From a virus, in IMG/VR virus record IMGVR_UViG_3300000547_000002, positions 1-64,000 of that record: a stretch of 64,000 nt of DNA, one strand, 5' to 3'. Positions within the stretch are counted from its first letter, which is position 1. Every line of letters begins with the position of its first letter. The position numbers and the translations under genes are program-made. Positions 1 to 64,000 of this stretch are shown here, one piece after another. The notes below the pieces were generated by a model. The model saw nothing but the letters and a program-made list of their open reading frames with translations. It did no database searches and was not told the origin of the DNA.

Positions 1-132
1 TCACAGGTAGGTTTAAGACTTATGAAGTTCTGTGCTAAATGGGACATGCAGCGTATAGCAGATCAAGCAGCTTCTTATGCTAAACCGCTGTCAGCGAGGT
101 ATCCAAATGAACAAAAAGAAATGTCCGTTTGA
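1..132 (+). CDS. 3' end of a gene entering the window (possibly T4 RNase H-like 5'-3' exonuclease)
   Basis: Frame 1 open from base 1 to TGA at 130-132 (SQVGLRLMKFCAKWDMQRIADQAASYAKPLSARYPNEQKEMSV*). The product guess is a weak recollection of similar phage C-termini. Confidence 0.35.
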   Translation, partial: SQVGLRLMKFCAKWDMQRIADQAASYAKPLSARYPNEQKEMSV

Positions 133-175
133 AGAAACGTGCGAACACAAAACAGACGACTGTTATGAGGAGACT

Positions 176-646
176 ATGAAAGATAGCATTACAGCAAAAG
201 AGATTCTTGAGAACAAGTTTTGGATTGTAGAAAACAAGGGCGTAAGAATAGGAACTCTTACTCTTGACGAAGAAAAATATATCTTAAGTGATAAGCAAGG
301 AACACACTTTTTTAACTCTGAGAGGCAGTTAAAGAAAACGCTGGGAGATATTTCTTGGGGTCATAAGCAGCTAGAAGACTCGATCTCCTACGAAGTTCAT
401 GGTTATCCTACTTCTTACAAGCCTTACAATCCTATGTATGATGTTCGCAAGCACATTCCGCTTTTTACAAAGTCTCCTAAAAGCAAGAGTGTGTATTGCG
501 CAGGTCATTATGTTATTCGTTTTGACAAAGGTTGGGTTAAGAGCTTTTGTCCTAAACTGATTACTGTAGAAGCTAACGACTTCAAAGGTCCTTTCAAAAC
601 AGACTTTGAAGCAAGACAGGAGTTGTCCCGTGTCAAATCGCAGTGA
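176..646 (+). CDS. hypothetical phage protein
   Basis: ORF 77..646; ATG176 (MKDSITAK) has a GAGGAG RBS and avoids overlap with the upstream gene. No recognisable motif. Confidence 0.75.
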   Translation: MKDSITAKEILENKFWIVENKGVRIGTLTLDEEKYILSDKQGTHFFNSERQLKKTLGDISWGHKQLEDSISYEVHGYPTSYKPYNPMYDVRKHIPLFTKSPKSKSVYCAGHYVIRFDKGWVKSFCPKLITVEANDFKGPFKTDFEARQELSRVKSQ

Positions 647-875
647 GCCGCTTAACACAGCACCTATACAGCAGTTTTTGCAACAAGTGCGCTCTGCTGA
701 TGCAGGTAAGGCAAAAGAAGTAAAACTAGACCTACAAAATGCCAAGAGACTTGCTTTTTGTTTAGGGGAAGTGATGACTCGCCTAGAAGGCGATTTAGAG
801 AAAATCCTCTCAAACAAATCTGCAGGCACAGATGAAGTAATCGAAGTGAAAATGGACGGCGGCTCAAGCTGGTAA
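630..875 (+). CDS. hypothetical phage protein
   Basis: ORF 606..875; GTG630 preceded by AGGAG; helical-looking sequence. Confidence 0.65.
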   Translation: MSNRSEPLNTAPIQQFLQQVRSADAGKAKEVKLDLQNAKRLAFCLGEVMTRLEGDLEKILSNKSAGTDEVIEVKMDGGSSW

Positions 876-880
876 AGAGA

Positions 881-886
881 TAAATA
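881..886 (+). promoter_or_regulatory. TAAATA late-promoter motif
   Basis: Intergenic TAAATA upstream of gene 919; the same motif recurs before many genes and resembles the T4 late promoter TATAAATA. Confidence 0.6.
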
Positions 887-918
887 AGTGCGTAGTTAAC
901 TTAAAGGATACACGCACT

Positions 919-1215
919 ATGAGTCGCCCTAAACCTGAAGTAATCTTGGAACATATTGACAAAAAAACCTATAAGACAGAGCAGGTTCTCAAAGCAGAAG
1001 CTATCTGGGCGGTATTCTATCAAGGTGCTCCTTTCAATCTAAAGTCGGCTAACATGCTGACAAACTATCCTGGTCCTAAGTATCCTAAGGTAAGTTTTTC
1101 AAACCCTGGACACGCAATTAATCTTGCAAAAAAGTTGAACTCTCTGTTTAATACGGATGAGTTTGAGGTTGTAAAACTCACACAGGGCGAAATCATACCT
1201 CTTGACGAAGAATGA
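919..1215 (+). CDS. hypothetical phage protein (MSRPKP... type)
   Basis: 98-aa ORF with AAGGA RBS; ATGA overlap with the next gene. Confidence 0.8.
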   Translation: MSRPKPEVILEHIDKKTYKTEQVLKAEAIWAVFYQGAPFNLKSANMLTNYPGPKYPKVSFSNPGHAINLAKKLNSLFNTDEFEVVKLTQGEIIPLDEE

Positions 1216-1604
1216 CTTCAAAAGAAACATATACCAAAGTCTTTCTCAAACAGTTAGATCAACCTGTGAATAACCTTTCTGTTCGTTCTGCTCTTGCGGA
1301 ATGGTGGAGAAATCCTCGCACTAAAGAAAAAGGCGGCATGCGTCTCACTGAAGAAGGCTTCAGAATGATGACAGAAGATTTGGATATATCATTCTACGAA
1401 GTGCCATATGCTCCTGACATGAATTTTACCACTCAAATAATCATATGGCTTGACAACTTTATTGACTGCCCTTACTATCTTGACAAGAGAAGCATGTTTG
1501 TCACAGATGACAAAAAAGCACTTGAACTTCACATGTTTTCAGGAGATATCAAAAAATATGGTATCTCCAAAGCTTTAGCAAGACAGGATGCCAAAAACGA
1601 TTGA
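1212..1604 (+). CDS. hypothetical phage protein
   Basis: 130-aa ORF translationally coupled (ATGA) to the upstream gene. Confidence 0.8.
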   Translation: MTSKETYTKVFLKQLDQPVNNLSVRSALAEWWRNPRTKEKGGMRLTEEGFRMMTEDLDISFYEVPYAPDMNFTTQIIIWLDNFIDCPYYLDKRSMFVTDDKKALELHMFSGDIKKYGISKALARQDAKND

Positions 1605-1628
1605 CATATCACCTTATTCCTGTATAAT
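1601..1628 (+). promoter_or_regulatory. sigma70-type (early) promoter TTGACA-N16-TATAAT
   Basis: Perfect -35 (1601-1606) and -10 (1623-1628) hexamers upstream of the AAA+ gene. Confidence 0.75.
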
Positions 1629-1667
1629 AACACTTGTACTTAAACACAACTGCAACTAGAGGTACTT

Positions 1668-2750
1668 ATGGATACTGCAACTCGTCAGCTAACTCCTAAT
1701 TCTGCGAAAGCATCAATCAACCACGCTATTCGCCGCAAGCGTCCTATCTTTCTTTGGGGACCTCCCGGCATTGGCAAGTCAGACATTGTTCATCAGATTG
1801 GCGAATCTATGAACGCTAAGGTAATTGATGTTCGTCTTTCGCTTTGGGAGCCAACTGACATCAAGGGTATTCCTTACTTTGATTCCAATCTTTCAAAGAT
1901 GGTTTGGGCTCCGCCGCTTGAACTGCCTGACGAAGAGATGGCTGCACAGCATGAGAACATTGTGCTGTTTCTTGATGAGATGAACTCTGCGGCTCCTGCT
2001 GTGCAGGCTGCTGCTTATCAGCTTATTCTTAACCGCAAGGTTGGTACTTACACACTGCCTGACAATGTTTACATTGTTGCTGCTGGTAACCGTGAGGCAG
2101 ACAAGGGCGTAACCTATCGCATGCCTGCTCCGTTGGCTAATCGTTTTGTTCACTTAGAAATGACTGTGAACTTTGATGATTGGTTTGAGTGGGCTGTTGA
2201 AAACAACATTCATCAGGATGTTGTAGGTTACTTGACCTTCTCTAAGAAGGATCTCTACGACTTTGACCCTAAGTCTCCGTCGCGTTCATTTGCAACGCCT
2301 CGTTCTTGGTCGTTTGTGTCAGAGCTGCTTGAAGACGGCATTGACGAAAGCACTACTACTGATCTTGTGTCGGGTGCTGTTGGCGAAGGTCTTGCTGTTA
2401 AGTTTATGGCACATCGCAAGGTTGCTTCGCAGATGCCTAATCCTGCAGACATTCTTGAAGGCAAGGTATCAGAGCTCAATACCAAGGAGATTTCCGCGAT
2501 GTATTCGCTGACTGTGTCTCTCTGCTACGAGCTAAAAGAAGCAAACGATGCGAACGACAAGAAGTTCAACGACAAGGTTAATAACTTCCTTCGCTTTGCG
2601 ATGGATAACTTTGAGACTGAACTGGTTGTCATGGGCATCAAGCTGGCACTGACGCAGTATAGCCTGCCTATTGATCCTGACGAGATTGAGTGCTTTGACG
2701 AGTTCCACGAGCGCTTTGGCAAGTATATCACTGCTGCACAGCAGGCCTAA
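1668..2750 (+). CDS. MoxR-like AAA+ ATPase
   Basis: Walker A GPPGIGKS, Walker B LFLDE, sensor AAGN, Arg finger ANRF, ATPRSW; GAGG RBS. Confidence 0.92.
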   Translation: MDTATRQLTPNSAKASINHAIRRKRPIFLWGPPGIGKSDIVHQIGESMNAKVIDVRLSLWEPTDIKGIPYFDSNLSKMVWAPPLELPDEEMAAQHENIVLFLDEMNSAAPAVQAAAYQLILNRKVGTYTLPDNVYIVAAGNREADKGVTYRMPAPLANRFVHLEMTVNFDDWFEWAVENNIHQDVVGYLTFSKKDLYDFDPKSPSRSFATPRSWSFVSELLEDGIDESTTTDLVSGAVGEGLAVKFMAHRKVASQMPNPADILEGKVSELNTKEISAMYSLTVSLCYELKEANDANDKKFNDKVNNFLRFAMDNFETELVVMGIKLALTQYSLPIDPDEIECFDEFHERFGKYITAAQQA

Positions 2751-2755
2751 CATTT

Positions 2756-2781
2756 GGGGCGACAAGATCGCCCCTTTCCTT
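2756..2781 (+). terminator. Rho-independent terminator
   Basis: GGGGCGA-caaga-TCGCCCC perfect 7-bp stem followed by TTTCCTT, directly after the AAA+ stop. Confidence 0.7.
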
Positions 2782-2808
2782 GACTTATTCACTAATCTAT
2801 CGTATTAT
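2780..2808 (+). promoter_or_regulatory. sigma70-type promoter TTGACT-N17-TATTAT
   Basis: -35 at 2780-2785 and -10 at 2803-2808, upstream of the AAGGAG RBS and ATG2837. Confidence 0.65.
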
Positions 2809-2836
2809 ATACATACTGATAGAGAAGGAGCCGGAT

Positions 2837-4093
2837 ATGACCGTTGAACAGAATGTGTTGGAACACGAAGAGCTTTCTGAAGAGGCACTGAAAGAACTAC
2901 AGGAAGAAGTCAAAGAGAAGGTGATTACTGCTCGTGTTGGCTTGCTCCTTCGTCATCCCTGGTTTGGTAATATGGCAACTCGTCTGCGCGTTCAACCCTG
3001 CGACGGTTGGTGCCCTACTGCTGCTACAGATGGTAGAAATCTGTTTTACAACTCCCAGTTCTTTGACAAGCTCACTACCAAGCAGATTGAATTTGTAATC
3101 GCACACGAGATTCTCCATTGCGTGTTTGACCATATTATTCGCAGAGAAGACCGTGATCCTCAGTTGTATAATGTAGCCTGTGACTACAAGGTCAATAACA
3201 CTCTTGTTCGCGATCGTATTGGCGAAAAGCCTGACATTCAAATTTATCAAGACTACAAGTACGATGGCTGGACTTCTGAAGAGATCTATGACGAACTCTA
3301 CGAGCAGGCTGACAAAATTGATCTCGACGAACTTGGCAAGATGCTAGACGAACACGTTGACTGGGAGAAAGAAAACGGTTCCGGCGGCGGCGACAGCGAA
3401 GACGGTGAAGGCAAAGGTCGTCCTAGCTACACTCGCGAAGAACTTGAAAAGATTCGTGACGAGATCAAAGAGAACATGATCTCTGCTGCACAGAGTGCTG
3501 GTGCAGGTAATGTTCCTGGCGAAATAGAACGCATGGTAAAAGATCTTACCGAACCCAAGATGGACTGGCGTGAGATTCTTCAGCAGCAGATTCAGAGCAC
3601 AATCCGTAACGATTTTACTTTTGCTCGGCCGTCACGAAAGGGTTGGCATATGGGTGCTGTCCTGCCTGGACAGAACTTTGACGAGACAATTGATATCTGT
3701 ATTGCTCTTGATATGAGTGGTTCAATTGGAGATGAACAAGCTCGCGTATTCCTAAGCGAAGTCAAAGGAATCATGGACCAGTACGAAGACTACAATATCA
3801 AAGTTTGGTGCTTTGATACAGAAGTATATAACGAAGACTCCTTTACTGCTGACGACGGTAGAGAAATCACTGATTACGAAATCAAAGGCGGTGGCGGCAC
3901 TGACTTCATAGCGAACTGGAATTACATGAAAGAACAGGACATTGTTCCCAAGAAGTTCCTTGTTTTTACAGACGGTATGCCGTGGGGTGAGTGGGGCGAT
4001 CCTGACTATTGCGATACAGTATTTGTTATTCACTCTGTATATGGCAGAGCGCCCGAAGCACCATTTGGAGTGACTACATACTACGATGATTAA
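2837..4093 (+). CDS. metallopeptidase-VWA domain protein (DUF2201-like), AAA+ partner
   Basis: TAATDG and HEILH (HExxH) in the N-domain; C-terminal MIDAS motifs DMSGS, GGGGTDF, FTDG. Start corrected to ATG2837 on the basis of the RBS. Confidence 0.88.
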   Translation: MTVEQNVLEHEELSEEALKELQEEVKEKVITARVGLLLRHPWFGNMATRLRVQPCDGWCPTAATDGRNLFYNSQFFDKLTTKQIEFVIAHEILHCVFDHIIRREDRDPQLYNVACDYKVNNTLVRDRIGEKPDIQIYQDYKYDGWTSEEIYDELYEQADKIDLDELGKMLDEHVDWEKENGSGGGDSEDGEGKGRPSYTREELEKIRDEIKENMISAAQSAGAGNVPGEIERMVKDLTEPKMDWREILQQQIQSTIRNDFTFARPSRKGWHMGAVLPGQNFDETIDICIALDMSGSIGDEQARVFLSEVKGIMDQYEDYNIKVWCFDTEVYNEDSFTADDGREITDYEIKGGGGTDFIANWNYMKEQDIVPKKFLVFTDGMPWGEWGDPDYCDTVFVIHSVYGRAPEAPFGVTTYYDD

Positions 4094-4373
4094 TTCAGTG
4101 CCAGAGAAGATTAATCCACTAAACTTCTACGGTATTAGGCAGTTGAAGGTTCCACCTCCGCATTTTGAGTATGTTACTATCGAAATGCGGAGGTATAACC
4201 TTGAGCAGACAATCGTCAAGTGGATCGAAAAGAACACAAAAGGCCGTTTTTACGTGGGCACAATACACGAATTAGATAAAAACAACAAACAGGCTAAAGT
4301 GATCAAGATCGGTTTTGAAGACCCAAAGGAACTTTCTTTATTCACTTTGGGTTGTCCTTATTTGAAGTATTAG
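4086..4373 (+). CDS. hypothetical phage protein
   Basis: 95-aa ORF overlapping the VWA gene stop. Confidence 0.75.
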   Translation: MINSVPEKINPLNFYGIRQLKVPPPHFEYVTIEMRRYNLEQTIVKWIEKNTKGRFYVGTIHELDKNNKQAKVIKIGFEDPKELSLFTLGCPYLKY

Positions 4374-4379
4374 TAAATA
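4374..4379 (+). promoter_or_regulatory. TAAATA late-promoter motif
   Basis: Immediately after the upstream stop and before the AGGAGG RBS of gene 4409. Confidence 0.6.
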
Positions 4380-4408
4380 AACAGAGCATTTAATTTAGGA
4401 GGTTATTG

Positions 4409-4642
4409 ATGTCTGAAGAACAGAAGCAAGAAGAAGTTGCTGCATCTGAAGCAGAAGCACAGCAAAACAACGAAGCAGAACTTACGGTGCAAGACCTAAA
4501 CGCACTAAAGCAGATTATTGACGTAGCAAGTCAGCGAGGTGCATTTAGGCCAAACGAAATGATGACCGTAGGTCAAATCTACACCAAGCTGGAAACTTTC
4601 TTAAACGCAGTAAGTGCCCAGCAGTCCGCACAAGGAGAATAA
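4409..4642 (+). CDS. small acidic hypothetical protein
   Basis: AGGAGG RBS; LTVQDL..LKQIIDVASQRGAF helical core. Confidence 0.8.
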   Translation: MSEEQKQEEVAASEAEAQQNNEAELTVQDLNALKQIIDVASQRGAFRPNEMMTVGQIYTKLETFLNAVSAQQSAQGE

Positions 4643-4643
4643 A

Positions 4644-5240
4644 ATGGCATTGAAGCATGTAGGAAGAGTAAAAAAGAATCAAAGAAAGGTGGTTGTAGCT
4701 TATCGCACCGTTCCCAATGATCCGCAAAGCTGTGTAGTCGTTACCACAGAAAATCTAATGGCAGACGAACACGATGCTCTAATGAAGACTGTAGAAAGCG
4801 ACGCAGGACAAAGTGCATACGAGTTCGCTGAAGCAATGAGTAGAACTTCGCTACCAGATGGCCGTAACATGCTTGCAGGTCTTCATACCACAGGTAAAAT
4901 GGTTAAAATGCCTACTGCAGAAGTAGAAATGATTCCTGATAGAAACACTGCTATCTCTCTCGACGAGTTGAACAGACAAATAGCTGAACAGAAAGGTGTT
5001 TCTATTGAAGATCTTGCTCTTACAGACAGCAATCAAACTGCAAAAGCAGAAACACAATCTCGATCATTGCCGGAAGTCGAGTCTGAAACTCTTGCTACCG
5101 CAGAACCTGCACTTTCAGACGAAGAACTTGCTGCTAAATACAGAAGCGACGCAGATCGCCTGTATAAGGAAGCCAAGGCTCTTAGAGAAAAAGCCGAAGA
5201 GCTTTCTCCAACTAAGAAGTCAAAGGCAAAGAGTGCATAA
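4644..5240 (+). CDS. hypothetical phage protein
   Basis: ORF 4614..5240; ATG4644 (MALKHVGR) follows AAGGAG; C-terminal coiled-coil-like segment. Confidence 0.8.
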   Translation: MALKHVGRVKKNQRKVVVAYRTVPNDPQSCVVVTTENLMADEHDALMKTVESDAGQSAYEFAEAMSRTSLPDGRNMLAGLHTTGKMVKMPTAEVEMIPDRNTAISLDELNRQIAEQKGVSIEDLALTDSNQTAKAETQSRSLPEVESETLATAEPALSDEELAAKYRSDADRLYKEAKALREKAEELSPTKKSKAKSA

Positions 5241-5535
5241 TAAAAAATTACCAAAAGAAGTAATTGATCATTGGCCCGAAGTATTCGAAGATGTCGAAGT
5301 TGAAGTTGTTCCGATTGAGTATCTTCACTCAATTAGAGTCAGCTTCGACGACGGCATTACTTGGGACATAGATGTAAAAAAAGATGCTGACGATTATGAT
5401 ATAGAATCATCAGTAGCCGATCTGTTCGAAACCTACCAAGACTCGATCACACACATAGACTTCCGCTTGGATACGGAAAAAGTAAAGCGAGATGTTTCTA
5501 AGCGTACTCATCTCTTTATGAAAAAGCGTAGATAA
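5233..5535 (+). CDS. hypothetical phage protein
   Basis: 3' part of ORF 4996..5535; GTG5233 overlaps the upstream stop; acidic globular sequence (VIDHWPEVF...). Confidence 0.65.
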   Translation: MHNKKLPKEVIDHWPEVFEDVEVEVVPIEYLHSIRVSFDDGITWDIDVKKDADDYDIESSVADLFETYQDSITHIDFRLDTEKVKRDVSKRTHLFMKKRR

Positions 5536-5540
5536 ATTGA

Positions 5541-5546
5541 TAAATA
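5541..5546 (+). promoter_or_regulatory. TAAATA late-promoter motif
   Basis: Intergenic, upstream of the AGGAG RBS of a fibre-like gene. Confidence 0.6.
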
Positions 5547-5571
5547 CTCTTAGTAGCTAGGAGCAAGATTA

Positions 5572-6690
5572 ATGTCGCTTAGAATAAGAAGAGGTTTAAG
5601 CACCGATATACCTACCCCTGTTGAAGGCGAGTTATTATATACCACCGACGAAGGTAAATTATATGTAGGATACAACGATCCTATAGAGGGAGAAGTAATA
5701 CCTAAATTAACGGGTGCTAGACTAACAGACGATGATACTCCTACACTATCGGCAGATCTAAATCTAGCAGGAAATAACATAGTTGGAACCGGTAATATTA
5801 ATATAGACGGTACTATAAATGCTACTGGTAATATTAATTTAGGCGACGAAGATAGCGACACAATTAATATAAACGGGCAAATCAATACATCATTAATTCC
5901 TACATCGACAAATTTGTATGACTTAGGTGATATTACAGCAAGATGGAGAAATGGATATTTTCAATCTCTTATAGCAAATAGTTACATAGAATCTTCCGAC
6001 TTTGTTGTAGGTAATTCTATTGTATCTAGTGATAGCACCGTTATCTATGATAATTTATCTAACAGTATCAACATAGAATCAATCACTGCAAATATCGTAG
6101 AAGGCAATTTGATAGGAAATGTCTATAATGAAAATTCTAGTTTAATTATAGATAACGAAGAGGGTTCATTTAATACTCCGTCTCTAAAGATTATCGATGA
6201 AAAAATCGAAAGTAAAATTTCTGAGCCGTTAAGAGTTTTTTCCGATAAAGGTTTAAGGAATTTTGGTTCTTCCTCTCAGTCTATAACAGACTCAAACGCA
6301 TTTGTGCTTAATTCAATAGGCGATAGTGATACTAGTCCTTTAGCAATTGGAGATATAGTAGGAGCATTTGCTTACAGCGGCTATGACGGCTCCGATTATA
6401 TACCAACAAATGTAATACTCTCTGAAGTTGATTCCGATGCAAGCGGTTCTATACTACCTGGAAAGTTAGTCGTTTATTCTGCAGATGTTACAGGCAGTTT
6501 GAATCCTACAATGACCATAGATTCTGCGGGAACAATAAGTGGAGGCATTTTCAAAACCGGCACCTATAACAACACAACAGAAAGAGATAATCAAATACCT
6601 AATCCAGAAGCAGGAATGATTATCTTTCTAAACGATGTATCTCCAAAATTTCAAGGGTATGACGGAACACAGTGGGTTGATTTTAATTAG
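5572..6690 (+). CDS. tail fibre-like virion protein
   Basis: N-terminal LRIRRG...P.EGELLYTTDEGKLYVG (Mtd/hyaluronidase N-terminal type), G/N/I-rich beta repeats, C-terminal GMIIF...KFQGYDGTQW motif typical of phage fibres. Confidence 0.7.
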   Translation: MSLRIRRGLSTDIPTPVEGELLYTTDEGKLYVGYNDPIEGEVIPKLTGARLTDDDTPTLSADLNLAGNNIVGTGNINIDGTINATGNINLGDEDSDTININGQINTSLIPTSTNLYDLGDITARWRNGYFQSLIANSYIESSDFVVGNSIVSSDSTVIYDNLSNSINIESITANIVEGNLIGNVYNENSSLIIDNEEGSFNTPSLKIIDEKIESKISEPLRVFSDKGLRNFGSSSQSITDSNAFVLNSIGDSDTSPLAIGDIVGAFAYSGYDGSDYIPTNVILSEVDSDASGSILPGKLVVYSADVTGSLNPTMTIDSAGTISGGIFKTGTYNNTTERDNQIPNPEAGMIIFLNDVSPKFQGYDGTQWVDFN

Positions 6691-7502
6691 TAAGATTGTA
6701 GATTATCAATTCCTAGTGTCTTTCTAAAACTTTCTGTAAAAACACAATCTATACGAACACCATATTCCTGCTCTTTAGAAGATTCTCCGCCGTGCCAGTC
6801 TTGATCGTTCCAGAAGGCAGCATGACAATTTAGATAATACTTATTTTGTTCGTCAGGATCCCATATATAGAATCCTCTTTTGGTTCTAGGCCTAATATGT
6901 ATAAATTCATTTCTATGGTTAGAATAATAGTCATTTTCAAAAACACCATTTTTCGCATCTAAATCTCTATGTTCAAATGCCTTACCATTATGATCGCAAT
7001 GAAAGATAATGACACGACCGATCTGTTCTATAATATCATTTTCTATAAGATTATATACCCACTGAACTAGTCCAGGAAAATATTTGGATTCTTCAGTTGG
7101 CTTTCTTTTAGCATTTCGTTCATTCCAGTCGCCTTCTTCCCATATAAAATAATAAACATATGGATCGTTAGCACCTAATGTAGTTTTTAAATATCTTGTA
7201 AAGATATTTCTTTGTTTATAATCGCCAAAATCCTCAGGTAAAATTTTATCACCTTCAATCTTGATAGGATTATCATCTGGTAAATCTTGGTATTCTTCCC
7301 AAGCCTTATAGATAGGCTTCCAGTCTAAAATGTAACTCGCGTGTTTCCATTCAAATCCAGGTTTCATCCAAGTTCCTTCTTTTGCATAATCTCTAGCAAG
7401 AGCCATGCCTTTAGAAATTTCGGGATGTAAATTTTTAAAACCTTCGATGTCTAAAAAAGGATCTAAGTTTAGATATTTTTGTCCGCCTATTCCTCTTATC
7501 AT
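6687..7502 (-). CDS. putative 2OG-Fe(II)/cupin-fold oxygenase
   Basis: HRD...WHG...R pattern (EHRDLD, DWHGG, GVRID) fits an HxD..H facial triad; AGGAG RBS. Confidence 0.5.
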   Translation of the reverse strand: MIRGIGGQKYLNLDPFLDIEGFKNLHPEISKGMALARDYAKEGTWMKPGFEWKHASYILDWKPIYKAWEEYQDLPDDNPIKIEGDKILPEDFGDYKQRNIFTRYLKTTLGANDPYVYYFIWEEGDWNERNAKRKPTEESKYFPGLVQWVYNLIENDIIEQIGRVIIFHCDHNGKAFEHRDLDAKNGVFENDYYSNHRNEFIHIRPRTKRGFYIWDPDEQNKYYLNCHAAFWNDQDWHGGESSKEQEYGVRIDCVFTESFRKTLGIDNLQSY

Positions 7503-7524
7503 TCAAAACTCCTAATCTTAAAAA

Positions 7525-7540
7525 TATTTATTAGTAAATA
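7525..7540. promoter_or_regulatory. back-to-back TAAATA late promoters (divergent)
   Basis: TATTTA-ttag-TAAATA inverted repeat between divergent genes 7502(-) and 7546(+). Confidence 0.6.
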
Positions 7541-7545
7541 AAATT

Positions 7546-8241
7546 ATGTCTAATGGCTTTGAATATTATTATAATAATGTTCCCGGAAAGGGTCTGTGTA
7601 GAAACAATTTGATATACACAAGTTTGATTAGCAAAGACAGAAAAACATTTTGTCAATGGTATTACAATGACAAAACTTATCACAGTGGGATGAATAAGGT
7701 TGTTGACCCTACCCTTATGTTGGAAAAATGGCAGAGAGAAAAACATTATCTTTTGCTAATGCATGAAAACTTCCCCCAGCACATTCCTGAAATTTTAGAT
7801 ATCGATGATAAAAATCAAAAAATTTATTTAAGAATAGACGGAGATGATTTTTGGGAAAGAGCAAAAACAGACATAAACAGATACAACGACGTTCTTCCTA
7901 ATTGGGAAGAACAGATGCTAGAAATAATAGAAAGTCATAAAAAATTAAATTTCTATAAAATTTCTATGCACCCTTCTAGTTATTTTGTAGTAGACGGAAA
8001 ATTAAAAAGTATTAATTATTTTTTTTGTTATAATTTCAGTGAAGAGACGATAAGATTTTCAGATGTTTTTAGTCACATAAGCGACGACAGATTAGAAAAA
8101 CTTTATCCTCTCATGAAAAAAATGAATATTGATTATAATAACCAAGAACCCTTAGAAAAAATACAGAATTTAGCATTTGAGACATTTAAATTTAATTTTC
8201 CTCATAGCACTATGGAAAAAGCAAAGAGAATCTATGTTTAG
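7546..8241 (+). CDS. atypical protein-kinase/phosphotransferase-fold protein
   Basis: WQREKHYL helix, HIPEILDID, catalytic-loop-like YKISMHPSSYF, then KLKSINYF; paralog of 9913..10584. Confidence 0.45.
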   Translation: MSNGFEYYYNNVPGKGLCRNNLIYTSLISKDRKTFCQWYYNDKTYHSGMNKVVDPTLMLEKWQREKHYLLLMHENFPQHIPEILDIDDKNQKIYLRIDGDDFWERAKTDINRYNDVLPNWEEQMLEIIESHKKLNFYKISMHPSSYFVVDGKLKSINYFFCYNFSEETIRFSDVFSHISDDRLEKLYPLMKKMNIDYNNQEPLEKIQNLAFETFKFNFPHSTMEKAKRIYV

Positions 8242-8800
8242 TATTAAAGAATGGAATCCAGATTTGGATTTATCTTTTTTTTACAAAGAATGCAAAAAAA
8301 GAGGGCACATTAATAACTCCTCAAAAAAACAAATGATAGATTGTTTCAAAAATGAAAAACACTGGAATGTTTGGATTTTGTATCACTATAACACCCCTAT
8401 AGGCAGCGTAGCAGCACACTCATTCGACGATGTTATGGGAGAGAATTCATATAGAATTTTGACTAGAACGTGTGCTTTATCAAAATATGCGCCTATTACA
8501 GGCTTATTAACCAAAAATAAAATGATATTAGAACACCAACACTTTACGGCGCAATTTTTTTTAGAAACTTGCGTTAAATGGTGCAAATCAGACAGATTAT
8601 ATTCTACATCGAACTATAGCGATTGCGCAAGTCAAAAAATTGTGAATAGACTTTATTTTCCTACACTTGCAAAAAAAAATTTAGTAGAATTTGTTAAAAC
8701 ACAGAATTATAGAGGACTACCACAAAACATTTGGAAAATAAATCATGAAGCTTTTTTGGCAGATCTTAATCGTTATCCGCGATGGAAATTAAATAATTAA
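8234..8800 (+). CDS. hypothetical protein, possible GNAT-fold acyltransferase
   Basis: ATG8234 overlaps the upstream stop; strand pattern WILYH..PIGSVAAH..YRILTR is GNAT-like (weak). Confidence 0.4.
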   Translation: MFSIKEWNPDLDLSFFYKECKKRGHINNSSKKQMIDCFKNEKHWNVWILYHYNTPIGSVAAHSFDDVMGENSYRILTRTCALSKYAPITGLLTKNKMILEHQHFTAQFFLETCVKWCKSDRLYSTSNYSDCASQKIVNRLYFPTLAKKNLVEFVKTQNYRGLPQNIWKINHEAFLADLNRYPRWKLNN

Positions 8801-9380
8801 CTTTTTCGCATTTTTTGTCTAAATCTTTGTCTTTACCTCCTAAAGATTCAATAACAAACGAAGTAAGTTTTAAATTAAATTCTACATTCCAAAAATAAGG
8901 ATTAGATAACCAAATATCAATGATTGATACTATGGATTCTAAGGGTATTTCTTCGTCCGAATTATATCTATCGTCTCCTATTGTTGACTTAATAAAAGAA
9001 AAGTCAAGGTATAATATTTTTGCTACATTATATTGGGTAGGAATAGAAGATAGTAAATTGCAAAATTCATAAAGTTCTGATTTGATAAATGATAATTCAG
9101 GTTTTATATTTGTGTAATTCCGTATTACGCCTCCTGATACAATTATAAATGAAACATGTTTATAAATCTTCTCTAAAATTTCTTTCTGATATTCTTTATA
9201 ACATAGATTATTAAAAACAATATCAGCATCTTTGCAAATTGAAACTATCTCATCGAAATTGCGTTCTATATCATAACCACGAGTTCTAGAAATACCAATA
9301 ACTTCAAAATTTTGATTAACGAAATAATCTTTTACTGCCTTCCCTATACCGAAAGTGTCTCCTATAACCACTGCCTTCAT
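8766..9380 (-). CDS. short-chain dehydrogenase/reductase-like protein
   Basis: Start ATG9380, MKAVVIGDTFGIGKA (GxxxGIG Rossmann), GISRTRGYDI, DIVFNN. Confidence 0.65.
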   Translation of the reverse strand: MKAVVIGDTFGIGKAVKDYFVNQNFEVIGISRTRGYDIERNFDEIVSICKDADIVFNNLCYKEYQKEILEKIYKHVSFIIVSGGVIRNYTNIKPELSFIKSELYEFCNLLSSIPTQYNVAKILYLDFSFIKSTIGDDRYNSDEEIPLESIVSIIDIWLSNPYFWNVEFNLKLTSFVIESLGGKDKDLDKKCEKVNYLISIADND

Positions 9381-9925
9381 AGCTTTACACCTAAGCAATG
9401 ATAAAGGAAAAAGGGCTGCAAACCACAATTTGCTGCAGAATGATAATTTCTATAATCTTTCCACTTAACGATTGTTCCTATGTCGCAAGCAGAGACATCT
9501 TTACCTTCTAACGCTAAAAAATGAGATAAATTTTTTTCGCCTAGAAAAATAGAATATCTCATTAATTTACCTTCTTGGAGCCATTGTTCATGCTTATCGT
9601 CAACGTCCCAATGCCAAGGTGCTGTTTTACCTGGCATAATTAAACTCACCCAGTCTCTTTTCGGATTTATATTTACATATTCGGCAAATTGATTTGTAAA
9701 TTGAGCATTATAATGTTCATTTGGGTAATAGTTATACCACTCTATGCTGGATAAAAAATATCCTGCGTTTATCCAATTATCGATCATTTCTTGATAGTAA
9801 TTTTTAATTTTGGTATTTTTAGATTTTGAAGCATCTAGTATAGAATTGAAATCTAAACGCTTAGGCTGAGTTTTTTGACATTCACCAACAAGATCTTTGC
9901 ATTTTTTTCTAATTATTTTATACAT
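9377..9925 (-). CDS. putative 2OG-Fe(II) oxygenase
   Basis: PG..APWHWD and YHSAANCG motifs; start ATG9925. Confidence 0.6.
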   Translation of the reverse strand: MYKIIRKKCKDLVGECQKTQPKRLDFNSILDASKSKNTKIKNYYQEMIDNWINAGYFLSSIEWYNYYPNEHYNAQFTNQFAEYVNINPKRDWVSLIMPGKTAPWHWDVDDKHEQWLQEGKLMRYSIFLGEKNLSHFLALEGKDVSACDIGTIVKWKDYRNYHSAANCGLQPFFLYHCLGVKL

Positions 9926-10584
9926 GATTCCAAATCGTCCAATTTCAAATTTAGTTTTTGGTTGTGCCATTTATCATTTAACAATAAAAATTTATAGATT
10001 TCAAAAAAGTTATAATTGTTGCGTTCACTAAAAGGTTCTGTACAAATCCATTTTTTACTATCTTGCGAAAGTATCTCATCTACTATTGTTTTGTTGACCA
10101 ATGGCGTATTAAGACCAAAACAACTAAAAAAGTCTATAGTTTTTATTACATTATTTCTGTTTTCAAAAAAACAATGTGAATGCATAGAAATTTTTCCTAA
10201 GCCAATTCGATATAAATCAGACAAGACATTTTGTGCTTTGTTCATGAAGTAAACCTGCTTTTCTGGTTGATGATATATAACATGATTGATTAAATCTCCA
10301 TCGTAGCGAATGAAAATCTTTTTTGATTTTTTATCGATTTCTAAAATATCTGGACACCACTGATAGTTTCTCAATTTGTCTAAGTAATACAATTCATTTT
10401 CAAAAAAATAATCAAGAGTTTTTTGACTTAAATTATTTTTTGAATAGGCATTCTTTTTACAAAAGTGATAACAAAATATTTTGTTATCCGGACTTATTAA
10501 TGGCTCGTAAGTGTGTTGCGATACGCAACTCCTTCCTTGATTATCCAGTTTGTATAGATATTTCCAATTTTTAACAGATATCAA
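9913..10584 (-). CDS. atypical kinase/phosphotransferase-fold protein
   Basis: FENELYYL, WCPDILEID, GKISMHSHCFF, IKTIDFF (DFG-like); paralog of 7546..8241. Confidence 0.5.
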   Translation of the reverse strand: MISVKNWKYLYKLDNQGRSCVSQHTYEPLISPDNKIFCYHFCKKNAYSKNNLSQKTLDYFFENELYYLDKLRNYQWCPDILEIDKKSKKIFIRYDGDLINHVIYHQPEKQVYFMNKAQNVLSDLYRIGLGKISMHSHCFFENRNNVIKTIDFFSCFGLNTPLVNKTIVDEILSQDSKKWICTEPFSERNNYNFFEIYKFLLLNDKWHNQKLNLKLDDLESCIK

Positions 10585-11233
10585 TTTTAAATTCTCTAGG
10601 TGTAATATACTCTAAATCAATCAAATTATTTTCTTCGAGTTCAAAACTACAACCTTTTTCTTCGATCTTGAAATTAGTTAATAGCCCTTTTTTGTTAGCA
10701 TAATTTAACCAAGAACTAAGGGTATTATCAAATTTATATCTAGGATTAGAACCAGCTAAACGTATTTTAACGGTTTTTGATTTGTTAAGTTGATTATTTT
10801 GTAAAAGTTTTCTTACGACTAGTTGATATCTAGAAGTTTCACCGCAAGAAATAGCTGTATGAACTTTACTCGTATCCATTTCATACCAGATAGCATCTGC
10901 ATAAGTAGGATATATTACATTATCATCTAGGTCTAATAAGTACCCTCCGTCGCCTGCAAGATTAATATGAAATCTATCATCTATGTCTGCATGTTGTGTG
11001 TAACAACGCATTGATTCAAGAATTATCAGTCGTGCTTCGCCTATCGGAAAATCTAATGTCGAAAGTATGTTACCTAACGGAGTATCTTTGACTTCTTCTT
11101 TTAAAGACCACTCGTCGTAAAAAAAATTTCCAGTAGGGAAATTGAGCACATTTTTCATTTGGTCGAAATGGTAAATTTGTGACTGAGAATCCTCTAGGAG
11201 TTTTTTATCTATAGAATGCAACGGTGCTAGCAT
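10571..11233 (-). CDS. aspartyl/asparaginyl beta-hydroxylase-like 2OG-Fe(II) oxygenase
   Basis: YTQHADIDDRFHINL and MDTSKVHTAISCGETSRYQLVV (HxD..H..R). Confidence 0.65.
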   Translation of the reverse strand: MLAPLHSIDKKLLEDSQSQIYHFDQMKNVLNFPTGNFFYDEWSLKEEVKDTPLGNILSTLDFPIGEARLIILESMRCYTQHADIDDRFHINLAGDGGYLLDLDDNVIYPTYADAIWYEMDTSKVHTAISCGETSRYQLVVRKLLQNNQLNKSKTVKIRLAGSNPRYKFDNTLSSWLNYANKKGLLTNFKIEEKGCSFELEENNLIDLEYITPREFKIDIC

Positions 11234-11237
11234 CAGA

Positions 11238-11281
11238 TATTTACCAAGATCTATAACTTACATATAATTTATTGGTAAGTA
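11238..11281. promoter_or_regulatory. divergent late promoters (TAAATA on -, TAAGTA on +)
   Basis: TATTTA 11238-11243 lies 4 nt from ATG11233(-); TAAGTA 11276-11281 lies 5 nt from ATG11287(+). Confidence 0.5.
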
Positions 11282-11286
11282 ATTTT

Positions 11287-12024
11287 ATGCAACCTTATAA
11301 CCTACTTGAAGTAGATGGTGTAAAAATACCTTTTTCACATAATTGGACTAACATAGGAATAAGTTTAAGTGGCGGAGCAGATAGTGCATTACTGCTATAT
11401 ATCCTAAGTAATTATTTTACATGCAACATACACGTTATCACCCAAATAAGATGTTGGAAAACAAGACCCTGGCAAGAATACCATAGTTTACAAGTTTTTG
11501 AGTGGTTTCAAACTAATTTTCCAAAAAAAAATTTTACAAGGCATGAAGGTTTCATTCCGCCCGACTTAGAATGGGGGAGAATCGGACCTACAATAACGGA
11601 TGAGTACGGAAAACTAAAAAGCGGAAATCAAATTATATTGCGATCCCATAACGAGTATATCTGTCACAAAGAAAAAATCAACGCATGGTTTGCAGCAGTT
11701 AATCGTAACCCTAATATTAAATTAGACGGAGCCTTAAAAGACAGAGACGATGGACACATACTTCCCATTTTTAATCATATGAACACGGTTATTTGCCATC
11801 CGTTTATTAAAACACGAAAGGATTGGATTATACAACAATATTATAATTTTGATATTTTAGATCTGTTAGATCTAACAAGAAGTTGCGAAGGAGATAAAAT
11901 CGACTATCCTGAAATTTTTGGTGATTTAGACTTTACTACTTATATTCCAGGACAATATGTGCCTGAGTGCGGAAAATGTTTCTGGTGCAATGAACGTGAA
12001 TGGGCATTGAATCGTGTTAAATAA
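11287..12024 (+). CDS. QueC-like PP-loop ATPase (7-cyano-7-deazaguanine synthase-like)
   Basis: PP-loop SLSGGADSA; C-terminal Zn motif TRSC...CGKCFWC.ER. Confidence 0.7.
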   Translation: MQPYNLLEVDGVKIPFSHNWTNIGISLSGGADSALLLYILSNYFTCNIHVITQIRCWKTRPWQEYHSLQVFEWFQTNFPKKNFTRHEGFIPPDLEWGRIGPTITDEYGKLKSGNQIILRSHNEYICHKEKINAWFAAVNRNPNIKLDGALKDRDDGHILPIFNHMNTVICHPFIKTRKDWIIQQYYNFDILDLLDLTRSCEGDKIDYPEIFGDLDFTTYIPGQYVPECGKCFWCNEREWALNRVK

Positions 12025-13285
12025 TAAATCTTGCACATTTTGTATGCATCCCTTTACTGGTCTAGCAACTAGAGAAGATGGTGCTATTAAAATCTGTTGC
12101 AGAAGTCAACCAGTAGGATGGATACAAGAACAAAGTCTTGAAGAAGTCTGGAACTCCGACAAAATGAAGGAAGTTCGCAAGCAAGTTCTCAATGGTAAAC
12201 GTCCTGATGTTTGTATGCCCTGCTTTAATCTTGAAGATCAGGGTGTAGAGAGCTTACGACAGCGTCATATACGCGGTTTAATACCAGAAGCCAGGGTTAA
12301 CCTTTATCCTGATGCTTTAGACGCGCTAGAAGACGATTATTCCATGCCTTTTGAATTTCCAACTATGGAGATTAAGATTAACAATCTGTGTAATCTTAAA
12401 TGTCGCATGTGTAACCCTTTGGATTCTACTTCATGGACGGATTGGAAAGAAGTAGAAGAATTTTACGAAAGAGAAAACAACTACCTTGTTCCTACCGTTA
12501 GAAAACTTACAAAAAGACCAGGACAATATATCGGACCATTTGACAATTCCGATAATTGGTGGCAAGATTTTGAAAAACTTCTACCTCACTTTCGCAGAGT
12601 AGAGTTTGCAGGAGGGGAGCCCCTAATGGATCCTAACCACTACAAAATTCTAGACATGCTTAAACCACACGCAGATAAAATTGAAATCAAATATGCCACT
12701 AACGGAACAAAACTCGGCATATCAGATGGCAGGACTATATTTGACTATTGGCCTTACTTTAAGTCTGTTGCTGTAAATATAAGCATTGACGGTATACATG
12801 ATGTCTATGAATACATAAGAGGTAATGGCGATTTTTCACTAATAGAAGAAAATATAAAACAAATTAAAACTTTACCTAACATCTCAAGAATTGTAGGTGC
12901 TTTTACGGTCCAATCTAACAACATCATGCAAATTGATAAAGTAATAGAATACTTTTTAGAAGATATGGGTATAATCTTTTATAGTCATAGAGTAAACTAT
13001 CCTAGAGCTTTGTCTGCACAGGTTCTTCCTCAGAAACTAAAGGCAGATATCATAGGCAAATTAGAAAAAATGAACAACAAGATAGAAAAGTTTACTTTGA
13101 TTAAATCTAATCCTACAATTAAAAAAGTGACTTTACAGCAAATAAAAGACAATATAAACTTTTTACAAGCCGAAGATCTTAGCCAATACTGGAAAGAATG
13201 CCTAGAATTTAATCGAAAATTAGATTTCAGTCGAAAGCAAGGTCCTATAGAAAAAATTATTCCTGAATTTAAACCATATGTATAA
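12014..13285 (+). CDS. radical SAM protein with N-terminal SPASM/Twitch domain
   Basis: CNLKCRMC, FAGGEP, YATNGT, SIDG; N-terminal CMHPF..ICC..VWNS..C..C. Confidence 0.9.
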   Translation: MLNNKSCTFCMHPFTGLATREDGAIKICCRSQPVGWIQEQSLEEVWNSDKMKEVRKQVLNGKRPDVCMPCFNLEDQGVESLRQRHIRGLIPEARVNLYPDALDALEDDYSMPFEFPTMEIKINNLCNLKCRMCNPLDSTSWTDWKEVEEFYERENNYLVPTVRKLTKRPGQYIGPFDNSDNWWQDFEKLLPHFRRVEFAGGEPLMDPNHYKILDMLKPHADKIEIKYATNGTKLGISDGRTIFDYWPYFKSVAVNISIDGIHDVYEYIRGNGDFSLIEENIKQIKTLPNISRIVGAFTVQSNNIMQIDKVIEYFLEDMGIIFYSHRVNYPRALSAQVLPQKLKADIIGKLEKMNNKIEKFTLIKSNPTIKKVTLQQIKDNINFLQAEDLSQYWKECLEFNRKLDFSRKQGPIEKIIPEFKPYV

Positions 13286-14162
13286 AATAACAAGTAGATG
13301 GCCGCATCAAAATTGTTTAAAAATAGAGTGGAACCTTGGAAAAAGATGTAATTTTGATTGTTCATATTGTCCTCCAGAAATACATGACAATTATTCACCG
13401 CACACCAATATAGCAGTGCTGAAGAGATGTGTTGATAAATTGTCTGAGATAGAAAAGCCTCTAAGAATAAGTTTTACAGGAGGAGAACCCTGCGTTCATC
13501 CTAAAATATCAAAACTATTCAACTATATAAGACCGTACGCTGATTGGATAAATGTTACCACTAACGGAACTAGAAAACCAGAATGGTATGCAGATCAACC
13601 TCTAGATCATATAGTTTTTTCTCTACATTTTGAAACAGAAGATTGGCATAGATGTCTATTAAACATTATAGATACTGATAAATTAGTTGATATTCCTATA
13701 CAGGTAAACATAATGGCACATCATCAACACATGGAAGATGTAAAAACTGCTACAATGCTATTAGCAAACGAAAAAATTAAATATGTTATACGTCGTATTC
13801 GTTGGACAGAAAAGCACGACTGGTTCAATGATATGCGTTACAAGGATGAAGACTTGGATTGGATTTTGAAAAATGAAGCAACTTCTTTACCTAACTGCGA
13901 TGTAGACGGAGAATATTACATTCATGCTAATGATATTATAAAAAAACATCAAAACCAATTTAAAGGTTGGCGATGTAATATCGGATTAGAAAGTTTAATG
14001 ATAAATTGGGACGGTGAAGTTCATAGAGCAACATGTAGAGTAGGCGGGAGTTTAGGTAATATTTACAAAGGAAATTTCAAGCTTCCTACAGACCCTGTAA
14101 CATGCACAAGAGATTGGTGTACATGTGCAGCAGACATTCCTATCACTAAATTTTCTGCTTAG
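13278..14162 (+). CDS. radical SAM protein with C-terminal SPASM-like domain
   Basis: CNFDCSYC, FTGGEP, TTNG; C-terminal WRC..G...C...C...CTC.AD. Confidence 0.9.
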   Translation: MYKITSRWPHQNCLKIEWNLGKRCNFDCSYCPPEIHDNYSPHTNIAVLKRCVDKLSEIEKPLRISFTGGEPCVHPKISKLFNYIRPYADWINVTTNGTRKPEWYADQPLDHIVFSLHFETEDWHRCLLNIIDTDKLVDIPIQVNIMAHHQHMEDVKTATMLLANEKIKYVIRRIRWTEKHDWFNDMRYKDEDLDWILKNEATSLPNCDVDGEYYIHANDIIKKHQNQFKGWRCNIGLESLMINWDGEVHRATCRVGGSLGNIYKGNFKLPTDPVTCTRDWCTCAADIPITKFSA

Positions 14163-15144
14163 ATACATGCGTGTCTGGCTGACAAGAACAGCAATTTCTC
14201 GGGCATATAATCGGTTTTAAATCTAACTTTGACCTGTTAAATTTTTCTTCAAAATCTTCAGCAAAAAGATTAAGATTTGCATCAGCAAAAATTTCTTCTT
14301 GGCACGATCCTGTAATTTTTCCATCGTGTGTAATTACTAAATTTTCAATTGCTACTGAACATTCCCATCCTTTAAAATGATTCAGATTATTAGAAATATA
14401 ATAATTTGGTGCCACAGGTTTAATTTCATCATTTTCAAACATTGCTACAGATTGATAATAATCAAACTCATTAAGATTACGTAATATCCATTCGCTCTCT
14501 GGTATTCTCTTTAGTGAATTATGGAAAAAATCTTTCTGCTCTTCAGTGTAGGAATTCCAGTCATGCCCGGGAGAATCTACCACTTCTTTTGCTTGAATTG
14601 GCCAATTATAAACGCTAGATTTCATTTTTTCAATATATTCTAAACAGGTATTCCAGGCAGAAGCATCCATAAGCATTAATGCACCAACATGCTTTCCTTT
14701 TTGCCATAAAAAATCACAATTTTTTACAAACAGATCTATGTCTACTTCTTTGTAATGACAACTCATTGTAAACTTGTCTATATCTACGCTATTTTCTTCA
14801 AACCATTTAGTTTTTCTTGAACCATTAGTTGTCAATTTTAATTGAACATGATGGTGTTTTTTAATTTCTTTACAAAATTGTGCTAGATAAGGCCATAATG
14901 ACGGTTCTCCTCCACCTGCGATATTAATACGAAAGAAATTTTTTCCGTGCGTTTTTTGATATTCATCTAACAGTATTCTAAAATTTTTAACAACCGTATC
15001 AATGTTTTTTGGAAATTTGTTTATATTTAAAACAGATCCAGGAAAACAATATTCGCAATTAAAATTACAAATATCAGTTGGCCAAAACCGTATGTCCAAT
15101 ACATTATTAGACGTTGTGCTAATTACCCTTGTTAATTCATTCAT
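14146..15144 (-). CDS. radical SAM protein with C-terminal SPASM-like domain
   Basis: CNFNCEYC, GGGEP, TTNGSR; C-terminal WEC...GSC...C...CSC.PD. Confidence 0.9.
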   Translation of the reverse strand: MNELTRVISTTSNNVLDIRFWPTDICNFNCEYCFPGSVLNINKFPKNIDTVVKNFRILLDEYQKTHGKNFFRINIAGGGEPSLWPYLAQFCKEIKKHHHVQLKLTTNGSRKTKWFEENSVDIDKFTMSCHYKEVDIDLFVKNCDFLWQKGKHVGALMLMDASAWNTCLEYIEKMKSSVYNWPIQAKEVVDSPGHDWNSYTEEQKDFFHNSLKRIPESEWILRNLNEFDYYQSVAMFENDEIKPVAPNYYISNNLNHFKGWECSVAIENLVITHDGKITGSCQEEIFADANLNLFAEDFEEKFNRSKLDLKPIICPRNCCSCQPDTHVSKQKI

Positions 15145-16550
15145 AATAGATGTGCTAATTCAGGAAACACTTTTTGTGCTTGAATTCCTCTTATACTATC
15201 TAACTCGGTGATGTATTCTCGAAAACCCTTTAATTCGTTTGACTTATCTTCCGCTTCCATATGATTCATTACAGCTTCCCAGCGTTTCCAACCGTAAGGG
15301 TTATTCTTCCAAAAATCATCATCCTGTCTATAATTATTCCAAAGCCAGTCTTTAAATTCTCTATATCTTTCTCTTACTTCTTGTTTATCTTCTTTCGGAA
15401 GACACTGAATACTTAAAAATGTAGGTATGTATAACAGGTGCATATTAACTAGGCCGCCGCCCATTTGCACACCGCCCGGAACTTTTGAAAAATTAAGTTT
15501 TTTGAAGCCAGACTCTACTTTCCATTTCATAAAATCAGGCAAATGTTTTACATTCAAAATTTGTATTGCAGTAGCAAGACTGGTTGTAATATTATCAGGA
15601 GTGTTGTCTAACATGTGTAAATTACGTTCCACCGTTGCCCATTCTGTAGGATACCTAATGTATTCATCTCTCTCATAACAGGCATCCATAGATATGGCAA
15701 ATTTAACCTTTTTAAAACGCGACCACATTTCGATTAAATCGTCATCTACTAATAAGCCGTTAGAATTATATCGTAATAGAATCTGATCTTCATAACCTTG
15801 GCGAAGTATTTCTTCTATAAACTGCTTATGCTCTTTTATCATCAGAGGCTCGCCGCCTGCAAAGTACACCTGTTTTAAATTAGGAATTTGTGCATTCATT
15901 TCTTCCCAAAACGAAGATTTTTCATGCCATTTATTGTCAAAGGAGGCAGCGTCAAACTGCATTTGACGTTTTACGTTCGAATCTTTTAGTTTGTTCATCA
16001 ACTTTGAATGATCTTGCAACCAGCGAGACGAATCATGGGGAGAACACATAACACACTTGATATTGCAGGTATGTCCTAATCTTAAATCTAGATATTTCAG
16101 TTTTTCAGGAACTGATCCATCTTGTTCTGTCTGTCTGATTAATTCTGGTATATCTACATCATCGTAGTGCCAGGTGAGCGTTTCCCAAATTCTTTTAGAA
16201 ACTACACCTTTAGATTCTTCATGAAAGCATTTTGTACAAGATTTAGGCACTTCACCTCTCATCATGCTTCGGCGAACACTTTTCATATAATCGTTATTCC
16301 AGGCACTCATAGGAGTATCTTCGCCAAAGTTAGCAGGGCGGCCGCTTTCATTTTTTACCAAACCTACTTCATGATCATTTCCTGCACCGCTAGCATTTGC
16401 CGAACAACAAAGTCTCATATCGCCGTTTGGTCTAGTAGCAAAATGTATCCAAGGCAATACACAATAAGTAGAAGATCCAGATACCTGTTTTATCTTATCT
16501 TGTAAATCCACAATTTCTAAGTTTTTTAATTCTTCTGTTTTATCAGGCAT
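15141..16550 (-). CDS. radical SAM protein with N-terminal SPASM/Twitch domain
   Basis: CNIKCVMC, FAGGEP, YNSNG; N-terminal CVLPW..RLCC..AWNN..CTKC. Confidence 0.9.
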   Translation of the reverse strand: MPDKTEELKNLEIVDLQDKIKQVSGSSTYCVLPWIHFATRPNGDMRLCCSANASGAGNDHEVGLVKNESGRPANFGEDTPMSAWNNDYMKSVRRSMMRGEVPKSCTKCFHEESKGVVSKRIWETLTWHYDDVDIPELIRQTEQDGSVPEKLKYLDLRLGHTCNIKCVMCSPHDSSRWLQDHSKLMNKLKDSNVKRQMQFDAASFDNKWHEKSSFWEEMNAQIPNLKQVYFAGGEPLMIKEHKQFIEEILRQGYEDQILLRYNSNGLLVDDDLIEMWSRFKKVKFAISMDACYERDEYIRYPTEWATVERNLHMLDNTPDNITTSLATAIQILNVKHLPDFMKWKVESGFKKLNFSKVPGGVQMGGGLVNMHLLYIPTFLSIQCLPKEDKQEVRERYREFKDWLWNNYRQDDDFWKNNPYGWKRWEAVMNHMEAEDKSNELKGFREYITELDSIRGIQAQKVFPELAHLL

Positions 16551-17139
16551 GTCCTATAACCATAAATCTTTTATATTTTGGTGTAGTAAAAACATATTCT
16601 TGAAAAGTATTTAATTGTAAAATATCTGACAATTCCTTTACCGAGTTAACACAATTTATATGTTCCTCTAAACTAAAGAAATCATTATTTTGTGCTGCAA
16701 CTAACGTTCCCTGAGGAATGTTCTCTTTCCATATTCTTAAATTTGATTTTTTTATATGCTCAGTGCTTGTATTAATTACAACATCTGCTTCCTTAGTATA
16801 TTCACACATATCTGCTGTGACTGCAGAAAACCTTCCTTCCATTTCATATCTCTTGTTTATAGTATTTGCAATTTCTTTACAAGTTGGGTCGATATCTACG
16901 CTGATGATATGCTCTACTTTTATTGAGCTATTAAAAAGAAGACTAGCTAAAACTCCGTTCCATCCTCCGTGAATCACAATTTTATTAGGATTGTCGGCAA
17001 CAAAGTGTTTTAACTTTTCTATCAGCCATAGTTTAGAATGGACTTGTCCTTTCCAAAAGCTTTCAAGGGTTCTGTATCTATCCTCGGAGTTGCGAATAGC
17101 GTCCATCCAAAAAAGAACGTCTTCTATATCAACTTTCAT
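16543..17139 (-). CDS. class I SAM-dependent methyltransferase
   Basis: Motif I IVIHGGWNG, acidic SVDID, ADM, INTSTEH. Confidence 0.7.
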   Translation of the reverse strand: MKVDIEDVLFWMDAIRNSEDRYRTLESFWKGQVHSKLWLIEKLKHFVADNPNKIVIHGGWNGVLASLLFNSSIKVEHIISVDIDPTCKEIANTINKRYEMEGRFSAVTADMCEYTKEADVVINTSTEHIKKSNLRIWKENIPQGTLVAAQNNDFFSLEEHINCVNSVKELSDILQLNTFQEYVFTTPKYKRFMVIGHA

Positions 17140-18124
17140 ACTTAGCCTTTGGTATTTTAGAATCTGCTGAACTTACGCAGGTAGATGTAATGCAAGGCAT
17201 AGGTTTTTGAAACAATTCAAACCCATTGTCTATCGTACCGAGAGGTTCATCATGACAGGAATATGATCTTTTGATCTCTCCTCCTGGTTCTCTTACTATA
17301 CAACTTTGATAACCTGCGCTACACTGCCAGCCATGAAATTTATTAAAATCGAATGCATTTAATCTCTCTGCTTGATCAACATCGTACCAATTTCCTTGAT
17401 CGTCCTGCATAGCCATTTGATTTTGATATTCGCCGTCAATGTGCTGCGGAAATCCTGTTTGCATTTTGTCTATCTGTGCCTGAGTATAGTCTCCCACAAT
17501 AAAACTTGCTGTAGGGTCGCTTTGAGGCTTTAGCGTGACGTTTATCCCCCGTTCTGCAAATCTAGAACACCTATCATAGTATGCATCAAAAAATTCTGGC
17601 ACCATTACTTGATTGATTGTTAGTAACACACCTCTCTTCATTAACTGCAGACACTTGTCACTGAATTCCTGTTCTTTTGCAAACTCTGCATGAAAACTTG
17701 CTGTGATACTTCTACGTTGAAGACACTCTGTAACATCTAACCACTCTGCCCACCATTTTGATCCCGGAGACAGATTTGTTGTCATGTGAATACTTTGGTA
17801 ATCTGGATTAGGATCATCGGCATAATGCTCTACAAGTTTAAGAAAATGCTTGTATGCTGTAGGTTCGCCTCCTGAAAACGAAAAGTGAAAATTTGTAAAA
17901 CCATTGTCTTCTGCTTGGGACTTAATTTCGTCCATTACTTCGCAATAGGTTTTCAAAGGACGATGATCAGGTTTTGACGATCTAGCATATGGCCAACAAT
18001 ATGAACAAGAGTAATTACAAAAACGGGCTAGGATCCAAGACACGCTAAAGAGGTCAGTGTTCAAAAGAGTTTTTTGTCCTAGTTTTACTATCCTATCAAA
18101 GGGAATATGCTGAAAATTATACAT
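17129..18124 (-). CDS. radical SAM protein with C-terminal SPASM-like domain
   Basis: CNYSCSYC, FSGGEP, TTNLS; WQCSAG...YSC...C...C; start ATG18124. Confidence 0.9.
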   Translation of the reverse strand: MYNFQHIPFDRIVKLGQKTLLNTDLFSVSWILARFCNYSCSYCWPYARSSKPDHRPLKTYCEVMDEIKSQAEDNGFTNFHFSFSGGEPTAYKHFLKLVEHYADDPNPDYQSIHMTTNLSPGSKWWAEWLDVTECLQRRSITASFHAEFAKEQEFSDKCLQLMKRGVLLTINQVMVPEFFDAYYDRCSRFAERGINVTLKPQSDPTASFIVGDYTQAQIDKMQTGFPQHIDGEYQNQMAMQDDQGNWYDVDQAERLNAFDFNKFHGWQCSAGYQSCIVREPGGEIKRSYSCHDEPLGTIDNGFELFQKPMPCITSTCVSSADSKIPKAKYES

Positions 18125-19184
18125 ACTTCCCAACATCATAAATCATTGTAGAACATTGTCTTGCGCATGTAAAACATTTATTTTCTCCTTGCCAGTAAGA
18201 AGGTAATTCATCCCATAAAACATCGTTATTATAAAAAATTTTATCTTTACAATTTGGTACACCTATATCATTTAGAATCTGCTTGGTTTGTTCCACCGTT
18301 ATATTACGTAGAAAATGTATAGGAAGTCTTTCTTCAATTGGACTTTCTAGATATTCTCCTGCAAGCCAACAGCACGGAAAAATATTACCATAAGGATCTA
18401 CATATATAGATTTATCTGTTTTACACTTAGGTTGAATTACAGAATCCTGTATTGCTTTTTTTCTGACATCTTTGTTAAGCAGAGTATTTAATTCGTAGTT
18501 AGGATTCATTTTATATTGATTTTGTTTAGCAGGCTTCAGATAATATTCGAAATTTCCTGCTTTATCAATTACTTCAAATTTTTTCATTTCGTAAAAACGA
18601 GTCGTTCGTACAAAATTAACCGAATGGACTCCTAAATCTAACAAGTATTCTTCTAATTCAAAGATGTCTTGCTCGTTATGTTCAAATACAAGACTATCAA
18701 CTCTTGCTTTCCCACCGGCCTCTATGAAAGCTGTCATATTTTCTATTACTTTATCGAAATCTGTATTTCTCCTATATAATTCGTGTTTACCTTTGAATCC
18801 ATCAACAGCGAAAATAACTTCAGAATTGGATTGCGTGCCTATAACTTTTGCAAACTTATCCCACCATTTTTTATTTCTCATCCCGCCGTTAGTATGTATA
18901 GCTAACCTAGTATTTGGATTGCATTGTCTAACGTAATCATATATTTCTAAACAATCTCTAGCAAAAGCTGGATCACCGTAGTTGCCACAACTATAAAAAT
19001 TTCTTATTTGGCTTAAGAAACTGCTGGGAAACCAATTTTTAAATTCTTCTAATGATATATCACCGCCTTTTATAAAAGGTCGTAAGGGACCACCATGAAA
19101 ATTCCTAGCACACATAGGACATTGCGCTTGACATTTGTCTGTTAATTCTATGTGGATTTCAGAAATTTCTTTTACGTTAATCAT
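18117..19184 (-). CDS. radical SAM/SPASM protein
   Basis: CQAQCPMC, CGNYGDP in place of GGEP, HTNGG, AVDG; C-terminal C...YVD..G.IFPCCW...C.TC...C. Confidence 0.9.
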   Translation of the reverse strand: MINVKEISEIHIELTDKCQAQCPMCARNFHGGPLRPFIKGGDISLEEFKNWFPSSFLSQIRNFYSCGNYGDPAFARDCLEIYDYVRQCNPNTRLAIHTNGGMRNKKWWDKFAKVIGTQSNSEVIFAVDGFKGKHELYRRNTDFDKVIENMTAFIEAGGKARVDSLVFEHNEQDIFELEEYLLDLGVHSVNFVRTTRFYEMKKFEVIDKAGNFEYYLKPAKQNQYKMNPNYELNTLLNKDVRKKAIQDSVIQPKCKTDKSIYVDPYGNIFPCCWLAGEYLESPIEERLPIHFLRNITVEQTKQILNDIGVPNCKDKIFYNNDVLWDELPSYWQGENKCFTCARQCSTMIYDVGKYV

Positions 19185-19851
19185 TGTAAATTGTTTTTAA
19201 CCAATCAAAATCATTTATTTTGAATAGTTCTTCTAAATTGTTTTTATTTTGTTCGCCGAACTTCTTCCCTGCCTTTGCACCCTTTATTGTGTCAATACCA
19301 AATGGTCTATTTGTTCCTTTGTTACACCAGATATCAAGTCTCTCTGCTGTTTCAATGTCCTGCTGCCTATCTATAATCCGACTTGCTAATTTAGCACACT
19401 CTCTAAATCCGCTTTTCCAGGCATTAAAAGAATCGGTGTTGAATGCTGTAATATTTGATACTTCTTTTATTGCTTTAAAATTAAAACTTATTGAAGTTGT
19501 CATGTCAGGTTTAGAAGTATCCATTTTTTTGGTTAATCGAGTAGGCAATAATTTTACGCCTCCGTAACCATAAATCAAATCATTTACAGGATTTTTAGAT
19601 CGCCAAACATGGACAGTTTCTAAATTATATTCGTCTACTTCATAATCAAAAGAAAAATCATCTAGAAGTTCAGCATCTGCGTCTACTACCCAGAACATTT
19701 TTGTGAAACACTTTTTTGCTGCTTGAATGTGGGCTTGATGTATTCCGTCTACACCGTCAATTCTTTTTGCAGAAGGGTATCTTGATTTCAATAAGTCCCA
19801 ATTTTTATCTGCGTTTGGTTCATTATACGAAATAAAAACAATATCATACAT
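19177..19851 (-). CDS. GT2-like (GT-A fold) glycosyltransferase
   Basis: DIVFISYNE, WVVDAD (DxD), YGYGGVKL; paralog of 28890..29792. Confidence 0.7.
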   Translation of the reverse strand: MYDIVFISYNEPNADKNWDLLKSRYPSAKRIDGVDGIHQAHIQAAKKCFTKMFWVVDADAELLDDFSFDYEVDEYNLETVHVWRSKNPVNDLIYGYGGVKLLPTRLTKKMDTSKPDMTTSISFNFKAIKEVSNITAFNTDSFNAWKSGFRECAKLASRIIDRQQDIETAERLDIWCNKGTNRPFGIDTIKGAKAGKKFGEQNKNNLEELFKINDFDWLKTIYND

Positions 19852-19857
19852 TGTATT

Positions 19858-19886
19858 ATGTTATATAAATCATAGTAATTTGTCAA
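19858..19886 (-). promoter_or_regulatory. possible sigma70-type promoter TTGACA-N17-TAACAT
   Basis: -35 at 19886-19881 and -10 at 19863-19858; ATG19851 lies ~7 nt downstream with no RBS (leaderless?). Confidence 0.35.
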
Positions 19887-20646
19887 CCAAAGGAGAAAGT
19901 TTGTCTGCGACTTGTCTATGTATATCAGGACCGTCGTGCATTAAATCTCTCGCACGCCCTGTGTCGATAGTATCTATAATATGTAGGTCTTGGTACTGCC
20001 TATCAAAATCGCCTTCCCAAGTCCAGTTTAATACAGGGACTCCCACATGTTGCCATAACATATTTGCAGAAAAATAACAATTATAGTTATTTGCTATCAT
20101 TTCTCCTTTTTCTATGCAATATCTTTTCAAAAACCAATCAGTATCTTTTTTTTGATATTTTGTAGTTACATTGTAATGTTTGAAAACGACTGAATTAGAT
20201 TTTTCATAAGCAAAACTTTTTCTAAAAGTTTGAGGCCATTGATAAATTACAAGCGAAGGAACAGGATATGCGTTTTTAATCCACTGCAAGCTATTAAAAT
20301 ACTGGATGTCAGGACCTGTGCCTGCTTTTCCTAGGTTTAAAAAATCTATACCTTTAGGATTTAGTAATTGAGAACACCAAATATGTTCTTCAAAATTTCC
20401 TACTCCTTCTGTGTGCGAGCATCCAAAAACTAAAACAAATTGTTTATCTAGATTCTTTATTTCTTTTGTTCTATATCCCTCTTGATTAAATTCATAAATT
20501 ATATCATCTTCTAGATATATAGGATTTACATTTTTTTTATGCCTTAAAAAAATATCATATTCTTCTGAATCCCAGCCTTTTAAACAAGCATTCTTTCTTT
20601 CTTTGTCTATTAATATTTCTTTCTCATTAAATTCAAGATCAGGCAT
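19870..20646 (-). CDS. SGNH/GDSL-like protein
   Basis: VFGCSHTEG (block I), NLGKAG (block II), RDLMHDG (block V DxxH). Confidence 0.6.
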   Translation of the reverse strand: MPDLEFNEKEILIDKERKNACLKGWDSEEYDIFLRHKKNVNPIYLEDDIIYEFNQEGYRTKEIKNLDKQFVLVFGCSHTEGVGNFEEHIWCSQLLNPKGIDFLNLGKAGTGPDIQYFNSLQWIKNAYPVPSLVIYQWPQTFRKSFAYEKSNSVVFKHYNVTTKYQKKDTDWFLKRYCIEKGEMIANNYNCYFSANMLWQHVGVPVLNWTWEGDFDRQYQDLHIIDTIDTGRARDLMHDGPDIHRQVADKLSPLVDKLL

Positions 20647-21862
20647 TTCTAGTATTTCCGTAATGAATTACCTTGCTTACAGAACTTGTAAATTTTCTCC
20701 ACGGATCGATTACAATGCTTTCAGGAGGTATAACGCAATAAATTTCATCTTGAGATTTATCTTTGGTATAATCATATGTAATACTAGCAGAATGTGCCAT
20801 TAAAAATACGCCAGGTTCTTGAGGTTGATACAAATCTCCTGTATAAGGATCAATGTAGGTAGGTGTAATTCCCATCTGTTGTAAATAGTATCCGATTAGA
20901 AGAGAATAGGAACCGTCTGTATAAGGCACTTTTGGTTTATAAGATTTGCCGTGAATATATACAGGCATGTCGTTTTCTTCTGCTAACCTGTGTAATTCTT
21001 TTGCAATATTTTCTGCCTGTACTTCTCTTGCTCGCATAATTGAGTCAAAAAGATCGTAGCCTAGGTCTAGTTCTTGGGCCATGTATCTTAGTGCAATATT
21101 ATCTCTTGGGTGACAGGATCCACCGTCCCCCATTCCTGCTGTCATATATTGTGGGCTCATTATTCTCTTAGAAGAATGTGCAAGTGCATTTGTTACAACA
21201 TCAACATTAATATTGCCCTGCTTTTGTGCGACGTCTTGAATCATGTTTACAAGAGAAATTTTTGCAGAAATAAATGTGTTATAGAAAACCTTAATACACT
21301 CGCACTCGTCATATGTGCCTACAACATAACGTGGGTTATTTTCCATTATAGTGTCATAAAAGTCTCGTAGCCGCTTTGCATCTCCTGTTTCGGTGCCGTC
21401 TTCTGTTCCTATCATTACCATTTCAGGATTTACCATATCCCATGCTACTGAACCCATTGCTATTAAATACGGATTATAAACAAATCTTGTGTTGTTGACA
21501 AGTGGTACAAATTCTCTTCTTGTAGTACCTGGCAGTACTGTAGAAATCAAAACCAAAAGCTGATTCTCGTTCATATGTTTATCGGCTTCTTGTAATACCT
21601 GTTTTACAACATCGTAAGAGAAGTCCTTTGGAGGTAAATGGCAAGTAGGATGTTTTCCGTCGTAGTCGGAATTATGAGGTGTGGGCACAGCTACAAACAC
21701 AATGTCGCAGTTTTGCACACAATCTTTAATAGATGTTTCAAATTCTACTAGATCACTAGGTAAAGGTTCTAAATCATATCCTTTTACAGTATGGCCTTTT
21801 TTAACAATTTCCTCAGCACAAGGCAAGCCTAACTTGCCTACTCCAATGTATCCAATCTGCAT
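20639..21862 (-). CDS. ugd: UDP-glucose/GDP-mannose 6-dehydrogenase
   Basis: GVGKLG Rossmann motif, VAVPTP, ISTVLPGT, KVFYNTF, catalytic GGSCHPRD. Confidence 0.9.
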   Translation of the reverse strand: MQIGYIGVGKLGLPCAEEIVKKGHTVKGYDLEPLPSDLVEFETSIKDCVQNCDIVFVAVPTPHNSDYDGKHPTCHLPPKDFSYDVVKQVLQEADKHMNENQLLVLISTVLPGTTRREFVPLVNNTRFVYNPYLIAMGSVAWDMVNPEMVMIGTEDGTETGDAKRLRDFYDTIMENNPRYVVGTYDECECIKVFYNTFISAKISLVNMIQDVAQKQGNINVDVVTNALAHSSKRIMSPQYMTAGMGDGGSCHPRDNIALRYMAQELDLGYDLFDSIMRAREVQAENIAKELHRLAEENDMPVYIHGKSYKPKVPYTDGSYSLLIGYYLQQMGITPTYIDPYTGDLYQPQEPGVFLMAHSASITYDYTKDKSQDEIYCVIPPESIVIDPWRKFTSSVSKVIHYGNTRNA

Positions 21863-21889
21863 ACAGCGTCCTTTATAAGTTTATTAACG

Positions 21890-21895
21890 TATTTA
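21890..21895 (-). promoter_or_regulatory. TAAATA late-promoter motif
   Basis: Upstream of the AAGGA RBS and ATG21862 of the ugd operon. Confidence 0.55.
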
Positions 21896-21992
21896 AAATT
21901 CCAAGCTATTTCAGAGATGCCTTCTTGATTCCTTACAATTCCTAGGGCATATTTTTGTTGTATTTGAATTTAAGTTTTTTATTTTTTTGAGA

Positions 21993-22058
21993 CTATAGAT
22001 TGTATAGTTCTTGTCCTAATTTTTCTTCTGCCCATCCGTGATATATTTTCAAAGTCAT
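21993..22058 (-). pseudogene. possible 21-aa mini-ORF or gene remnant
   Basis: MTLKIYHGWAEEKLGQELYNL*, downstream of TAAATA (22090-22085) in the only long gap of the island. Confidence 0.25.
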
Positions 22059-22092
22059 AATTTTTTCTATATCTTTAGGATATATATTTACA

Positions 22093-22680
22093 ATGTCTTT
22101 TGAAAATATTGCTAAACTAGAAAGTAAGATTGCTGACTTTTTTAGATCTGAGTATGCGGTAGCAACAGATTGTTGCACACATGCTATAGAACTTTGTTTG
22201 CGGTATACAAATGCAAAAAAAGCAGTATCACCTTTTCATACTTATATTTCGATTCCTTTTACATTCGAAAAACTAGAAATAGAATGGAGTTTTGTCAGTC
22301 TGAAATGGAACGACTATTATTACATAACAGATAGAATTATTGATGCCGCTGTTTACTGGAAAGAAAATGGTTATATAAAAAATACTTTTATGTGTTTAAG
22401 CTTTCAATACAAAAAGCATTTTAGTTTAGGTCGGGGCGGGGCTATATTAACAGATAATTATAATGATTATGTTGAACTTAAAAAAATGAGTTACGATGGT
22501 AGAATTCCTCAAATACCTTGGGCAGAACAAAATATAAAGTCTATAGGATACCACTATTACATGACACCCGAAACCGCAGAATTGGGTCTACAAAAAATAG
22601 ATGATGCTTGTCAGATACCGCCAAATCTTTGGAGTTATAAAGATTATCCTGATCTTTCCACTATGGATGTATTTAAATGA
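22093..22680 (+). CDS. compact DegT/DnrJ/EryC1/StrS-family PLP aminotransferase
   Basis: YAVATDCCTHAIEL, IIDAA (PLP Asp), SFQYKKH (PLP Lys), GRGGAILTD, GYHYYM; only 195 aa. Confidence 0.8.
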   Translation: MSFENIAKLESKIADFFRSEYAVATDCCTHAIELCLRYTNAKKAVSPFHTYISIPFTFEKLEIEWSFVSLKWNDYYYITDRIIDAAVYWKENGYIKNTFMCLSFQYKKHFSLGRGGAILTDNYNDYVELKKMSYDGRIPQIPWAEQNIKSIGYHYYMTPETAELGLQKIDDACQIPPNLWSYKDYPDLSTMDVFK

Positions 22681-22907
22681 AAATTATAACCTTCGGAGAC
22701 AGTTGGGCAGTCGGACATGGATTAGGAATAGGCGAAAACAACTTTACAGATTTTTTAAGCTCTGCTCTAAATTGCGATAATAAAAATTTTGGAGTAAGTG
22801 GCGCTAGCTTGGGTCATATTTTTCGCGATTTTACTAGAGAGATAAAACTAATTAACGGACACAAACTTATAGCTAACCTGTTATTGGAAAAATATGAGAA
22901 ATTGTAA
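22677..22907 (+). pseudogene. internally deleted SGNH/GDSL-like gene
   Basis: FGDSW (block I) and NFGVSGAS (block II) joined directly to the terminal helix NGHKLIANLL; block III and the DxxH motif are missing. Confidence 0.55.
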
Positions 22908-23862
22908 CGAATGGGGATCACTTAAAAAAGTTATTGTAGGTATATCGGACAATGCAAAAATGCCGTCTGTAGATATTTCAGTAAGGACTGTAAATCATGC
23001 AGATAAATCGGATAAAAAATCTATTATAAAAGGAAATTACCCCCAAAAAGTATTAGAAGAAGCAGCCGAAGACCTTGAAATTTTTTGTGATTTTTTAAAA
23101 TCTCAAAATATTGAAGTTTGCAGGCCTAGTGATAATAATCCAAAATATTATAATTATTGTCCTAGAGATAGTGTATTTGTATACAATGACAAATCATATG
23201 CCACACCTATGCCTATGATATGCAGACAAAAAGAATACACTGCATTTCAAAAATACTGCAAAAATTTAACAGTGTTAGATTGTTATGTAGATAACGACTT
23301 ATACAATCTAAATTGTATAGGTAATCCTAATATTCTGGCATTAAATGAAATAGCACCGTCCTTTGATGCTGCAAACATTATAAGGGCAAACAAAGATATA
23401 TTATATCTAGTTAGTAATAGTGGAAATAAAAAAGGTGCAGAATTATTACAAGATTTATTAGGCGCAGAAGTCGAAGTACATACACTAGAAAATGTTTACT
23501 CGTACATGCATATTGATTCAACAATTGCTTTTCTCAGAGAAGGTTTACTATTAGCAAATCCAGAAAGAATTAAGGATAAAAGCTTTTTGCCAAAACCTTT
23601 TTGCAATTGGGATATAATTTGGTGTCCAGAACCTTATGATATAGGACATTATCCTAATATCTGCAATGCGAGTACTTGGATAAATATGAATCTATTTTCC
23701 ATAAATGCTAAACTTGTTGTTTTGGAAGAACATCAACATAGTTTAAGAAAAGAATTAGAAAAAAAAGGGATTGACTGTGCAATGCTGCCGATGAGACATC
23801 AAAGGACACTAGGCGGCGGCTTTCACTGTGTAACATTAGACATTGAGAGAGAAAAAGAATGA
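22894..23862 (+). CDS. amidinotransferase (glycine/inosamine-phosphate amidinotransferase family)
   Basis: NEWG.LK.VIVG, CPRD, FDAAN, HIDST, GGGFHC.TLD: Cys-His-Asp triad of pentein-fold amidinotransferases. Confidence 0.9.
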   Translation: MRNCNEWGSLKKVIVGISDNAKMPSVDISVRTVNHADKSDKKSIIKGNYPQKVLEEAAEDLEIFCDFLKSQNIEVCRPSDNNPKYYNYCPRDSVFVYNDKSYATPMPMICRQKEYTAFQKYCKNLTVLDCYVDNDLYNLNCIGNPNILALNEIAPSFDAANIIRANKDILYLVSNSGNKKGAELLQDLLGAEVEVHTLENVYSYMHIDSTIAFLREGLLLANPERIKDKSFLPKPFCNWDIIWCPEPYDIGHYPNICNASTWINMNLFSINAKLVVLEEHQHSLRKELEKKGIDCAMLPMRHQRTLGGGFHCVTLDIEREKE

Positions 23863-24356
23863 CTATAAAAACCGGAAAGCTAGAAAATATATACTGGAAC
23901 GACAGTTTTAAAAGTTTCGATTACATAAAGCAACCTGTAAGTGAAGAAGAAATCACAAAGTGGAGAGAAGCAGGATATAATCATAAAAGCTTCACCGGAG
24001 AAATGTATGATAGTAAAAACCCAATGCCGGACTACGCTGATAAAATTGCTAAGGACTTGGGATTAAAAAATTGCGGTTTTGTTTTTTACAGAATGAATAC
24101 TAATGACATAATGCCTACGCATGTAGATCACTTTTCTCGTTACTGTGAAATTTTTAACGTTGACAGATATGATGTATTTAGAGCGGTAGTTTTTTTAGAA
24201 GATTGGAAAATAGGACATTATTTTGACATAGGAAATAGGGCAATAATGAATTATACCGCAGGTGAATGGATCATGTGGAGCTGTGACGAACCTCACTTTG
24301 CAGCTAACATAGGAACAGAGCCTAGATATACTCTGCAAATTACAGGAATTTTGTAA
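23859..24356 (+). CDS. putative 2OG-Fe(II) oxygenase
   Basis: MPTHVD and PHFAANIGTEPRYTLQITG (HxD..H..R). Confidence 0.65.
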   Translation: MTIKTGKLENIYWNDSFKSFDYIKQPVSEEEITKWREAGYNHKSFTGEMYDSKNPMPDYADKIAKDLGLKNCGFVFYRMNTNDIMPTHVDHFSRYCEIFNVDRYDVFRAVVFLEDWKIGHYFDIGNRAIMNYTAGEWIMWSCDEPHFAANIGTEPRYTLQITGIL

Positions 24357-25537
24357 TGGATTTTGTTCAAGACATATACTGGAACAATCTTCCCTCTAAA
24401 ATATTAAAAAGTAAGAAAAAAAGTCATATTCTTAATAATTTAATAAAAAACACGTTCCTAAATTCAATCAAAGAACCGTTTTTTTTGTTTACAGGAACCA
24501 ATGATATAGATTTTTCTTTTTTGTCTAAGGATACAAAAATATTAAAAAAACTTTCTAAAAGAAAAATAAAATTTTTTTTATACGAACCGGTATCATATTA
24601 TTTTGAAGGTTATAATTTTAATTTAGGCTACTATTCTGAATTTCATTCAGCTCATAATAATTCAAAGAAATTAAGAGCAGAAGAATTAGATTACCTTAAC
24701 GAATTAGGAAAAAAAATAAACGGAATTGTAGTTAATCATGGGGATTATGGTTTACAAAAGTTTTTAGGAGAGAAGTACCCTTATATCACTTTTAAATGCA
24801 GAGACATTTTTATCAGGCAAGCTGCCTTAAGCTATATGCCTTTAGATACAGAATTTATTCCAAAAATAACCAAAAGATTTTGGTGCGGCAACGGAAGATA
24901 CACCATCCATAGGCACATTATAATGTGCTACTTAGCAGATAAATTAGGAAATTATAGCTGGTGGTTTAAGGGAAACACTGATTGGGAATCTGTCATTGAT
25001 TGGATAGAAGATTTACCTAGAGAATACCTTAAAAAAAATAATAAAATACTTAACGATAACAATTGGGAGTTAGATTTTTGCTCAGATAAAATCAATATAG
25101 ATGAAAAACACTCTTTATATCTGCCCGAAGGACCATTTTCTCAGCCTAACATAAAATACAAAAAAACTTTTGACGAATGTTTTGTGTGTATTATAAATGA
25201 AACTCGCTTTGCTCAACCTACTGCTAACTTTTCAGAAAAAGTAATAGATGCTATTAACTATAGAAAACCTTTTATTGTAGTGGCACCGCCTAAAACTTTA
25301 GAATACATAAGAAAACTAGGTTTCAAAACTTTTTCTAACTATTGGGATGAGTCATATGACCAAATTGAAAATCATAACGATCGAATGTTAGCTATTTTTA
25401 AACTAATAGACGAAATAAATTCTAAAAGTTTGAATGAACTTAATGACCTAAATGTAAACATGCAAGAATTATTAGAGCATAATAGGAATCTAGTAAAAAA
25501 ACTACCAAAAAATAATACAGTCATAAATGATAATTAA
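24356..25537 (+). CDS. putative GT-B-like glycosyltransferase
   Basis: C-terminal IINET...FSEK..DAI...KPFIV....L..IRKLGFKTF...WDESYD resembles the GT10/GT47-type nucleotide-sugar-binding region. Confidence 0.5.
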   Translation: MDFVQDIYWNNLPSKILKSKKKSHILNNLIKNTFLNSIKEPFFLFTGTNDIDFSFLSKDTKILKKLSKRKIKFFLYEPVSYYFEGYNFNLGYYSEFHSAHNNSKKLRAEELDYLNELGKKINGIVVNHGDYGLQKFLGEKYPYITFKCRDIFIRQAALSYMPLDTEFIPKITKRFWCGNGRYTIHRHIIMCYLADKLGNYSWWFKGNTDWESVIDWIEDLPREYLKKNNKILNDNNWELDFCSDKINIDEKHSLYLPEGPFSQPNIKYKKTFDECFVCIINETRFAQPTANFSEKVIDAINYRKPFIVVAPPKTLEYIRKLGFKTFSNYWDESYDQIENHNDRMLAIFKLIDEINSKSLNELNDLNVNMQELLEHNRNLVKKLPKNNTVINDN

Positions 25538-26681
25538 AAATCCATACATCGACTCGTGCGAAAGTTCTACATTTTCAGTATTATTTGATTACTTTAATTG
25601 GCGCGACGATATACAATTAATACATGGGCTAATGAAATATCCTGAATGGAAGCCTAATGTAAATATCCTTAATTTTATAAAAAATCTAGAAGAGCTAAGA
25701 TACAATGCCAATTGTTATTTTGTTTTTGATGCTTCTACAGAAGGATTTTCACCTTTCAAAAACTTCTTCTTTCATAACCTATACGAATCATGTAGATTAC
25801 ATAATATTAAGCCTAACAAGATTATATTTGTTTCAACAAATATGAAAGATTTAACCAATATTGAAAGATATAATAAAGAAAATAGAATACAAGAAAGTAT
25901 AAGAGTTTTTCCTTTCTTAAGTTTCAAAAAAATGATTCAAGATTTGATAGAGGACAATTACGGCTTTAATTTTAACAGCAATTCTGCATTTGAATATTTC
26001 AAATCTGAATGTGACAGAAAATTTAGCGGAGATTTTGGATTAAGTTTAAGCAGAGTAAATCGATCACATAGAACTCTTGCTCATTATCTTCTACACTCTA
26101 CCAACCTAGACAGACATTTTAAATTAAGTCAAGATAGAATTTCTGAAGATGACATAAGATACACTGCACAACATTATTTGCTTGATAAAAATTTTTTAAA
26201 ATGGTGTTCTACTCTACCAAAGGTTGTCGACACAGAAGATTTTGAAACTAATCATGCTTTATCTATTAATAGTCATCTTCACAATTCAACTCTATTTCAG
26301 ATTGTAAATGAAACTCACGTAAAAAACTGGCAAAATACGAGTTTATTTTATTCAGAAAAAACATTTAGATCCATGGCTCACATGCAACCGTTCCTGATAT
26401 TTGGACAGCCAGGCTGTAATAGAAAATTAGAACAATTAGGTTTTAGACTTTTTAGAGAAGATTTTGATTACTCCTTTGATGATATTCAAGACACAAAAAA
26501 ACGTTACCTTGCAATAATAGATACTATTAGACAGGTAGTTAAACAACTGAACGAGATGAATAGAGACGAACAAATAAAATGGAGATTTAGGAGAGAAGAA
26601 ACACTCAAACACAATTTTGATTTAGTAATGGACATTAACTATTTTAGACAGGATTTTGAAAAACTGATAGAGGCATTATGA
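25527..26681 (+). CDS. putative GT-B-like glycosyltransferase (paralog of 24356..25537)
   Basis: IVNET...FYSEKTFR....QPFLIFG....LEQLGFRLF...FDYSFD. Confidence 0.5.
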   Translation: MIIKNPYIDSCESSTFSVLFDYFNWRDDIQLIHGLMKYPEWKPNVNILNFIKNLEELRYNANCYFVFDASTEGFSPFKNFFFHNLYESCRLHNIKPNKIIFVSTNMKDLTNIERYNKENRIQESIRVFPFLSFKKMIQDLIEDNYGFNFNSNSAFEYFKSECDRKFSGDFGLSLSRVNRSHRTLAHYLLHSTNLDRHFKLSQDRISEDDIRYTAQHYLLDKNFLKWCSTLPKVVDTEDFETNHALSINSHLHNSTLFQIVNETHVKNWQNTSLFYSEKTFRSMAHMQPFLIFGQPGCNRKLEQLGFRLFREDFDYSFDDIQDTKKRYLAIIDTIRQVVKQLNEMNRDEQIKWRFRREETLKHNFDLVMDINYFRQDFEKLIEAL

Positions 26682-27523
26682 AAAGATACAAAAGATTTTT
26701 TGCTTTCGGATGTTCTTTTACTCATTATAAATGGGCGACATGGGCGAATATTCTAGCATACGAATTAGATTGCGAATTTTTTAATTTGGGGAAAAGCGGT
26801 GCAGGGAACAGTTTTATCGCTAATCAAATTTCTCAAGCGGATGCATATTTCAATTTTACACAAGAAGATTTAGTTGTAGTAAGTTGGACTAATATCTCAC
26901 GCGAGGATAGATATAGAGACACAGGATGGATCACGCCAGGTAATATTTACTCGCAACATGATTATGATGAAAACTTTGTCTCTAATTACGCAAACGATAC
27001 CCATTTTGCATTGCGAGATTTTTCTTACATTCATTTTGTAAAAAACCTGTTAGAAAGTAAAACCAACTGGCATTTTTTACAAATGTGTAACATAGTTAAT
27101 GTAATTAATCAATGGGAATCAAACAGAAGATCGAACTCTGACATCAAAAATATTTCAGACTTATATACTGATTCTTTACAACACATTGTTCCGAGTTTTT
27201 ATGATGTTTTATGGAGAGGAAACATTGATAATAAATGGAAAAGTGATTGGAGAGAAATACACCCGAACTATTCTGACGGACATCCTACACCATTAGAGCA
27301 TTTGCAATATCTAGAAAGAACAATCATGCCCAACATATCAGAAAAAACAAAACAAGCTGTATATTCTTTACAAGAACAATGGCGAGATTATATTCGAGAA
27401 GGATATAAAAACACTTCTATAGATTGCGGGCTACACGACATGCCAAACAATTGGGTAGATAAAATGCATAATTTATTTAGACTGAGGGAAGAAAAGCCTA
27501 TTCCCAGTGTGCTGTATCATTGA
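26678..27523 (+). CDS. SGNH/GDSL-like protein
   Basis: AFGCSFT, NLGKSGAGN, DGHPT. Confidence 0.6.
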   Translation: MKRYKRFFAFGCSFTHYKWATWANILAYELDCEFFNLGKSGAGNSFIANQISQADAYFNFTQEDLVVVSWTNISREDRYRDTGWITPGNIYSQHDYDENFVSNYANDTHFALRDFSYIHFVKNLLESKTNWHFLQMCNIVNVINQWESNRRSNSDIKNISDLYTDSLQHIVPSFYDVLWRGNIDNKWKSDWREIHPNYSDGHPTPLEHLQYLERTIMPNISEKTKQAVYSLQEQWRDYIREGYKNTSIDCGLHDMPNNWVDKMHNLFRLREEKPIPSVLYH

Positions 27524-28893
27524 CTCTGGCACAAGTCCCAAAAACTTTGCATTTCTGGAAATGTGTCAGTAAAATTTGAATTTCTTCTTCTATCGTGCTC
27601 GGAAAACCAAGCATAAAAGTTTTTTCTTGCTACTATTAACTTATCTTCTTCATAAAAAGTAGATGCCATGTAATCAACTACTCTTTTGAACTTTTCATAC
27701 TCTAGATCTGTGAATTTAGTTCTATCACTATTGTCTTGATTGCGTTTTATAAAATCTAAATGAGAATACATATAGAGCATGTATTCTTCTTTCGGTAGAA
27801 TATTCATGTCAAATATAGTAGGTTCTTTCAAATGAGGTGTATCAAAACGAATTCTTTGCCATTGTGTTTCGTTTTTGTTCGAATTGTATCTTTCGCGCCA
27901 TTCTAGTATCTTTTCTAGCAATAAATTAAAACTTGTAACGCAAAATATATTGAACGTAATCATAAATGTTACAGGCAATCCTGTATTTGAGAGATAATAG
28001 TCTAGATTACGCTCCCATAATTTGATATCTAGACCGTGACGAGCGTATTCTGCTCTTTCCCCCCAGGTATCAATTGAAGTATATAATTTAAAACTTTTAA
28101 TTGCGTTTATAGAACGCAGATAACTGATCCTTTCTACTAGACGTTCTACGAGTTTGGGTTTGACCCCAAGATTTGAGTTAATTTCTATCTGTATATGCGG
28201 TTTCGGATCTTCCTCCAGTTTATCAAACAAATCCCATGTACTTTTATGCATCAAAGGCTCGCCGCCTGTTATTCGCAGTATGTTAAGAGTCTTTGAAACT
28301 TCGGGCCACCATTCCCACCATGCTTTTACATATGGATTTTCTTCTTCTCTGTGATAGACTTTGAACCAATCTATGTCCTGTCTATGATCTGTAGCAGTAT
28401 CATAAGGTCCATGTTCGTCAATTTCTTTCCAATACCTAGAACTTGCTTTAGGATGACAATAGCCACACTTGAAGTTACACTCATTTGAGAAAGAAATTTC
28501 AATATACTCCGGATTTACGTTGTATTCTGCACCGCCTTGTTTTATTTCTTCCAATCTTTCTGGTGTATATATTGAAGCAGTTTTGATATGACGATCGGAA
28601 ACATAGTCTTTGCCCATTGCTTCTATTTTCCAGCAGTAGGAACATCCTGCAGGCTGCTGTCCTTTCATCATAAATTCTCGTTCCTGCTTTTTTTGACGAG
28701 TATTATGAAGTGCAGATGGGTTGTTTTCAAGTTCTTCCAACGGAATAGGATGCGGAGCAGGATGATAGCAAGAGTGAGTTTCGCCTGTTTGTAGATAAAT
28801 CGTGGTATGATGCCACTTTGCCATACAGAAAGTAGGAGAAATTTCTCTATCTGTATGAGGAATAATCTGTTTTATCTCTTCAAGTTCGCTCAT
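27517..28893 (-). CDS. radical SAM protein with N-terminal SPASM/Twitch domain
   Basis: CNFKCGYC, ITGGEP, INSNL; N-terminal CMAKW..HSCYH..CSYC. Confidence 0.9.
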   Translation of the reverse strand: MSELEEIKQIIPHTDREISPTFCMAKWHHTTIYLQTGETHSCYHPAPHPIPLEELENNPSALHNTRQKKQEREFMMKGQQPAGCSYCWKIEAMGKDYVSDRHIKTASIYTPERLEEIKQGGAEYNVNPEYIEISFSNECNFKCGYCHPKASSRYWKEIDEHGPYDTATDHRQDIDWFKVYHREEENPYVKAWWEWWPEVSKTLNILRITGGEPLMHKSTWDLFDKLEEDPKPHIQIEINSNLGVKPKLVERLVERISYLRSINAIKSFKLYTSIDTWGERAEYARHGLDIKLWERNLDYYLSNTGLPVTFMITFNIFCVTSFNLLLEKILEWRERYNSNKNETQWQRIRFDTPHLKEPTIFDMNILPKEEYMLYMYSHLDFIKRNQDNSDRTKFTDLEYEKFKRVVDYMASTFYEEDKLIVARKNFYAWFSEHDRRRNSNFTDTFPEMQSFWDLCQSQ

Positions 28894-29792
28894 TTCTGCC
28901 TTTTAATAATTCTTGGCGTGTTTCTATAGGTTGATTTGAAGAATCTACTTCCTGCTTCGTCTAATAGTGCAATCTCAATACCTAATTTGCTTGTAAGACC
29001 GTGTTCTAATTCGTTAACTTCTTCTATTACAGCATTTTCGTCTTTGGTTTTGTGATTGTCGTTCCAATATTCTGTAAGATACTCAAAATCTCTAACTTGT
29101 TTATATTCCCAGTCTGTGCAGTTTGTAAGATAACAGCCTTCTCTTGCTCCGTATATGCTCCATAAACCATTTTCTACGTCTGCTCCTACAGAACACCATA
29201 TTTTAAGACGTTCTAGATTTTGCCACCATACTGTTTTAATGTCATTGACAGGGGATCCTTGGTCAAGACTCATTTTTACACCTTCTCTAAATCCTGCTCT
29301 CCAGGCTTGAAAAGGAGATCCGTTCGTGTATGATGTGGAATAGTTGTCATTAAATTGATAATACTTGTCATCGAAACAGAATTCTACGAGAGATCGTTCG
29401 TCTGCGTCATTTGCTGCTTCGTGAGTTTTCATATTTTGAACAAAATCTTTGTTCCATAGTTTTAAACCGCCATTTCCATACATTAACCCATTTACATAGA
29501 CTCGTCCGCACCAAGAAAAAACGTGATCGCGTGTTAATCCAAGCTCGTCAATGTCAATAACTACGTTTAGAAATGATTGATCTACAATATTGTCCGCATC
29601 TACGGTTACAAAATAGTCTGTGTCCGAAATATCAGCACAGGCTTTGTGAGCAGCGTCAGATCCCTTTACACCGTGAACTCTTTTTGCCCACGGAATTTTT
29701 TGACATAGGTCAGCATAATTCTTTTCTGCGTTAGGTTCGTCAAAAGAAAGAAATATCACATCCTGTTCTGCTACAACTATTTTGTTTGACAC
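28890..29792 (-). CDS. GT2-like glycosyltransferase
   Basis: DVIFLSFDEPNA, TVDADN, YGNGGLKLW, AWRAGFREG. Confidence 0.7.
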   Translation of the reverse strand: MSNKIVVAEQDVIFLSFDEPNAEKNYADLCQKIPWAKRVHGVKGSDAAHKACADISDTDYFVTVDADNIVDQSFLNVVIDIDELGLTRDHVFSWCGRVYVNGLMYGNGGLKLWNKDFVQNMKTHEAANDADERSLVEFCFDDKYYQFNDNYSTSYTNGSPFQAWRAGFREGVKMSLDQGSPVNDIKTVWWQNLERLKIWCSVGADVENGLWSIYGAREGCYLTNCTDWEYKQVRDFEYLTEYWNDNHKTKDENAVIEEVNELEHGLTSKLGIEIALLDEAGSRFFKSTYRNTPRIIKRQK

Positions 29793-30364
29793 TGGGTTAT
29801 CCTTTGAAAGCTATATTTTTCGAACATTTTTGCTGTAAAAACGGAAATGTCCTGTATTTCTTCTTCAAATTTCATATCGAAAGGTACTACAGCATAGTTA
29901 TCTCTTACTACTCGTGAAAAATCAACAGAAAGAGTTTTGTAAAGCACATTAGGATCGTGTTTTGCTGTGACGGAAAATGTAATTTCTCTGTTTAGTCGAA
30001 CTCCCTGCTGTTTTAGGTTTTGATTAAGAGACTTTCCTAATAGAATCTTCCAACAGGAATTTGGTATGTCCTGTAAAACCGTTATGTCAGCGTTGTCGTC
30101 GTTGTTTTCTGGTAATTCGTATATAAAGTCATTTACAGAAGCACCATCAAACTGCATTTCATGAACATTTACAAGTGCCAGCTGTTTCTTTTTAGGATCA
30201 TACTCTACTCTGTAGTTTCTTCGTCTTTCTTTTCCTTGTAGAATGCCTACAACTTCTTCTAAATCAACAGCTATATCGTGATGATTCGCACTTGGTTTAG
30301 GAGATATTCCTATGATTTTGCCTGTGTCTTCTTCAAATCTCACATACATTATGTCTGAAGACAT
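29777..30364 (-). CDS. hypothetical protein in the GT operon
   Basis: 195-aa ORF overlapping both neighbours. Confidence 0.75.
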   Translation of the reverse strand: MSSDIMYVRFEEDTGKIIGISPKPSANHHDIAVDLEEVVGILQGKERRRNYRVEYDPKKKQLALVNVHEMQFDGASVNDFIYELPENNDDNADITVLQDIPNSCWKILLGKSLNQNLKQQGVRLNREITFSVTAKHDPNVLYKTLSVDFSRVVRDNYAVVPFDMKFEEEIQDISVFTAKMFEKYSFQRITQCQTK

Positions 30365-31179
30365 TTTTCAAACTTCCTTATCTTGTCTTCTGTTACAAAA
30401 TCGTTTTCTGTATAATGAAATACACCGTTTTGATGAAAATTTCCAATTTTTAGCGTTGCTTGTTCTGTAAGATACACACCTACTTTATCCTGCCAGCGGG
30501 AAGTTGGCATTTTCCAGTTCTGTATTTGTGATTTCATATGAATAACGGAAACAATGTCGCTTGTTTGGTTGGATATTTCTGTGTCGCAATCCGTAATTTT
30601 AGCAGCAATTGCTGTAGTGATGTCCATTGACGGTTCTTTAGGGTAGAAATTCGAACAGAAATGCCCGTAAAACAATTCCCAGTTGTTAGATATTAATTCT
30701 ACCCATTCAAAAAACTGTTTTGCTTTGTTGGATTTTTTAAAATAGTGCAAGCAGTTGTAGAAGTTTGGTAAATCATTAGCAGTAAATGCTTTTCTGTAAT
30801 AATCAGACTCTACAAGTTCTTGTCTATACGTAAAAACTCTTGTAGGAAAATATACTTCGTAATTTTTTAATAGATTCCAAGCATAATTTAAATTTTGTAA
30901 CACAAGAACATCAGAATCTATAACGATAGTTTCATCATAGGGCGTTGCGTGATAGATTTTCCATCTATTTTGAGTTTTTAATCTGGTTTCGTCCGATTTA
31001 TACCACGGAATTTCTACGATCTTATCAAAAACGTGTGTGTATTGCTGGGGGATAGTGTTATTTGTTATTATACTAACGGGTAAATCGTTGCCAGATGCCT
31101 TCAAACTTAAAGCAGCAAGGTAAGATTGCTGTATATATTCTTCTCCGTCGGCAAAAACGCAGTATCCTTTGCTATTCAT
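30349..31179 (-). CDS. GT-A fold (GT8-like) glycosyltransferase
   Basis: TPYDETIVIDSD (DxD), YFKKS, IHMK, FHY; ATGA-coupled start 31179. Confidence 0.65.
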   Translation of the reverse strand: MNSKGYCVFADGEEYIQQSYLAALSLKASGNDLPVSIITNNTIPQQYTHVFDKIVEIPWYKSDETRLKTQNRWKIYHATPYDETIVIDSDVLVLQNLNYAWNLLKNYEVYFPTRVFTYRQELVESDYYRKAFTANDLPNFYNCLHYFKKSNKAKQFFEWVELISNNWELFYGHFCSNFYPKEPSMDITTAIAAKITDCDTEISNQTSDIVSVIHMKSQIQNWKMPTSRWQDKVGVYLTEQATLKIGNFHQNGVFHYTENDFVTEDKIRKFEKCLQT

Positions 31180-32060
31180 ACAATACACCTATTTAAACTA
31201 AACTTGTTCATACAGTGTAAATTAGAATTTTTTAGAGATAATAGTGTGTATTCGCCTGTATATTTGGGCTTTTCAAGCAAAATTGTTAATTTTTCTCTGT
31301 CAATATCCCATAAAATGCTTTTATCTGTGATGTAATAGAGTTTTCCAGGCATTGATTTTGCAAAATCTCCTTGTTCATAGCCGTTCATAATGTGAATTGC
31401 TATAGAAAATGCATAATCATTGCGAAAATACGGGGTGTTAATCTGAAAAATTGAGCAATAATGATTCCAATTTTCCTGTATGTGCGCTACTAAATCAAAA
31501 AATATGCGGTTTTGCTCCGTTTTTCTAAAGAAAACAGCGGTTGCCCAGTAAAAATCTACGGAAGTTTCCGAAACTCTTTCAAAAACATCGCCTCTATCCA
31601 AGTCTAAAAGATCTACACAGTCTTTATAAACAAGAAAATCGTGCGATTGCTCAAAACATTTCTTCCAAAATCCATTAGAAATTACAACATCACTGTCTAA
31701 TAGCAGTGTTTCGTCATAAGGAGATGCTCGAAAAGCAGTTGATCGTAGGTTGTTTTTCCAATCCAACTTTTTTTCTACTAGAGTTCCGTCGTAAAATTTC
31801 TTAACAGCGTGATTTTCTGACGGAGAATATACTGTGTTTTCTTTTAGATCTTTTTCTTTCCATACAACAGAAATTACTTGATCAAAAACAGATTCGTAAT
31901 CAGGATATTCGTGTTCGAGATAAGATAGGCTATCTGTAACTATTGACGTAGGAAGATCAAGATATTTGCGCACTCTCTTAGCAAGAAAATAGGCCTGTTT
32001 GATGTAATCAATCTGAGAATTATTTCTAGCATAAACAAGTATGCCTTGAGTTTTATTCAT
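31176..32060 (-). CDS. GT-A fold (GT8-like) glycosyltransferase
   Basis: SPYDETLLLDSD, WATAVFFRK, RNDYAFS, LHCMNK; tandem paralog of the adjacent GT (30349..31179). Confidence 0.65.
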   Translation of the reverse strand: MNKTQGILVYARNNSQIDYIKQAYFLAKRVRKYLDLPTSIVTDSLSYLEHEYPDYESVFDQVISVVWKEKDLKENTVYSPSENHAVKKFYDGTLVEKKLDWKNNLRSTAFRASPYDETLLLDSDVVISNGFWKKCFEQSHDFLVYKDCVDLLDLDRGDVFERVSETSVDFYWATAVFFRKTEQNRIFFDLVAHIQENWNHYCSIFQINTPYFRNDYAFSIAIHIMNGYEQGDFAKSMPGKLYYITDKSILWDIDREKLTILLEKPKYTGEYTLLSLKNSNLHCMNKFSLNRCIV

Positions 32061-32406
32061 AATCAACTAATTTTGACACTGAACGTTTTTTTAGTAGCTC
32101 TTTGTATTCTGCATGATAGGTATTAGCAGCAGAAAAATATCTATCTGTTATATCAGAAAGAAACTCATCAAGATCAGATACCATTACGGGTGTTTCGTTG
32201 TCGTCAATTAACACAATGTCTTCGTCATTGCCTTTTTCTACAAGCATATTAACGAAAGTTAGTAACTGCTTATTGACCGTAAATTGCCCGCCGTTAAAAT
32301 AATGAACAATGTTTTCTTTAAATTGCTCTCTTAACATTCTTTTTTGATTGTTCAGAGTGACCATGTAATTAGAAAATTCAAGTGCTTTTTCCAATCTTTC
32401 GTCCAT
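32053..32406 (-). CDS. hypothetical protein leading the GT operon
   Basis: ATG32406 (MDERLEKALEFS) with AGGAG RBS. Confidence 0.8.
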   Translation of the reverse strand: MDERLEKALEFSNYMVTLNNQKRMLREQFKENIVHYFNGGQFTVNKQLLTFVNMLVEKGNDEDIVLIDDNETPVMVSDLDEFLSDITDRYFSAANTYHAEYKELLKKRSVSKLVDYE

Positions 32407-32429
32407 AGAGAATCTCCTGTTATTAAAGT

Positions 32430-32457
32430 AGTTTAACAGAATAATTTCATATGTCAA
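32430..32457 (-). promoter_or_regulatory. sigma70-type promoter TTGACA-N16-TAAACT with TGn extension
   Basis: -35 at 32457-32452 and -10 at 32435-32430, in the gap between the fibre gene and the GT operon. Confidence 0.55.
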
Positions 32458-32460
32458 GAA

Positions 32461-34632
32461 TTATTGTGCAATTGGACCTTGAACGTTGGCTTGACCACCT
32501 TGCCAGTTTATATTTGCTTCGCCTATAATAGCAAAACCCGGTTGGCCGGGATTGTTAACATCATCATTAATACTGGACGGCGTTTTGGCATCTAGAGTTG
32601 TAGTTCCTATCTGTCCTGGCTGTCCAAAACCGCCGCCGTTTCCGCCTTGGGCACTGCCTGATGCTGTGTAAGTGTCTCCAGTTCCAGCTGGTGGATTCGC
32701 AGCTGAACCACCTTCACCGTCAGCGCCGCCTCCAGCCGGATCTACAGTAAATGTACCACTTTGAGATCCGCCTGCTCCTGGAGTAGATAGATTTGAATCA
32801 CCACCGTTGTCGCCTTCTGGGGCAACACCACCGGAGGCATTCCCGACACCAGCGCCGCCGCCAGCGGAAAATATTTCTGTAGCGAAACGATTTGACAAAA
32901 TAGCAGGGCCGCCGCCGCCACCGCCGCCGGAAATATTACCAAAATTAGTTACATTTGTAGGCGACAATACTTCGAATGCTAGCCCACCGTCTTGTCCGGG
33001 GCGTGTATTACTAGGTGATATAATAAATCCGCCGTCGCCGCCTCGTCCTAAAATACGTCCTGAATTGCTTAAAGATACTTGAGAACCAGACGGTAGATTG
33101 GGTATTCGAAAAGCAGGAATTGATGTGTTAGTAGAAAATATAGTTACACCGCTTGGTATAGTTACGGTACCTTGTACCCTCTGTACGGTATCCCAACCCC
33201 AATTGTCTCTAAGTTCTTCTTCTAAATCAAACTCTGCTCTAGTATTTGAAAGAAGAACATTGAAACCGGCATATTCAGACGTTACAAATGTTGTAGGATC
33301 ACTCCAAGGAGTCCAGCCTAGATTTTGTCCTTCATATCGCACTTGCCATCTATATGCTTCATTTGTTCCTCTTACGTCATCAAACAGGTTGCTTCCAACT
33401 GTATAGGAAGTAGATGCACCAGTTTGATCTAAAAGAATAGTAGATCCGTCGCTTATCTTCTGAACGAACCATTGAGTAGCTACATGAGTATCTGATCCAT
33501 TTAATACCGCAAACTCTGAACCTTGTAAAACTACGCCTGTGTTAGTATATACAATTTGGTTATTAGATGGTGATGTGTTGTTAGGTATTGCAATAAACGT
33601 TTCTGAAGCAGTTTGTATGTCAAAAGGATCTACCGTGGTAAATGAAGGTGTATCTACAACAAGAGCTCCTCCTGCTTTCATATACGAATATGTAAAGGTA
33701 ATATTGCCTTCAACAGGCTCTTGTATTCCGCCTGCAACACTTCCTGTTCCGCCTGGATCTTCTTCAGGTCCATTATCTATCAGTGTAATTCTAAAACGCA
33801 GCGTTGATGAATTGTCTTCTCTTGCTTCTATAGTCCAAAAACTATTGCTGTAATCACCTGAATTAGCATCTTTTCTAAATATTGTTTGATAAGATGTTGT
33901 TAAATCATAATTTCCTAACACACCATCCGGAAAAGAAGTGCCTGCAGCGCCGCCAGTATCAACTGTACTATTATGATCAAATCTGACAGTTCCTACATTT
34001 TCTAGCATGTCTTTCCAATTATTGTCTCTTTGTAGACTTAAATTGGTTGAGGTTGTTAGATCTAAAGAAGCATCAAAACGTATTTCTCCGCCTGCGTTAA
34101 AAAAATATCTTCTTCGATTAAAGTCTGCGAAAGAAACAGTAAATTCTGTAAAGATCTGATCGTTCCAATCTCGCTGTCTAGTGTCTGATAAAACCGTATC
34201 AATCTGCTGTTGGTTTGCGGCTATATTAAACCTATTTGTTTCTAAGGCATCAATTTCAGCATAAAAATCATTTATACCTTTAGTATTATCTTGACTTAAT
34301 ATTGTAACATTGCCGCTAGAATCATAAGTAATATCTGTACCAGACACGTCTGCGCCTATTATATCACCGGTAGAATAATTGTTTATTCCAATTCCTTCTC
34401 CGTTTTGGTGCGTATAAACAGCATCAAAATCGTTTAAAAGATTTTGTATCTGGTCTCGAGTTACACTACTTCCATTAGGTATTGAAGCGTCTGTCAATGC
34501 ACTTACTTGAGAACTATTAACTGCTTGTCCGTATCCTTCGTCACCAGAACCGGTTCCTAGTAATTGAGATATTCTAGATTGAAGAGTGTTGTAATCTGAT
34601 GCGCTTATGGATTGGCCGGCACTTACAGTCAT
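32461..34632 (-). CDS. tail fibre/receptor-binding protein with gp38-like glycine-rich C-terminus
   Basis: N-terminal ~340 aa paralogous to 34680..35684; Ig/FN3-like middle (YRWQVRY..GWTPWSDP..F); C-terminal GRGGDGG, GQDGG, NFGNISGGGGGGG, GGGAG motifs. Confidence 0.7.
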   Translation of the reverse strand: MTVSAGQSISASDYNTLQSRISQLLGTGSGDEGYGQAVNSSQVSALTDASIPNGSSVTRDQIQNLLNDFDAVYTHQNGEGIGINNYSTGDIIGADVSGTDITYDSSGNVTILSQDNTKGINDFYAEIDALETNRFNIAANQQQIDTVLSDTRQRDWNDQIFTEFTVSFADFNRRRYFFNAGGEIRFDASLDLTTSTNLSLQRDNNWKDMLENVGTVRFDHNSTVDTGGAAGTSFPDGVLGNYDLTTSYQTIFRKDANSGDYSNSFWTIEAREDNSSTLRFRITLIDNGPEEDPGGTGSVAGGIQEPVEGNITFTYSYMKAGGALVVDTPSFTTVDPFDIQTASETFIAIPNNTSPSNNQIVYTNTGVVLQGSEFAVLNGSDTHVATQWFVQKISDGSTILLDQTGASTSYTVGSNLFDDVRGTNEAYRWQVRYEGQNLGWTPWSDPTTFVTSEYAGFNVLLSNTRAEFDLEEELRDNWGWDTVQRVQGTVTIPSGVTIFSTNTSIPAFRIPNLPSGSQVSLSNSGRILGRGGDGGFIISPSNTRPGQDGGLAFEVLSPTNVTNFGNISGGGGGGGPAILSNRFATEIFSAGGGAGVGNASGGVAPEGDNGGDSNLSTPGAGGSQSGTFTVDPAGGGADGEGGSAANPPAGTGDTYTASGSAQGGNGGGFGQPGQIGTTTLDAKTPSSINDDVNNPGQPGFAIIGEANINWQGGQANVQGPIAQ

Positions 34633-34653
34633 ACTTAGAGTCCATGTTTGGAA

Positions 34654-34661
34654 TATTTATA
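34654..34661 (-). promoter_or_regulatory. TATAAATA late promoter (full T4 consensus)
   Basis: Intergenic, 22 nt upstream of ATG34632. Confidence 0.65.
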
Positions 34662-34679
34662 AAAAATTTATTACAAACT

Positions 34680-35684
34680 TTATTCAAATGAGTTTATAAT
34701 CGAAAAGGCAGGTATTGGGGCTATTATTTCGCCGTTTGCTCTTCTGTAACTATACTCAAATTGTAAATCTGCTGTTACAGCTTCAACAACATTTTCATCA
34801 GTAAAATCATATAGCGATACTTTAAAGTCTATTTGGTTGTTGGATCTTTCTTTAGCTTCGATTTGCCAATAGTTATCAGAATAATCACCTGAACTTGCAT
34901 TCTTCCTAAAAATTATTTTGTAGGTTGTAGTTAAATCATAATTCCCTATAATACCATCAGGAAATGTAACGCCTGTAGTTGTCGATCCTGGTTCCTGCAG
35001 TGTAGAATTATAAGAAAATCTTACTTCTCCTACATTTTCCAGCATATCTTGCCAGCCTAGATCTCTCTGTAAACTATCACCTTCCGACGTATTAATATCT
35101 ACAGAACCTTCGAATCTGATTTCTCCGCCTGTGTTAAAAAAATAACGTCTTTCATTTTCATTATTGAAAGACACTGTAAACTCTGAAACAATCAAATTAT
35201 TCCAGTTTGTATTCCTAAAATCTGTTACTGCTATATTAACTTCTTCTTGATTTGATGCTATAAGAAATCTATCTACTTCGGCAGTTGACACAAAAGAAAT
35301 TAAATCATTGATACCTTTAGCGGTATCTTCATTTGTATATGAATATAAAAAATCACCAGGACTTGCAGGATTATCTGTAACCGTTACTCCGGTTGCACTT
35401 CTGTCTGCACCAATTAAATCGTCAGATGTAAACTCGCTTATAGGAAGATTTGTGCCATTTTGATGACGATAGATTTTTTCTAGATCATTTCTTAAATTGT
35501 TAACAAATTCAACTGTAATGTTGTCCGCATCAGATTCATTAGGTTCAGAAGGTGGCTGAACTAAACTTGAACTTACAGGCTGGCCATAACCAAAATCATC
35601 AAATCCGGTTCCTAATAATTGTGCTATGCGATTTTGTAGAGTGTTAAATTGCGAGGCAAGTATAGTATTACTTCGATTTACCAT
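34680..35684 (-). CDS. virion structural protein
   Basis: GYGQ.V.S and RYFFN.GGEIRF motifs; lies within the tail gene run. Confidence 0.7.
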   Translation of the reverse strand: MVNRSNTILASQFNTLQNRIAQLLGTGFDDFGYGQPVSSSLVQPPSEPNESDADNITVEFVNNLRNDLEKIYRHQNGTNLPISEFTSDDLIGADRSATGVTVTDNPASPGDFLYSYTNEDTAKGINDLISFVSTAEVDRFLIASNQEEVNIAVTDFRNTNWNNLIVSEFTVSFNNENERRYFFNTGGEIRFEGSVDINTSEGDSLQRDLGWQDMLENVGEVRFSYNSTLQEPGSTTTGVTFPDGIIGNYDLTTTYKIIFRKNASSGDYSDNYWQIEAKERSNNQIDFKVSLYDFTDENVVEAVTADLQFEYSYRRANGEIIAPIPAFSIINSFE

Positions 35685-35685
35685 A

Positions 35686-37176
35686 TTAATCCTTTAAAAA
35701 TACCTCAATTAACTTTTCTTCGATGCTATCAGAACTTTCTAGTGCAATACCAACCATTCCGCCTTTTCCTGTCTGTGATGCTACACCATTTCCGTCTAAG
35801 TAAAGAGGCTTTCCTTTATCACACTCGCCTATAACTCTAACTGGCAATCTACCTTTCAAACCTATTGCTTGGCCAGAGCTATCTTCATTCATTAGATAGG
35901 CAGGTTTTTCTGACACTACACCTATAACAATATTATCTATATCCGCTGCACAGGTTTCGTGTTCGATGTGGCTACATATTGTCATTACAGTGCCAATAGG
36001 GTATTCTTCAGCGGTTGTATATTTTTCTGCTAAGTCCGCGTACTTTGCTGTTAAGGCAGTTCCTCTTAGTAAATTAACACGAAGATCTCCTGAATTGTCT
36101 CTTAAGGCAACCGTGTTAGGTTCAGCGTTAATATTTCCAGGATAATTAGTAGAATTAAAAACAACATTAATAGATTTTTGCGATGTCCCAATGATATTAT
36201 TAGCGTAAACATTATCAAAAGGTTCAGAAGAACTACCTATATCAATAGATCTAAGATTATCTGTTGAGTCTAATCCTGGTAAAACATTATCAGACTGAAT
36301 TCTGAGGCATTCATCTATAAATCCGCCCTGATCTTTAGCTTTGAATTTTATAACATTACCTATGTCATTTTGTACAACGCCTTCATTTGCGTTTTCTATG
36401 AAGATTTTAAGATCGTTATCTTCACCGATTGCTAAACCCGGATCACCAAAAGAAACAAGTTGAGTAAATTCTGCATTACCGACTTGGATATATTCTGAAG
36501 CTGCTACGCCTCCTAGTTTTTCTGAGTCAGACGCAGTCCCCCAATATACAAAATTAGTTCCTATATTAGTGCGAATAGTTTGTCCACCTGTGCTCGCAGT
36601 TGTGTTAACAAGTGTTAGTCCTGGCTTTATTACATCAAAGCCTGGTATTGCATCGCTTATTGACAGAGTAAATTCTTCGTTAGAAACTGCATATACTACT
36701 TCTCCGTCTATTAAAGAAACAATTATAGAATGAGAGTTTCCTTGAGCATCTCTAACCGTGCGACTCTGCATTTGAGTAATATTTTCACCCGCATCTTGTG
36801 GTCCTATTAGTACAAAATTTGATCCGTTGTATGCAAATAATTGTTCGTTATCTGTGTCCCACCAAAAATCGCCTTCGGTCAATCCTGCCGGTTCTGTGCC
36901 TGTGGTTTCTGCGCCGCCAGTAGTTCTCCATTTTGTTCCGTCATAGAATTTTAATTTTCTTGCCGCAGAATCAAACCATACTTGGCCACTTATTGCCCTA
37001 GGGGGAGGATTTGAACCAGCAAAATTTTCAAGGAGAAAAAGGAAATTTTCATTGTGTATTTCGCCATAACCAGCAAAATTTCTACCAACAAACCTTATAT
37101 CGGTAGTATTGTCAATTGTTCCATCTTCAACTATAGTTAAAGGTGTCTGATTATAGCGATCTATCTGGTAAGCCAT
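35686..37176 (-). CDS. tail fibre with C-terminal peptidase G2-like autocleaving chaperone
   Basis: Shared fibre N-terminus (GYGE..NENFL.LLENF); C-terminal YADLAEKY...GVVSEKP...GLKGRLPVRV. Confidence 0.7.
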   Translation of the reverse strand: MAYQIDRYNQTPLTIVEDGTIDNTTDIRFVGRNFAGYGEIHNENFLFLLENFAGSNPPPRAISGQVWFDSAARKLKFYDGTKWRTTGGAETTGTEPAGLTEGDFWWDTDNEQLFAYNGSNFVLIGPQDAGENITQMQSRTVRDAQGNSHSIIVSLIDGEVVYAVSNEEFTLSISDAIPGFDVIKPGLTLVNTTASTGGQTIRTNIGTNFVYWGTASDSEKLGGVAASEYIQVGNAEFTQLVSFGDPGLAIGEDNDLKIFIENANEGVVQNDIGNVIKFKAKDQGGFIDECLRIQSDNVLPGLDSTDNLRSIDIGSSSEPFDNVYANNIIGTSQKSINVVFNSTNYPGNINAEPNTVALRDNSGDLRVNLLRGTALTAKYADLAEKYTTAEEYPIGTVMTICSHIEHETCAADIDNIVIGVVSEKPAYLMNEDSSGQAIGLKGRLPVRVIGECDKGKPLYLDGNGVASQTGKGGMVGIALESSDSIEEKLIEVFLKD

Positions 37177-37198
37177 TTTAAAAATTTCCTCTTTAGCA

Positions 37199-37204
37199 TA
37201 TTTA
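37199..37204 (-). promoter_or_regulatory. TAAATA late-promoter motif overlapping the upstream stop codon
   Basis: The TAA of gene 37202 forms the first half of TAAATA; GAGG RBS follows. Confidence 0.5.
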
Positions 37205-39253
37205 TTCGAATATTGTAATCATTACATCACCGCCAGTGGTGCTAGGATGATTGTTTCCAGAAGCATTATCTACTGTGTAAATTTCTACATACGAAATATT
37301 TGATCTCCTAAACGACACAAAATGATCGACATCTGATGCTATTCCGTGAACTATATAATTATCATTGTCAAAATCTTCTTGAAAATTAATTCTGTATAAT
37401 CCGTTTCCTAACCTATTAACGCTTTGTACATTAAAACTATTACGAATTACGTGACTATTACCGTCAAATCTAACGTATGCTTTTACCTTGCCGAAATCAT
37501 CTAACTTTTGATCTAATAAATTCTGAACATAATCTTCTACATACCGTTTTGTAGCAGCATGTAAATCATTTACCGGATCATCGTGAAGGGTGATATAATC
37601 TGTAACTTCGCCGCCTGTTTTCCTAAAAAATACTGATTGGTTAAAACCTCCAACAGTGTCAGAGTTATCTGCTTGAATTGCTCTATCTGCTAAAGGTGTC
37701 CTGTCTGCTCGCTCTGCATCTACTGCTTTTCCGTCGATAGGTAAAAAACCAGTGGCTTCGATTCCGTCAAGCGTGTCTGCATCTAATCCTGATAAAGGTC
37801 CTTGGTTACCTTCATGCCAGACTTTGTTAGATCTAAAAGTAAGGCCGTTTGTTTGATCTTCAGGATCTAATTTCATAATTTCTACACTGCTAGTGTAGGT
37901 TGAATTTACAGTTGCCCAAGAAAAGTATTCAGAATTATCGTCTGTAATTTGAAACTCTAAACGCGAATTAGGATTTGTATTATCGTAAAATCTTACAGCA
38001 GCAGAATTGAATGCAGAGTTGTCCCATTGAAACGCAAGATCGGAACCTACTAATGTAAGACTACCGCTTACTTCGTCTCCGTTGCTTCTAACAAAGTCTG
38101 TGCTATCTAAACCGTCTAATTTATCTGAATCTACTGCTTGTGAAGCGGCAGGTAAGAAATAACTAGAATCAAAACCGTCAAGTGTGTCTGCATCAAGACC
38201 CGATCCTGAACCGTCGTTATTACTATGCCAAATCGTGCTGTTCCTAAATGACAAACCGTTAACACCATCTGCAGTATCAATTTTTAACAATTCATTAACG
38301 GAGCCATTATCGTTATTATAAAATAAAAAATTGCCTGTACTATCAACCTCGAACTGTAGCGAATTGTCTACATTTTTAATAGATAGTTTCGAATTGTTCC
38401 AGGTAATTCCTGTTTGATTTTCTGTAAAAGAGAGTGTTCCTGTTAGCGCAGTATTTTCATCGCTTCTTAAAAATTGATTGCTGTTTAAACCATCTACTAA
38501 GTTTGCATTAGATGCTGTGCCCCAAAACCAATAATCTGCAGGATCTGTAACTCCGTTTTCGCTTTGTGAATTTTTTAACGTAATTCCTTTTTTAATAGTT
38601 TCGAAACCGTCAATAGGAGTAGTATTACTAAGAGTAAATTCTTGATTAGAAATTATTTGGACGGTTTCTCCGTTAACGTATCCTCTTATAACTGCTCTAT
38701 CAGTGAAGGCATCGTCTTTAACTATTTCGCTTTGATATCTTGTTGTCAATGAGCCTGCTTTTTGAGGCCCGACAAGTTCGAAATCTGATCCTGTATGTGT
38801 ATAAAGCTGACCTGTTGAAGTGTTCCACCAAAGATCACCTTCTCTTAGATTGTCTGGTTGGTCATCTTGTGATTCGATTACGCCCAGAGTGCTATATTTT
38901 TCTCCATCATTATATCTTAATCTATTATCAGAAGTGCTTTTCCAAAGACTGCCTTCTGTTTGATCGGGCATTTGATCTGTTACAGCAATAACAGAGAGTG
39001 CTTCCCAGTCTTCGCCGTTATAAACTTTGATTCTGTTTTCTCTAGTATCGTGCCATAACTGTCCACTTAAAGGTCTAGGCGGCTCGTTGAGGCCAGAAAA
39101 ATTCTCTAAGAGAAAAAGAAAGTTTTCGTTTTGAACCTCACCGTAACTAACATAATTTTTACCCACTAACTTCAGATCAGTAGTTCTATCGATCGTGCCA
39201 TCAATAACTGTAGTTAATATCGATCTGTTATATCTGTTAATTGTGTATGGCAT
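37202..39253 (-). CDS. tail fibre protein
   Basis: Shared N-terminus; repeated LDADTLDG/DKLDG shaft motifs; HAATKRYV; C-terminal G.YRINF domain. Confidence 0.8.
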   Translation of the reverse strand: MPYTINRYNRSILTTVIDGTIDRTTDLKLVGKNYVSYGEVQNENFLFLLENFSGLNEPPRPLSGQLWHDTRENRIKVYNGEDWEALSVIAVTDQMPDQTEGSLWKSTSDNRLRYNDGEKYSTLGVIESQDDQPDNLREGDLWWNTSTGQLYTHTGSDFELVGPQKAGSLTTRYQSEIVKDDAFTDRAVIRGYVNGETVQIISNQEFTLSNTTPIDGFETIKKGITLKNSQSENGVTDPADYWFWGTASNANLVDGLNSNQFLRSDENTALTGTLSFTENQTGITWNNSKLSIKNVDNSLQFEVDSTGNFLFYNNDNGSVNELLKIDTADGVNGLSFRNSTIWHSNNDGSGSGLDADTLDGFDSSYFLPAASQAVDSDKLDGLDSTDFVRSNGDEVSGSLTLVGSDLAFQWDNSAFNSAAVRFYDNTNPNSRLEFQITDDNSEYFSWATVNSTYTSSVEIMKLDPEDQTNGLTFRSNKVWHEGNQGPLSGLDADTLDGIEATGFLPIDGKAVDAERADRTPLADRAIQADNSDTVGGFNQSVFFRKTGGEVTDYITLHDDPVNDLHAATKRYVEDYVQNLLDQKLDDFGKVKAYVRFDGNSHVIRNSFNVQSVNRLGNGLYRINFQEDFDNDNYIVHGIASDVDHFVSFRRSNISYVEIYTVDNASGNNHPSTTGGDVMITIFE

Positions 39254-39274
39254 TTTGTATTCCTAAAATTATTA

Positions 39275-41146
39275 CTAGCTTGTAGATATCCATGACCAAG
39301 CTCCGCTTACTACTTGGAAAATCATAGTTTGCCTGTTCGGAGTAAGATTTACATCGCCAGACGCTGGGTCGAAATCAATATCTTCTACAACAGATACAGC
39401 ACTACTGTCGTCACTTATTACGCTAATTCTTGAAATATCTGCTGCTGCTTTGACGTTTACATCAGAGACAGTTGCACTATTGTAATTTAAACAATGAATT
39501 CTAGCAAAGACTCCATTTTCTTTTTCGACTGCCGGAGAAATAGTTTCTAGAATATCTTTTACATCGTCATACGGATTAGACACACTTGGTGCAGATAAAG
39601 CAGTAGTGTCCAAAGAAAGAGACACTGCTGTAGATGCTACTGTTTCGTCTACGTATTTTTTAGTTGCGGCGTCTTGAGAATCTGTAGGATCGATGAGATG
39701 TGTAATTTTAGTATTACTTACAGACACATTGTCGAAAGAATCTAATATTAATGCAGAAGATTGAGTACTGATTGTGTTTCCGTCTATTTTAACGTTGTCT
39801 ACGTCTAGATAATCTAGCTGGCCAATTTCGGTTAGTCCTGGAGCCGTTGTTACTCCTGCTCCGAGCTGTGTCTTAGATAATACAATAGAGTCGTCAATTT
39901 TGTAATTTTTGTTTATATCTAAATTAAAATCTAAATTAGACGTCCAGGCTTTTATAGAATCATTGTACGTAATATTTTTATTGCCTTCTGACGATCCTAC
40001 AATAATACCTGCGCCGTCTACGTTAGAATCGTTTCCTACAGTACCATCACCTAATAAACCTAATTCTATATTTTTATCTTCTACCCTTAATGTGTTTACA
40101 TTGATATAAGTTGTGTTACCGTTTACAGTTAAATTGCCATCTACCGTTAGGTTTTGTGATACAGCAAGATCTCCTTCTACATCTAATTCTGTTTGAGGAT
40201 TTTCTTTGTATATACCTACACGGCCATTTTGGCCGTCGATGTATACCGCATTTCTATAACTGCTTCCTACAATAGTTTGCAGAGCGATGTCGCTATTTTG
40301 CTGAACCGTTCTTAAAACTGTTGTATTAGTATTATCCAGTCTTAATTGAGAATATATTGTCGAACCGTTTCCTAACAGAAGACCAAAAGAATTTTGCAAA
40401 GTAAGGCTGCCGTCTATTTGTGCATTTCCAGAAGACGCAACAAAGTCACTAGCAGATCTATTGTTACCTTGATCGTCAGTTAAAGTTAAAGCACTGCGAG
40501 CTACACCTCCGAATCCAATAGAAGAATCAACAAGATTAAATCCCTTTTCAAAAAGTTGACGTCTTGGAAAAATTGTATCGTTAGGATCGTCGGGATATCC
40601 TGCGATTTTTTGTCCAGCAGCTAATCTAAAAGTAGCGTCTGTAAAAGCAGCAAATAATCTTCCTCCTATATATAACAATAGAATTGTTTGGCTACGTTCT
40701 GTTGTATCGATAACAGAAACTGTTTCCCAACCAGATTTTCCTTGAAATCTAGTATATAAAGGTCCTACTAACGTGTATTCGCCTTCTACGTTACCATCAT
40801 AGAAATAAAGTTGTCTATTTTCGTTATCTATCCATAAATTACCAATTGTTAGTTCAGGGCGATTAGCCGAAACTACCGGAGCTCCGGCTGGCACAAATAT
40901 TTTTCCGTTATAGATTTTCAATCTTTCTTCATTAGTATCATACCATAACTGACCTGCAATAGGATTGTTTGGCTCAAGACTGTTAGCAAAATTTTCTACT
41001 AAACGTATAAAATTTTCATTAAAAACTTCACCATAGCCTTTGTAATTACGACCAACAAGAGTAACGTCAGAACTTGTAGTATCTATAACTCCGTCGGCAA
41101 GTTCTACTAATAAATCACCATTTGTCTTGTTTAGTCTATATGCCAT
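39275..41146 (-). CDS. tail fibre-like virion protein
   Basis: Shared N-terminus; NLTVDGNLTVNG, VEDKNIEL and DAATKKYVD fibre motifs. Confidence 0.75.
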   Translation of the reverse strand: MAYRLNKTNGDLLVELADGVIDTTSSDVTLVGRNYKGYGEVFNENFIRLVENFANSLEPNNPIAGQLWYDTNEERLKIYNGKIFVPAGAPVVSANRPELTIGNLWIDNENRQLYFYDGNVEGEYTLVGPLYTRFQGKSGWETVSVIDTTERSQTILLLYIGGRLFAAFTDATFRLAAGQKIAGYPDDPNDTIFPRRQLFEKGFNLVDSSIGFGGVARSALTLTDDQGNNRSASDFVASSGNAQIDGSLTLQNSFGLLLGNGSTIYSQLRLDNTNTTVLRTVQQNSDIALQTIVGSSYRNAVYIDGQNGRVGIYKENPQTELDVEGDLAVSQNLTVDGNLTVNGNTTYINVNTLRVEDKNIELGLLGDGTVGNDSNVDGAGIIVGSSEGNKNITYNDSIKAWTSNLDFNLDINKNYKIDDSIVLSKTQLGAGVTTAPGLTEIGQLDYLDVDNVKIDGNTISTQSSALILDSFDNVSVSNTKITHLIDPTDSQDAATKKYVDETVASTAVSLSLDTTALSAPSVSNPYDDVKDILETISPAVEKENGVFARIHCLNYNSATVSDVNVKAAADISRISVISDDSSAVSVVEDIDFDPASGDVNLTPNRQTMIFQVVSGAWSWISTS

Positions 41147-43201
41147 TTAGTTTCTTCCGGTGTATATAATATATGTTACTGTAAGTGTAGGATTCATTAC
41201 ATCCAATGGTTGTCCTAAATCGTCGTTAGTCAAAACACCGCCAGTTTGTGGAAATGCTTGACCTTGGCCATCGCCATATGGTAATGGAAAGTCCTCGACG
41301 TTAGGATCAGGTGTTAAATCTTCAATTTCTCTTACAGCATAAAACGTTTTACCTTCGCTATCGCGCAGATCGTGTTCGTGTTCAGGCAAATTATCAACAG
41401 ATATATTTTTGAATTCTGAACCGCCTTTCTGTCCAACAGCCTCTGCATTTTGTGCAGTTACAACATCAGCATCTACGCCTCCCATATTGTCTGCACCTAG
41501 CGGTAGTCTTCCTCTAAAGTCTGGAACTTTAAACAAACCAGCTTGTGCAAGACTTCTTCCTTGCGGATCTGTTTCTGATGTAAGATTTCTAGATCCAAAA
41601 CTATAACCGATAATGTTAAATAATTCCGCATATTCAGATTGGCTATATTCAGACCCGTCACATAGTAACCATCCAGCAGGAGCAGTAATACCGGCATAAG
41701 GCATAACTACACCCGGAGGATTGACAGGAATTCTTTCAAATAGGTTACTTACAGAAATCTTAAATAGTCCTGTATCCCCTGAGGTTCGATTTATAATAAC
41801 TTCGTCGTCAGACAGACCAACTTGTGTTCTTTCTTTAGAAGAAATAAAATCAGTGTTAATTGTAGTGTTAAACACCTTATTAGATCCGCCTGTCTGTCCA
41901 TCAAATACAACATTTTCAGAAGCAACGTCACCGGCTAGAGAAAATGTAGTTCCTGAAGTTAGCCTGTCTGCTGCTTCGGCATTGCCAATTACTGTTCCTG
42001 TTACATTACCAACTAACCTTCCTACAAATTGAGTAGCGTAAACATTCTGCCATTTTGAACTTGCTGACCCCAAATTACGAGTATTATTACCGTCTGGAAT
42101 GACATTGGCAAATGTTGCTAAATCTGAAAAGGTAGATTCTCCGCCTACATTAAGATTTTTAGCAATTCCTGCGCCGCCTTTTGTTACAATTGATCCGCTG
42201 TTTATGTTTACGCTTTGGTCTACTCCGTCTACTAATAGAGCAGAATCTGTTTTTATATTTCCTAATACATCTAACGACTCGTCTGGAGATTCATTGTTTA
42301 TACCTACATTTCTACTTGCATCAACCCGAATAACCGTTCTAGACGAACCTCCTGCTCTTACCCTGAGGTCAATATTTGACCCTTCGATTCTATTTTGTAT
42401 TATACTTGCTTGTCCTTCGACAGATAAACCGAAGTTAGCATCTGTTCCTATCAACATACCTCCGTCATTTTGCACATTAATAGGAAAAGAAGTATTTGAA
42501 GTAGTATCGCCTCTTAAAAAGTTAGATCCATCTACAGGAACATTGTCGACAATCAGTGACTCTGCTTTTTCGGAAACTCCGTAAATTTTATTTGTGCCGT
42601 CACCGGTAATGTTTAGGTCTGCTAGATTAAATCCCGGACGTATAATATCAAATCCTGGAATGTTGGGATTAGGATTGATTTCAAAATCTGAGTATACAGC
42701 AACTATTCTTGCTCTAATTTCAACTACTACTACGGTGTATTCTACATTATCAGAGCCTGTTATAGTTCTTGGTGATACTCCTGTTGATAAACCATCAGCA
42801 AAACTAGGACCTACTAGAACCCAGCCAGAACCTGAATTTAGGTATAATTGCTGATTGTCAACATCTGCCCATAAGTCGCCCGGTTGTGCTCTAGTAACGT
42901 CAGGAGCATTGTTTGCTTTGTTAAGTCCTCCGGCAGGTACCCAACCTGTTCCGTCATAGACTTTGAGTTGTTCGCTTCCTGGAGAAGTATCGTACCATAA
43001 TTGTCCTTCTATTGCTCGAGGCGGTTCGAGTGGTCCTGAGAAATTTTCAAGTAGATGTAAAAAGTTTTCCGCAATAACGCCGCCGTAGCCAGTATAATTC
43101 CTGCCGGGCAGTTTTAGAGTTGTTTCTGTGTTAAGAGTGCCATCTACAACAACTATACTTCCGTTTGTTGGTTCATCTGTGTATGGTATTGTATAAGCCA
43201 T
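41147..43201 (-). CDS. tail fibre with phage tail-collar domain
   Basis: PPGVVMPYAG..APAGWLLCDG..Y..LF.IIG...FKVPDFRGR, LPEHEH, NPTLTVTYIIY. Confidence 0.85.
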   Translation of the reverse strand: MAYTIPYTDEPTNGSIVVVDGTLNTETTLKLPGRNYTGYGGVIAENFLHLLENFSGPLEPPRAIEGQLWYDTSPGSEQLKVYDGTGWVPAGGLNKANNAPDVTRAQPGDLWADVDNQQLYLNSGSGWVLVGPSFADGLSTGVSPRTITGSDNVEYTVVVVEIRARIVAVYSDFEINPNPNIPGFDIIRPGFNLADLNITGDGTNKIYGVSEKAESLIVDNVPVDGSNFLRGDTTSNTSFPINVQNDGGMLIGTDANFGLSVEGQASIIQNRIEGSNIDLRVRAGGSSRTVIRVDASRNVGINNESPDESLDVLGNIKTDSALLVDGVDQSVNINSGSIVTKGGAGIAKNLNVGGESTFSDLATFANVIPDGNNTRNLGSASSKWQNVYATQFVGRLVGNVTGTVIGNAEAADRLTSGTTFSLAGDVASENVVFDGQTGGSNKVFNTTINTDFISSKERTQVGLSDDEVIINRTSGDTGLFKISVSNLFERIPVNPPGVVMPYAGITAPAGWLLCDGSEYSQSEYAELFNIIGYSFGSRNLTSETDPQGRSLAQAGLFKVPDFRGRLPLGADNMGGVDADVVTAQNAEAVGQKGGSEFKNISVDNLPEHEHDLRDSEGKTFYAVREIEDLTPDPNVEDFPLPYGDGQGQAFPQTGGVLTNDDLGQPLDVMNPTLTVTYIIYTGRN

Positions 43202-43204
43202 TCA

Positions 43205-43816
43205 TTAAACCTCATTAAATCCTGATAGACTCTGCACTCTTACGGTATAATCTATCTGTATTAATCTATTCAAACTTTTCTGAACAGGATGAAATATTAC
43301 ATGTGTCAACAAACGCCCTTCGCCTGACGGTGTATATGCTCTTAGACCTAATTCGTCAAAGATAAAATCATCTTCTGTGCTAGAAGCAGTATCGAATGCA
43401 GATTGTCCTGCAGGCTCACCGTAATCTAACAAACAGGTTACTAGTATATCTGTGTAGTTTGTTCCTGATACGTGTCTTGTTTCTATTCGATTTCTAACAG
43501 GGTCAAGATTATTGACGGATCTGTCGTCTACTATCTTGGAAAATGTTTCGTTATACAAACCGGCGTTTGTTCCTGTAGAATTAGGTGTTAGATAGGTTAT
43601 AATACCAGTTTCGTTTACATTTGTTCCGCCGTTACCAAATGCCATATCCTGTATCCAACCTGTGCCTTGGTTGGCAAGACTTTCTGCTAAAGATATTGAT
43701 ATATTTTCATAATGTATGGCATTTCTTTTATCTACGTAAACTTCTTCATTTTCAGGGTCATATATTTTTATATGGCCTTGAAGTAAAACGCCGTTGTAAT
43801 CACTAAGTTCTGTCAT
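43205..43816 (-). CDS. baseplate/tail-associated structural protein
   Basis: MAFGNGG, FDELGL, LLTHVIFHPVQK, IDYTVRVQ; sits between the giant protein and the fibres. Confidence 0.6.
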   Translation of the reverse strand: MTELSDYNGVLLQGHIKIYDPENEEVYVDKRNAIHYENISISLAESLANQGTGWIQDMAFGNGGTNVNETGIITYLTPNSTGTNAGLYNETFSKIVDDRSVNNLDPVRNRIETRHVSGTNYTDILVTCLLDYGEPAGQSAFDTASSTEDDFIFDELGLRAYTPSGEGRLLTHVIFHPVQKSLNRLIQIDYTVRVQSLSGFNEV

Positions 43817-43833
43817 AATTCGTTCCTATAGTG

Positions 43834-43839
43834 TATTTA
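43834..43839 (-). promoter_or_regulatory. TAAATA late-promoter motif overlapping the stop of the giant gene
   Basis: CGA-TAA-ATA, then AGGAA RBS and ATG43816. Confidence 0.5.
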
Positions 43840-46800
43840 TCGAGGCAATTCAGTTGTCTGTGATAGCAAAAATTCTGCTACGTCACTATTGCTTTGTGCT
43901 AGCGGTGTTCCTATGTCGCTCCATAGAGAGCCTGTTTTCCTTACGATGCTTATTTTGATTCCCGGAGGCGGTGTTTCTGTAAGCCTTACATATTGTCCGA
44001 TATTTTTGTTTACAGCAAATTCTGCTTCACGGATTATGTCCCCTTCAGGAGAATCAAGTTCTTCATAGTTATAAACTCTGTAAGGAGTTTTTCGCAGTCT
44101 CTTTCCGCCTACAAAAACTTCTATATCTTGTGCTTCCCAGTACTCATATGGAATACTTGTATAGTTAATTACTCTTCCTGTACCGCTACCCACTCCGGTT
44201 GCGATAAATTCTGTGCCAGGAGAATTGTTTGCTGCTCCTATTGCGACAAAGTCTGTATCGCCCGACTCTTGAATAACATAACCTCTGCCTGGTGTAATAT
44301 CAGCTACAGATATTACTTCTGTCTCCTTATACCAATTGGTTTCTGACGCAGGATTAGGCTGTGGAGCATAAGGTAGTAGTATCTGTAGATATTCAACAAG
44401 CGCCGGTGCTACTGCGCTTGTTTGAGCAATGTTAAGCGGTGTTGTTGTAGCAGGATTTAATACAATCAAATCATATGCTCCTACAGGCAGTTCTGGTGTT
44501 ACAAATTGAAGAGTTTCTGAGTTGATATATGTAGTTTCGCATTCAGTTTCACCTACATGAACTACAACATTTTCTCTAAATCCTGTGCCTGTAACTGTTG
44601 CTGTCTGTCCTCCTAAAGGGAAAGCAGAATTATTGTTAAAGTCATATGTTATGCCTGTTATAGACACACCAGGCGAATTTTCAAATTCTACGAGACCTCT
44701 GCTATATCCGCTTGACTCTACAATAATAGTTTGTGTTTCGTCTTGATAAGGTAAATTGTTGGCGCTTCCTTGTTCAACAATTACGGTGCCTGCTTCATAT
44801 CTATCTTTCACGCCTGTTCCCAGTGTGCCTCTACGTAATTGAGTAAGTGTATTGCCTTGTTTAACAAAATATTCTATTCTTTCACCTTCAATGAATACAA
44901 TACCCGGCATTCTTGAATTGTAATTTGGGTCTGGCAATTCTGAAGCATCTATAACTTCAATGCGCTTATCGAACCAGTTTAGATCCTCCGCAAGTTGCTG
45001 TTTCTTACCAATACGCTTATAGTGTGTTCTGTTAAGAATATCTTTGAACTGCCTCCAAGCAAATATAGGTTTGACATCATTTGCTGCGAAGTGTATTATT
45101 TCTAGTTCGTCGCCGTCTTGAGGTATTTCAGCAAGTTTAACGGTTTCTCCGCCATTTTGAACAGAATAATCTACATTGTGATTAAGCAGATTGCCGTTTT
45201 TGACTACCCATACAGAATTTTTTTTCTGAGCGGGTTTAGTAAGGTTTATCACACCTTTTGACAATTGTTGATTTTCAAACCATTGAGGTGTGCCTTCTGC
45301 GATATTAGGATTAAGATTTACCGTTAAAACCTGTCTTTCTATGTTTTGAATGTCGTGATTAGAGAAGGAATAAACCTTGATTGAATCACCTTCGCTGTAT
45401 GGGGAATCTATATTAAGAGTTGGTTTGGTGCTGTCTTCACCTCTCTGTGGTATAAATTCGCCCGATTCGTCTATAAATCCGAAACGATATTCGCCTGTAT
45501 TCATTACAAACACTTCAAGAATATCGCCAGGCTGAGCTGTTCCTGTTACAAGGTTTATTACATTACCATTGACTACACCCGGTATATCAGTAGGATCGAA
45601 CGTAAAGTCTCCTGGATAGTTTAGAAGATTACCGTTTAGATAGACTTCTAGATATCTAGGATCTGTTGTGTCTGACGGAATTTGAGCTACGTCTAGCTGA
45701 TATGATAATACGCCTTCTTGTATTTCAAATTGTTTGTTATAAACAGAACGTAATAGTTTGTCATTAATAAACACAAGAACATTATTAACAGCAGGTTGTT
45801 GCGCAAATATATCATTTTCTAGCGTAAATTGCGTGGTAGAACCGTCTGCTACAAATTCATCTAATCTTACAATGCTGAGATTTGAATTTTCTATTCCACT
45901 TTCTGCTACCATTATATTAACAAAACTGTTCGCAGCAGGAGGAGAAGCAAATTTTACTATGGTATCTCCTGGACGATCGTAAGTTTCGTCTGCTTCTTGT
46001 AATTCAAAGGCTTTATCTACACCGTTTACGGTCACATATGCTTCCAAATCTTCGGAATACGCTGCTGGAATTAAGAATTCGCCAGTTTCTCCGTCGCCCT
46101 GGAACTGCTGAATATCAAATATTCTAGAACCGCTGTTTCCAAGATTAACAATGCTAACAACAGCGTTCGCAGCAGGAGCTGAATTGAAAATCACTGCGCC
46201 GTTTTGATAATCAACCACATAGTCTTGGCTGTCTTTGAGATCATGATCAACTTTTACAAACAGCGCGTCTCTATTTACAGGCGTTTCTCCTATGGAAAAC
46301 TCTGTTCTCGCACCGTCGGCTACAAAGTTTCTTACTTCAATGGAACTGCCGCCTGCGGCTGGTGATTCATATACCTGTATATCTAATGTATCCTGTAGCT
46401 GTCCAGGAACAATTTCTTCCGGTCCTCGAGATGTTGTTTCTGTGACAAATCCGTCACCGTCTATTTCTATTTCTTCTGCTAGAACACCGCGAGCATTTGT
46501 ATAGTTTAAACTACCGCCCGACAACGAAACATCATAAGAGTCTGGATCTGGTATGAACGAACCATCGCTTGTAATTTTTCTTACAATAATTGTAATAGAA
46601 TCTTCTGTGCTATCTTCGGGCGTAGTTGGTATATTCAACTCATCCAACTCAATTTGGGTAGTAGAACCGTCGCCTATTAAACTGACACAAGTTGCGTTTT
46701 CGTTTGTTTGATCCGCAGTCCCAAAATTTGGATCGTCCATCCTTTCGTTGCTTACGATGTTTCCGTTTGAGTCTCTCGCAACTCTATAGATGTTATAAAC

Positions 46801-49800
46801 TACATTTGCTTCTAGAGGTTGTGAAAGCTCAACGGTAATTGTGCTTCCGTCTAGGTTGATAATTTCATCTTCAAAGTCTGTGTCAAACACATCCCACGGT
46901 TGAGCAAACCAACCCTGACTATCCCAACCAGTCTGTCCTGAAAAATCAAAACCAGTGATTTCTACACCACCGTAATCCACACCGTACATTAATTGGCCGA
47001 GATATTTTCCTAGATCGCCTTCCTTGGGATCGTATTCAAAGTTTATTCTGTCTGCGGCTTTGAGAATATCCAGTGCCTTTCTGTATTCTATGCGAATTTC
47101 TGTGCCCGCAGCAGGGGCAGGATCTATAACAACTCTGCCCAATGATCTTTCATAGGTTTTAGAATTATCTACGACATTTTCGTATGAATATGTGCCTCTT
47201 GGAACTGGAGCATTGTCAATGAACACAGATACTCTGTCGCTTCTTAAATCCATTGGCCACTTGAGATCGAACTCCTGTCTAAATCCACTACCTGTAAATG
47301 TTTCTGTGGTGTCTAGTGACACAAATTCGAAGTTGCCGCTTGTTCTGTCGAACTTGATTTTCACAGAAGCAGTTCTTACAGGATTATCGCCTATTCTAGC
47401 AACTGCTCTTGCTGGTGTTCCGCCTTCTTCTATTGATCCTATAATATTGACCTGAGGACTTGACAGATAGCCTGATCCCTGTGTTACAATAGAAATTTGA
47501 CTTACGGTGCCGCCTGCGCCGAGAGACGCTTGAGCCGTTGCTCCTGTGCCCCCGCCGCCGGTGATTTCTACGACTGGTCTATTCGTGTATCCCTGTCCAG
47601 AATCTACTACGTCTATTTCTATAACACGATGTGTGAAATTTTCGATCCAGTTAGAATAAGGATCCTGGACAATATCACCGTCGCTTGTTACAACTTCGTT
47701 GTTTCTAACAACGGTTTTGAATGGAAGAATTTTCTGTTCGCTTTCTACGAAACGCGGAGGTAAATCAAAGTCTGTGACAACGGTTTCCGTGTTATCTCTG
47801 TTGTCATAAGTAGAAAGATACTCTCTTACCTTTGTCTTATAAGGTTTTACTTCTTTCACATACTCTTCATATGACGCTAGATTATCATTGGAGAATGTAA
47901 GTTTCTGTTCTAGTTCTCCTACATTGTGCTGTGCTTTTACAAAACTGGTCTTGAACGCCCAATCTACAAAATTCTGTTCCGCAAACACATATCTAAGGCT
48001 AGCAAAGAATAAGCCATTGTATTCACCTGCTAGGTCATCTACCAAAATGTCGTCTCTAACTGTTTCGAGAATTTTTCTAGTTTCTGTTGTAGGTAGAGCA
48101 TCAAAATTAACACCGTCAAACGCAGTAACGTCATAGCCTGTTAGGTTTCTCGCTGTGTCATATAGCCTTGGCAGAATTTGTATGGTTCCATTTTCTCTAC
48201 CAATAGTCTTATAATTTTGAGTATAGTCTATAAAGTCATTGTCTGCGATTTTTTCTAACAGCAACCAGCCGCCGCTGTTAATATTCTTGATTTTTACAAT
48301 GTCGCCAATTACATCATTTAGACCAAACAGCTCGTAGGAAGAATCTATAAGGAAGCTAATGCCTGTGTTAGCATTATATCCTGCAGCATACCAATCTTGA
48401 TATTCCCAATACTTTGTTACGTCATAGGCTTGGCTTGATATACGTATCCAGTCAGTGTTATCTCGATTTCTCTGATAGATTGCCCATTTTCCGTCAATCG
48501 TAGAATCGTTTTCTACCAGCACAGCAAAAGGTCTCACAAGAATTGTAGTAGCATCATTGTAGTATTCGCCTTCTGATACAATTTCTACAGATACTATTCT
48601 ACCTTGTGTGTCTATTTCTAATTCTAATTCTGCGCCAGTGCCTGTGCCTATGATTTCGATTGTAGGAGGTCTCTGATAGGATCTGCCAGCATCAACTATA
48701 TCTACATCTACGATTCTGCCGTTATCGATTACAGGTTTAAGAACGGCAGGTCTTGCTCTTGTAATGCCAATAAATTCTAGATCTATTTCAGTTTCTACTG
48801 TTCTGTCGTATCTGTTTGACACAATTGACGGTTTAGGATCCGTATCTAATAAACCAGAAATGTCCTTTTCGTCTATTATGAGATTGTCAATTAGCACTCT
48901 GTTGAGTCTTTCGACAAATTGTTTTAGTGCTTCTATTCTATTCACAAACCAACTCTGTCTTGGTCTGTTTAGAATACCGTATTTCTGTTTTGGATTTAGA
49001 GCAGGGTCAGGAACAGGGCGTCTTGCTTGATCAAATCCTACCAAACTATCGAACCACTTTGCTTCTACGTCTTGGTTTGGCCTGCTGGATTCAAGATTTT
49101 CTGTTAGTATCTGATATTGATTATGAACATTAGCATCTTGATTTTCAATAGTGTAGTATTGAACGCCAAGAGCAACATCTTGATTTTTGAATAGAGAATT
49201 GCTGTTATAGATTGCGAATTCATCCTTGCTTATAAACGCAGCAAATCTGTAGCCTTGACCTGCTGGATCTGAAATTAATTGAGCAATATCTCTTGCGGAG
49301 AGGTTGCGATTTTCTACGACAGGAACCGTGCTCTTGTTTCTTACCCAATAGTAGTATCTGTTACTGAAAGTGTTTGTAACTTCGTTATACACTCTCTTTG
49401 TGACATATCCGTTATCACCATATCGTGTGGTGCCTGTGATCCCTTGTGTGAATCCCTGTTCTGTTCCTGATCTTGAATCCCATTCTGACGGAAGCAGTGC
49501 GGATTCTACCCATTCATAGACATCAATGGAGTTAGAATCGGAGAATAACGTGTTCCAATTATTTGCAGAGTAAGTTACGGTTCCTTGATATGGATTTAGG
49601 AATCTCGCATTGGAGAGATCCCACCATACTTTTCCTACCTGTCTTGCTCCCCAGCTATTTGTTTTATTAATGTTGCCTTGAGTGCCGTCTGTGTAAGTAG
49701 CAGGATCTTGATACATTTTGAAATCTATTTCTTGATCTGCTACTCCGGCAACTTTTCCTTGTAGAGGATCAATGTAATCAAGGTATTCTATTAGTTGATT

Positions 49801-52800
49801 GGTTTTTGTATTGTAAAGAATTACCTGTTTGATTTTATCGACATCTATCGTAGGTTTAATCTGTTTCTTAATGCTCCAGAAATTGTCTTCGCTGTCTTTT
49901 TTATATTCAATCAAAACGCCTTCTGCGCGATCTGTTGATAGTTTTGGCAGAGACGCATATAAAACTTCATTGGCAAGTAAAATATTTTCACCGAAGAATC
50001 TTACGCCTCTGTCGTAATCAACGGTTTGGAAATATAGCGCAGTGTTATCCTCAATCTGATAAAGTCTTACGGTTCCTGTGTTTTCGGTTTGATCCACAAA
50101 CATTGTAAATTGCTTATCGAAAGTAGTAGTTTGATTGTCAAAGGTAGTAACAGCAGAAGCATTTGAATTTTTAGAAGTTATTGCGAGAATTGTGTCTGAA
50201 AATTCTACACGTGTTCCAAACTGCTCTCCGATCGCCTCTGTAGGTCCTACAAGTGTTTGAATAAGTTCGAAAACGCCGGATATCTGTTGATACACATACA
50301 CCTTGCCTTGATCGATATTGCCTTCACTATTCCTTGGAGCACCAACAGCAATAAATCTGCCGTCTGGCGTTATCGAAACTGAAATTCCATAGTCTTGATC
50401 TGCTAGGTCAGGCTGAATTGTTTGATCGAGAATGTAGAATTCGTTTAGATTTCTATAAACTAGAACGGTGTCTTTGTCGTCGTATCTTGCGGACAACGCA
50501 ATAATTTCTCCATTACGAGATACAGCATAATCTCTCGCAAATTCTACAAGGCCGGCGGCATCAAGAACGGAGATATCTGCGTTGTCTAACACCAATCCCG
50601 AATCATTTGGTATGTAGCCTAGATAGTCTACGGGCGTTGTAATTAATTCCCATTCTGTTTCGTCAAATGGTTTAGGAATCACATTGGTGACTGCTCGATA
50701 GAGTTTGTCATTGCGAAATACAACATCGCCTTCTGAATAAATTATATCGTCAGTTGCGGCAGTTTCTACATATTCTCCTGCGTAGTTTTTATCTATACAG
50801 AGTTCCCAATCATAGAAGAATCCATTAGAATCGCCTCGTTTAAAGGAGTAAATTTTTCCGTATTCTTGGTTTTGTGACGCTACGGATTCGTCTGCTTTTA
50901 CAAATATTTTTTCTAAACCGTTTATTGTGGCAGATTCTATTTGACTACCTAGCTGGTTGTCGGTCTTTCTATCTGGTACGATTAGGTTTTTGTAGTTTGT
51001 CCATTCTACCTTGCCCGTTCTTTCAAACACAGACACAACGCCTTCGTTTGATAAACCACTTGGATCACCGCCCGCACTGGCTTCTACTGAAAATACCTTG
51101 TCCCAGTCCGCATTTATAACACTGGGAACATTCGCAGGACGAGTAGATCCTAGTACGGTTTCTTCTCTATAAAACCAATATTCTGCTTCTAGCAGTCTTG
51201 GGTTTTGAATGTCTTCTAGTAGAACAGGTGTTTGTTTTTTAAACACTAGCATCTTGCCTATTCCGAAATCGTCGTTAGGGAATGATCTTCTGTCTAGCTG
51301 GCCTATTGTTCTAAAGCCAGAGTCGGGATCATAGAAATCGTCACCTGATCCGTCTGCGAGGAAGTTTATTGTTCTATTTTCACCGAAATCTCTGCCAAGA
51401 CCCCAGTCGCCTTGTATGTTTCGAATGTATATTCTAGCATCGTCGTTGTTGAATTTCTGATAGAATAGAACTTCTGCTGTTCCTAGTCCTTCCGCATCTT
51501 GAATTATTTGCGGGATTGGCTGTTCTGTGACCGGGTCTAACTGAACAAATTCGGAAAAGATGTCATAGGGCTCTACTACTCTGCCGGATTCAAAGCCGAG
51601 AATTGTAATGTCAATGTAGCCATCCCATACATATTCTATTGTGTGTCTCTTATTGACATCGGCAACTGAAAGACCTGTGTCTGTGATATCTTTGATTACA
51701 CCATTTTCGTAGCTGGGAACAGGATTGTAAAATAGATCAATTTCGTCACCTGGGGCAACACGATCTGATATAGATTTCGGTGCCCTAACTACAAATAAGT
51801 CACTTTCCAGTTGAAAGTTTGCCTGATCGTATGGTCCAGGAAGGCCTTCATAACTTAATGTCGTAATTTCGCTGTATCTATCATCGGGCCCTGAATTCGC
51901 AGGCGGTTCAAAATTTAATACGTTTTCGTAGAATCTGTTTTGATTGGTTTCTCCTTGAGGGACAAAATCATAGATTACTAATCCTCTGCCTGTGTCGCTG
52001 TTTTTTCCATTTACTTCGTAGTTTTGCGCAACATCTATCTTCCAAAAGCCACCAAAGGCATCTGAAAAATCTGCGGTGTTTTCTACAGGCTCTACTTTTT
52101 CGTATTGACCAATAAATTCACCAATGCCTGTAATAGCAGTGCCTTCTATGTCAAAGTCACCGTTTTGATCTTTGATATAGATACTCAAGGCAGAACCAAT
52201 ATTATAAACATAGGCAATTGTTCCTACTGCGTTTGCTGTTTCAATTGTCTGTCCTGCTTCCGGAATTGCTGTGGCATTAGGAATAGAAAGAACGGTTTCT
52301 ATCTTATCGGAGATTGTAAGTAATCCTGTAAGATTAGAGTCATCGAAATTTGCTAAATCGCCGTTGAAAGGCTGACGTTCTGTTAATAGTGTTTGATCTT
52401 GATAGGCATATGATAGTGTGTTCCATTCTGCCTTTATTTGATCTCCCACAGAAGAGCCCTGATACTGGTCCAAAGGTGCTCTTATAAGGAAATGGTCTGC
52501 TATGTTTTGTTCGTCTGGGTCGGCGCCAACTGAAACAAGCGGATAATTACCAGCTAGAACGACTTCTACTTGCTCGTCGTTTTCACCTGTTAATCCTTTT
52601 TCAATGAGATTTTGTAGATAGGAATTCCATGATCCTAGAGGCACACTTTCCAAAAATCTCTGAATAGGTGCGGTAGCACGCCATAGGTTGTCTCGCAGCC
52701 TTACAACATCGCCTATAGCATAGTCTCTGTTTTCGTCGAAGTCTCCTTGATATAGACTGGCAACGTTAGAGGCACCCGGAGCACCCACAACGATCCATCT

Positions 52801-55800
52801 ACCGTCTTGCGATACTGCTACAGAAGATCCGAAACGAGATCCCGAGTCCGCTATACCTGTTTGAAGAACAAGTGTTTGTGCCAGTTTGTAATTGCCTGAA
52901 GCACTTGCTCTTACATATACAAAAACCTTGCCATCTTCGTCGTTGGGGCTGCCTACAACAAGAACGGTGTTTCTAGAATCTACAGCAAACGATGTGCCAA
53001 AAGACTCCGGAACAGAATTCGGGTTGTTTATTTCTTCTGATTCTACGAGAGAACTTGACCTTTCGAGAACCTTCCATCGGTTGTTCAAGTCTTTATCTAG
53101 GTAGAGTTCGGAAAGACCGTTTTCTATTTCGTTGATAGCACGATTAACGTCTCTTGCGGATTCAAACCTAGAAGAAATCAATTTGTTAATAGCAGCATAA
53201 TTTTCTTGAATTTCAAGATTGTTTGGTCCAGAAACGTAAACTTCGTTGGAAACTATGTCTTCTATCTTGTAAAAACCGTCCTGTGTTGTGTAGTCTAGAC
53301 TTATGATTTCACCTATTTCTAGATCAAAAATTCCTGTTGAAATTTCTAAAACAAATTGACTGCCTGATTCTATGATGGATTCAACCGTGATGTCCGAATT
53401 TAAGAGAGTGTATACATCCCAATCCTGTTCTAGGTTTCCTACCCATACGGTAGATCCTAGAGTTGCTTGATTGTAGTCAATGTCTAAAATATCATCGTAT
53501 GTGTCTACTCTAAAGTCAACATCTTCTTCTGCGACATAACCGCTGTCTTGAACATAGCCTTTCGTCACAAATTTCGACACAGGAATAGAGTGTGTGTAAT
53601 TTTCTGGTTTGAGATAGACTTCTCCGGGAAGCAGTTTGATTACCCTGCCTGTGTAATCTGCGTCAACTGAATCAACCAATTCAAATGTTTGAGGATCGGT
53701 AGAAACTTGAGTTTCGTCTACGACAAATTCTACTTCTTCAAAACCATCTACGGCACCATATTGGCCTACTTTGATTGCCCACTCTTCGAAAAACTCAAGG
53801 CTTTCTCGATCCTGCGAACCAAGCGGGTCAAAAAGTTTTGTTAGAGCATTACGTGTGCCTTTGTCTTGAATAAATCCTTGATAGAATTTGTATTGACTTA
53901 CGTCATCGTTTATAATATTAGCAAGATAGTCTCTATTTTGATAGCCTATTAGATGCTGCGCAAATTTTTGCTGTTCCGCATCAAAATTGTCTGTATCAAG
54001 ATCATAGAAATCCGCAAATTGATTTGTCTTGTAATCAAAATTTGGTAACAGTCTTGATTCTGGCCTTTCGTCCAGCAACTGCCAATCATCTGCATTAAAC
54101 ACTGCTGCGCCAGGAATTCTGTTTTTCGCAGCATAGAAAAATTCTTTGTATTTTACAAGGTCGCCTATCGCATAATCTCTCCAAGGCTGCCATTCTGTGA
54201 CTCTCGCATCATCAAACACAAATCCAGGTATGTTGAGAGAGCCGTTCCACTCTGTAGTTCTATAACCCAGAGCCTTGATTCTTTCTTGCCTAAAGCCCGG
54301 TCCTTGGTCGTATATTATATCGCCGAAGTCGGTTCTGTTGTCTATAATAACAGCGTGTTCTTTCTGTATAAGGCTGATTCTTACACCAAAAATACCATCT
54401 TCTGTTGCTCTAGTTCTTATTCTAAATTCGTTTTCGTTTTCTCGAGTAAGAGCAACGTATCGAGGCTCTAAAGGCTTACCATCTACCTTGAATAGGCTAT
54501 ACCCATAAAATGTATCATAGATATCACCTACCATGGCATTTTCTGGTCTAAATCTCAATTCGAAAGCGCCTGGTGATAGAGAAATTACAGAACCTTCACT
54601 CCAGTTTTGTAATGTCCAGAACGCAAATTCTTTCGCTGCTGTCTGCCAGTCTGCTACAAAACCGTTTTCTGCTTCATAGTAATCAAACACAAATCCCTTT
54701 GCTTCTAGCCAATCTCCGTAGCCTAGCAGAAAGTCTACTACTTCCTGTATGTTTTCTATTACCGTGCCGTATTTGATGGTTCGTTCTTGTGATCTGTCGA
54801 ACTGCGTGCGGATTACGATGTCTCTACCGCCTTCTCTAGGCACTTCTGGCAGTTGAACAAACTTGTCTGCGTCAAATTGTGTGGAAGTTGTATGTGATTC
54901 AAGTGTTCTATAGAATCTTGACTGAAATACTACAACCGCACCTTTGGAAATAAATTTTCTCTCATCCCACTCAATAGTTGCTTCGCTTACACCGCCTACA
55001 TTTATCGTAGAGTCTGATTGTTTTTCTATGTAGCTGTAGTAAGTGAATACAGGATTGTATTCATCGTAGCCTCTTATAATAAAGCCGCTTGGTATTTTTT
55101 CTATGTAAACACCGCTATAAAAAATATTCCGTATCGGTGTGCTTGTGTTAAGAAATATCTGATAGTTTTCCTCTGGAACAAAAACATTTCCCTGATTGAG
55201 AGGAGTTCTGCTGTCAAGCAAGAGTTTTAATTTTTCTTTGTTAGAAAATCCTGCCAGTTTGAATCCCAGTTGAACTTCTAGACTTTTTAGTTCCTGTTGA
55301 TATGTTTCATAGGCCTGATCTGAATCTATGTAATCTCTTATCCAATTTACCAGGCCAGAAGTTAAAACAATATCTTCGTCGGTTTGTCTATTTGGGAATT
55401 TAAGTGCGGATAGCGTCAATTGTCTATTAGCAGCTTCATAGGATAGTTCGTCTATACCTGTGCGGAACGTTCTACTTCTATCAAACGCAGTAGCAAAAAC
55501 TCTGTTTGGCTGATTTTGAATTAACGCAGATATAAGAGCAAAAGGATATTCTGAACTCCTTCTCCACGCAGTTTCTACAGGAGATTCGTCGCCAAATTGA
55601 AATCTATTGTCTAGTTCATAGCTGTTGTAGGTTTTTACATAGTTGGTTTTAAGCGGCGGAAGCAGTTGTCCCGCAGCATCTACAGGAACAAAAGCAGAAA
55701 GACCCGGTCTCGCATACTTGGGGGCAAATTCTATGTTTTCGTCAGGCTTTCTAATTATACCTCGTTCCAGATCTTCCCATAATATCAAATTGTTTCTTGT

Positions 55801-58800
55801 GTAAGGAGCAGGTCCGTAGGTCTGTTCCCACCACTCTGGTTTTTCTGAATAGCCGAGCATTTCCCAGGGATGCGTGTGAGGTCTGTCTGTGTCGTAGAGG
55901 TTCTTGTAAATCCTTCTCCAATAGCCCCTTATAACTTCGTCTCGAATTGATCCTGTGCCTGTATAATTGTAGGTGAACGAATTAGTTCTTTCGTAGAAGT
56001 TATTTTCGGTGTAATCTGCTTCTACGAGATTTGTCCAGGAAATAAAATCTGGCAGTATAGAATCGTCTATTTGGTCTTTGGTTAGTCCAGTAGATCTAAA
56101 TTCTGACGGCACATAATCGTTTATGTCAAATATATTAGGATCATAGGCGATTTTTATATTATTATAGATCCTTTTTTCTAATTCAAGTAGTAGATCGTCT
56201 CTGAAGTCGCCGTATGCTTTTGTAATACTGCCGTCGTGGCCTTGTATAACTTCTCTGGGCTCTAGATAGGTGTCATCTACAAACTTCTCTGGCTTAAACA
56301 GAGGATACAAACCCAGTTTTGTAGGCGTGGCAGGAACAAAACTGCCGTTTGTAGTTTCATATTCGTAGATCGTGATTGTGTCTCCTACTGATGGAGATTC
56401 TGTTAATTGGACAAAATTTTCCTCTGTAATTGTGTAATCATAGCCTATGAGCAGTTGTTGTTGATTTTTATAAACTAGAACGGATTTTGAACTTAGCACA
56501 TTAGGATCAAACGGTTGAGACAGCGCAAAAAATACTTCGCCATCAAACGTAATTCTTGATTCGCTTATTTCGGCAGCTCCGTATGCTAACATGTCTGTTT
56601 GGAAAAACTCGCTCTGCCTTGTTTTGTTAGCAGCGTATTCACGCATTACTTGATTAAAATGCTTAGTAGTAGGCCCTTCAAAGCCCAGTCTTGTAGCAAT
56701 TTCTACAAATTCTCTTTTAAACTTGCTGTATGCGTTTTTGGAATATCTAATTGCTTGGATAATGTTAGCAGGATTTCGATCCAAATGATATAACGCAAGA
56801 CTCAAAGGCGCAGAGTGTTTTACTATTCTTTTGCCAAATTGAGAAACCGTGCCTTGGTCTCGTAGATTGCTTACTCCAGGAAACGCTCCTTCGAATTCGT
56901 CTATTTCGCTTACTATCGTTTGAACATGATCATTTATTTCACCAAGGGTAATAAATTCGAAATTTTCGTTTTGAGGATTTCTTTCGAGATTTGAAGGTAT
57001 TTCATACAGGCCGTTTTGGTTTTTCGGCTGGCTTGATTTTGTTTTTATTAACACTACATCTTCGTTGTCCAAAGTTCTTTGAAATTGTATTTGAAGTGTG
57101 TTGTTAGAACCCGTGACAAATTCGTAATCTCTATTTTGAAATTGTAGAGCGTTATTAACAAAAACCTTTACATACAAATCGTCAATTAGCGCAGATTCGT
57201 CATAGACGTCGATAGGGAATGTGGTATTGGAATTCGCTACTACAAATTGTCTTACGACAGGCTGTGTGCTTAATTCAAAACCTTTCTTCCAACCGTTATA
57301 CCATACAAAATTCGTTCTTGAAACAAACTTTTTAAGAAAACCAAGGTCTGTCTGTTCCTCTAAAACTTGTAAATTGTCTGGACAAAAAGTTATGCTGTCT
57401 TGTAAAAGATCAAACCTAAACAGAATGTCACCGATATTTCTTATATTTCTATAGTTTAGGCGAATTCCCAGTTCTGGGTCTATAGGAGAATTGCCCATGC
57501 TATAGGAAAAAATTCTAGTTCCTTGAAAGTCGCTGGAAGGATATACTTCTCGGTCAGCAAGGCTGTCTCCGTCGCAGTTGAATACGTCAAATAGAGGAGG
57601 TTGATTTACACTTTCTTTCTGCTGTGATAGACTCCATGTGTCGCCGTCATAACTTAAAATTTTACCTCTGTAGGTTCTGCCCTGTAGGCAAAGCACGGTT
57701 TGATCTATCAAAGGCTCTGCGTCTTCTGCTTCTACGAGAGCTATCTGTCTTTCACCTTTGAACGTAATAAACGAAACTTGAAAAGTTTTATTAGATACAA
57801 ACGTGTCAGGATCGGCTGTGAATAACACTCTCATGCCTTCTACTAGATTTACACCATCTACAGAATAGCCGGTGCTTCCTTCTATAGTAGAAAACACGTC
57901 TTTGGTAAAATCATCTACAAGATCAACTGCCTGTTTTTTTGCTGTGCCAAAGTTAAAAAGTTTTAGACCTGCTTCAAATTCAATTATAGGTCTTGTTGCT
58001 CTTTGGTTTTGGTCTATAACCAATTCTGTGTTGTTGATTCGAGCGGCGGTTTCTATGATGTCTCTGTGAGTCCAGCGATTGTATTTGGACCAAAGGTTTC
58101 CGTCGCCGCTTGCTCTGTTAATTGTAAAGTAGTCTTTTTCTCTAGCAAAACCTATCGCTGTAGAATAGGGAGTTGTATCGTAGGCTTCTGTGTCGAATTC
58201 TATGATTTCATTCTGTAAAAAGTCTGTAGGCGTAGTCAGTTCTGCTTCGGGAACAAGAGCAATTTCTTCGCCTACACCTTCCACATAATAATAGCCTTCT
58301 TGATAGAATTCTGGCGAAGTCTTACCTTGGAAGAAGATTTTCATTCCATTTGAAAGATCAAAGTTTTGACCTGTTCTATAGGTCTTCTTTCCTATGATTT
58401 CTTTTTCTACGTCTATGAAACTTGCTTCTTCGAGATCGTATATTCTAATTAGGCCGCCAGCATTTATATCTACGTCACTTACATAGTAGATAAAATCAGG
58501 AGAATTTTCGTCCAGCGTAAATTCAACCGTGCCTTGTTCTACGCCTTGGACGGGTATTGTTCTAGAAAGATTGAGATCTTCGTTGTTATCCCATTTGTCT
58601 GCGTCTTTTTCGAATTCGTCGTCGGATCTATGATCTTGAGTAGCAATGTAGATTTTTGAATCTACAAGAACGGTTTCGCCAGTTGAGTATGATGTAAATG
58701 GCGTCCAGGCTCGAGCTGTTAAGCGCTCTGTTCTAAAGCTGATAGGAACACCAGGTGAATCTATTACAAAACGATATGCTACTCCTCTGTATAAAGTGAT

Positions 58801-59385
58801 GTCTGGATTCTGTGTTAAACCGTCTGGTGTAAAAACAAAAGCAAAGTTATCCCCATTATCTACAGATGTAACAGAATAGGTAGTTTCAACGTCAAACGAT
58901 TCGCCCGCAACAGGAATAGGATCTGGGCCATTAGGGAGCCAATAGTATTCTCTGAAATTTACAAACTTGTCCCAGTCTATGTGCGGATCCCACGCATAGT
59001 ATTCCTGTCTATTAAGCAGAGAATGATCGTCTGTGTTACCTCCTATATTTGAGATTTGATTTATATAATCATTGTAATCGCGATAGAAGGTAACATTGTC
59101 TATCGAATCTTTGGCAACGACAGCAGGTTCTAGCTGATAGTCTTCTCTCTGTTTAGACACATCACCAATATAGAAATCGTCTGGTCTAAACGCAGGCGAT
59201 GCTTTTCGGCCAAAATAACCGTTTATTTTTTCTACAACGCCGGGCTGCGTTAATTGATCAAACGTAGAAGAAAGAAATTTCTTGTTTGTTTCGGTCCTAA
59301 AATATCTAGGAAGGTGAAATGCGCTTTCTCTCTTGTCGTTATTACCGCCTGGCAATGGAAAATCATTTTGGTCATTAGTTGCCAT
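43837..59385 (-). CDS. giant (5182 aa) multidomain baseplate/virion protein (gp7-position wedge protein)
   Basis: Uninterrupted 15.5-kb ORF directly after the gp6-like gene; contains CBM5/12-like motifs, FG-GAP-like propeller blades, G.GY..P.V.I.GGGG.GA repeats, F.ADG...F repeats and an IPT/TIG domain. Confidence 0.8.
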   Translation of the reverse strand: MATNDQNDFPLPGGNNDKRESAFHLPRYFRTETNKKFLSSTFDQLTQPGVVEKINGYFGRKASPAFRPDDFYIGDVSKQREDYQLEPAVVAKDSIDNVTFYRDYNDYINQISNIGGNTDDHSLLNRQEYYAWDPHIDWDKFVNFREYYWLPNGPDPIPVAGESFDVETTYSVTSVDNGDNFAFVFTPDGLTQNPDITLYRGVAYRFVIDSPGVPISFRTERLTARAWTPFTSYSTGETVLVDSKIYIATQDHRSDDEFEKDADKWDNNEDLNLSRTIPVQGVEQGTVEFTLDENSPDFIYYVSDVDINAGGLIRIYDLEEASFIDVEKEIIGKKTYRTGQNFDLSNGMKIFFQGKTSPEFYQEGYYYVEGVGEEIALVPEAELTTPTDFLQNEIIEFDTEAYDTTPYSTAIGFAREKDYFTINRASGDGNLWSKYNRWTHRDIIETAARINNTELVIDQNQRATRPIIEFEAGLKLFNFGTAKKQAVDLVDDFTKDVFSTIEGSTGYSVDGVNLVEGMRVLFTADPDTFVSNKTFQVSFITFKGERQIALVEAEDAEPLIDQTVLCLQGRTYRGKILSYDGDTWSLSQQKESVNQPPLFDVFNCDGDSLADREVYPSSDFQGTRIFSYSMGNSPIDPELGIRLNYRNIRNIGDILFRFDLLQDSITFCPDNLQVLEEQTDLGFLKKFVSRTNFVWYNGWKKGFELSTQPVVRQFVVANSNTTFPIDVYDESALIDDLYVKVFVNNALQFQNRDYEFVTGSNNTLQIQFQRTLDNEDVVLIKTKSSQPKNQNGLYEIPSNLERNPQNENFEFITLGEINDHVQTIVSEIDEFEGAFPGVSNLRDQGTVSQFGKRIVKHSAPLSLALYHLDRNPANIIQAIRYSKNAYSKFKREFVEIATRLGFEGPTTKHFNQVMREYAANKTRQSEFFQTDMLAYGAAEISESRITFDGEVFFALSQPFDPNVLSSKSVLVYKNQQQLLIGYDYTITEENFVQLTESPSVGDTITIYEYETTNGSFVPATPTKLGLYPLFKPEKFVDDTYLEPREVIQGHDGSITKAYGDFRDDLLLELEKRIYNNIKIAYDPNIFDINDYVPSEFRSTGLTKDQIDDSILPDFISWTNLVEADYTENNFYERTNSFTYNYTGTGSIRDEVIRGYWRRIYKNLYDTDRPHTHPWEMLGYSEKPEWWEQTYGPAPYTRNNLILWEDLERGIIRKPDENIEFAPKYARPGLSAFVPVDAAGQLLPPLKTNYVKTYNSYELDNRFQFGDESPVETAWRRSSEYPFALISALIQNQPNRVFATAFDRSRTFRTGIDELSYEAANRQLTLSALKFPNRQTDEDIVLTSGLVNWIRDYIDSDQAYETYQQELKSLEVQLGFKLAGFSNKEKLKLLLDSRTPLNQGNVFVPEENYQIFLNTSTPIRNIFYSGVYIEKIPSGFIIRGYDEYNPVFTYYSYIEKQSDSTINVGGVSEATIEWDERKFISKGAVVVFQSRFYRTLESHTTSTQFDADKFVQLPEVPREGGRDIVIRTQFDRSQERTIKYGTVIENIQEVVDFLLGYGDWLEAKGFVFDYYEAENGFVADWQTAAKEFAFWTLQNWSEGSVISLSPGAFELRFRPENAMVGDIYDTFYGYSLFKVDGKPLEPRYVALTRENENEFRIRTRATEDGIFGVRISLIQKEHAVIIDNRTDFGDIIYDQGPGFRQERIKALGYRTTEWNGSLNIPGFVFDDARVTEWQPWRDYAIGDLVKYKEFFYAAKNRIPGAAVFNADDWQLLDERPESRLLPNFDYKTNQFADFYDLDTDNFDAEQQKFAQHLIGYQNRDYLANIINDDVSQYKFYQGFIQDKGTRNALTKLFDPLGSQDRESLEFFEEWAIKVGQYGAVDGFEEVEFVVDETQVSTDPQTFELVDSVDADYTGRVIKLLPGEVYLKPENYTHSIPVSKFVTKGYVQDSGYVAEEDVDFRVDTYDDILDIDYNQATLGSTVWVGNLEQDWDVYTLLNSDITVESIIESGSQFVLEISTGIFDLEIGEIISLDYTTQDGFYKIEDIVSNEVYVSGPNNLEIQENYAAINKLISSRFESARDVNRAINEIENGLSELYLDKDLNNRWKVLERSSSLVESEEINNPNSVPESFGTSFAVDSRNTVLVVGSPNDEDGKVFVYVRASASGNYKLAQTLVLQTGIADSGSRFGSSVAVSQDGRWIVVGAPGASNVASLYQGDFDENRDYAIGDVVRLRDNLWRATAPIQRFLESVPLGSWNSYLQNLIEKGLTGENDEQVEVVLAGNYPLVSVGADPDEQNIADHFLIRAPLDQYQGSSVGDQIKAEWNTLSYAYQDQTLLTERQPFNGDLANFDDSNLTGLLTISDKIETVLSIPNATAIPEAGQTIETANAVGTIAYVYNIGSALSIYIKDQNGDFDIEGTAITGIGEFIGQYEKVEPVENTADFSDAFGGFWKIDVAQNYEVNGKNSDTGRGLVIYDFVPQGETNQNRFYENVLNFEPPANSGPDDRYSEITTLSYEGLPGPYDQANFQLESDLFVVRAPKSISDRVAPGDEIDLFYNPVPSYENGVIKDITDTGLSVADVNKRHTIEYVWDGYIDITILGFESGRVVEPYDIFSEFVQLDPVTEQPIPQIIQDAEGLGTAEVLFYQKFNNDDARIYIRNIQGDWGLGRDFGENRTINFLADGSGDDFYDPDSGFRTIGQLDRRSFPNDDFGIGKMLVFKKQTPVLLEDIQNPRLLEAEYWFYREETVLGSTRPANVPSVINADWDKVFSVEASAGGDPSGLSNEGVVSVFERTGKVEWTNYKNLIVPDRKTDNQLGSQIESATINGLEKIFVKADESVASQNQEYGKIYSFKRGDSNGFFYDWELCIDKNYAGEYVETAATDDIIYSEGDVVFRNDKLYRAVTNVIPKPFDETEWELITTPVDYLGYIPNDSGLVLDNADISVLDAAGLVEFARDYAVSRNGEIIALSARYDDKDTVLVYRNLNEFYILDQTIQPDLADQDYGISVSITPDGRFIAVGAPRNSEGNIDQGKVYVYQQISGVFELIQTLVGPTEAIGEQFGTRVEFSDTILAITSKNSNASAVTTFDNQTTTFDKQFTMFVDQTENTGTVRLYQIEDNTALYFQTVDYDRGVRFFGENILLANEVLYASLPKLSTDRAEGVLIEYKKDSEDNFWSIKKQIKPTIDVDKIKQVILYNTKTNQLIEYLDYIDPLQGKVAGVADQEIDFKMYQDPATYTDGTQGNINKTNSWGARQVGKVWWDLSNARFLNPYQGTVTYSANNWNTLFSDSNSIDVYEWVESALLPSEWDSRSGTEQGFTQGITGTTRYGDNGYVTKRVYNEVTNTFSNRYYYWVRNKSTVPVVENRNLSARDIAQLISDPAGQGYRFAAFISKDEFAIYNSNSLFKNQDVALGVQYYTIENQDANVHNQYQILTENLESSRPNQDVEAKWFDSLVGFDQARRPVPDPALNPKQKYGILNRPRQSWFVNRIEALKQFVERLNRVLIDNLIIDEKDISGLLDTDPKPSIVSNRYDRTVETEIDLEFIGITRARPAVLKPVIDNGRIVDVDIVDAGRSYQRPPTIEIIGTGTGAELELEIDTQGRIVSVEIVSEGEYYNDATTILVRPFAVLVENDSTIDGKWAIYQRNRDNTDWIRISSQAYDVTKYWEYQDWYAAGYNANTGISFLIDSSYELFGLNDVIGDIVKIKNINSGGWLLLEKIADNDFIDYTQNYKTIGRENGTIQILPRLYDTARNLTGYDVTAFDGVNFDALPTTETRKILETVRDDILVDDLAGEYNGLFFASLRYVFAEQNFVDWAFKTSFVKAQHNVGELEQKLTFSNDNLASYEEYVKEVKPYKTKVREYLSTYDNRDNTETVVTDFDLPPRFVESEQKILPFKTVVRNNEVVTSDGDIVQDPYSNWIENFTHRVIEIDVVDSGQGYTNRPVVEITGGGGTGATAQASLGAGGTVSQISIVTQGSGYLSSPQVNIIGSIEEGGTPARAVARIGDNPVRTASVKIKFDRTSGNFEFVSLDTTETFTGSGFRQEFDLKWPMDLRSDRVSVFIDNAPVPRGTYSYENVVDNSKTYERSLGRVVIDPAPAAGTEIRIEYRKALDILKAADRINFEYDPKEGDLGKYLGQLMYGVDYGGVEITGFDFSGQTGWDSQGWFAQPWDVFDTDFEDEIINLDGSTITVELSQPLEANVVYNIYRVARDSNGNIVSNERMDDPNFGTADQTNENATCVSLIGDGSTTQIELDELNIPTTPEDSTEDSITIIVRKITSDGSFIPDPDSYDVSLSGGSLNYTNARGVLAEEIEIDGDGFVTETTSRGPEEIVPGQLQDTLDIQVYESPAAGGSSIEVRNFVADGARTEFSIGETPVNRDALFVKVDHDLKDSQDYVVDYQNGAVIFNSAPAANAVVSIVNLGNSGSRIFDIQQFQGDGETGEFLIPAAYSEDLEAYVTVNGVDKAFELQEADETYDRPGDTIVKFASPPAANSFVNIMVAESGIENSNLSIVRLDEFVADGSTTQFTLENDIFAQQPAVNNVLVFINDKLLRSVYNKQFEIQEGVLSYQLDVAQIPSDTTDPRYLEVYLNGNLLNYPGDFTFDPTDIPGVVNGNVINLVTGTAQPGDILEVFVMNTGEYRFGFIDESGEFIPQRGEDSTKPTLNIDSPYSEGDSIKVYSFSNHDIQNIERQVLTVNLNPNIAEGTPQWFENQQLSKGVINLTKPAQKKNSVWVVKNGNLLNHNVDYSVQNGGETVKLAEIPQDGDELEIIHFAANDVKPIFAWRQFKDILNRTHYKRIGKKQQLAEDLNWFDKRIEVIDASELPDPNYNSRMPGIVFIEGERIEYFVKQGNTLTQLRRGTLGTGVKDRYEAGTVIVEQGSANNLPYQDETQTIIVESSGYSRGLVEFENSPGVSITGITYDFNNNSAFPLGGQTATVTGTGFRENVVVHVGETECETTYINSETLQFVTPELPVGAYDLIVLNPATTTPLNIAQTSAVAPALVEYLQILLPYAPQPNPASETNWYKETEVISVADITPGRGYVIQESGDTDFVAIGAANNSPGTEFIATGVGSGTGRVINYTSIPYEYWEAQDIEVFVGGKRLRKTPYRVYNYEELDSPEGDIIREAEFAVNKNIGQYVRLTETPPPGIKISIVRKTGSLWSDIGTPLAQSNSDVAEFLLSQTTELPR

Positions 59386-62300
59386 TAGTGTTAAATCCTC
59401 CGATATTGGAGCTTGTTAAGCTTGAACTCTGTATGCCTGTGTTAGCCATTGAAGATTCTGTGATAATAGACGAACTTGCTCTTAATTCAGTTGCGGTTAT
59501 TTCGTCTATGATTTCTATATCTGCTACCGTTGCGCCCGATATAAAAATTTCATTTGATTCAGATTTTATTTCGTATAGTGATCCAAATGATGCTGTGCCT
59601 TCTACTGGCACTATTACAAAACTTGCTAAGTCTGGAGCGTTTTCATTGATAACATATGCTGCTAATTCTGAAAAATAAAATACATCTCCAAAATCCCAAT
59701 TGTCAAGAGCAAAATATCTATTGATGCTTCGTATTACTCGCGATTTTAATTCGTTGTCGTTTATTACAAGATCCGGATTCTTTACAATCTTGAAACTGGC
59801 CTGTAATTCTGGATCTGCCTTGTCTCCGAACAGAATCTTGTATTTCACAGGATGATAGATGATTTCGTCACTTATGCTTTTTATGCTGTTCAATTCTTGT
59901 CCAAAGTTAATAAACAGGCTGTCGTTGCTCGGAGGCAGAGGCTTGGTTTCTATATCTCCGCTTAACCATTGTCTAAACTCTTGATCGTAGGATCTTGTCA
60001 ATAAGAATGTGTCTATAATATTAGAAGCACCTGGATCTATTCTTACGTTTTGATCAGCAGAGTGAAAATACTGAAATCTTAGTTTGTCTCTACCAACTCT
60101 TGCTCTATAATTCGAATTGAGAGAAGTGGTGTTTGTTTCTGTGTTTAGATTTTCAAATATATCTTCTTGAACATAGTAGAGCAGTTGATTGTTTTCAAAT
60201 TCGCTCTTTGGAACTCTTTCGAATTCTGTTTTCTGATTGAATACTCTTATGCCAAGATCTTCTTTTGACACATATACAAAATCATTAACACCGTCGTTCG
60301 TTCTTACAGATTCAAGGAAAACCAATTTGTCTGCGGGATTTGTATTCTCCGCGACTACGTCTTCAAATGTGTCCGGAGAATCTACAACACCGTCGTTGTC
60401 AGAATCAAAGAAACTAACTTCAATTTTTTTAGAATCTACATAACCTAGTTCGTCTCTGAATTCTTTTACAATTTCCCAATCAAAATTTCTGTTGAACGGT
60501 TCTACGGAATCTGGCTGTGTGTTAATGTCAAGCACGGAAATTCTGTCTTTAATGGTTTTGCCAGTGGTAACGTCATATACCGTGTCTGAACTATCATAGT
60601 AAAATCTTACTTCTTGGTCAGACTCGAAAATATATCGTAGTGTTCTGTAGGTTACTGTATAGTTTTCACCGTTAGTTTCGAACACAATAAACCAACTTGC
60701 GTCAAGTTCGTTATCTGTCGTGTCGCCTGTTTTTCCGATAGAAAAATCAGCGTTTGTGTTAAGATTGTTTTGAGTAATAATCTGCCATTCACCTAATGTT
60801 CTGTCGTAGCGAATGCCAAACGTGTTGAATGAAAATATTTGATCTATTGCTTGATTTCTTACTTCGTCTGTTAGGCTGTTAGGCAAATCTGTTACAATTT
60901 CTGCTACTATTGCGCCTGTTGGCACAGAATCTGCGAGAACAACAGCACCAACACCTGCGTCTGAATCTTCTGTGCCGTCGCCTGTGACAGAGATTACCTT
61001 CGTCCATATCTGAGTGGATCCGCCTTGTGGGCCTGGCATGCCTTGTGCCAAGGCGCCGTTTAGAAAATATTGTCCAGCCGGTGCTTCGAATTTTACAAGT
61101 GAATTTGTTCTTATAAATCTAAGATTAGACGAAGCAAATTCTCCTACTTTTGCTCTCAATCCACCCGCATTAACAAAAGACCCAGAAGAAGAATTTGTTT
61201 GATCAAGCACTCTTTGCCAGGTATTTTCTAGGTCTCTTACTATAATTCTAGGATATTGGTCTAGATAGAAATTGTATAAATTTCTTTCTTCGAACAGCGG
61301 TTCTATTCTATTAACAATTATGCCTTCTATTTCTGTTAGACCGTTGAAATCAAATTCTATCTTTTCGTCTATGTATTCTTTGTATAGAGCTCCGTCTGAC
61401 GCAAAAATGTTTGTGGCACTATATTTGCCACTGGGGTCGATTAAATCAAAATATCTAGACACGCCAGAGGATGATCTATTCACTGATTTTGTTTTGATGA
61501 TTTCTTGGCTTAAGCCGAGAGGTGCTATCTGATAGTCTTCTCCTGTGATCATCCTATTTTGAGTGTAATAGGTAGAAGGAGCATTGGTCTTGATGCTTTC
61601 GTTTGTTTCTGATACACTGGCATTGTCTATTGTGTATTTTAAAGAACAGATAAGAGTAATAGTTTCCGCTCTACCCGTTTGGGAAATATAAGGAATTCTT
61701 ATCGCTATATTCCTCATATCCTGCGGCTTGATTAGAATTCTAGAATTAGCACTGGTTCTATAATAAACTCTGAATCCGCCCTGCGGTAGATTGCCAAATG
61801 TGCCGTCTGCGAATATTAGAGAAATTCTGTCTTCTACTCTTGTAAGCACAGAATAAATGTTTCTTTGATCTTTTTCCAAGCTGTTGTAAATTACGTTATT
61901 TCCTTCTACAGCATCAACTCTTGTCCAAAGTTCTTGTTCTAAACCGTTTTCGTCTGTAGAATATAACCATACATCTGTTTCATTGACATTAATAGCATCA
62001 ATAGCAGCAACTTGATTTGTGCTTGGATTGGTAATTGAAAAATCACCAAGGTCGAGCGAGCCCTGTCTAAAGTGACAGAAGTAACCTGTGTTTGTGCTTG
62101 CTGGTCCTTGACCGTCGTTTCTGTGTAGAAAGCCGAAGTCATTGCCAGGCAGTGGTGCTTCTTCCTGAATTCTATCCCCTGCAATGTCTGTTGAGACTAA
62201 CTCGAACGTGAGAGATCTTCCATCTACTGCTTTCGTAAAACTAAAGGTAGGGACAGCGTTAGATGCTCCATTCAGTTTATATTGTTCTGTTGGAACACCA

Positions 62301-62839
62301 TTGATGTTTGCTGATTTAGCAGGATTGCCTATTTTATTATTATTAGGAAGTGCTGCGTTTAACACTCTTTGAAACTGCTCGTTCCAGTTAGAATTAGAAG
62401 GATCATTCCATACAACGGTTTGATTCGCAAGATTAACGTTGTTGGAATCTCTTACTGCTTCTGTAGTCGATACAGAGTCTATCTTTAGTAGGCCGTTTGC
62501 TGCTTGGTTTCTTTTAGGGTTGTACGAAAGCAGTCTTGCTAATCGTAAAACACTTTCTCTTCTTTCTGCTAATTCTAGGTAGTTTTCTCTAGCATTAAGA
62601 TCTATTCTAAACGCAATGTTTTGGCCTAGGAAAGCCATCATGTCTATTAGAGCAAGATATTCGGATGACTCTATGTAGTCGTTAAAATCTTCGGGATAGT
62701 TCTCTCGAAGATAATTGATCATTGTTCTGCGAATATTGTCAAAGTCGTAACTTTGGAATTCCGCATTTCTAAATGATTGATAAACTCTTTTCCAATCTTC
62801 AGATACTAATAATCTATTTTGTCTGTTAGTAATAGACAT
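59375..62839 (-). CDS. baseplate wedge subunit (T4 gp6-like)
   Basis: DFDNIR..MINYL...DFNDY.ESS, E.YL..A..RESV..LA..L.YNP, FADGTFG, ETNESIK.NAP..Y.TQNRMIT.EDY. Confidence 0.85.
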   Translation of the reverse strand: MSITNRQNRLLVSEDWKRVYQSFRNAEFQSYDFDNIRRTMINYLRENYPEDFNDYIESSEYLALIDMMAFLGQNIAFRIDLNARENYLELAERRESVLRLARLLSYNPKRNQAANGLLKIDSVSTTEAVRDSNNVNLANQTVVWNDPSNSNWNEQFQRVLNAALPNNNKIGNPAKSANINGVPTEQYKLNGASNAVPTFSFTKAVDGRSLTFELVSTDIAGDRIQEEAPLPGNDFGFLHRNDGQGPASTNTGYFCHFRQGSLDLGDFSITNPSTNQVAAIDAINVNETDVWLYSTDENGLEQELWTRVDAVEGNNVIYNSLEKDQRNIYSVLTRVEDRISLIFADGTFGNLPQGGFRVYYRTSANSRILIKPQDMRNIAIRIPYISQTGRAETITLICSLKYTIDNASVSETNESIKTNAPSTYYTQNRMITGEDYQIAPLGLSQEIIKTKSVNRSSSGVSRYFDLIDPSGKYSATNIFASDGALYKEYIDEKIEFDFNGLTEIEGIIVNRIEPLFEERNLYNFYLDQYPRIIVRDLENTWQRVLDQTNSSSGSFVNAGGLRAKVGEFASSNLRFIRTNSLVKFEAPAGQYFLNGALAQGMPGPQGGSTQIWTKVISVTGDGTEDSDAGVGAVVLADSVPTGAIVAEIVTDLPNSLTDEVRNQAIDQIFSFNTFGIRYDRTLGEWQIITQNNLNTNADFSIGKTGDTTDNELDASWFIVFETNGENYTVTYRTLRYIFESDQEVRFYYDSSDTVYDVTTGKTIKDRISVLDINTQPDSVEPFNRNFDWEIVKEFRDELGYVDSKKIEVSFFDSDNDGVVDSPDTFEDVVAENTNPADKLVFLESVRTNDGVNDFVYVSKEDLGIRVFNQKTEFERVPKSEFENNQLLYYVQEDIFENLNTETNTTSLNSNYRARVGRDKLRFQYFHSADQNVRIDPGASNIIDTFLLTRSYDQEFRQWLSGDIETKPLPPSNDSLFINFGQELNSIKSISDEIIYHPVKYKILFGDKADPELQASFKIVKNPDLVINDNELKSRVIRSINRYFALDNWDFGDVFYFSELAAYVINENAPDLASFVIVPVEGTASFGSLYEIKSESNEIFISGATVADIEIIDEITATELRASSSIITESSMANTGIQSSSLTSSNIGGFNTNGN

Positions 62840-62860
62840 GCATGTTTCCTATTATACAAG

Positions 62861-62866
62861 TATTTA
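62861..62866 (-). promoter_or_regulatory. TAAATA late-promoter motif
   Basis: Intergenic, upstream of the gp6-like gene (AGGAA RBS). Confidence 0.6.
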
Positions 62867-62892
62867 TTTTAGACAATTATCTGGTATGTTAA

Positions 62893-63336
62893 CTAGAGAA
62901 TACCTGCGTTTTCGTCAAATTCAATACGCAGTGTCTCTGAGATATTGTAGGTTAGATAGGTAAGAGTGCATTCTACTTGAATACCATTGTCGTATTCATC
63001 TATCACGATACTATCGACAGAAACTCTAGGATCATAATTTACAATTCTTGTTACGTCGTCTGCTATAGCGTCTTTGATTGGATCAGTTAGTGGCTCGTAG
63101 ATTGCGCTCCAGATAATTGTGCCAAACTCTGGGTCAGAAAGCTTTTCGCCTTTCTGGATGTTAAAATGATTGAGTAGATCCTGTTTTATAAGTGAAATGT
63201 CATATAAAACAAAATTTGTAGCATCAGGATCAACGGTAGATATACCTCTGTAAGCCCTGCTTGTAACTGGAGGCTGGGCTTTTTTGTTAGAAGGTATATT
63301 AACCTGTTTATAGATATTCTTTTCTGTTGAAGCCAT
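62893..63336 (-). CDS. baseplate wedge subunit (T4 gp25/GPW-like)
   Basis: LIKQDLLN.F...KGEK...PEFG..I...IYEP...YDPRV. Confidence 0.88.
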   Translation of the reverse strand: MASTEKNIYKQVNIPSNKKAQPPVTSRAYRGISTVDPDATNFVLYDISLIKQDLLNHFNIQKGEKLSDPEFGTIIWSAIYEPLTDPIKDAIADDVTRIVNYDPRVSVDSIVIDEYDNGIQVECTLTYLTYNISETLRIEFDENAGIL

Positions 63337-63340
63337 AACG

Positions 63341-63346
63341 TATTTA
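63341..63346 (-). promoter_or_regulatory. TAAATA late-promoter motif, 4 nt before ATG
   Basis: TAAATA-cgtt-ATG63336. Confidence 0.6.
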
Positions 63347-63350
63347 ACTC

Positions 63351-64000
63351 CTAGCTGCCTTTCCTAAAAGTATCAGCAGTAGACTTATACTCTGCTGTCT
63401 CCGGCGGATTAATAGTGATAGCACCGTCTTCTTGTTTTTTTACATCTGTTTCTGTAGGAGTGTAAAATGCTGGATTTAAATTCTCGTGATGTGGCCAAGG
63501 TTCGTGTTGAGGAACACGTCTTAATATGCTAACAATGTCTATTGTTTCTCTAGGATCTCCTGGCAATGTCCAGGTTGCAAAACCTGTTTGTATACTTGCT
63601 TCTACAGCATCTGGTCCGTTCATGTATACTTTACCGTTTGGCGTTTGTTCTGTATGGTTTCCGTTAATCGAAAGTATATCTGTGTTTTGTCCTGCTGTAA
63701 TTCTATTTGACAATTCAGTGTTAATATCTAGATTACCAACAGTAGTAATCAGTCCATTGTTTTTTACAGTAATTTTTAAATCATTAGCAGTTTCTATCTG
63801 TAGATTTCTACCTGACTTAACATTAAAATCTCTTCCTGCTTCAAAATTTATATCTCTATCAGCTTTAAAATTTATATCTGCTTGAGTATGCACAGATATA
63901 GAATCTTCTGCGTAAATGTCTATTTTGCCATTTGAAGTTAGTTCAATCCAAGAAGTTCCTTGTGCATTACCAATATAAATGAGATCTTCTGCATTATGTA
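63351..64000 (-). CDS. baseplate hub/spike protein (gp5/VgrG-like), C-terminal part; starts beyond the window
   Basis: Frame open to the window edge (HNAEDLIYIGNAQGTSWIELTSNGKIDIYAEDSISVHTQ...); 8-residue beta-helix repeats DINFKADR/DINFEAGR/DFNVKSGR; adjacent to gp25. Confidence 0.8.
   Translation of the reverse strand, partial: HNAEDLIYIGNAQGTSWIELTSNGKIDIYAEDSISVHTQADINFKADRDINFEAGRDFNVKSGRNLQIETANDLKITVKNNGLITTVGNLDINTELSNRITAGQNTDILSINGNHTEQTPNGKVYMNGPDAVEASIQTGFATWTLPGDPRETIDIVSILRRVPQHEPWPHHENLNPAFYTPTETDVKKQEDGAITINPPETAEYKSTADTFRKGS

Follow-up and report, generated by a model that had tools for sequence, protein, structure and literature searches.

Phage gene clusters comparable to the one analysed here have been reported only at the genomic level: the host recognition cluster of pelagimyophages, a T4-like environmental genome with 12 radical SAM (rSAM) genes, and the cyanophage S-SCSM2R (PMC7029224, PMC5332604, PMC12801897). 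The initial annotation of this locus knew of no characterised phage pathway of such complexity, which stands, with the qualification that these clusters had already been noted in genomes. For the GT8-rich pelagimyophage clusters, Zaragoza-Solas et al. proposed remodelling of the host envelope (PMC7029224). The cultured but distant Ralstonia phage RsoM2USA carries an unannotated block downstream of a giant protein, ORF361, that was detected in its virions by mass spectrometry (PMC8504454). Bdellovibrionota possess tandem rSAM arrays of up to seven paralogues without phage fibres, and on a 936-kb Bdellovibrionia contig an N-terminal-twitch rSAM gene is directly preceded by two GT2 genes. The occurrence of these arrays without fibres was counted against the fibre-glycan reading set out below, and the GT2 genes beside the rSAM gene in its favour.

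The window, a stretch of 64,000 nucleotides, comes from a 79-kb fragment (about 21% of the genome) of an uncultured ocean jumbo myovirus of approximately 360 kb whose relatives include PA5oct, Atu_ph07 and SCTP-2. The enzyme island behind its tail-fibre genes is real. Between positions 6687 and 32457 lie 30 ORFs of 134 to 469 aa and one 76-aa fragment, tightly packed and with overlapping stops and starts (Table 1). This count agrees with the roughly 31 consecutive, mostly enzyme-like ORFs first claimed, and most of the enzyme calls made at that time hold. The DNA is that of a phage, being neither a chimera nor a host LPS locus, as is evident from independent contigs in which the cluster lies 24–29 kb from the baseplate wedge gene. 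An apparent bacterial synteny of the island was rejected, as the contig in question is a misbinned phage. Of the two flanks originally called fibre genes, the right-hand module is confirmed by PHROG families, whereas the left-hand product (5572) had no match in a PHROG search; a 25% homologue of it adjoins the cluster in loci L074 and L076.

Table 1. Features of the enzyme island and its flanks, named in the text by their first coordinate
Coordinates	Strand	Feature	Basis
5572..6690	+	Left flank, putative fibre-like protein, 372 aa	N-terminal sequence appearance only
6687..7502	-	AspH-like Fe/2OG oxygenase candidate	Atlas viral Asp_Arg_Hydrox cluster, score 0.95
7546..8241	+	Small kinase-fold-like protein	Paralogue of 9913, E 5e-8
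8177..8800	+	Protein without family assignment (earlier call GNAT-like)	Homologues in 9-10 related loci
8766..9428	-	SDR-like protein	Gly-rich N-terminal motif; adh_short in homologues
9377..9970	-	Cupin or oxygenase-like protein, HxD..H	Motif conservation
9913..10584	-	Kinase-fold-like protein	Paralogue of 7546
10571..11233	-	Fe/2OG beta-hydroxylase, Cpz10-like	Profile match PDB 7v4f, E 2e-16
11272..12024	+	Divergent QueC-like PP-loop ATPase	SGGADS and CGKCFWCNER motifs
12014..13285	+	N-terminal-twitch rSAM, NF033640	327.7 bits vs cut-off 170
13278..14162	+	rSAM, Cys-rich C-terminal tail	Pfam Radical_SAM; paralogue of 14146, 17129
14146..15144	-	rSAM, Cys-tail family	Pfam Radical_SAM, paralogy
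15141..16550	-	N-terminal-twitch rSAM, NF033640	384.6 bits vs 170
16543..17139	-	Methyltransferase-like protein	Weak spermidine-synthase match; Methyltransf_25 in one homologue
17129..18139	-	rSAM, Cys-tail family	Pfam Radical_SAM, paralogy
18117..19184	-	rSAM, C-terminal SPASM/twitch-like Cys cluster	Pfam Radical_SAM
19177..19851	-	GT-A fold glycosyltransferase, DxD	AlphaFold model pLDDT 91.5; paralogue of 28890
19870..20646	-	SGNH-like candidate	Weak similarity to 26678, E 0.004
20639..21862	-	Ugd, UDP-glucose/GDP-mannose dehydrogenase family	Pfam central 65.3, N-terminal 65.1 bits
22093..22680	+	Short DegT/AHBA-synthase-like PLP protein, 195 aa	Pfam DegT 46.4 bits, residues 98-170
22677..22907	+	SGNH hydrolase remnant, 76 aa	Starts MKIITFGDSW; GVSGAS inside
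22894..23862	+	StrB1-type amidinotransferase	phmmer 1bwd E 5e-56; GGGFHC motif
23859..24356	+	2OG-Fe(II) oxygenase-like protein	27% identity to S-SCSM2R ORF308, annotated 2OG-Fe(II) oxygenase
24356..25537	+	GT-B-like (GT10-like) transferase candidate	Paralogue of 25527; model pLDDT 56
25527..26681	+	GT-B-like candidate	Paralogue of 24356, low-confidence model
26678..27523	+	SGNH/GDSL-like protein, virus-only family	Atlas structure match TM 0.60, viral GDSL-like cluster
27517..28893	-	N-terminal-twitch rSAM, NF033640, last gene of block	316 bits vs 170
28890..29792	-	GT-A fold glycosyltransferase, fibre-linked block	Paralogue of 19177, E 9e-29
29777..30364	-	Conserved block protein without family match	22-70% homologues, same position in relatives
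30349..31188	-	GT8-like glycosyltransferase	Pfam Mannosyl_trans3, 23.6 bits vs cut-off 22
31176..32066	-	GT8-like paralogue	Paralogue of 30349, E 2.5e-11
32053..32457	-	Small conserved protein, possible fibre helper	Directly behind fibre gene
32461..34632	-	Distal tail fibre, heads co-directional block	PHROG tail fibre families

All seven proteins first recognised as rSAMs by their CxxxCxxC motif (12014, 13278, 14146, 15141, 17129, 18117 and 27517) pass Pfam Radical_SAM and fall into three classes, three having an N-terminal twitch and three a Cys-rich tail, and the seventh being SPASM-like. In 12014, which shows 71% median identity among relatives, Pfam places a SPASM domain at residues 10-70 and Radical_SAM at 121-287. 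Conservation within the island is highest for 15141, which has 4435 relatives in the database; it is found in at least 284 IMG/VR contigs, the best 80 of which share 74–88% identity. Core rSAM identity is 71–79% on contigs where the baseplate wedge reaches 54–55%, a contrast counted in favour of the fibre-glycan reading. Homologues of 17129 with 46–49% identity occur at Bdellovibrionota loci. The proposed likeness to BtrN and NeoN is not supported: the rSAMs match NF033640 or weak generic families, such as STM4011 for 13278 and BlsE (E 2.7e-9) or a W-cofactor maturase (E 5.8e-11) for 18117, and among solved structures they come closest to GDGT-MAS, MoaA and BlsE (E 1e-5 to 1e-9). No NCBIfam maturase family was matched at or above its cut-off. 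Peptides are frequent substrates of SPASM/twitch enzymes, a preference that was counted against the fibre-glycan reading; for the three rSAM families present here, we know of no established reaction. In 43 of 45 related cases, the QueC-like gene 11272 is the neighbour of an N-twitch rSAM. Pfam QueC matches five of its homologues (best E 1.7e-4, far below the Pfam cut-off) and adh_short matches two homologues of 8766 (best E 3e-4), so that the QueC-like, SDR and methyltransferase calls are weak, with Pfam matches in homologues only.

Among the six putative glycosyltransferases of the initial annotation, the GT-A and GT8-like pairs stand, while the GT-B-like pair derives from a low-confidence model. 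The 19177 product has invariant D57 and D59, and its Foldseek matches are WrtF, ppGalNAcT, SunS/ThuS, TarP and PBCV-1 A64R (E 1e-4 to 1e-3). The LPS core, at the membrane's inner face, is the classical substrate of GT8 enzymes, for which membrane helices are unnecessary; this habit was also counted against the fibre-glycan reading. The GT-B-like model (pLDDT 56) resembles FUT9 (VIA Z 9.8) and T4 beta-glucosyltransferase (9.2), and Glyphos_transf is found in two homologues of 24356, so the calls for 24356 and 25527 are weak and model-based. The UDP-glucose dehydrogenase is secure, its N-terminal and central Pfam domains both scoring above cut-off, as is the amidinotransferase, which aligns with StrB1 over residues 5-319 and additionally matches HsvA (2e-34) and AGAT (7e-32). 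The DegT aminotransferase also exceeds its Pfam cut-off, but the protein is short. The DegT-like and amidinotransferase products are 50% (same length) and 60.5% identical to ORF305 and ORF309 of S-SCSM2R, respectively. The suggested analogy with aminoglycoside pathways is not supported, as its sole basis is the variable cassette 22093-24356, which includes the amidinotransferase, is present in 4 of 22 relatives and is common to this cyanophage. Relatives' clusters contain nucleotide-sugar 4,6-dehydratases, epimerases and additional Ugd genes, and together with Ugd, the DegT-like protein, the amidinotransferase and six likely transferases these make a nucleotide-sugar logic plausible.

Four oxygenases with an HxD..H motif had been proposed; matches support 10571 and 6687, and 9377 and 23859 are called by motif and homologue annotation. 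The presumed ligands are invariant in 6687 (H178, D180 and H237 in nine homologues), 9377 (H120, D122 and H177 across 13 sequences) and 10571 (H81, D83 and H125), although PDB sequence searches with the 6687 and 9377 products gave no match. The structure matched by 10571 is Cpz10 of caprazamycin synthesis (PMC9814697). Other members are less certain. The two kinase-fold calls are weak, with profile matches to Bud32 and Snf1 kinases at E 0.03 only, as are the three SGNH-like calls, for which database searches with the 19870 product gave no match. These, like the GT-B pair, were counted against the fibre-glycan reading. A GNAT-like call for 8177 is unsupported by any Pfam or PHROG match. Family searches likewise found nothing for 32053 or 29777.

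Synteny with related jumbo-phage contigs, proposed as a check, shows that the cluster and its block order recur in independent viral contigs, the rSAM core being present in at least 284. About 20 related IMG/VR loci keep the order 32053, GT8, GT8, 29777, GT-A and N-twitch rSAM, together with its strand. Of the 18 informative loci, 15 have a fibre homologue immediately before the block, the 27517 homologue follows that of 28890 in 20 of 21 relatives, and homologues of 32053 (40–82% identity) occupy the same position. RsoM2USA has the same order behind a fibre gene, ORF355 to 349 followed by a GT-A gene and a methyltransferase-like gene: ORF354, 353, 352, 350, 349 and 347 are 34%, 33%, 36%, 48%, 36% and 34% identical to 32053, 31176, 30349, 28890, 27517 and 16543, respectively, and ORF350 is the sole match for 28890 in the phage collection. 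Here, fibre gene 32461 is separated from 32457 by 3 bp and preceded at -27 by TATAAATAT. The motif (A)TAAATA occurs at -22 to -33 upstream of 11 of 61 genes (expected, about 0.25), including ATAAATA at -28 of 6687 and TTAAATAC at -33 of 20639. Its placement before most units was overstated, since it precedes two of seven island transcription units and the fibre-led unit. The region has 7 terminator-like sites, no clear excess over shuffled sequences (3.8 ± 1.8), and a host-type promoter proposed at 32457-32430 was rejected as being at chance level (31 sites vs 27.7 ± 5.3 in shuffles). Furthermore, no 19-residue hydrophobic stretch of the membrane-helix type was found in any of the 30 island proteins, which suggests that the enzymes act on cytoplasmic acceptors. 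The recurrence of the rSAM core, the ordered fibre-linked block, its RsoM2USA copy and the absence of membrane helices are new here.

Several acceptors can be considered. An aminoglycoside- or nucleoside-like metabolite, or 7-deazapurine or glycosylated phage DNA, is the least probable product. The StrB1-type amidinotransferase, the Cpz10-like hydroxylase and weak BlsE-like rSAM are kin to antibiotic-pathway enzymes; however, the amidinotransferase cassette is variable, and genes for an exporter or for self-resistance are lacking. A DNA target would draw on the QueC-like ATPase paired with an rSAM and on the resemblance of the GT-B model to T4 DNA glucosyltransferases, among many GT-B enzymes, but the QueC likeness falls far below cut-off, and QueD, FolE, DpdA/TGT and a hydroxymethylase were absent from the 79 kb and from the list of 25 Pfam families of relatives' accessory genes. 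Either product leaves the fibre linkage without explanation. It is also improbable, if slightly less so, that the chemistry is performed directly on protein, with rSAMs and AspH-like hydroxylases introducing cross-links, epimerisation and hydroxylation into fibre or other virion polypeptides, in a RiPP-like maturation, and the transferases glycosylating the new hydroxyls. SPASM/twitch rSAMs are mostly peptide maturases and most of the weak NCBIfam matches fall in families of this kind, proteins are substrates of AspH-type hydroxylation, and the GT-A model's matches include the peptide or protein glycosyltransferases SunS, ThuS, ppGalNAcT and A64R. Against this, no match reaches a maturase-family cut-off, the cluster has embedded sugar-nucleotide enzymes, and a separate precursor gene would not fit inside the rSAM operons, because genes there either overlap their neighbours or leave gaps of no more than 38 bp. 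The Bdellovibrionota tandem arrays fit repeated polymer tailoring equally well.

Remodelling of the host envelope is a stronger contender, though still unlikely: while infection proceeds, the GT8-like, Ugd, DegT-like, AspH/LpxO-like and kinase-like enzymes would act from the cytoplasmic side to change the host's LPS core, O-chain or capsule precursors. The mix of GT8, Ugd and ArnB-like DegT resembles LPS-core enzymes, peripheral transferases of the LPS core can do without membrane helices, and the pelagimyophage proposal is the same (PMC7029224). Conversely, no Gtr, Oac, Wzx, Wzy or polyprenyl-phosphate transferase candidate is found among the island proteins, the proposed host-type promoter is at chance level, and the block is tied to fibre genes and a late-type promoter across very different hosts (marine, Ralstonia).

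The favoured reading, tentatively predicted from sequence, is a phage-owned, fully cytoplasmic pathway that builds and tailors a glycan and is linked to the host-recognition apparatus. Host UDP-sugars would be converted by Ugd, the short DegT-like protein and the StrB1-type amidinotransferase into uronic, amino and guanidino sugars. A short glycan would then be assembled by six soluble transferases, two each of the GT8-like, GT-A and GT-B-like types, and edited by the seven rSAMs, four Fe/2OG-type oxygenases, the methyltransferase-like protein and the QueC-like ATPase. Transcription starting at the late-type promoter of fibre gene 32461 would continue through the block 32053-27517. The most likely acceptor would be the distal fibre of the phage itself, or else some other protein of the virion surface, which would be modified in the cytoplasm ahead of assembly. 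Support for a virion-fibre target, namely the block's position behind distal fibres and the absence of membrane-embedded proteins, is circumstantial, and the linkage of block and fibre gene speaks to the target by association. If the host envelope were modified instead, superinfection would be blocked or progeny kept off cell debris.

The island between 6687 and 32457 of the window comprises 30 open reading frames (ORFs) of 134–469 aa and one 76-aa fragment, with stops and starts that mostly overlap. Seven of its proteins, named here by left coordinate, are radical SAM (rSAM) enzymes as the initial annotation had proposed: all seven exceed the cut-off of Pfam Radical_SAM (PF04055; 35.5–43.8 bits versus 29.5) and carry the CxxxCxxC motif. 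These enzymes form three groups (12014, 15141 and 27517; 13278, 14146 and 17129; and 18117). Members of the first group match NF033640 (N_Twi_rSAM) over their full length at 327.7, 384.6 and 316.0 bits, respectively; the cut-off of 170 is not reached by the remaining four. In these N-twitch enzymes, a Cys-rich twitch/SPASM-like domain is located N-terminal to the CxxxCxxC core (for 27517, seen via the family alignment only), Pfam SPASM is matched at residues 10–70 and 30–108 ahead of the Radical_SAM domain, and two N-terminal cysteines (C105 and C108) are invariant across the family alignment. The second group shares a Cys-rich C-terminal tail, and 18117 has a C-terminal SPASM-like cluster with weak likeness to BlsE and W-maturase. 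Searches made for this analysis linked NF033640 to no known reaction; in this phage, its members neighbor GT-A and QueC-like partners. The proposed likeness to the sugar enzymes BtrN and NeoN was not borne out. BtrN/NeoN-type enzymes are recognized by a C-terminal twitch domain, whereas the auxiliary domain of the three island enzymes is N-terminal. BtrN has a solved structure in the PDB, and NeoN may have none there. Neither is among the NCBIfam matches listed, and the BtrN structure is absent from the PDB profile matches at E up to 0.01.

The remaining enzymes of the island were assigned with varying clarity. 20639 is probably a member of the UDP-glucose/GDP-mannose dehydrogenase family (Ugd), with N-terminal and central Pfam domains passing at 65.1 and 65.3 bits and the C-terminal UDP-binding domain at 18.1 against a cut-off of 30. 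The amidinotransferase call holds: 22894 aligns with StrB1 (1bwd) over residues 5–319, and its catalytic-Cys motif GGGFHC lies within GGGFHCVTLD, aligned to GGGFHCATLD of StrB1. A profile search of the record with PF05118, PF04464 and PF02274 returned no match and was insensitive, since this amidinotransferase matches StrB1 at E 5e-56. The DegT-like protein 22093 scores 46.4 bits (cut-off 19.8) and covers only profile positions 164–235 of 360; DegT/DnrJ/EryC1 aminotransferases are complete fold-type I enzymes, ~360 aa long and including the PLP-lysine region, and 22093 has 195 aa. A homologue of equal length and 50% identity exists in cyanophage S-SCSM2R, and the short form is thus probably functional, as judged from its conservation. 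Between the DegT-like and amidinotransferase genes, the 76-aa ORF (22677–22907, + strand) opens with both canonical SGNH blocks, I (FGDSW) and II (GVSGAS), before it is cut short by a stop, and it looks like the remnant of a truncated esterase (SGNH hydrolase).

The paralogues 19177 and 28890 have no sequence-level relative in a PDB profile search and can be placed in no sequence-level family. The AlphaFold model of 19177 (pLDDT 91.5) adopts a GT-A fold in which the DxD residues D57 and D59 are invariant. Foldseek returned 21 matches to it at E <= 1e-3; apart from the nucleotidyltransferase HddC, the matches listed are GT-A transferases, with TM ~0.4. The modeled fold places the pair among the GT-A glycosyltransferases. 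The proteins 30349 and 31176 are GT8-like, and the model of 24356/25527 is poor (pLDDT 56), its better half being GT-B-like (Z 9.8 to FUT9). Among the putative oxygenases, 10571 is a Cpz10-type Fe/2OG hydroxylase (E 2e-16), 6687 has an AspH-like appearance, 9377 keeps HxD..H invariant, and 23859 is similar to a protein annotated as a 2OG oxygenase. For the families of 19177/28890, 6687, 9377 and 24356/25527, PDB profile searches were uninformative, and 9 of the 10 island proteins searched have no family in PHROGs. The other initial calls vary in firmness. The kinase-fold pair has a weak match (E 0.03); the SGNH, SDR, methyltransferase and QueC-like calls derive from motifs, or from Pfam matches in homologues only; and nothing was found in favor of 8177 as a GNAT-like protein. 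Pfam scans of mixed homologue sets give counts rather than the matching member, except where ORF length identified the gene.

The window is the initial 64 kb of a linear 79,180-bp IMG/VR virus record with a CheckV completeness of 21%. Downstream of the island lie four to five tail-fibre genes, the gene for a giant virion structural protein, a baseplate wedge gene and that of a small wedge subunit; past the window end, the same record encodes a VgrG-like protein, a T4 baseplate protein, Mre11/Rad50-like proteins and a SegE-type endonuclease. The wedge protein is 34–38% identical to those of SCTP-2, Phosso, Atu_ph07 and PA5oct and, judged from such protein comparisons, the nearest isolates are these four jumbo myoviruses. 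Related contigs of 94–160 kb are rated 26–44% complete, which suggests genomes of ~360 kb. G+C content is 29–38% in the island and 35–46% in its surroundings. By megablast, the island and structural region have no match among 50,697 phage records. Further features are collected in the table.

Features of the record outside the island (positions in the window unless marked)
Feature	Position	Strand	Remarks
ATPase (phrog_1297), then phrog_1314 protein labelled "HNH endonuclease"	1668–4093	+	ATPase 50% identical to PA5oct; pair looks like MoxR/CobS-type ATPase plus partner
Four consecutive fibre genes (35686, 37202, 39275, 41147)	35686–43201	-	Common N-terminal module of ~90 aa (phrog_15511, 14394, 8309)
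Giant ORF, 5182 aa	43837–59385	-	phrog_10938 "virion structural protein"
Additional 2OG-Fe(II) oxygenase	record 70188–70733		
SegE-type GIY-YIG homing endonuclease gene	record 72794–73231		Between Rad50-like gene and baseplate genes

The C-terminal parts of the four consecutive fibres differ, and the N-terminus of ORF355 of the Ralstonia jumbo phage RsoM2USA contains the same module; by sequence, the four look like a family of swappable fibres on one anchor domain. Homologues of the giant protein occupy the same place in RsoM2USA (ORF361, detected in virions by mass spectrometry; PMC8504454) and in the misbinned contig NZ_JBBAKG010000003.1.

The core of the island recurs widely. Across IMG/VR, 284 contigs carry relatives of the N-twitch rSAM 15141, with 74–88% identity for the best 80; its relatives in the database number 4435, and the best 120 of these are all metagenomic. 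In 80 fetched loci, the core genes (6687, 7546, 9377, 10571, 11272, 12014, 13278, 14146, 15141, 16543, 17129, 18117 and 19177, often with 28890, 27517 and Ugd) recur in an order that is shuffled yet recognizable and is interrupted by inserted genes; sixteen full-length 21-kb loci contain 6–10 rSAM genes each. In two large contigs, the cluster is 24–29 kb from the wedge gene, matching the spacing in the window, and two N-twitch rSAMs are 71–79% identical compared with 54–55% for the wedge, so the core is at least as constrained as the baseplate protein. An assembly chimera or a host locus had been considered as alternatives; independent phage contigs from other samples share the neighborhood, and neither holds. 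Accessory genes in or beside the cluster of relatives encode alternative oxidase (AOX), fatty-acid desaturase, TauD-type dioxygenases and ThyX, an oxygen-dependent tool kit adjoining oxygen-sensitive rSAM enzymes.

A further 22 loci were retrieved by means of the GT-A protein 28890, and all of them that span the block preserve the gene order 32053, 31176, 30349, 29777, 28890 on a single strand. An N-twitch rSAM directly follows in 20 of 21 loci, and a homologue of fibre 32461 or 34680 is directly upstream in 15 of the 18 informative loci; 3 bp separate the fibre gene from 32053 in the window. The DNA beyond the block varies. The cassette 22093–27523, inverted, is whole in three loci, and a fourth, which ends at this point, has all of it except the DegT-like gene; additional N-twitch paralogues are found in others. 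Among 50,697 phage genomes, a homologue of 28890 is encoded by RsoM2USA (MG752970) only. From ORF355 to ORF347, this phage encodes a fibre, a 32053-like protein, two GT8 proteins, a protein of unnamed function, a GT-A protein, an N-twitch rSAM, a second GT-A protein and a methyltransferase-like protein, with 33–48% identity. The block genes, all annotated as hypothetical, are downstream of the giant protein ORF361 and the wedge ORF362. Like the window, RsoM2USA thus has a collinear fibre/GT8/GT8/GT-A/N-twitch rSAM block behind a giant virion protein and baseplate wedge. Unlike the window, it has no large rSAM core, Ugd or amidinotransferase cassette at the block site, and it comes from soil and infects a betaproteobacterium, whereas the lineage of the window is marine.

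The motif (A/T)ATAAATA(C/T), which resembles the T4 late promoter TATAAATA, is located 22–33 nt ahead of 11 of 61 gene starts, mostly of virion genes (for example, at 34659, 37204 and 62866 of the window and 68238 of the record); ~0.25 would be expected, an excess of ~40-fold over chance. The initial annotation placed most island units behind this TAAATA motif. Of the seven island units, 6687 and 20639 have it at -22 to -33, and 7546 and 10571 have it at about -10, short of that claim; the unit starting at fibre gene 32461 is indeed motif-headed. A host-type promoter at 32457–32430 was considered and rejected, sigma-70-like sites in the region being at chance level. The fibre and block region has seven terminator-like sites versus 3.8 ± 1.8 in shuffled sequences, which is not clearly above chance.

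The rSAM families also occur in bacteria. A scan of prokaryotic genomes with the N-twitch alignment returned 77 loci, many of them in Bdellovibrionota, where some are tandem arrays; one, on a 1.9-Mb chromosome, contains one 27517-like, six 15141-like and one 17129-like gene. In the Bdellovibrionales chromosome OZ220490.1 (locus 2327–13916), seven tandem N-twitch paralogues are followed by a Cys-tail rSAM, with a GT2 gene ~4 kb away. A Bdellovibrionia contig of 936 kb has two GT2 genes immediately ahead of the rSAM. Bacterial synteny for the transferase block was tried and rejected. The 148-kb contig NZ_JBBAKG010000003.1, from a MAG labelled Haliscomenobacter, carries the giant protein, wedge and neighbors in phage order and is therefore a misbinned phage contig. 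The locus in a Legionellales MAG, first read as bacterial synteny, belongs to a MAG that holds wedge homologues, as does one further MAG. Only Bdellovibrionota loci on contigs of 0.9–3 Mb were accepted as bacterial and, given the fate of the MAG loci, the rSAM families rather than the transferase block are claimed for true bacteria. Misbinned jumbo-phage contigs inside bacterial MAGs, one of them in RefSeq, can mimic "bacterial" synteny.

Related gene clusters have been described in other phages. The host recognition cluster (HRC) of pelagimyophages and cyanomyophages is beside the giant structural gene VrlC and tail fibres and contains GT8, UDP-glucose 6-dehydrogenase and rSAM cassettes; its enzyme families are given as broad labels only, and a change of the host O-chain was proposed (Zaragoza-Solas et al. 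2020, PMC7029224). Like the HRC, the island adjoins a giant structural gene and fibres and encodes GT8, Ugd and rSAM proteins, and both are known from genomics only. However, the island belongs to another lineage, of which PA5oct, Atu_ph07 and SCTP-2 are nearest, and, whereas the HRC is hypervariable, the large core and fibre-linked block are constant across relatives, with variation confined to inserted cassettes. In the cyanophage S-SCSM2R (PQ898602), a cassette lying among transferases is labelled "antibiotic synthesis genes" (PMC12801897); the DegT-like protein, amidinotransferase and oxygenase of the window correspond to its ORF305 (195 aa, 50%), ORF309 (60.5%) and ORF308 (27%), respectively. 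Unlike the record studied here, S-SCSM2R is a 244-kb T4-like cyanophage whose cassette does not adjoin fibres in the stretch examined and whose single rSAM is not of the N-twitch type, compared with seven rSAMs in the island. The marine T4-like environmental genome TARA_ERS488813_N000010 likewise combines many rSAM genes (12) in one marine myovirus, published as Fe-S related genes without cluster anatomy (Nishimura et al. 2017, PMC5332604). This analysis adds the constancy of the fibre-linked block, the occurrence of that block in a cultured phage, the lack of any membrane-bound island protein and the exposure of an apparent bacterial synteny as false.

The island probably performs sugar or glycan chemistry linked to host recognition. 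Its 30 proteins include no flippase, polymerase, polyprenyl-phosphate transferase or Gtr/Oac-type enzyme, and none has the membrane-helix-like stretch of GtrABC/Oac-type seroconversion proteins, the lone Kyte-Doolittle 19-residue window above 1.6 falling inside rSAM 27517. The acceptors would therefore be cytoplasmic. Sugar-nucleotide enzymes are located within the cluster in the window and in relatives; six transferases may build a glycan, which the rSAM enzymes, Fe/2OG oxygenases and methyltransferase-like protein would tailor. Combined with the invariant linkage to a distal fibre and the late-type promoter, these features make the best reading, tentatively held, one in which the phage assembles and tailors a glycan in the cytoplasm, on its own fibres or on other surface proteins. 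In chlorovirus PBCV-1 (A64R) and in mycobacteriophage capsid and tail glycosylation (mentioned in PMC11256854), virus-encoded GT-A transferases act on structural proteins in the cytoplasm. The Foldseek search with the 19177 model also matched PBCV-1 A64R. Those systems use a few transferases and have no rSAM or oxygenase tailoring.

Alteration of the host's LPS or capsule on the inner side of its membrane, close to the O-chain change suggested for the HRC, is an unlikely alternative given an island free of membrane proteins. Radical chemistry performed directly on virion proteins is quite unlikely. In RiPP systems, a precursor peptide gene adjoins the maturase gene; the genes of the rSAM operons here overlap or lie at most 38 bp apart, and maturase matches all fall far below their cut-offs. 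A free metabolite or a DNA modification is very unlikely. StrB1 is the L-arginine:inosamine-phosphate amidinotransferase of streptomycin synthesis, and 22894 matches it over its whole length, but the island is without the rest of the streptidine pathway. Modification of DNA with 7-deazaguanine is defined by a true QueC plus QueD, FolE and DpdA; the 79 kb of the record (~21% of the genome) contain no QueD, FolE or TGT and only a divergent QueC-like ATPase (Pfam in homologues, E >= 1.7e-4).

Building on the preferred assignment of the glycan to fibres, a bolder and doubtful proposal is that the block and rSAM core constitute the first known rSAM-dependent virion glycosylation. The cosmopolitan marine jumbo lineage and RsoM2USA would carry a glycan coat, extensively edited, on their distal fibres, the N-twitch rSAMs would be a new class rewriting protein-attached sugars, and variable cassettes (e.g., for a guanidino-sugar) would diversify the coat and hence host range or resistance to defences. 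The RsoM2USA block makes the question accessible to bench testing for the first time. Three rSAM families without known reaction rank among the best-conserved genes of an ocean jumbo-phage lineage that is widespread and uncultured, and they are shared with predatory Bdellovibrionota; part of the system is tied to tail-fibre genes in marine phages as well as in a soil phage that has been cultured. Should the product be on the fibres, phages would be able to chemically mask or tune their organs of host recognition with chemistry far beyond simple glycosylation, which would bear on host range, marine phage–host arms races and the discovery of radical SAM enzymes.
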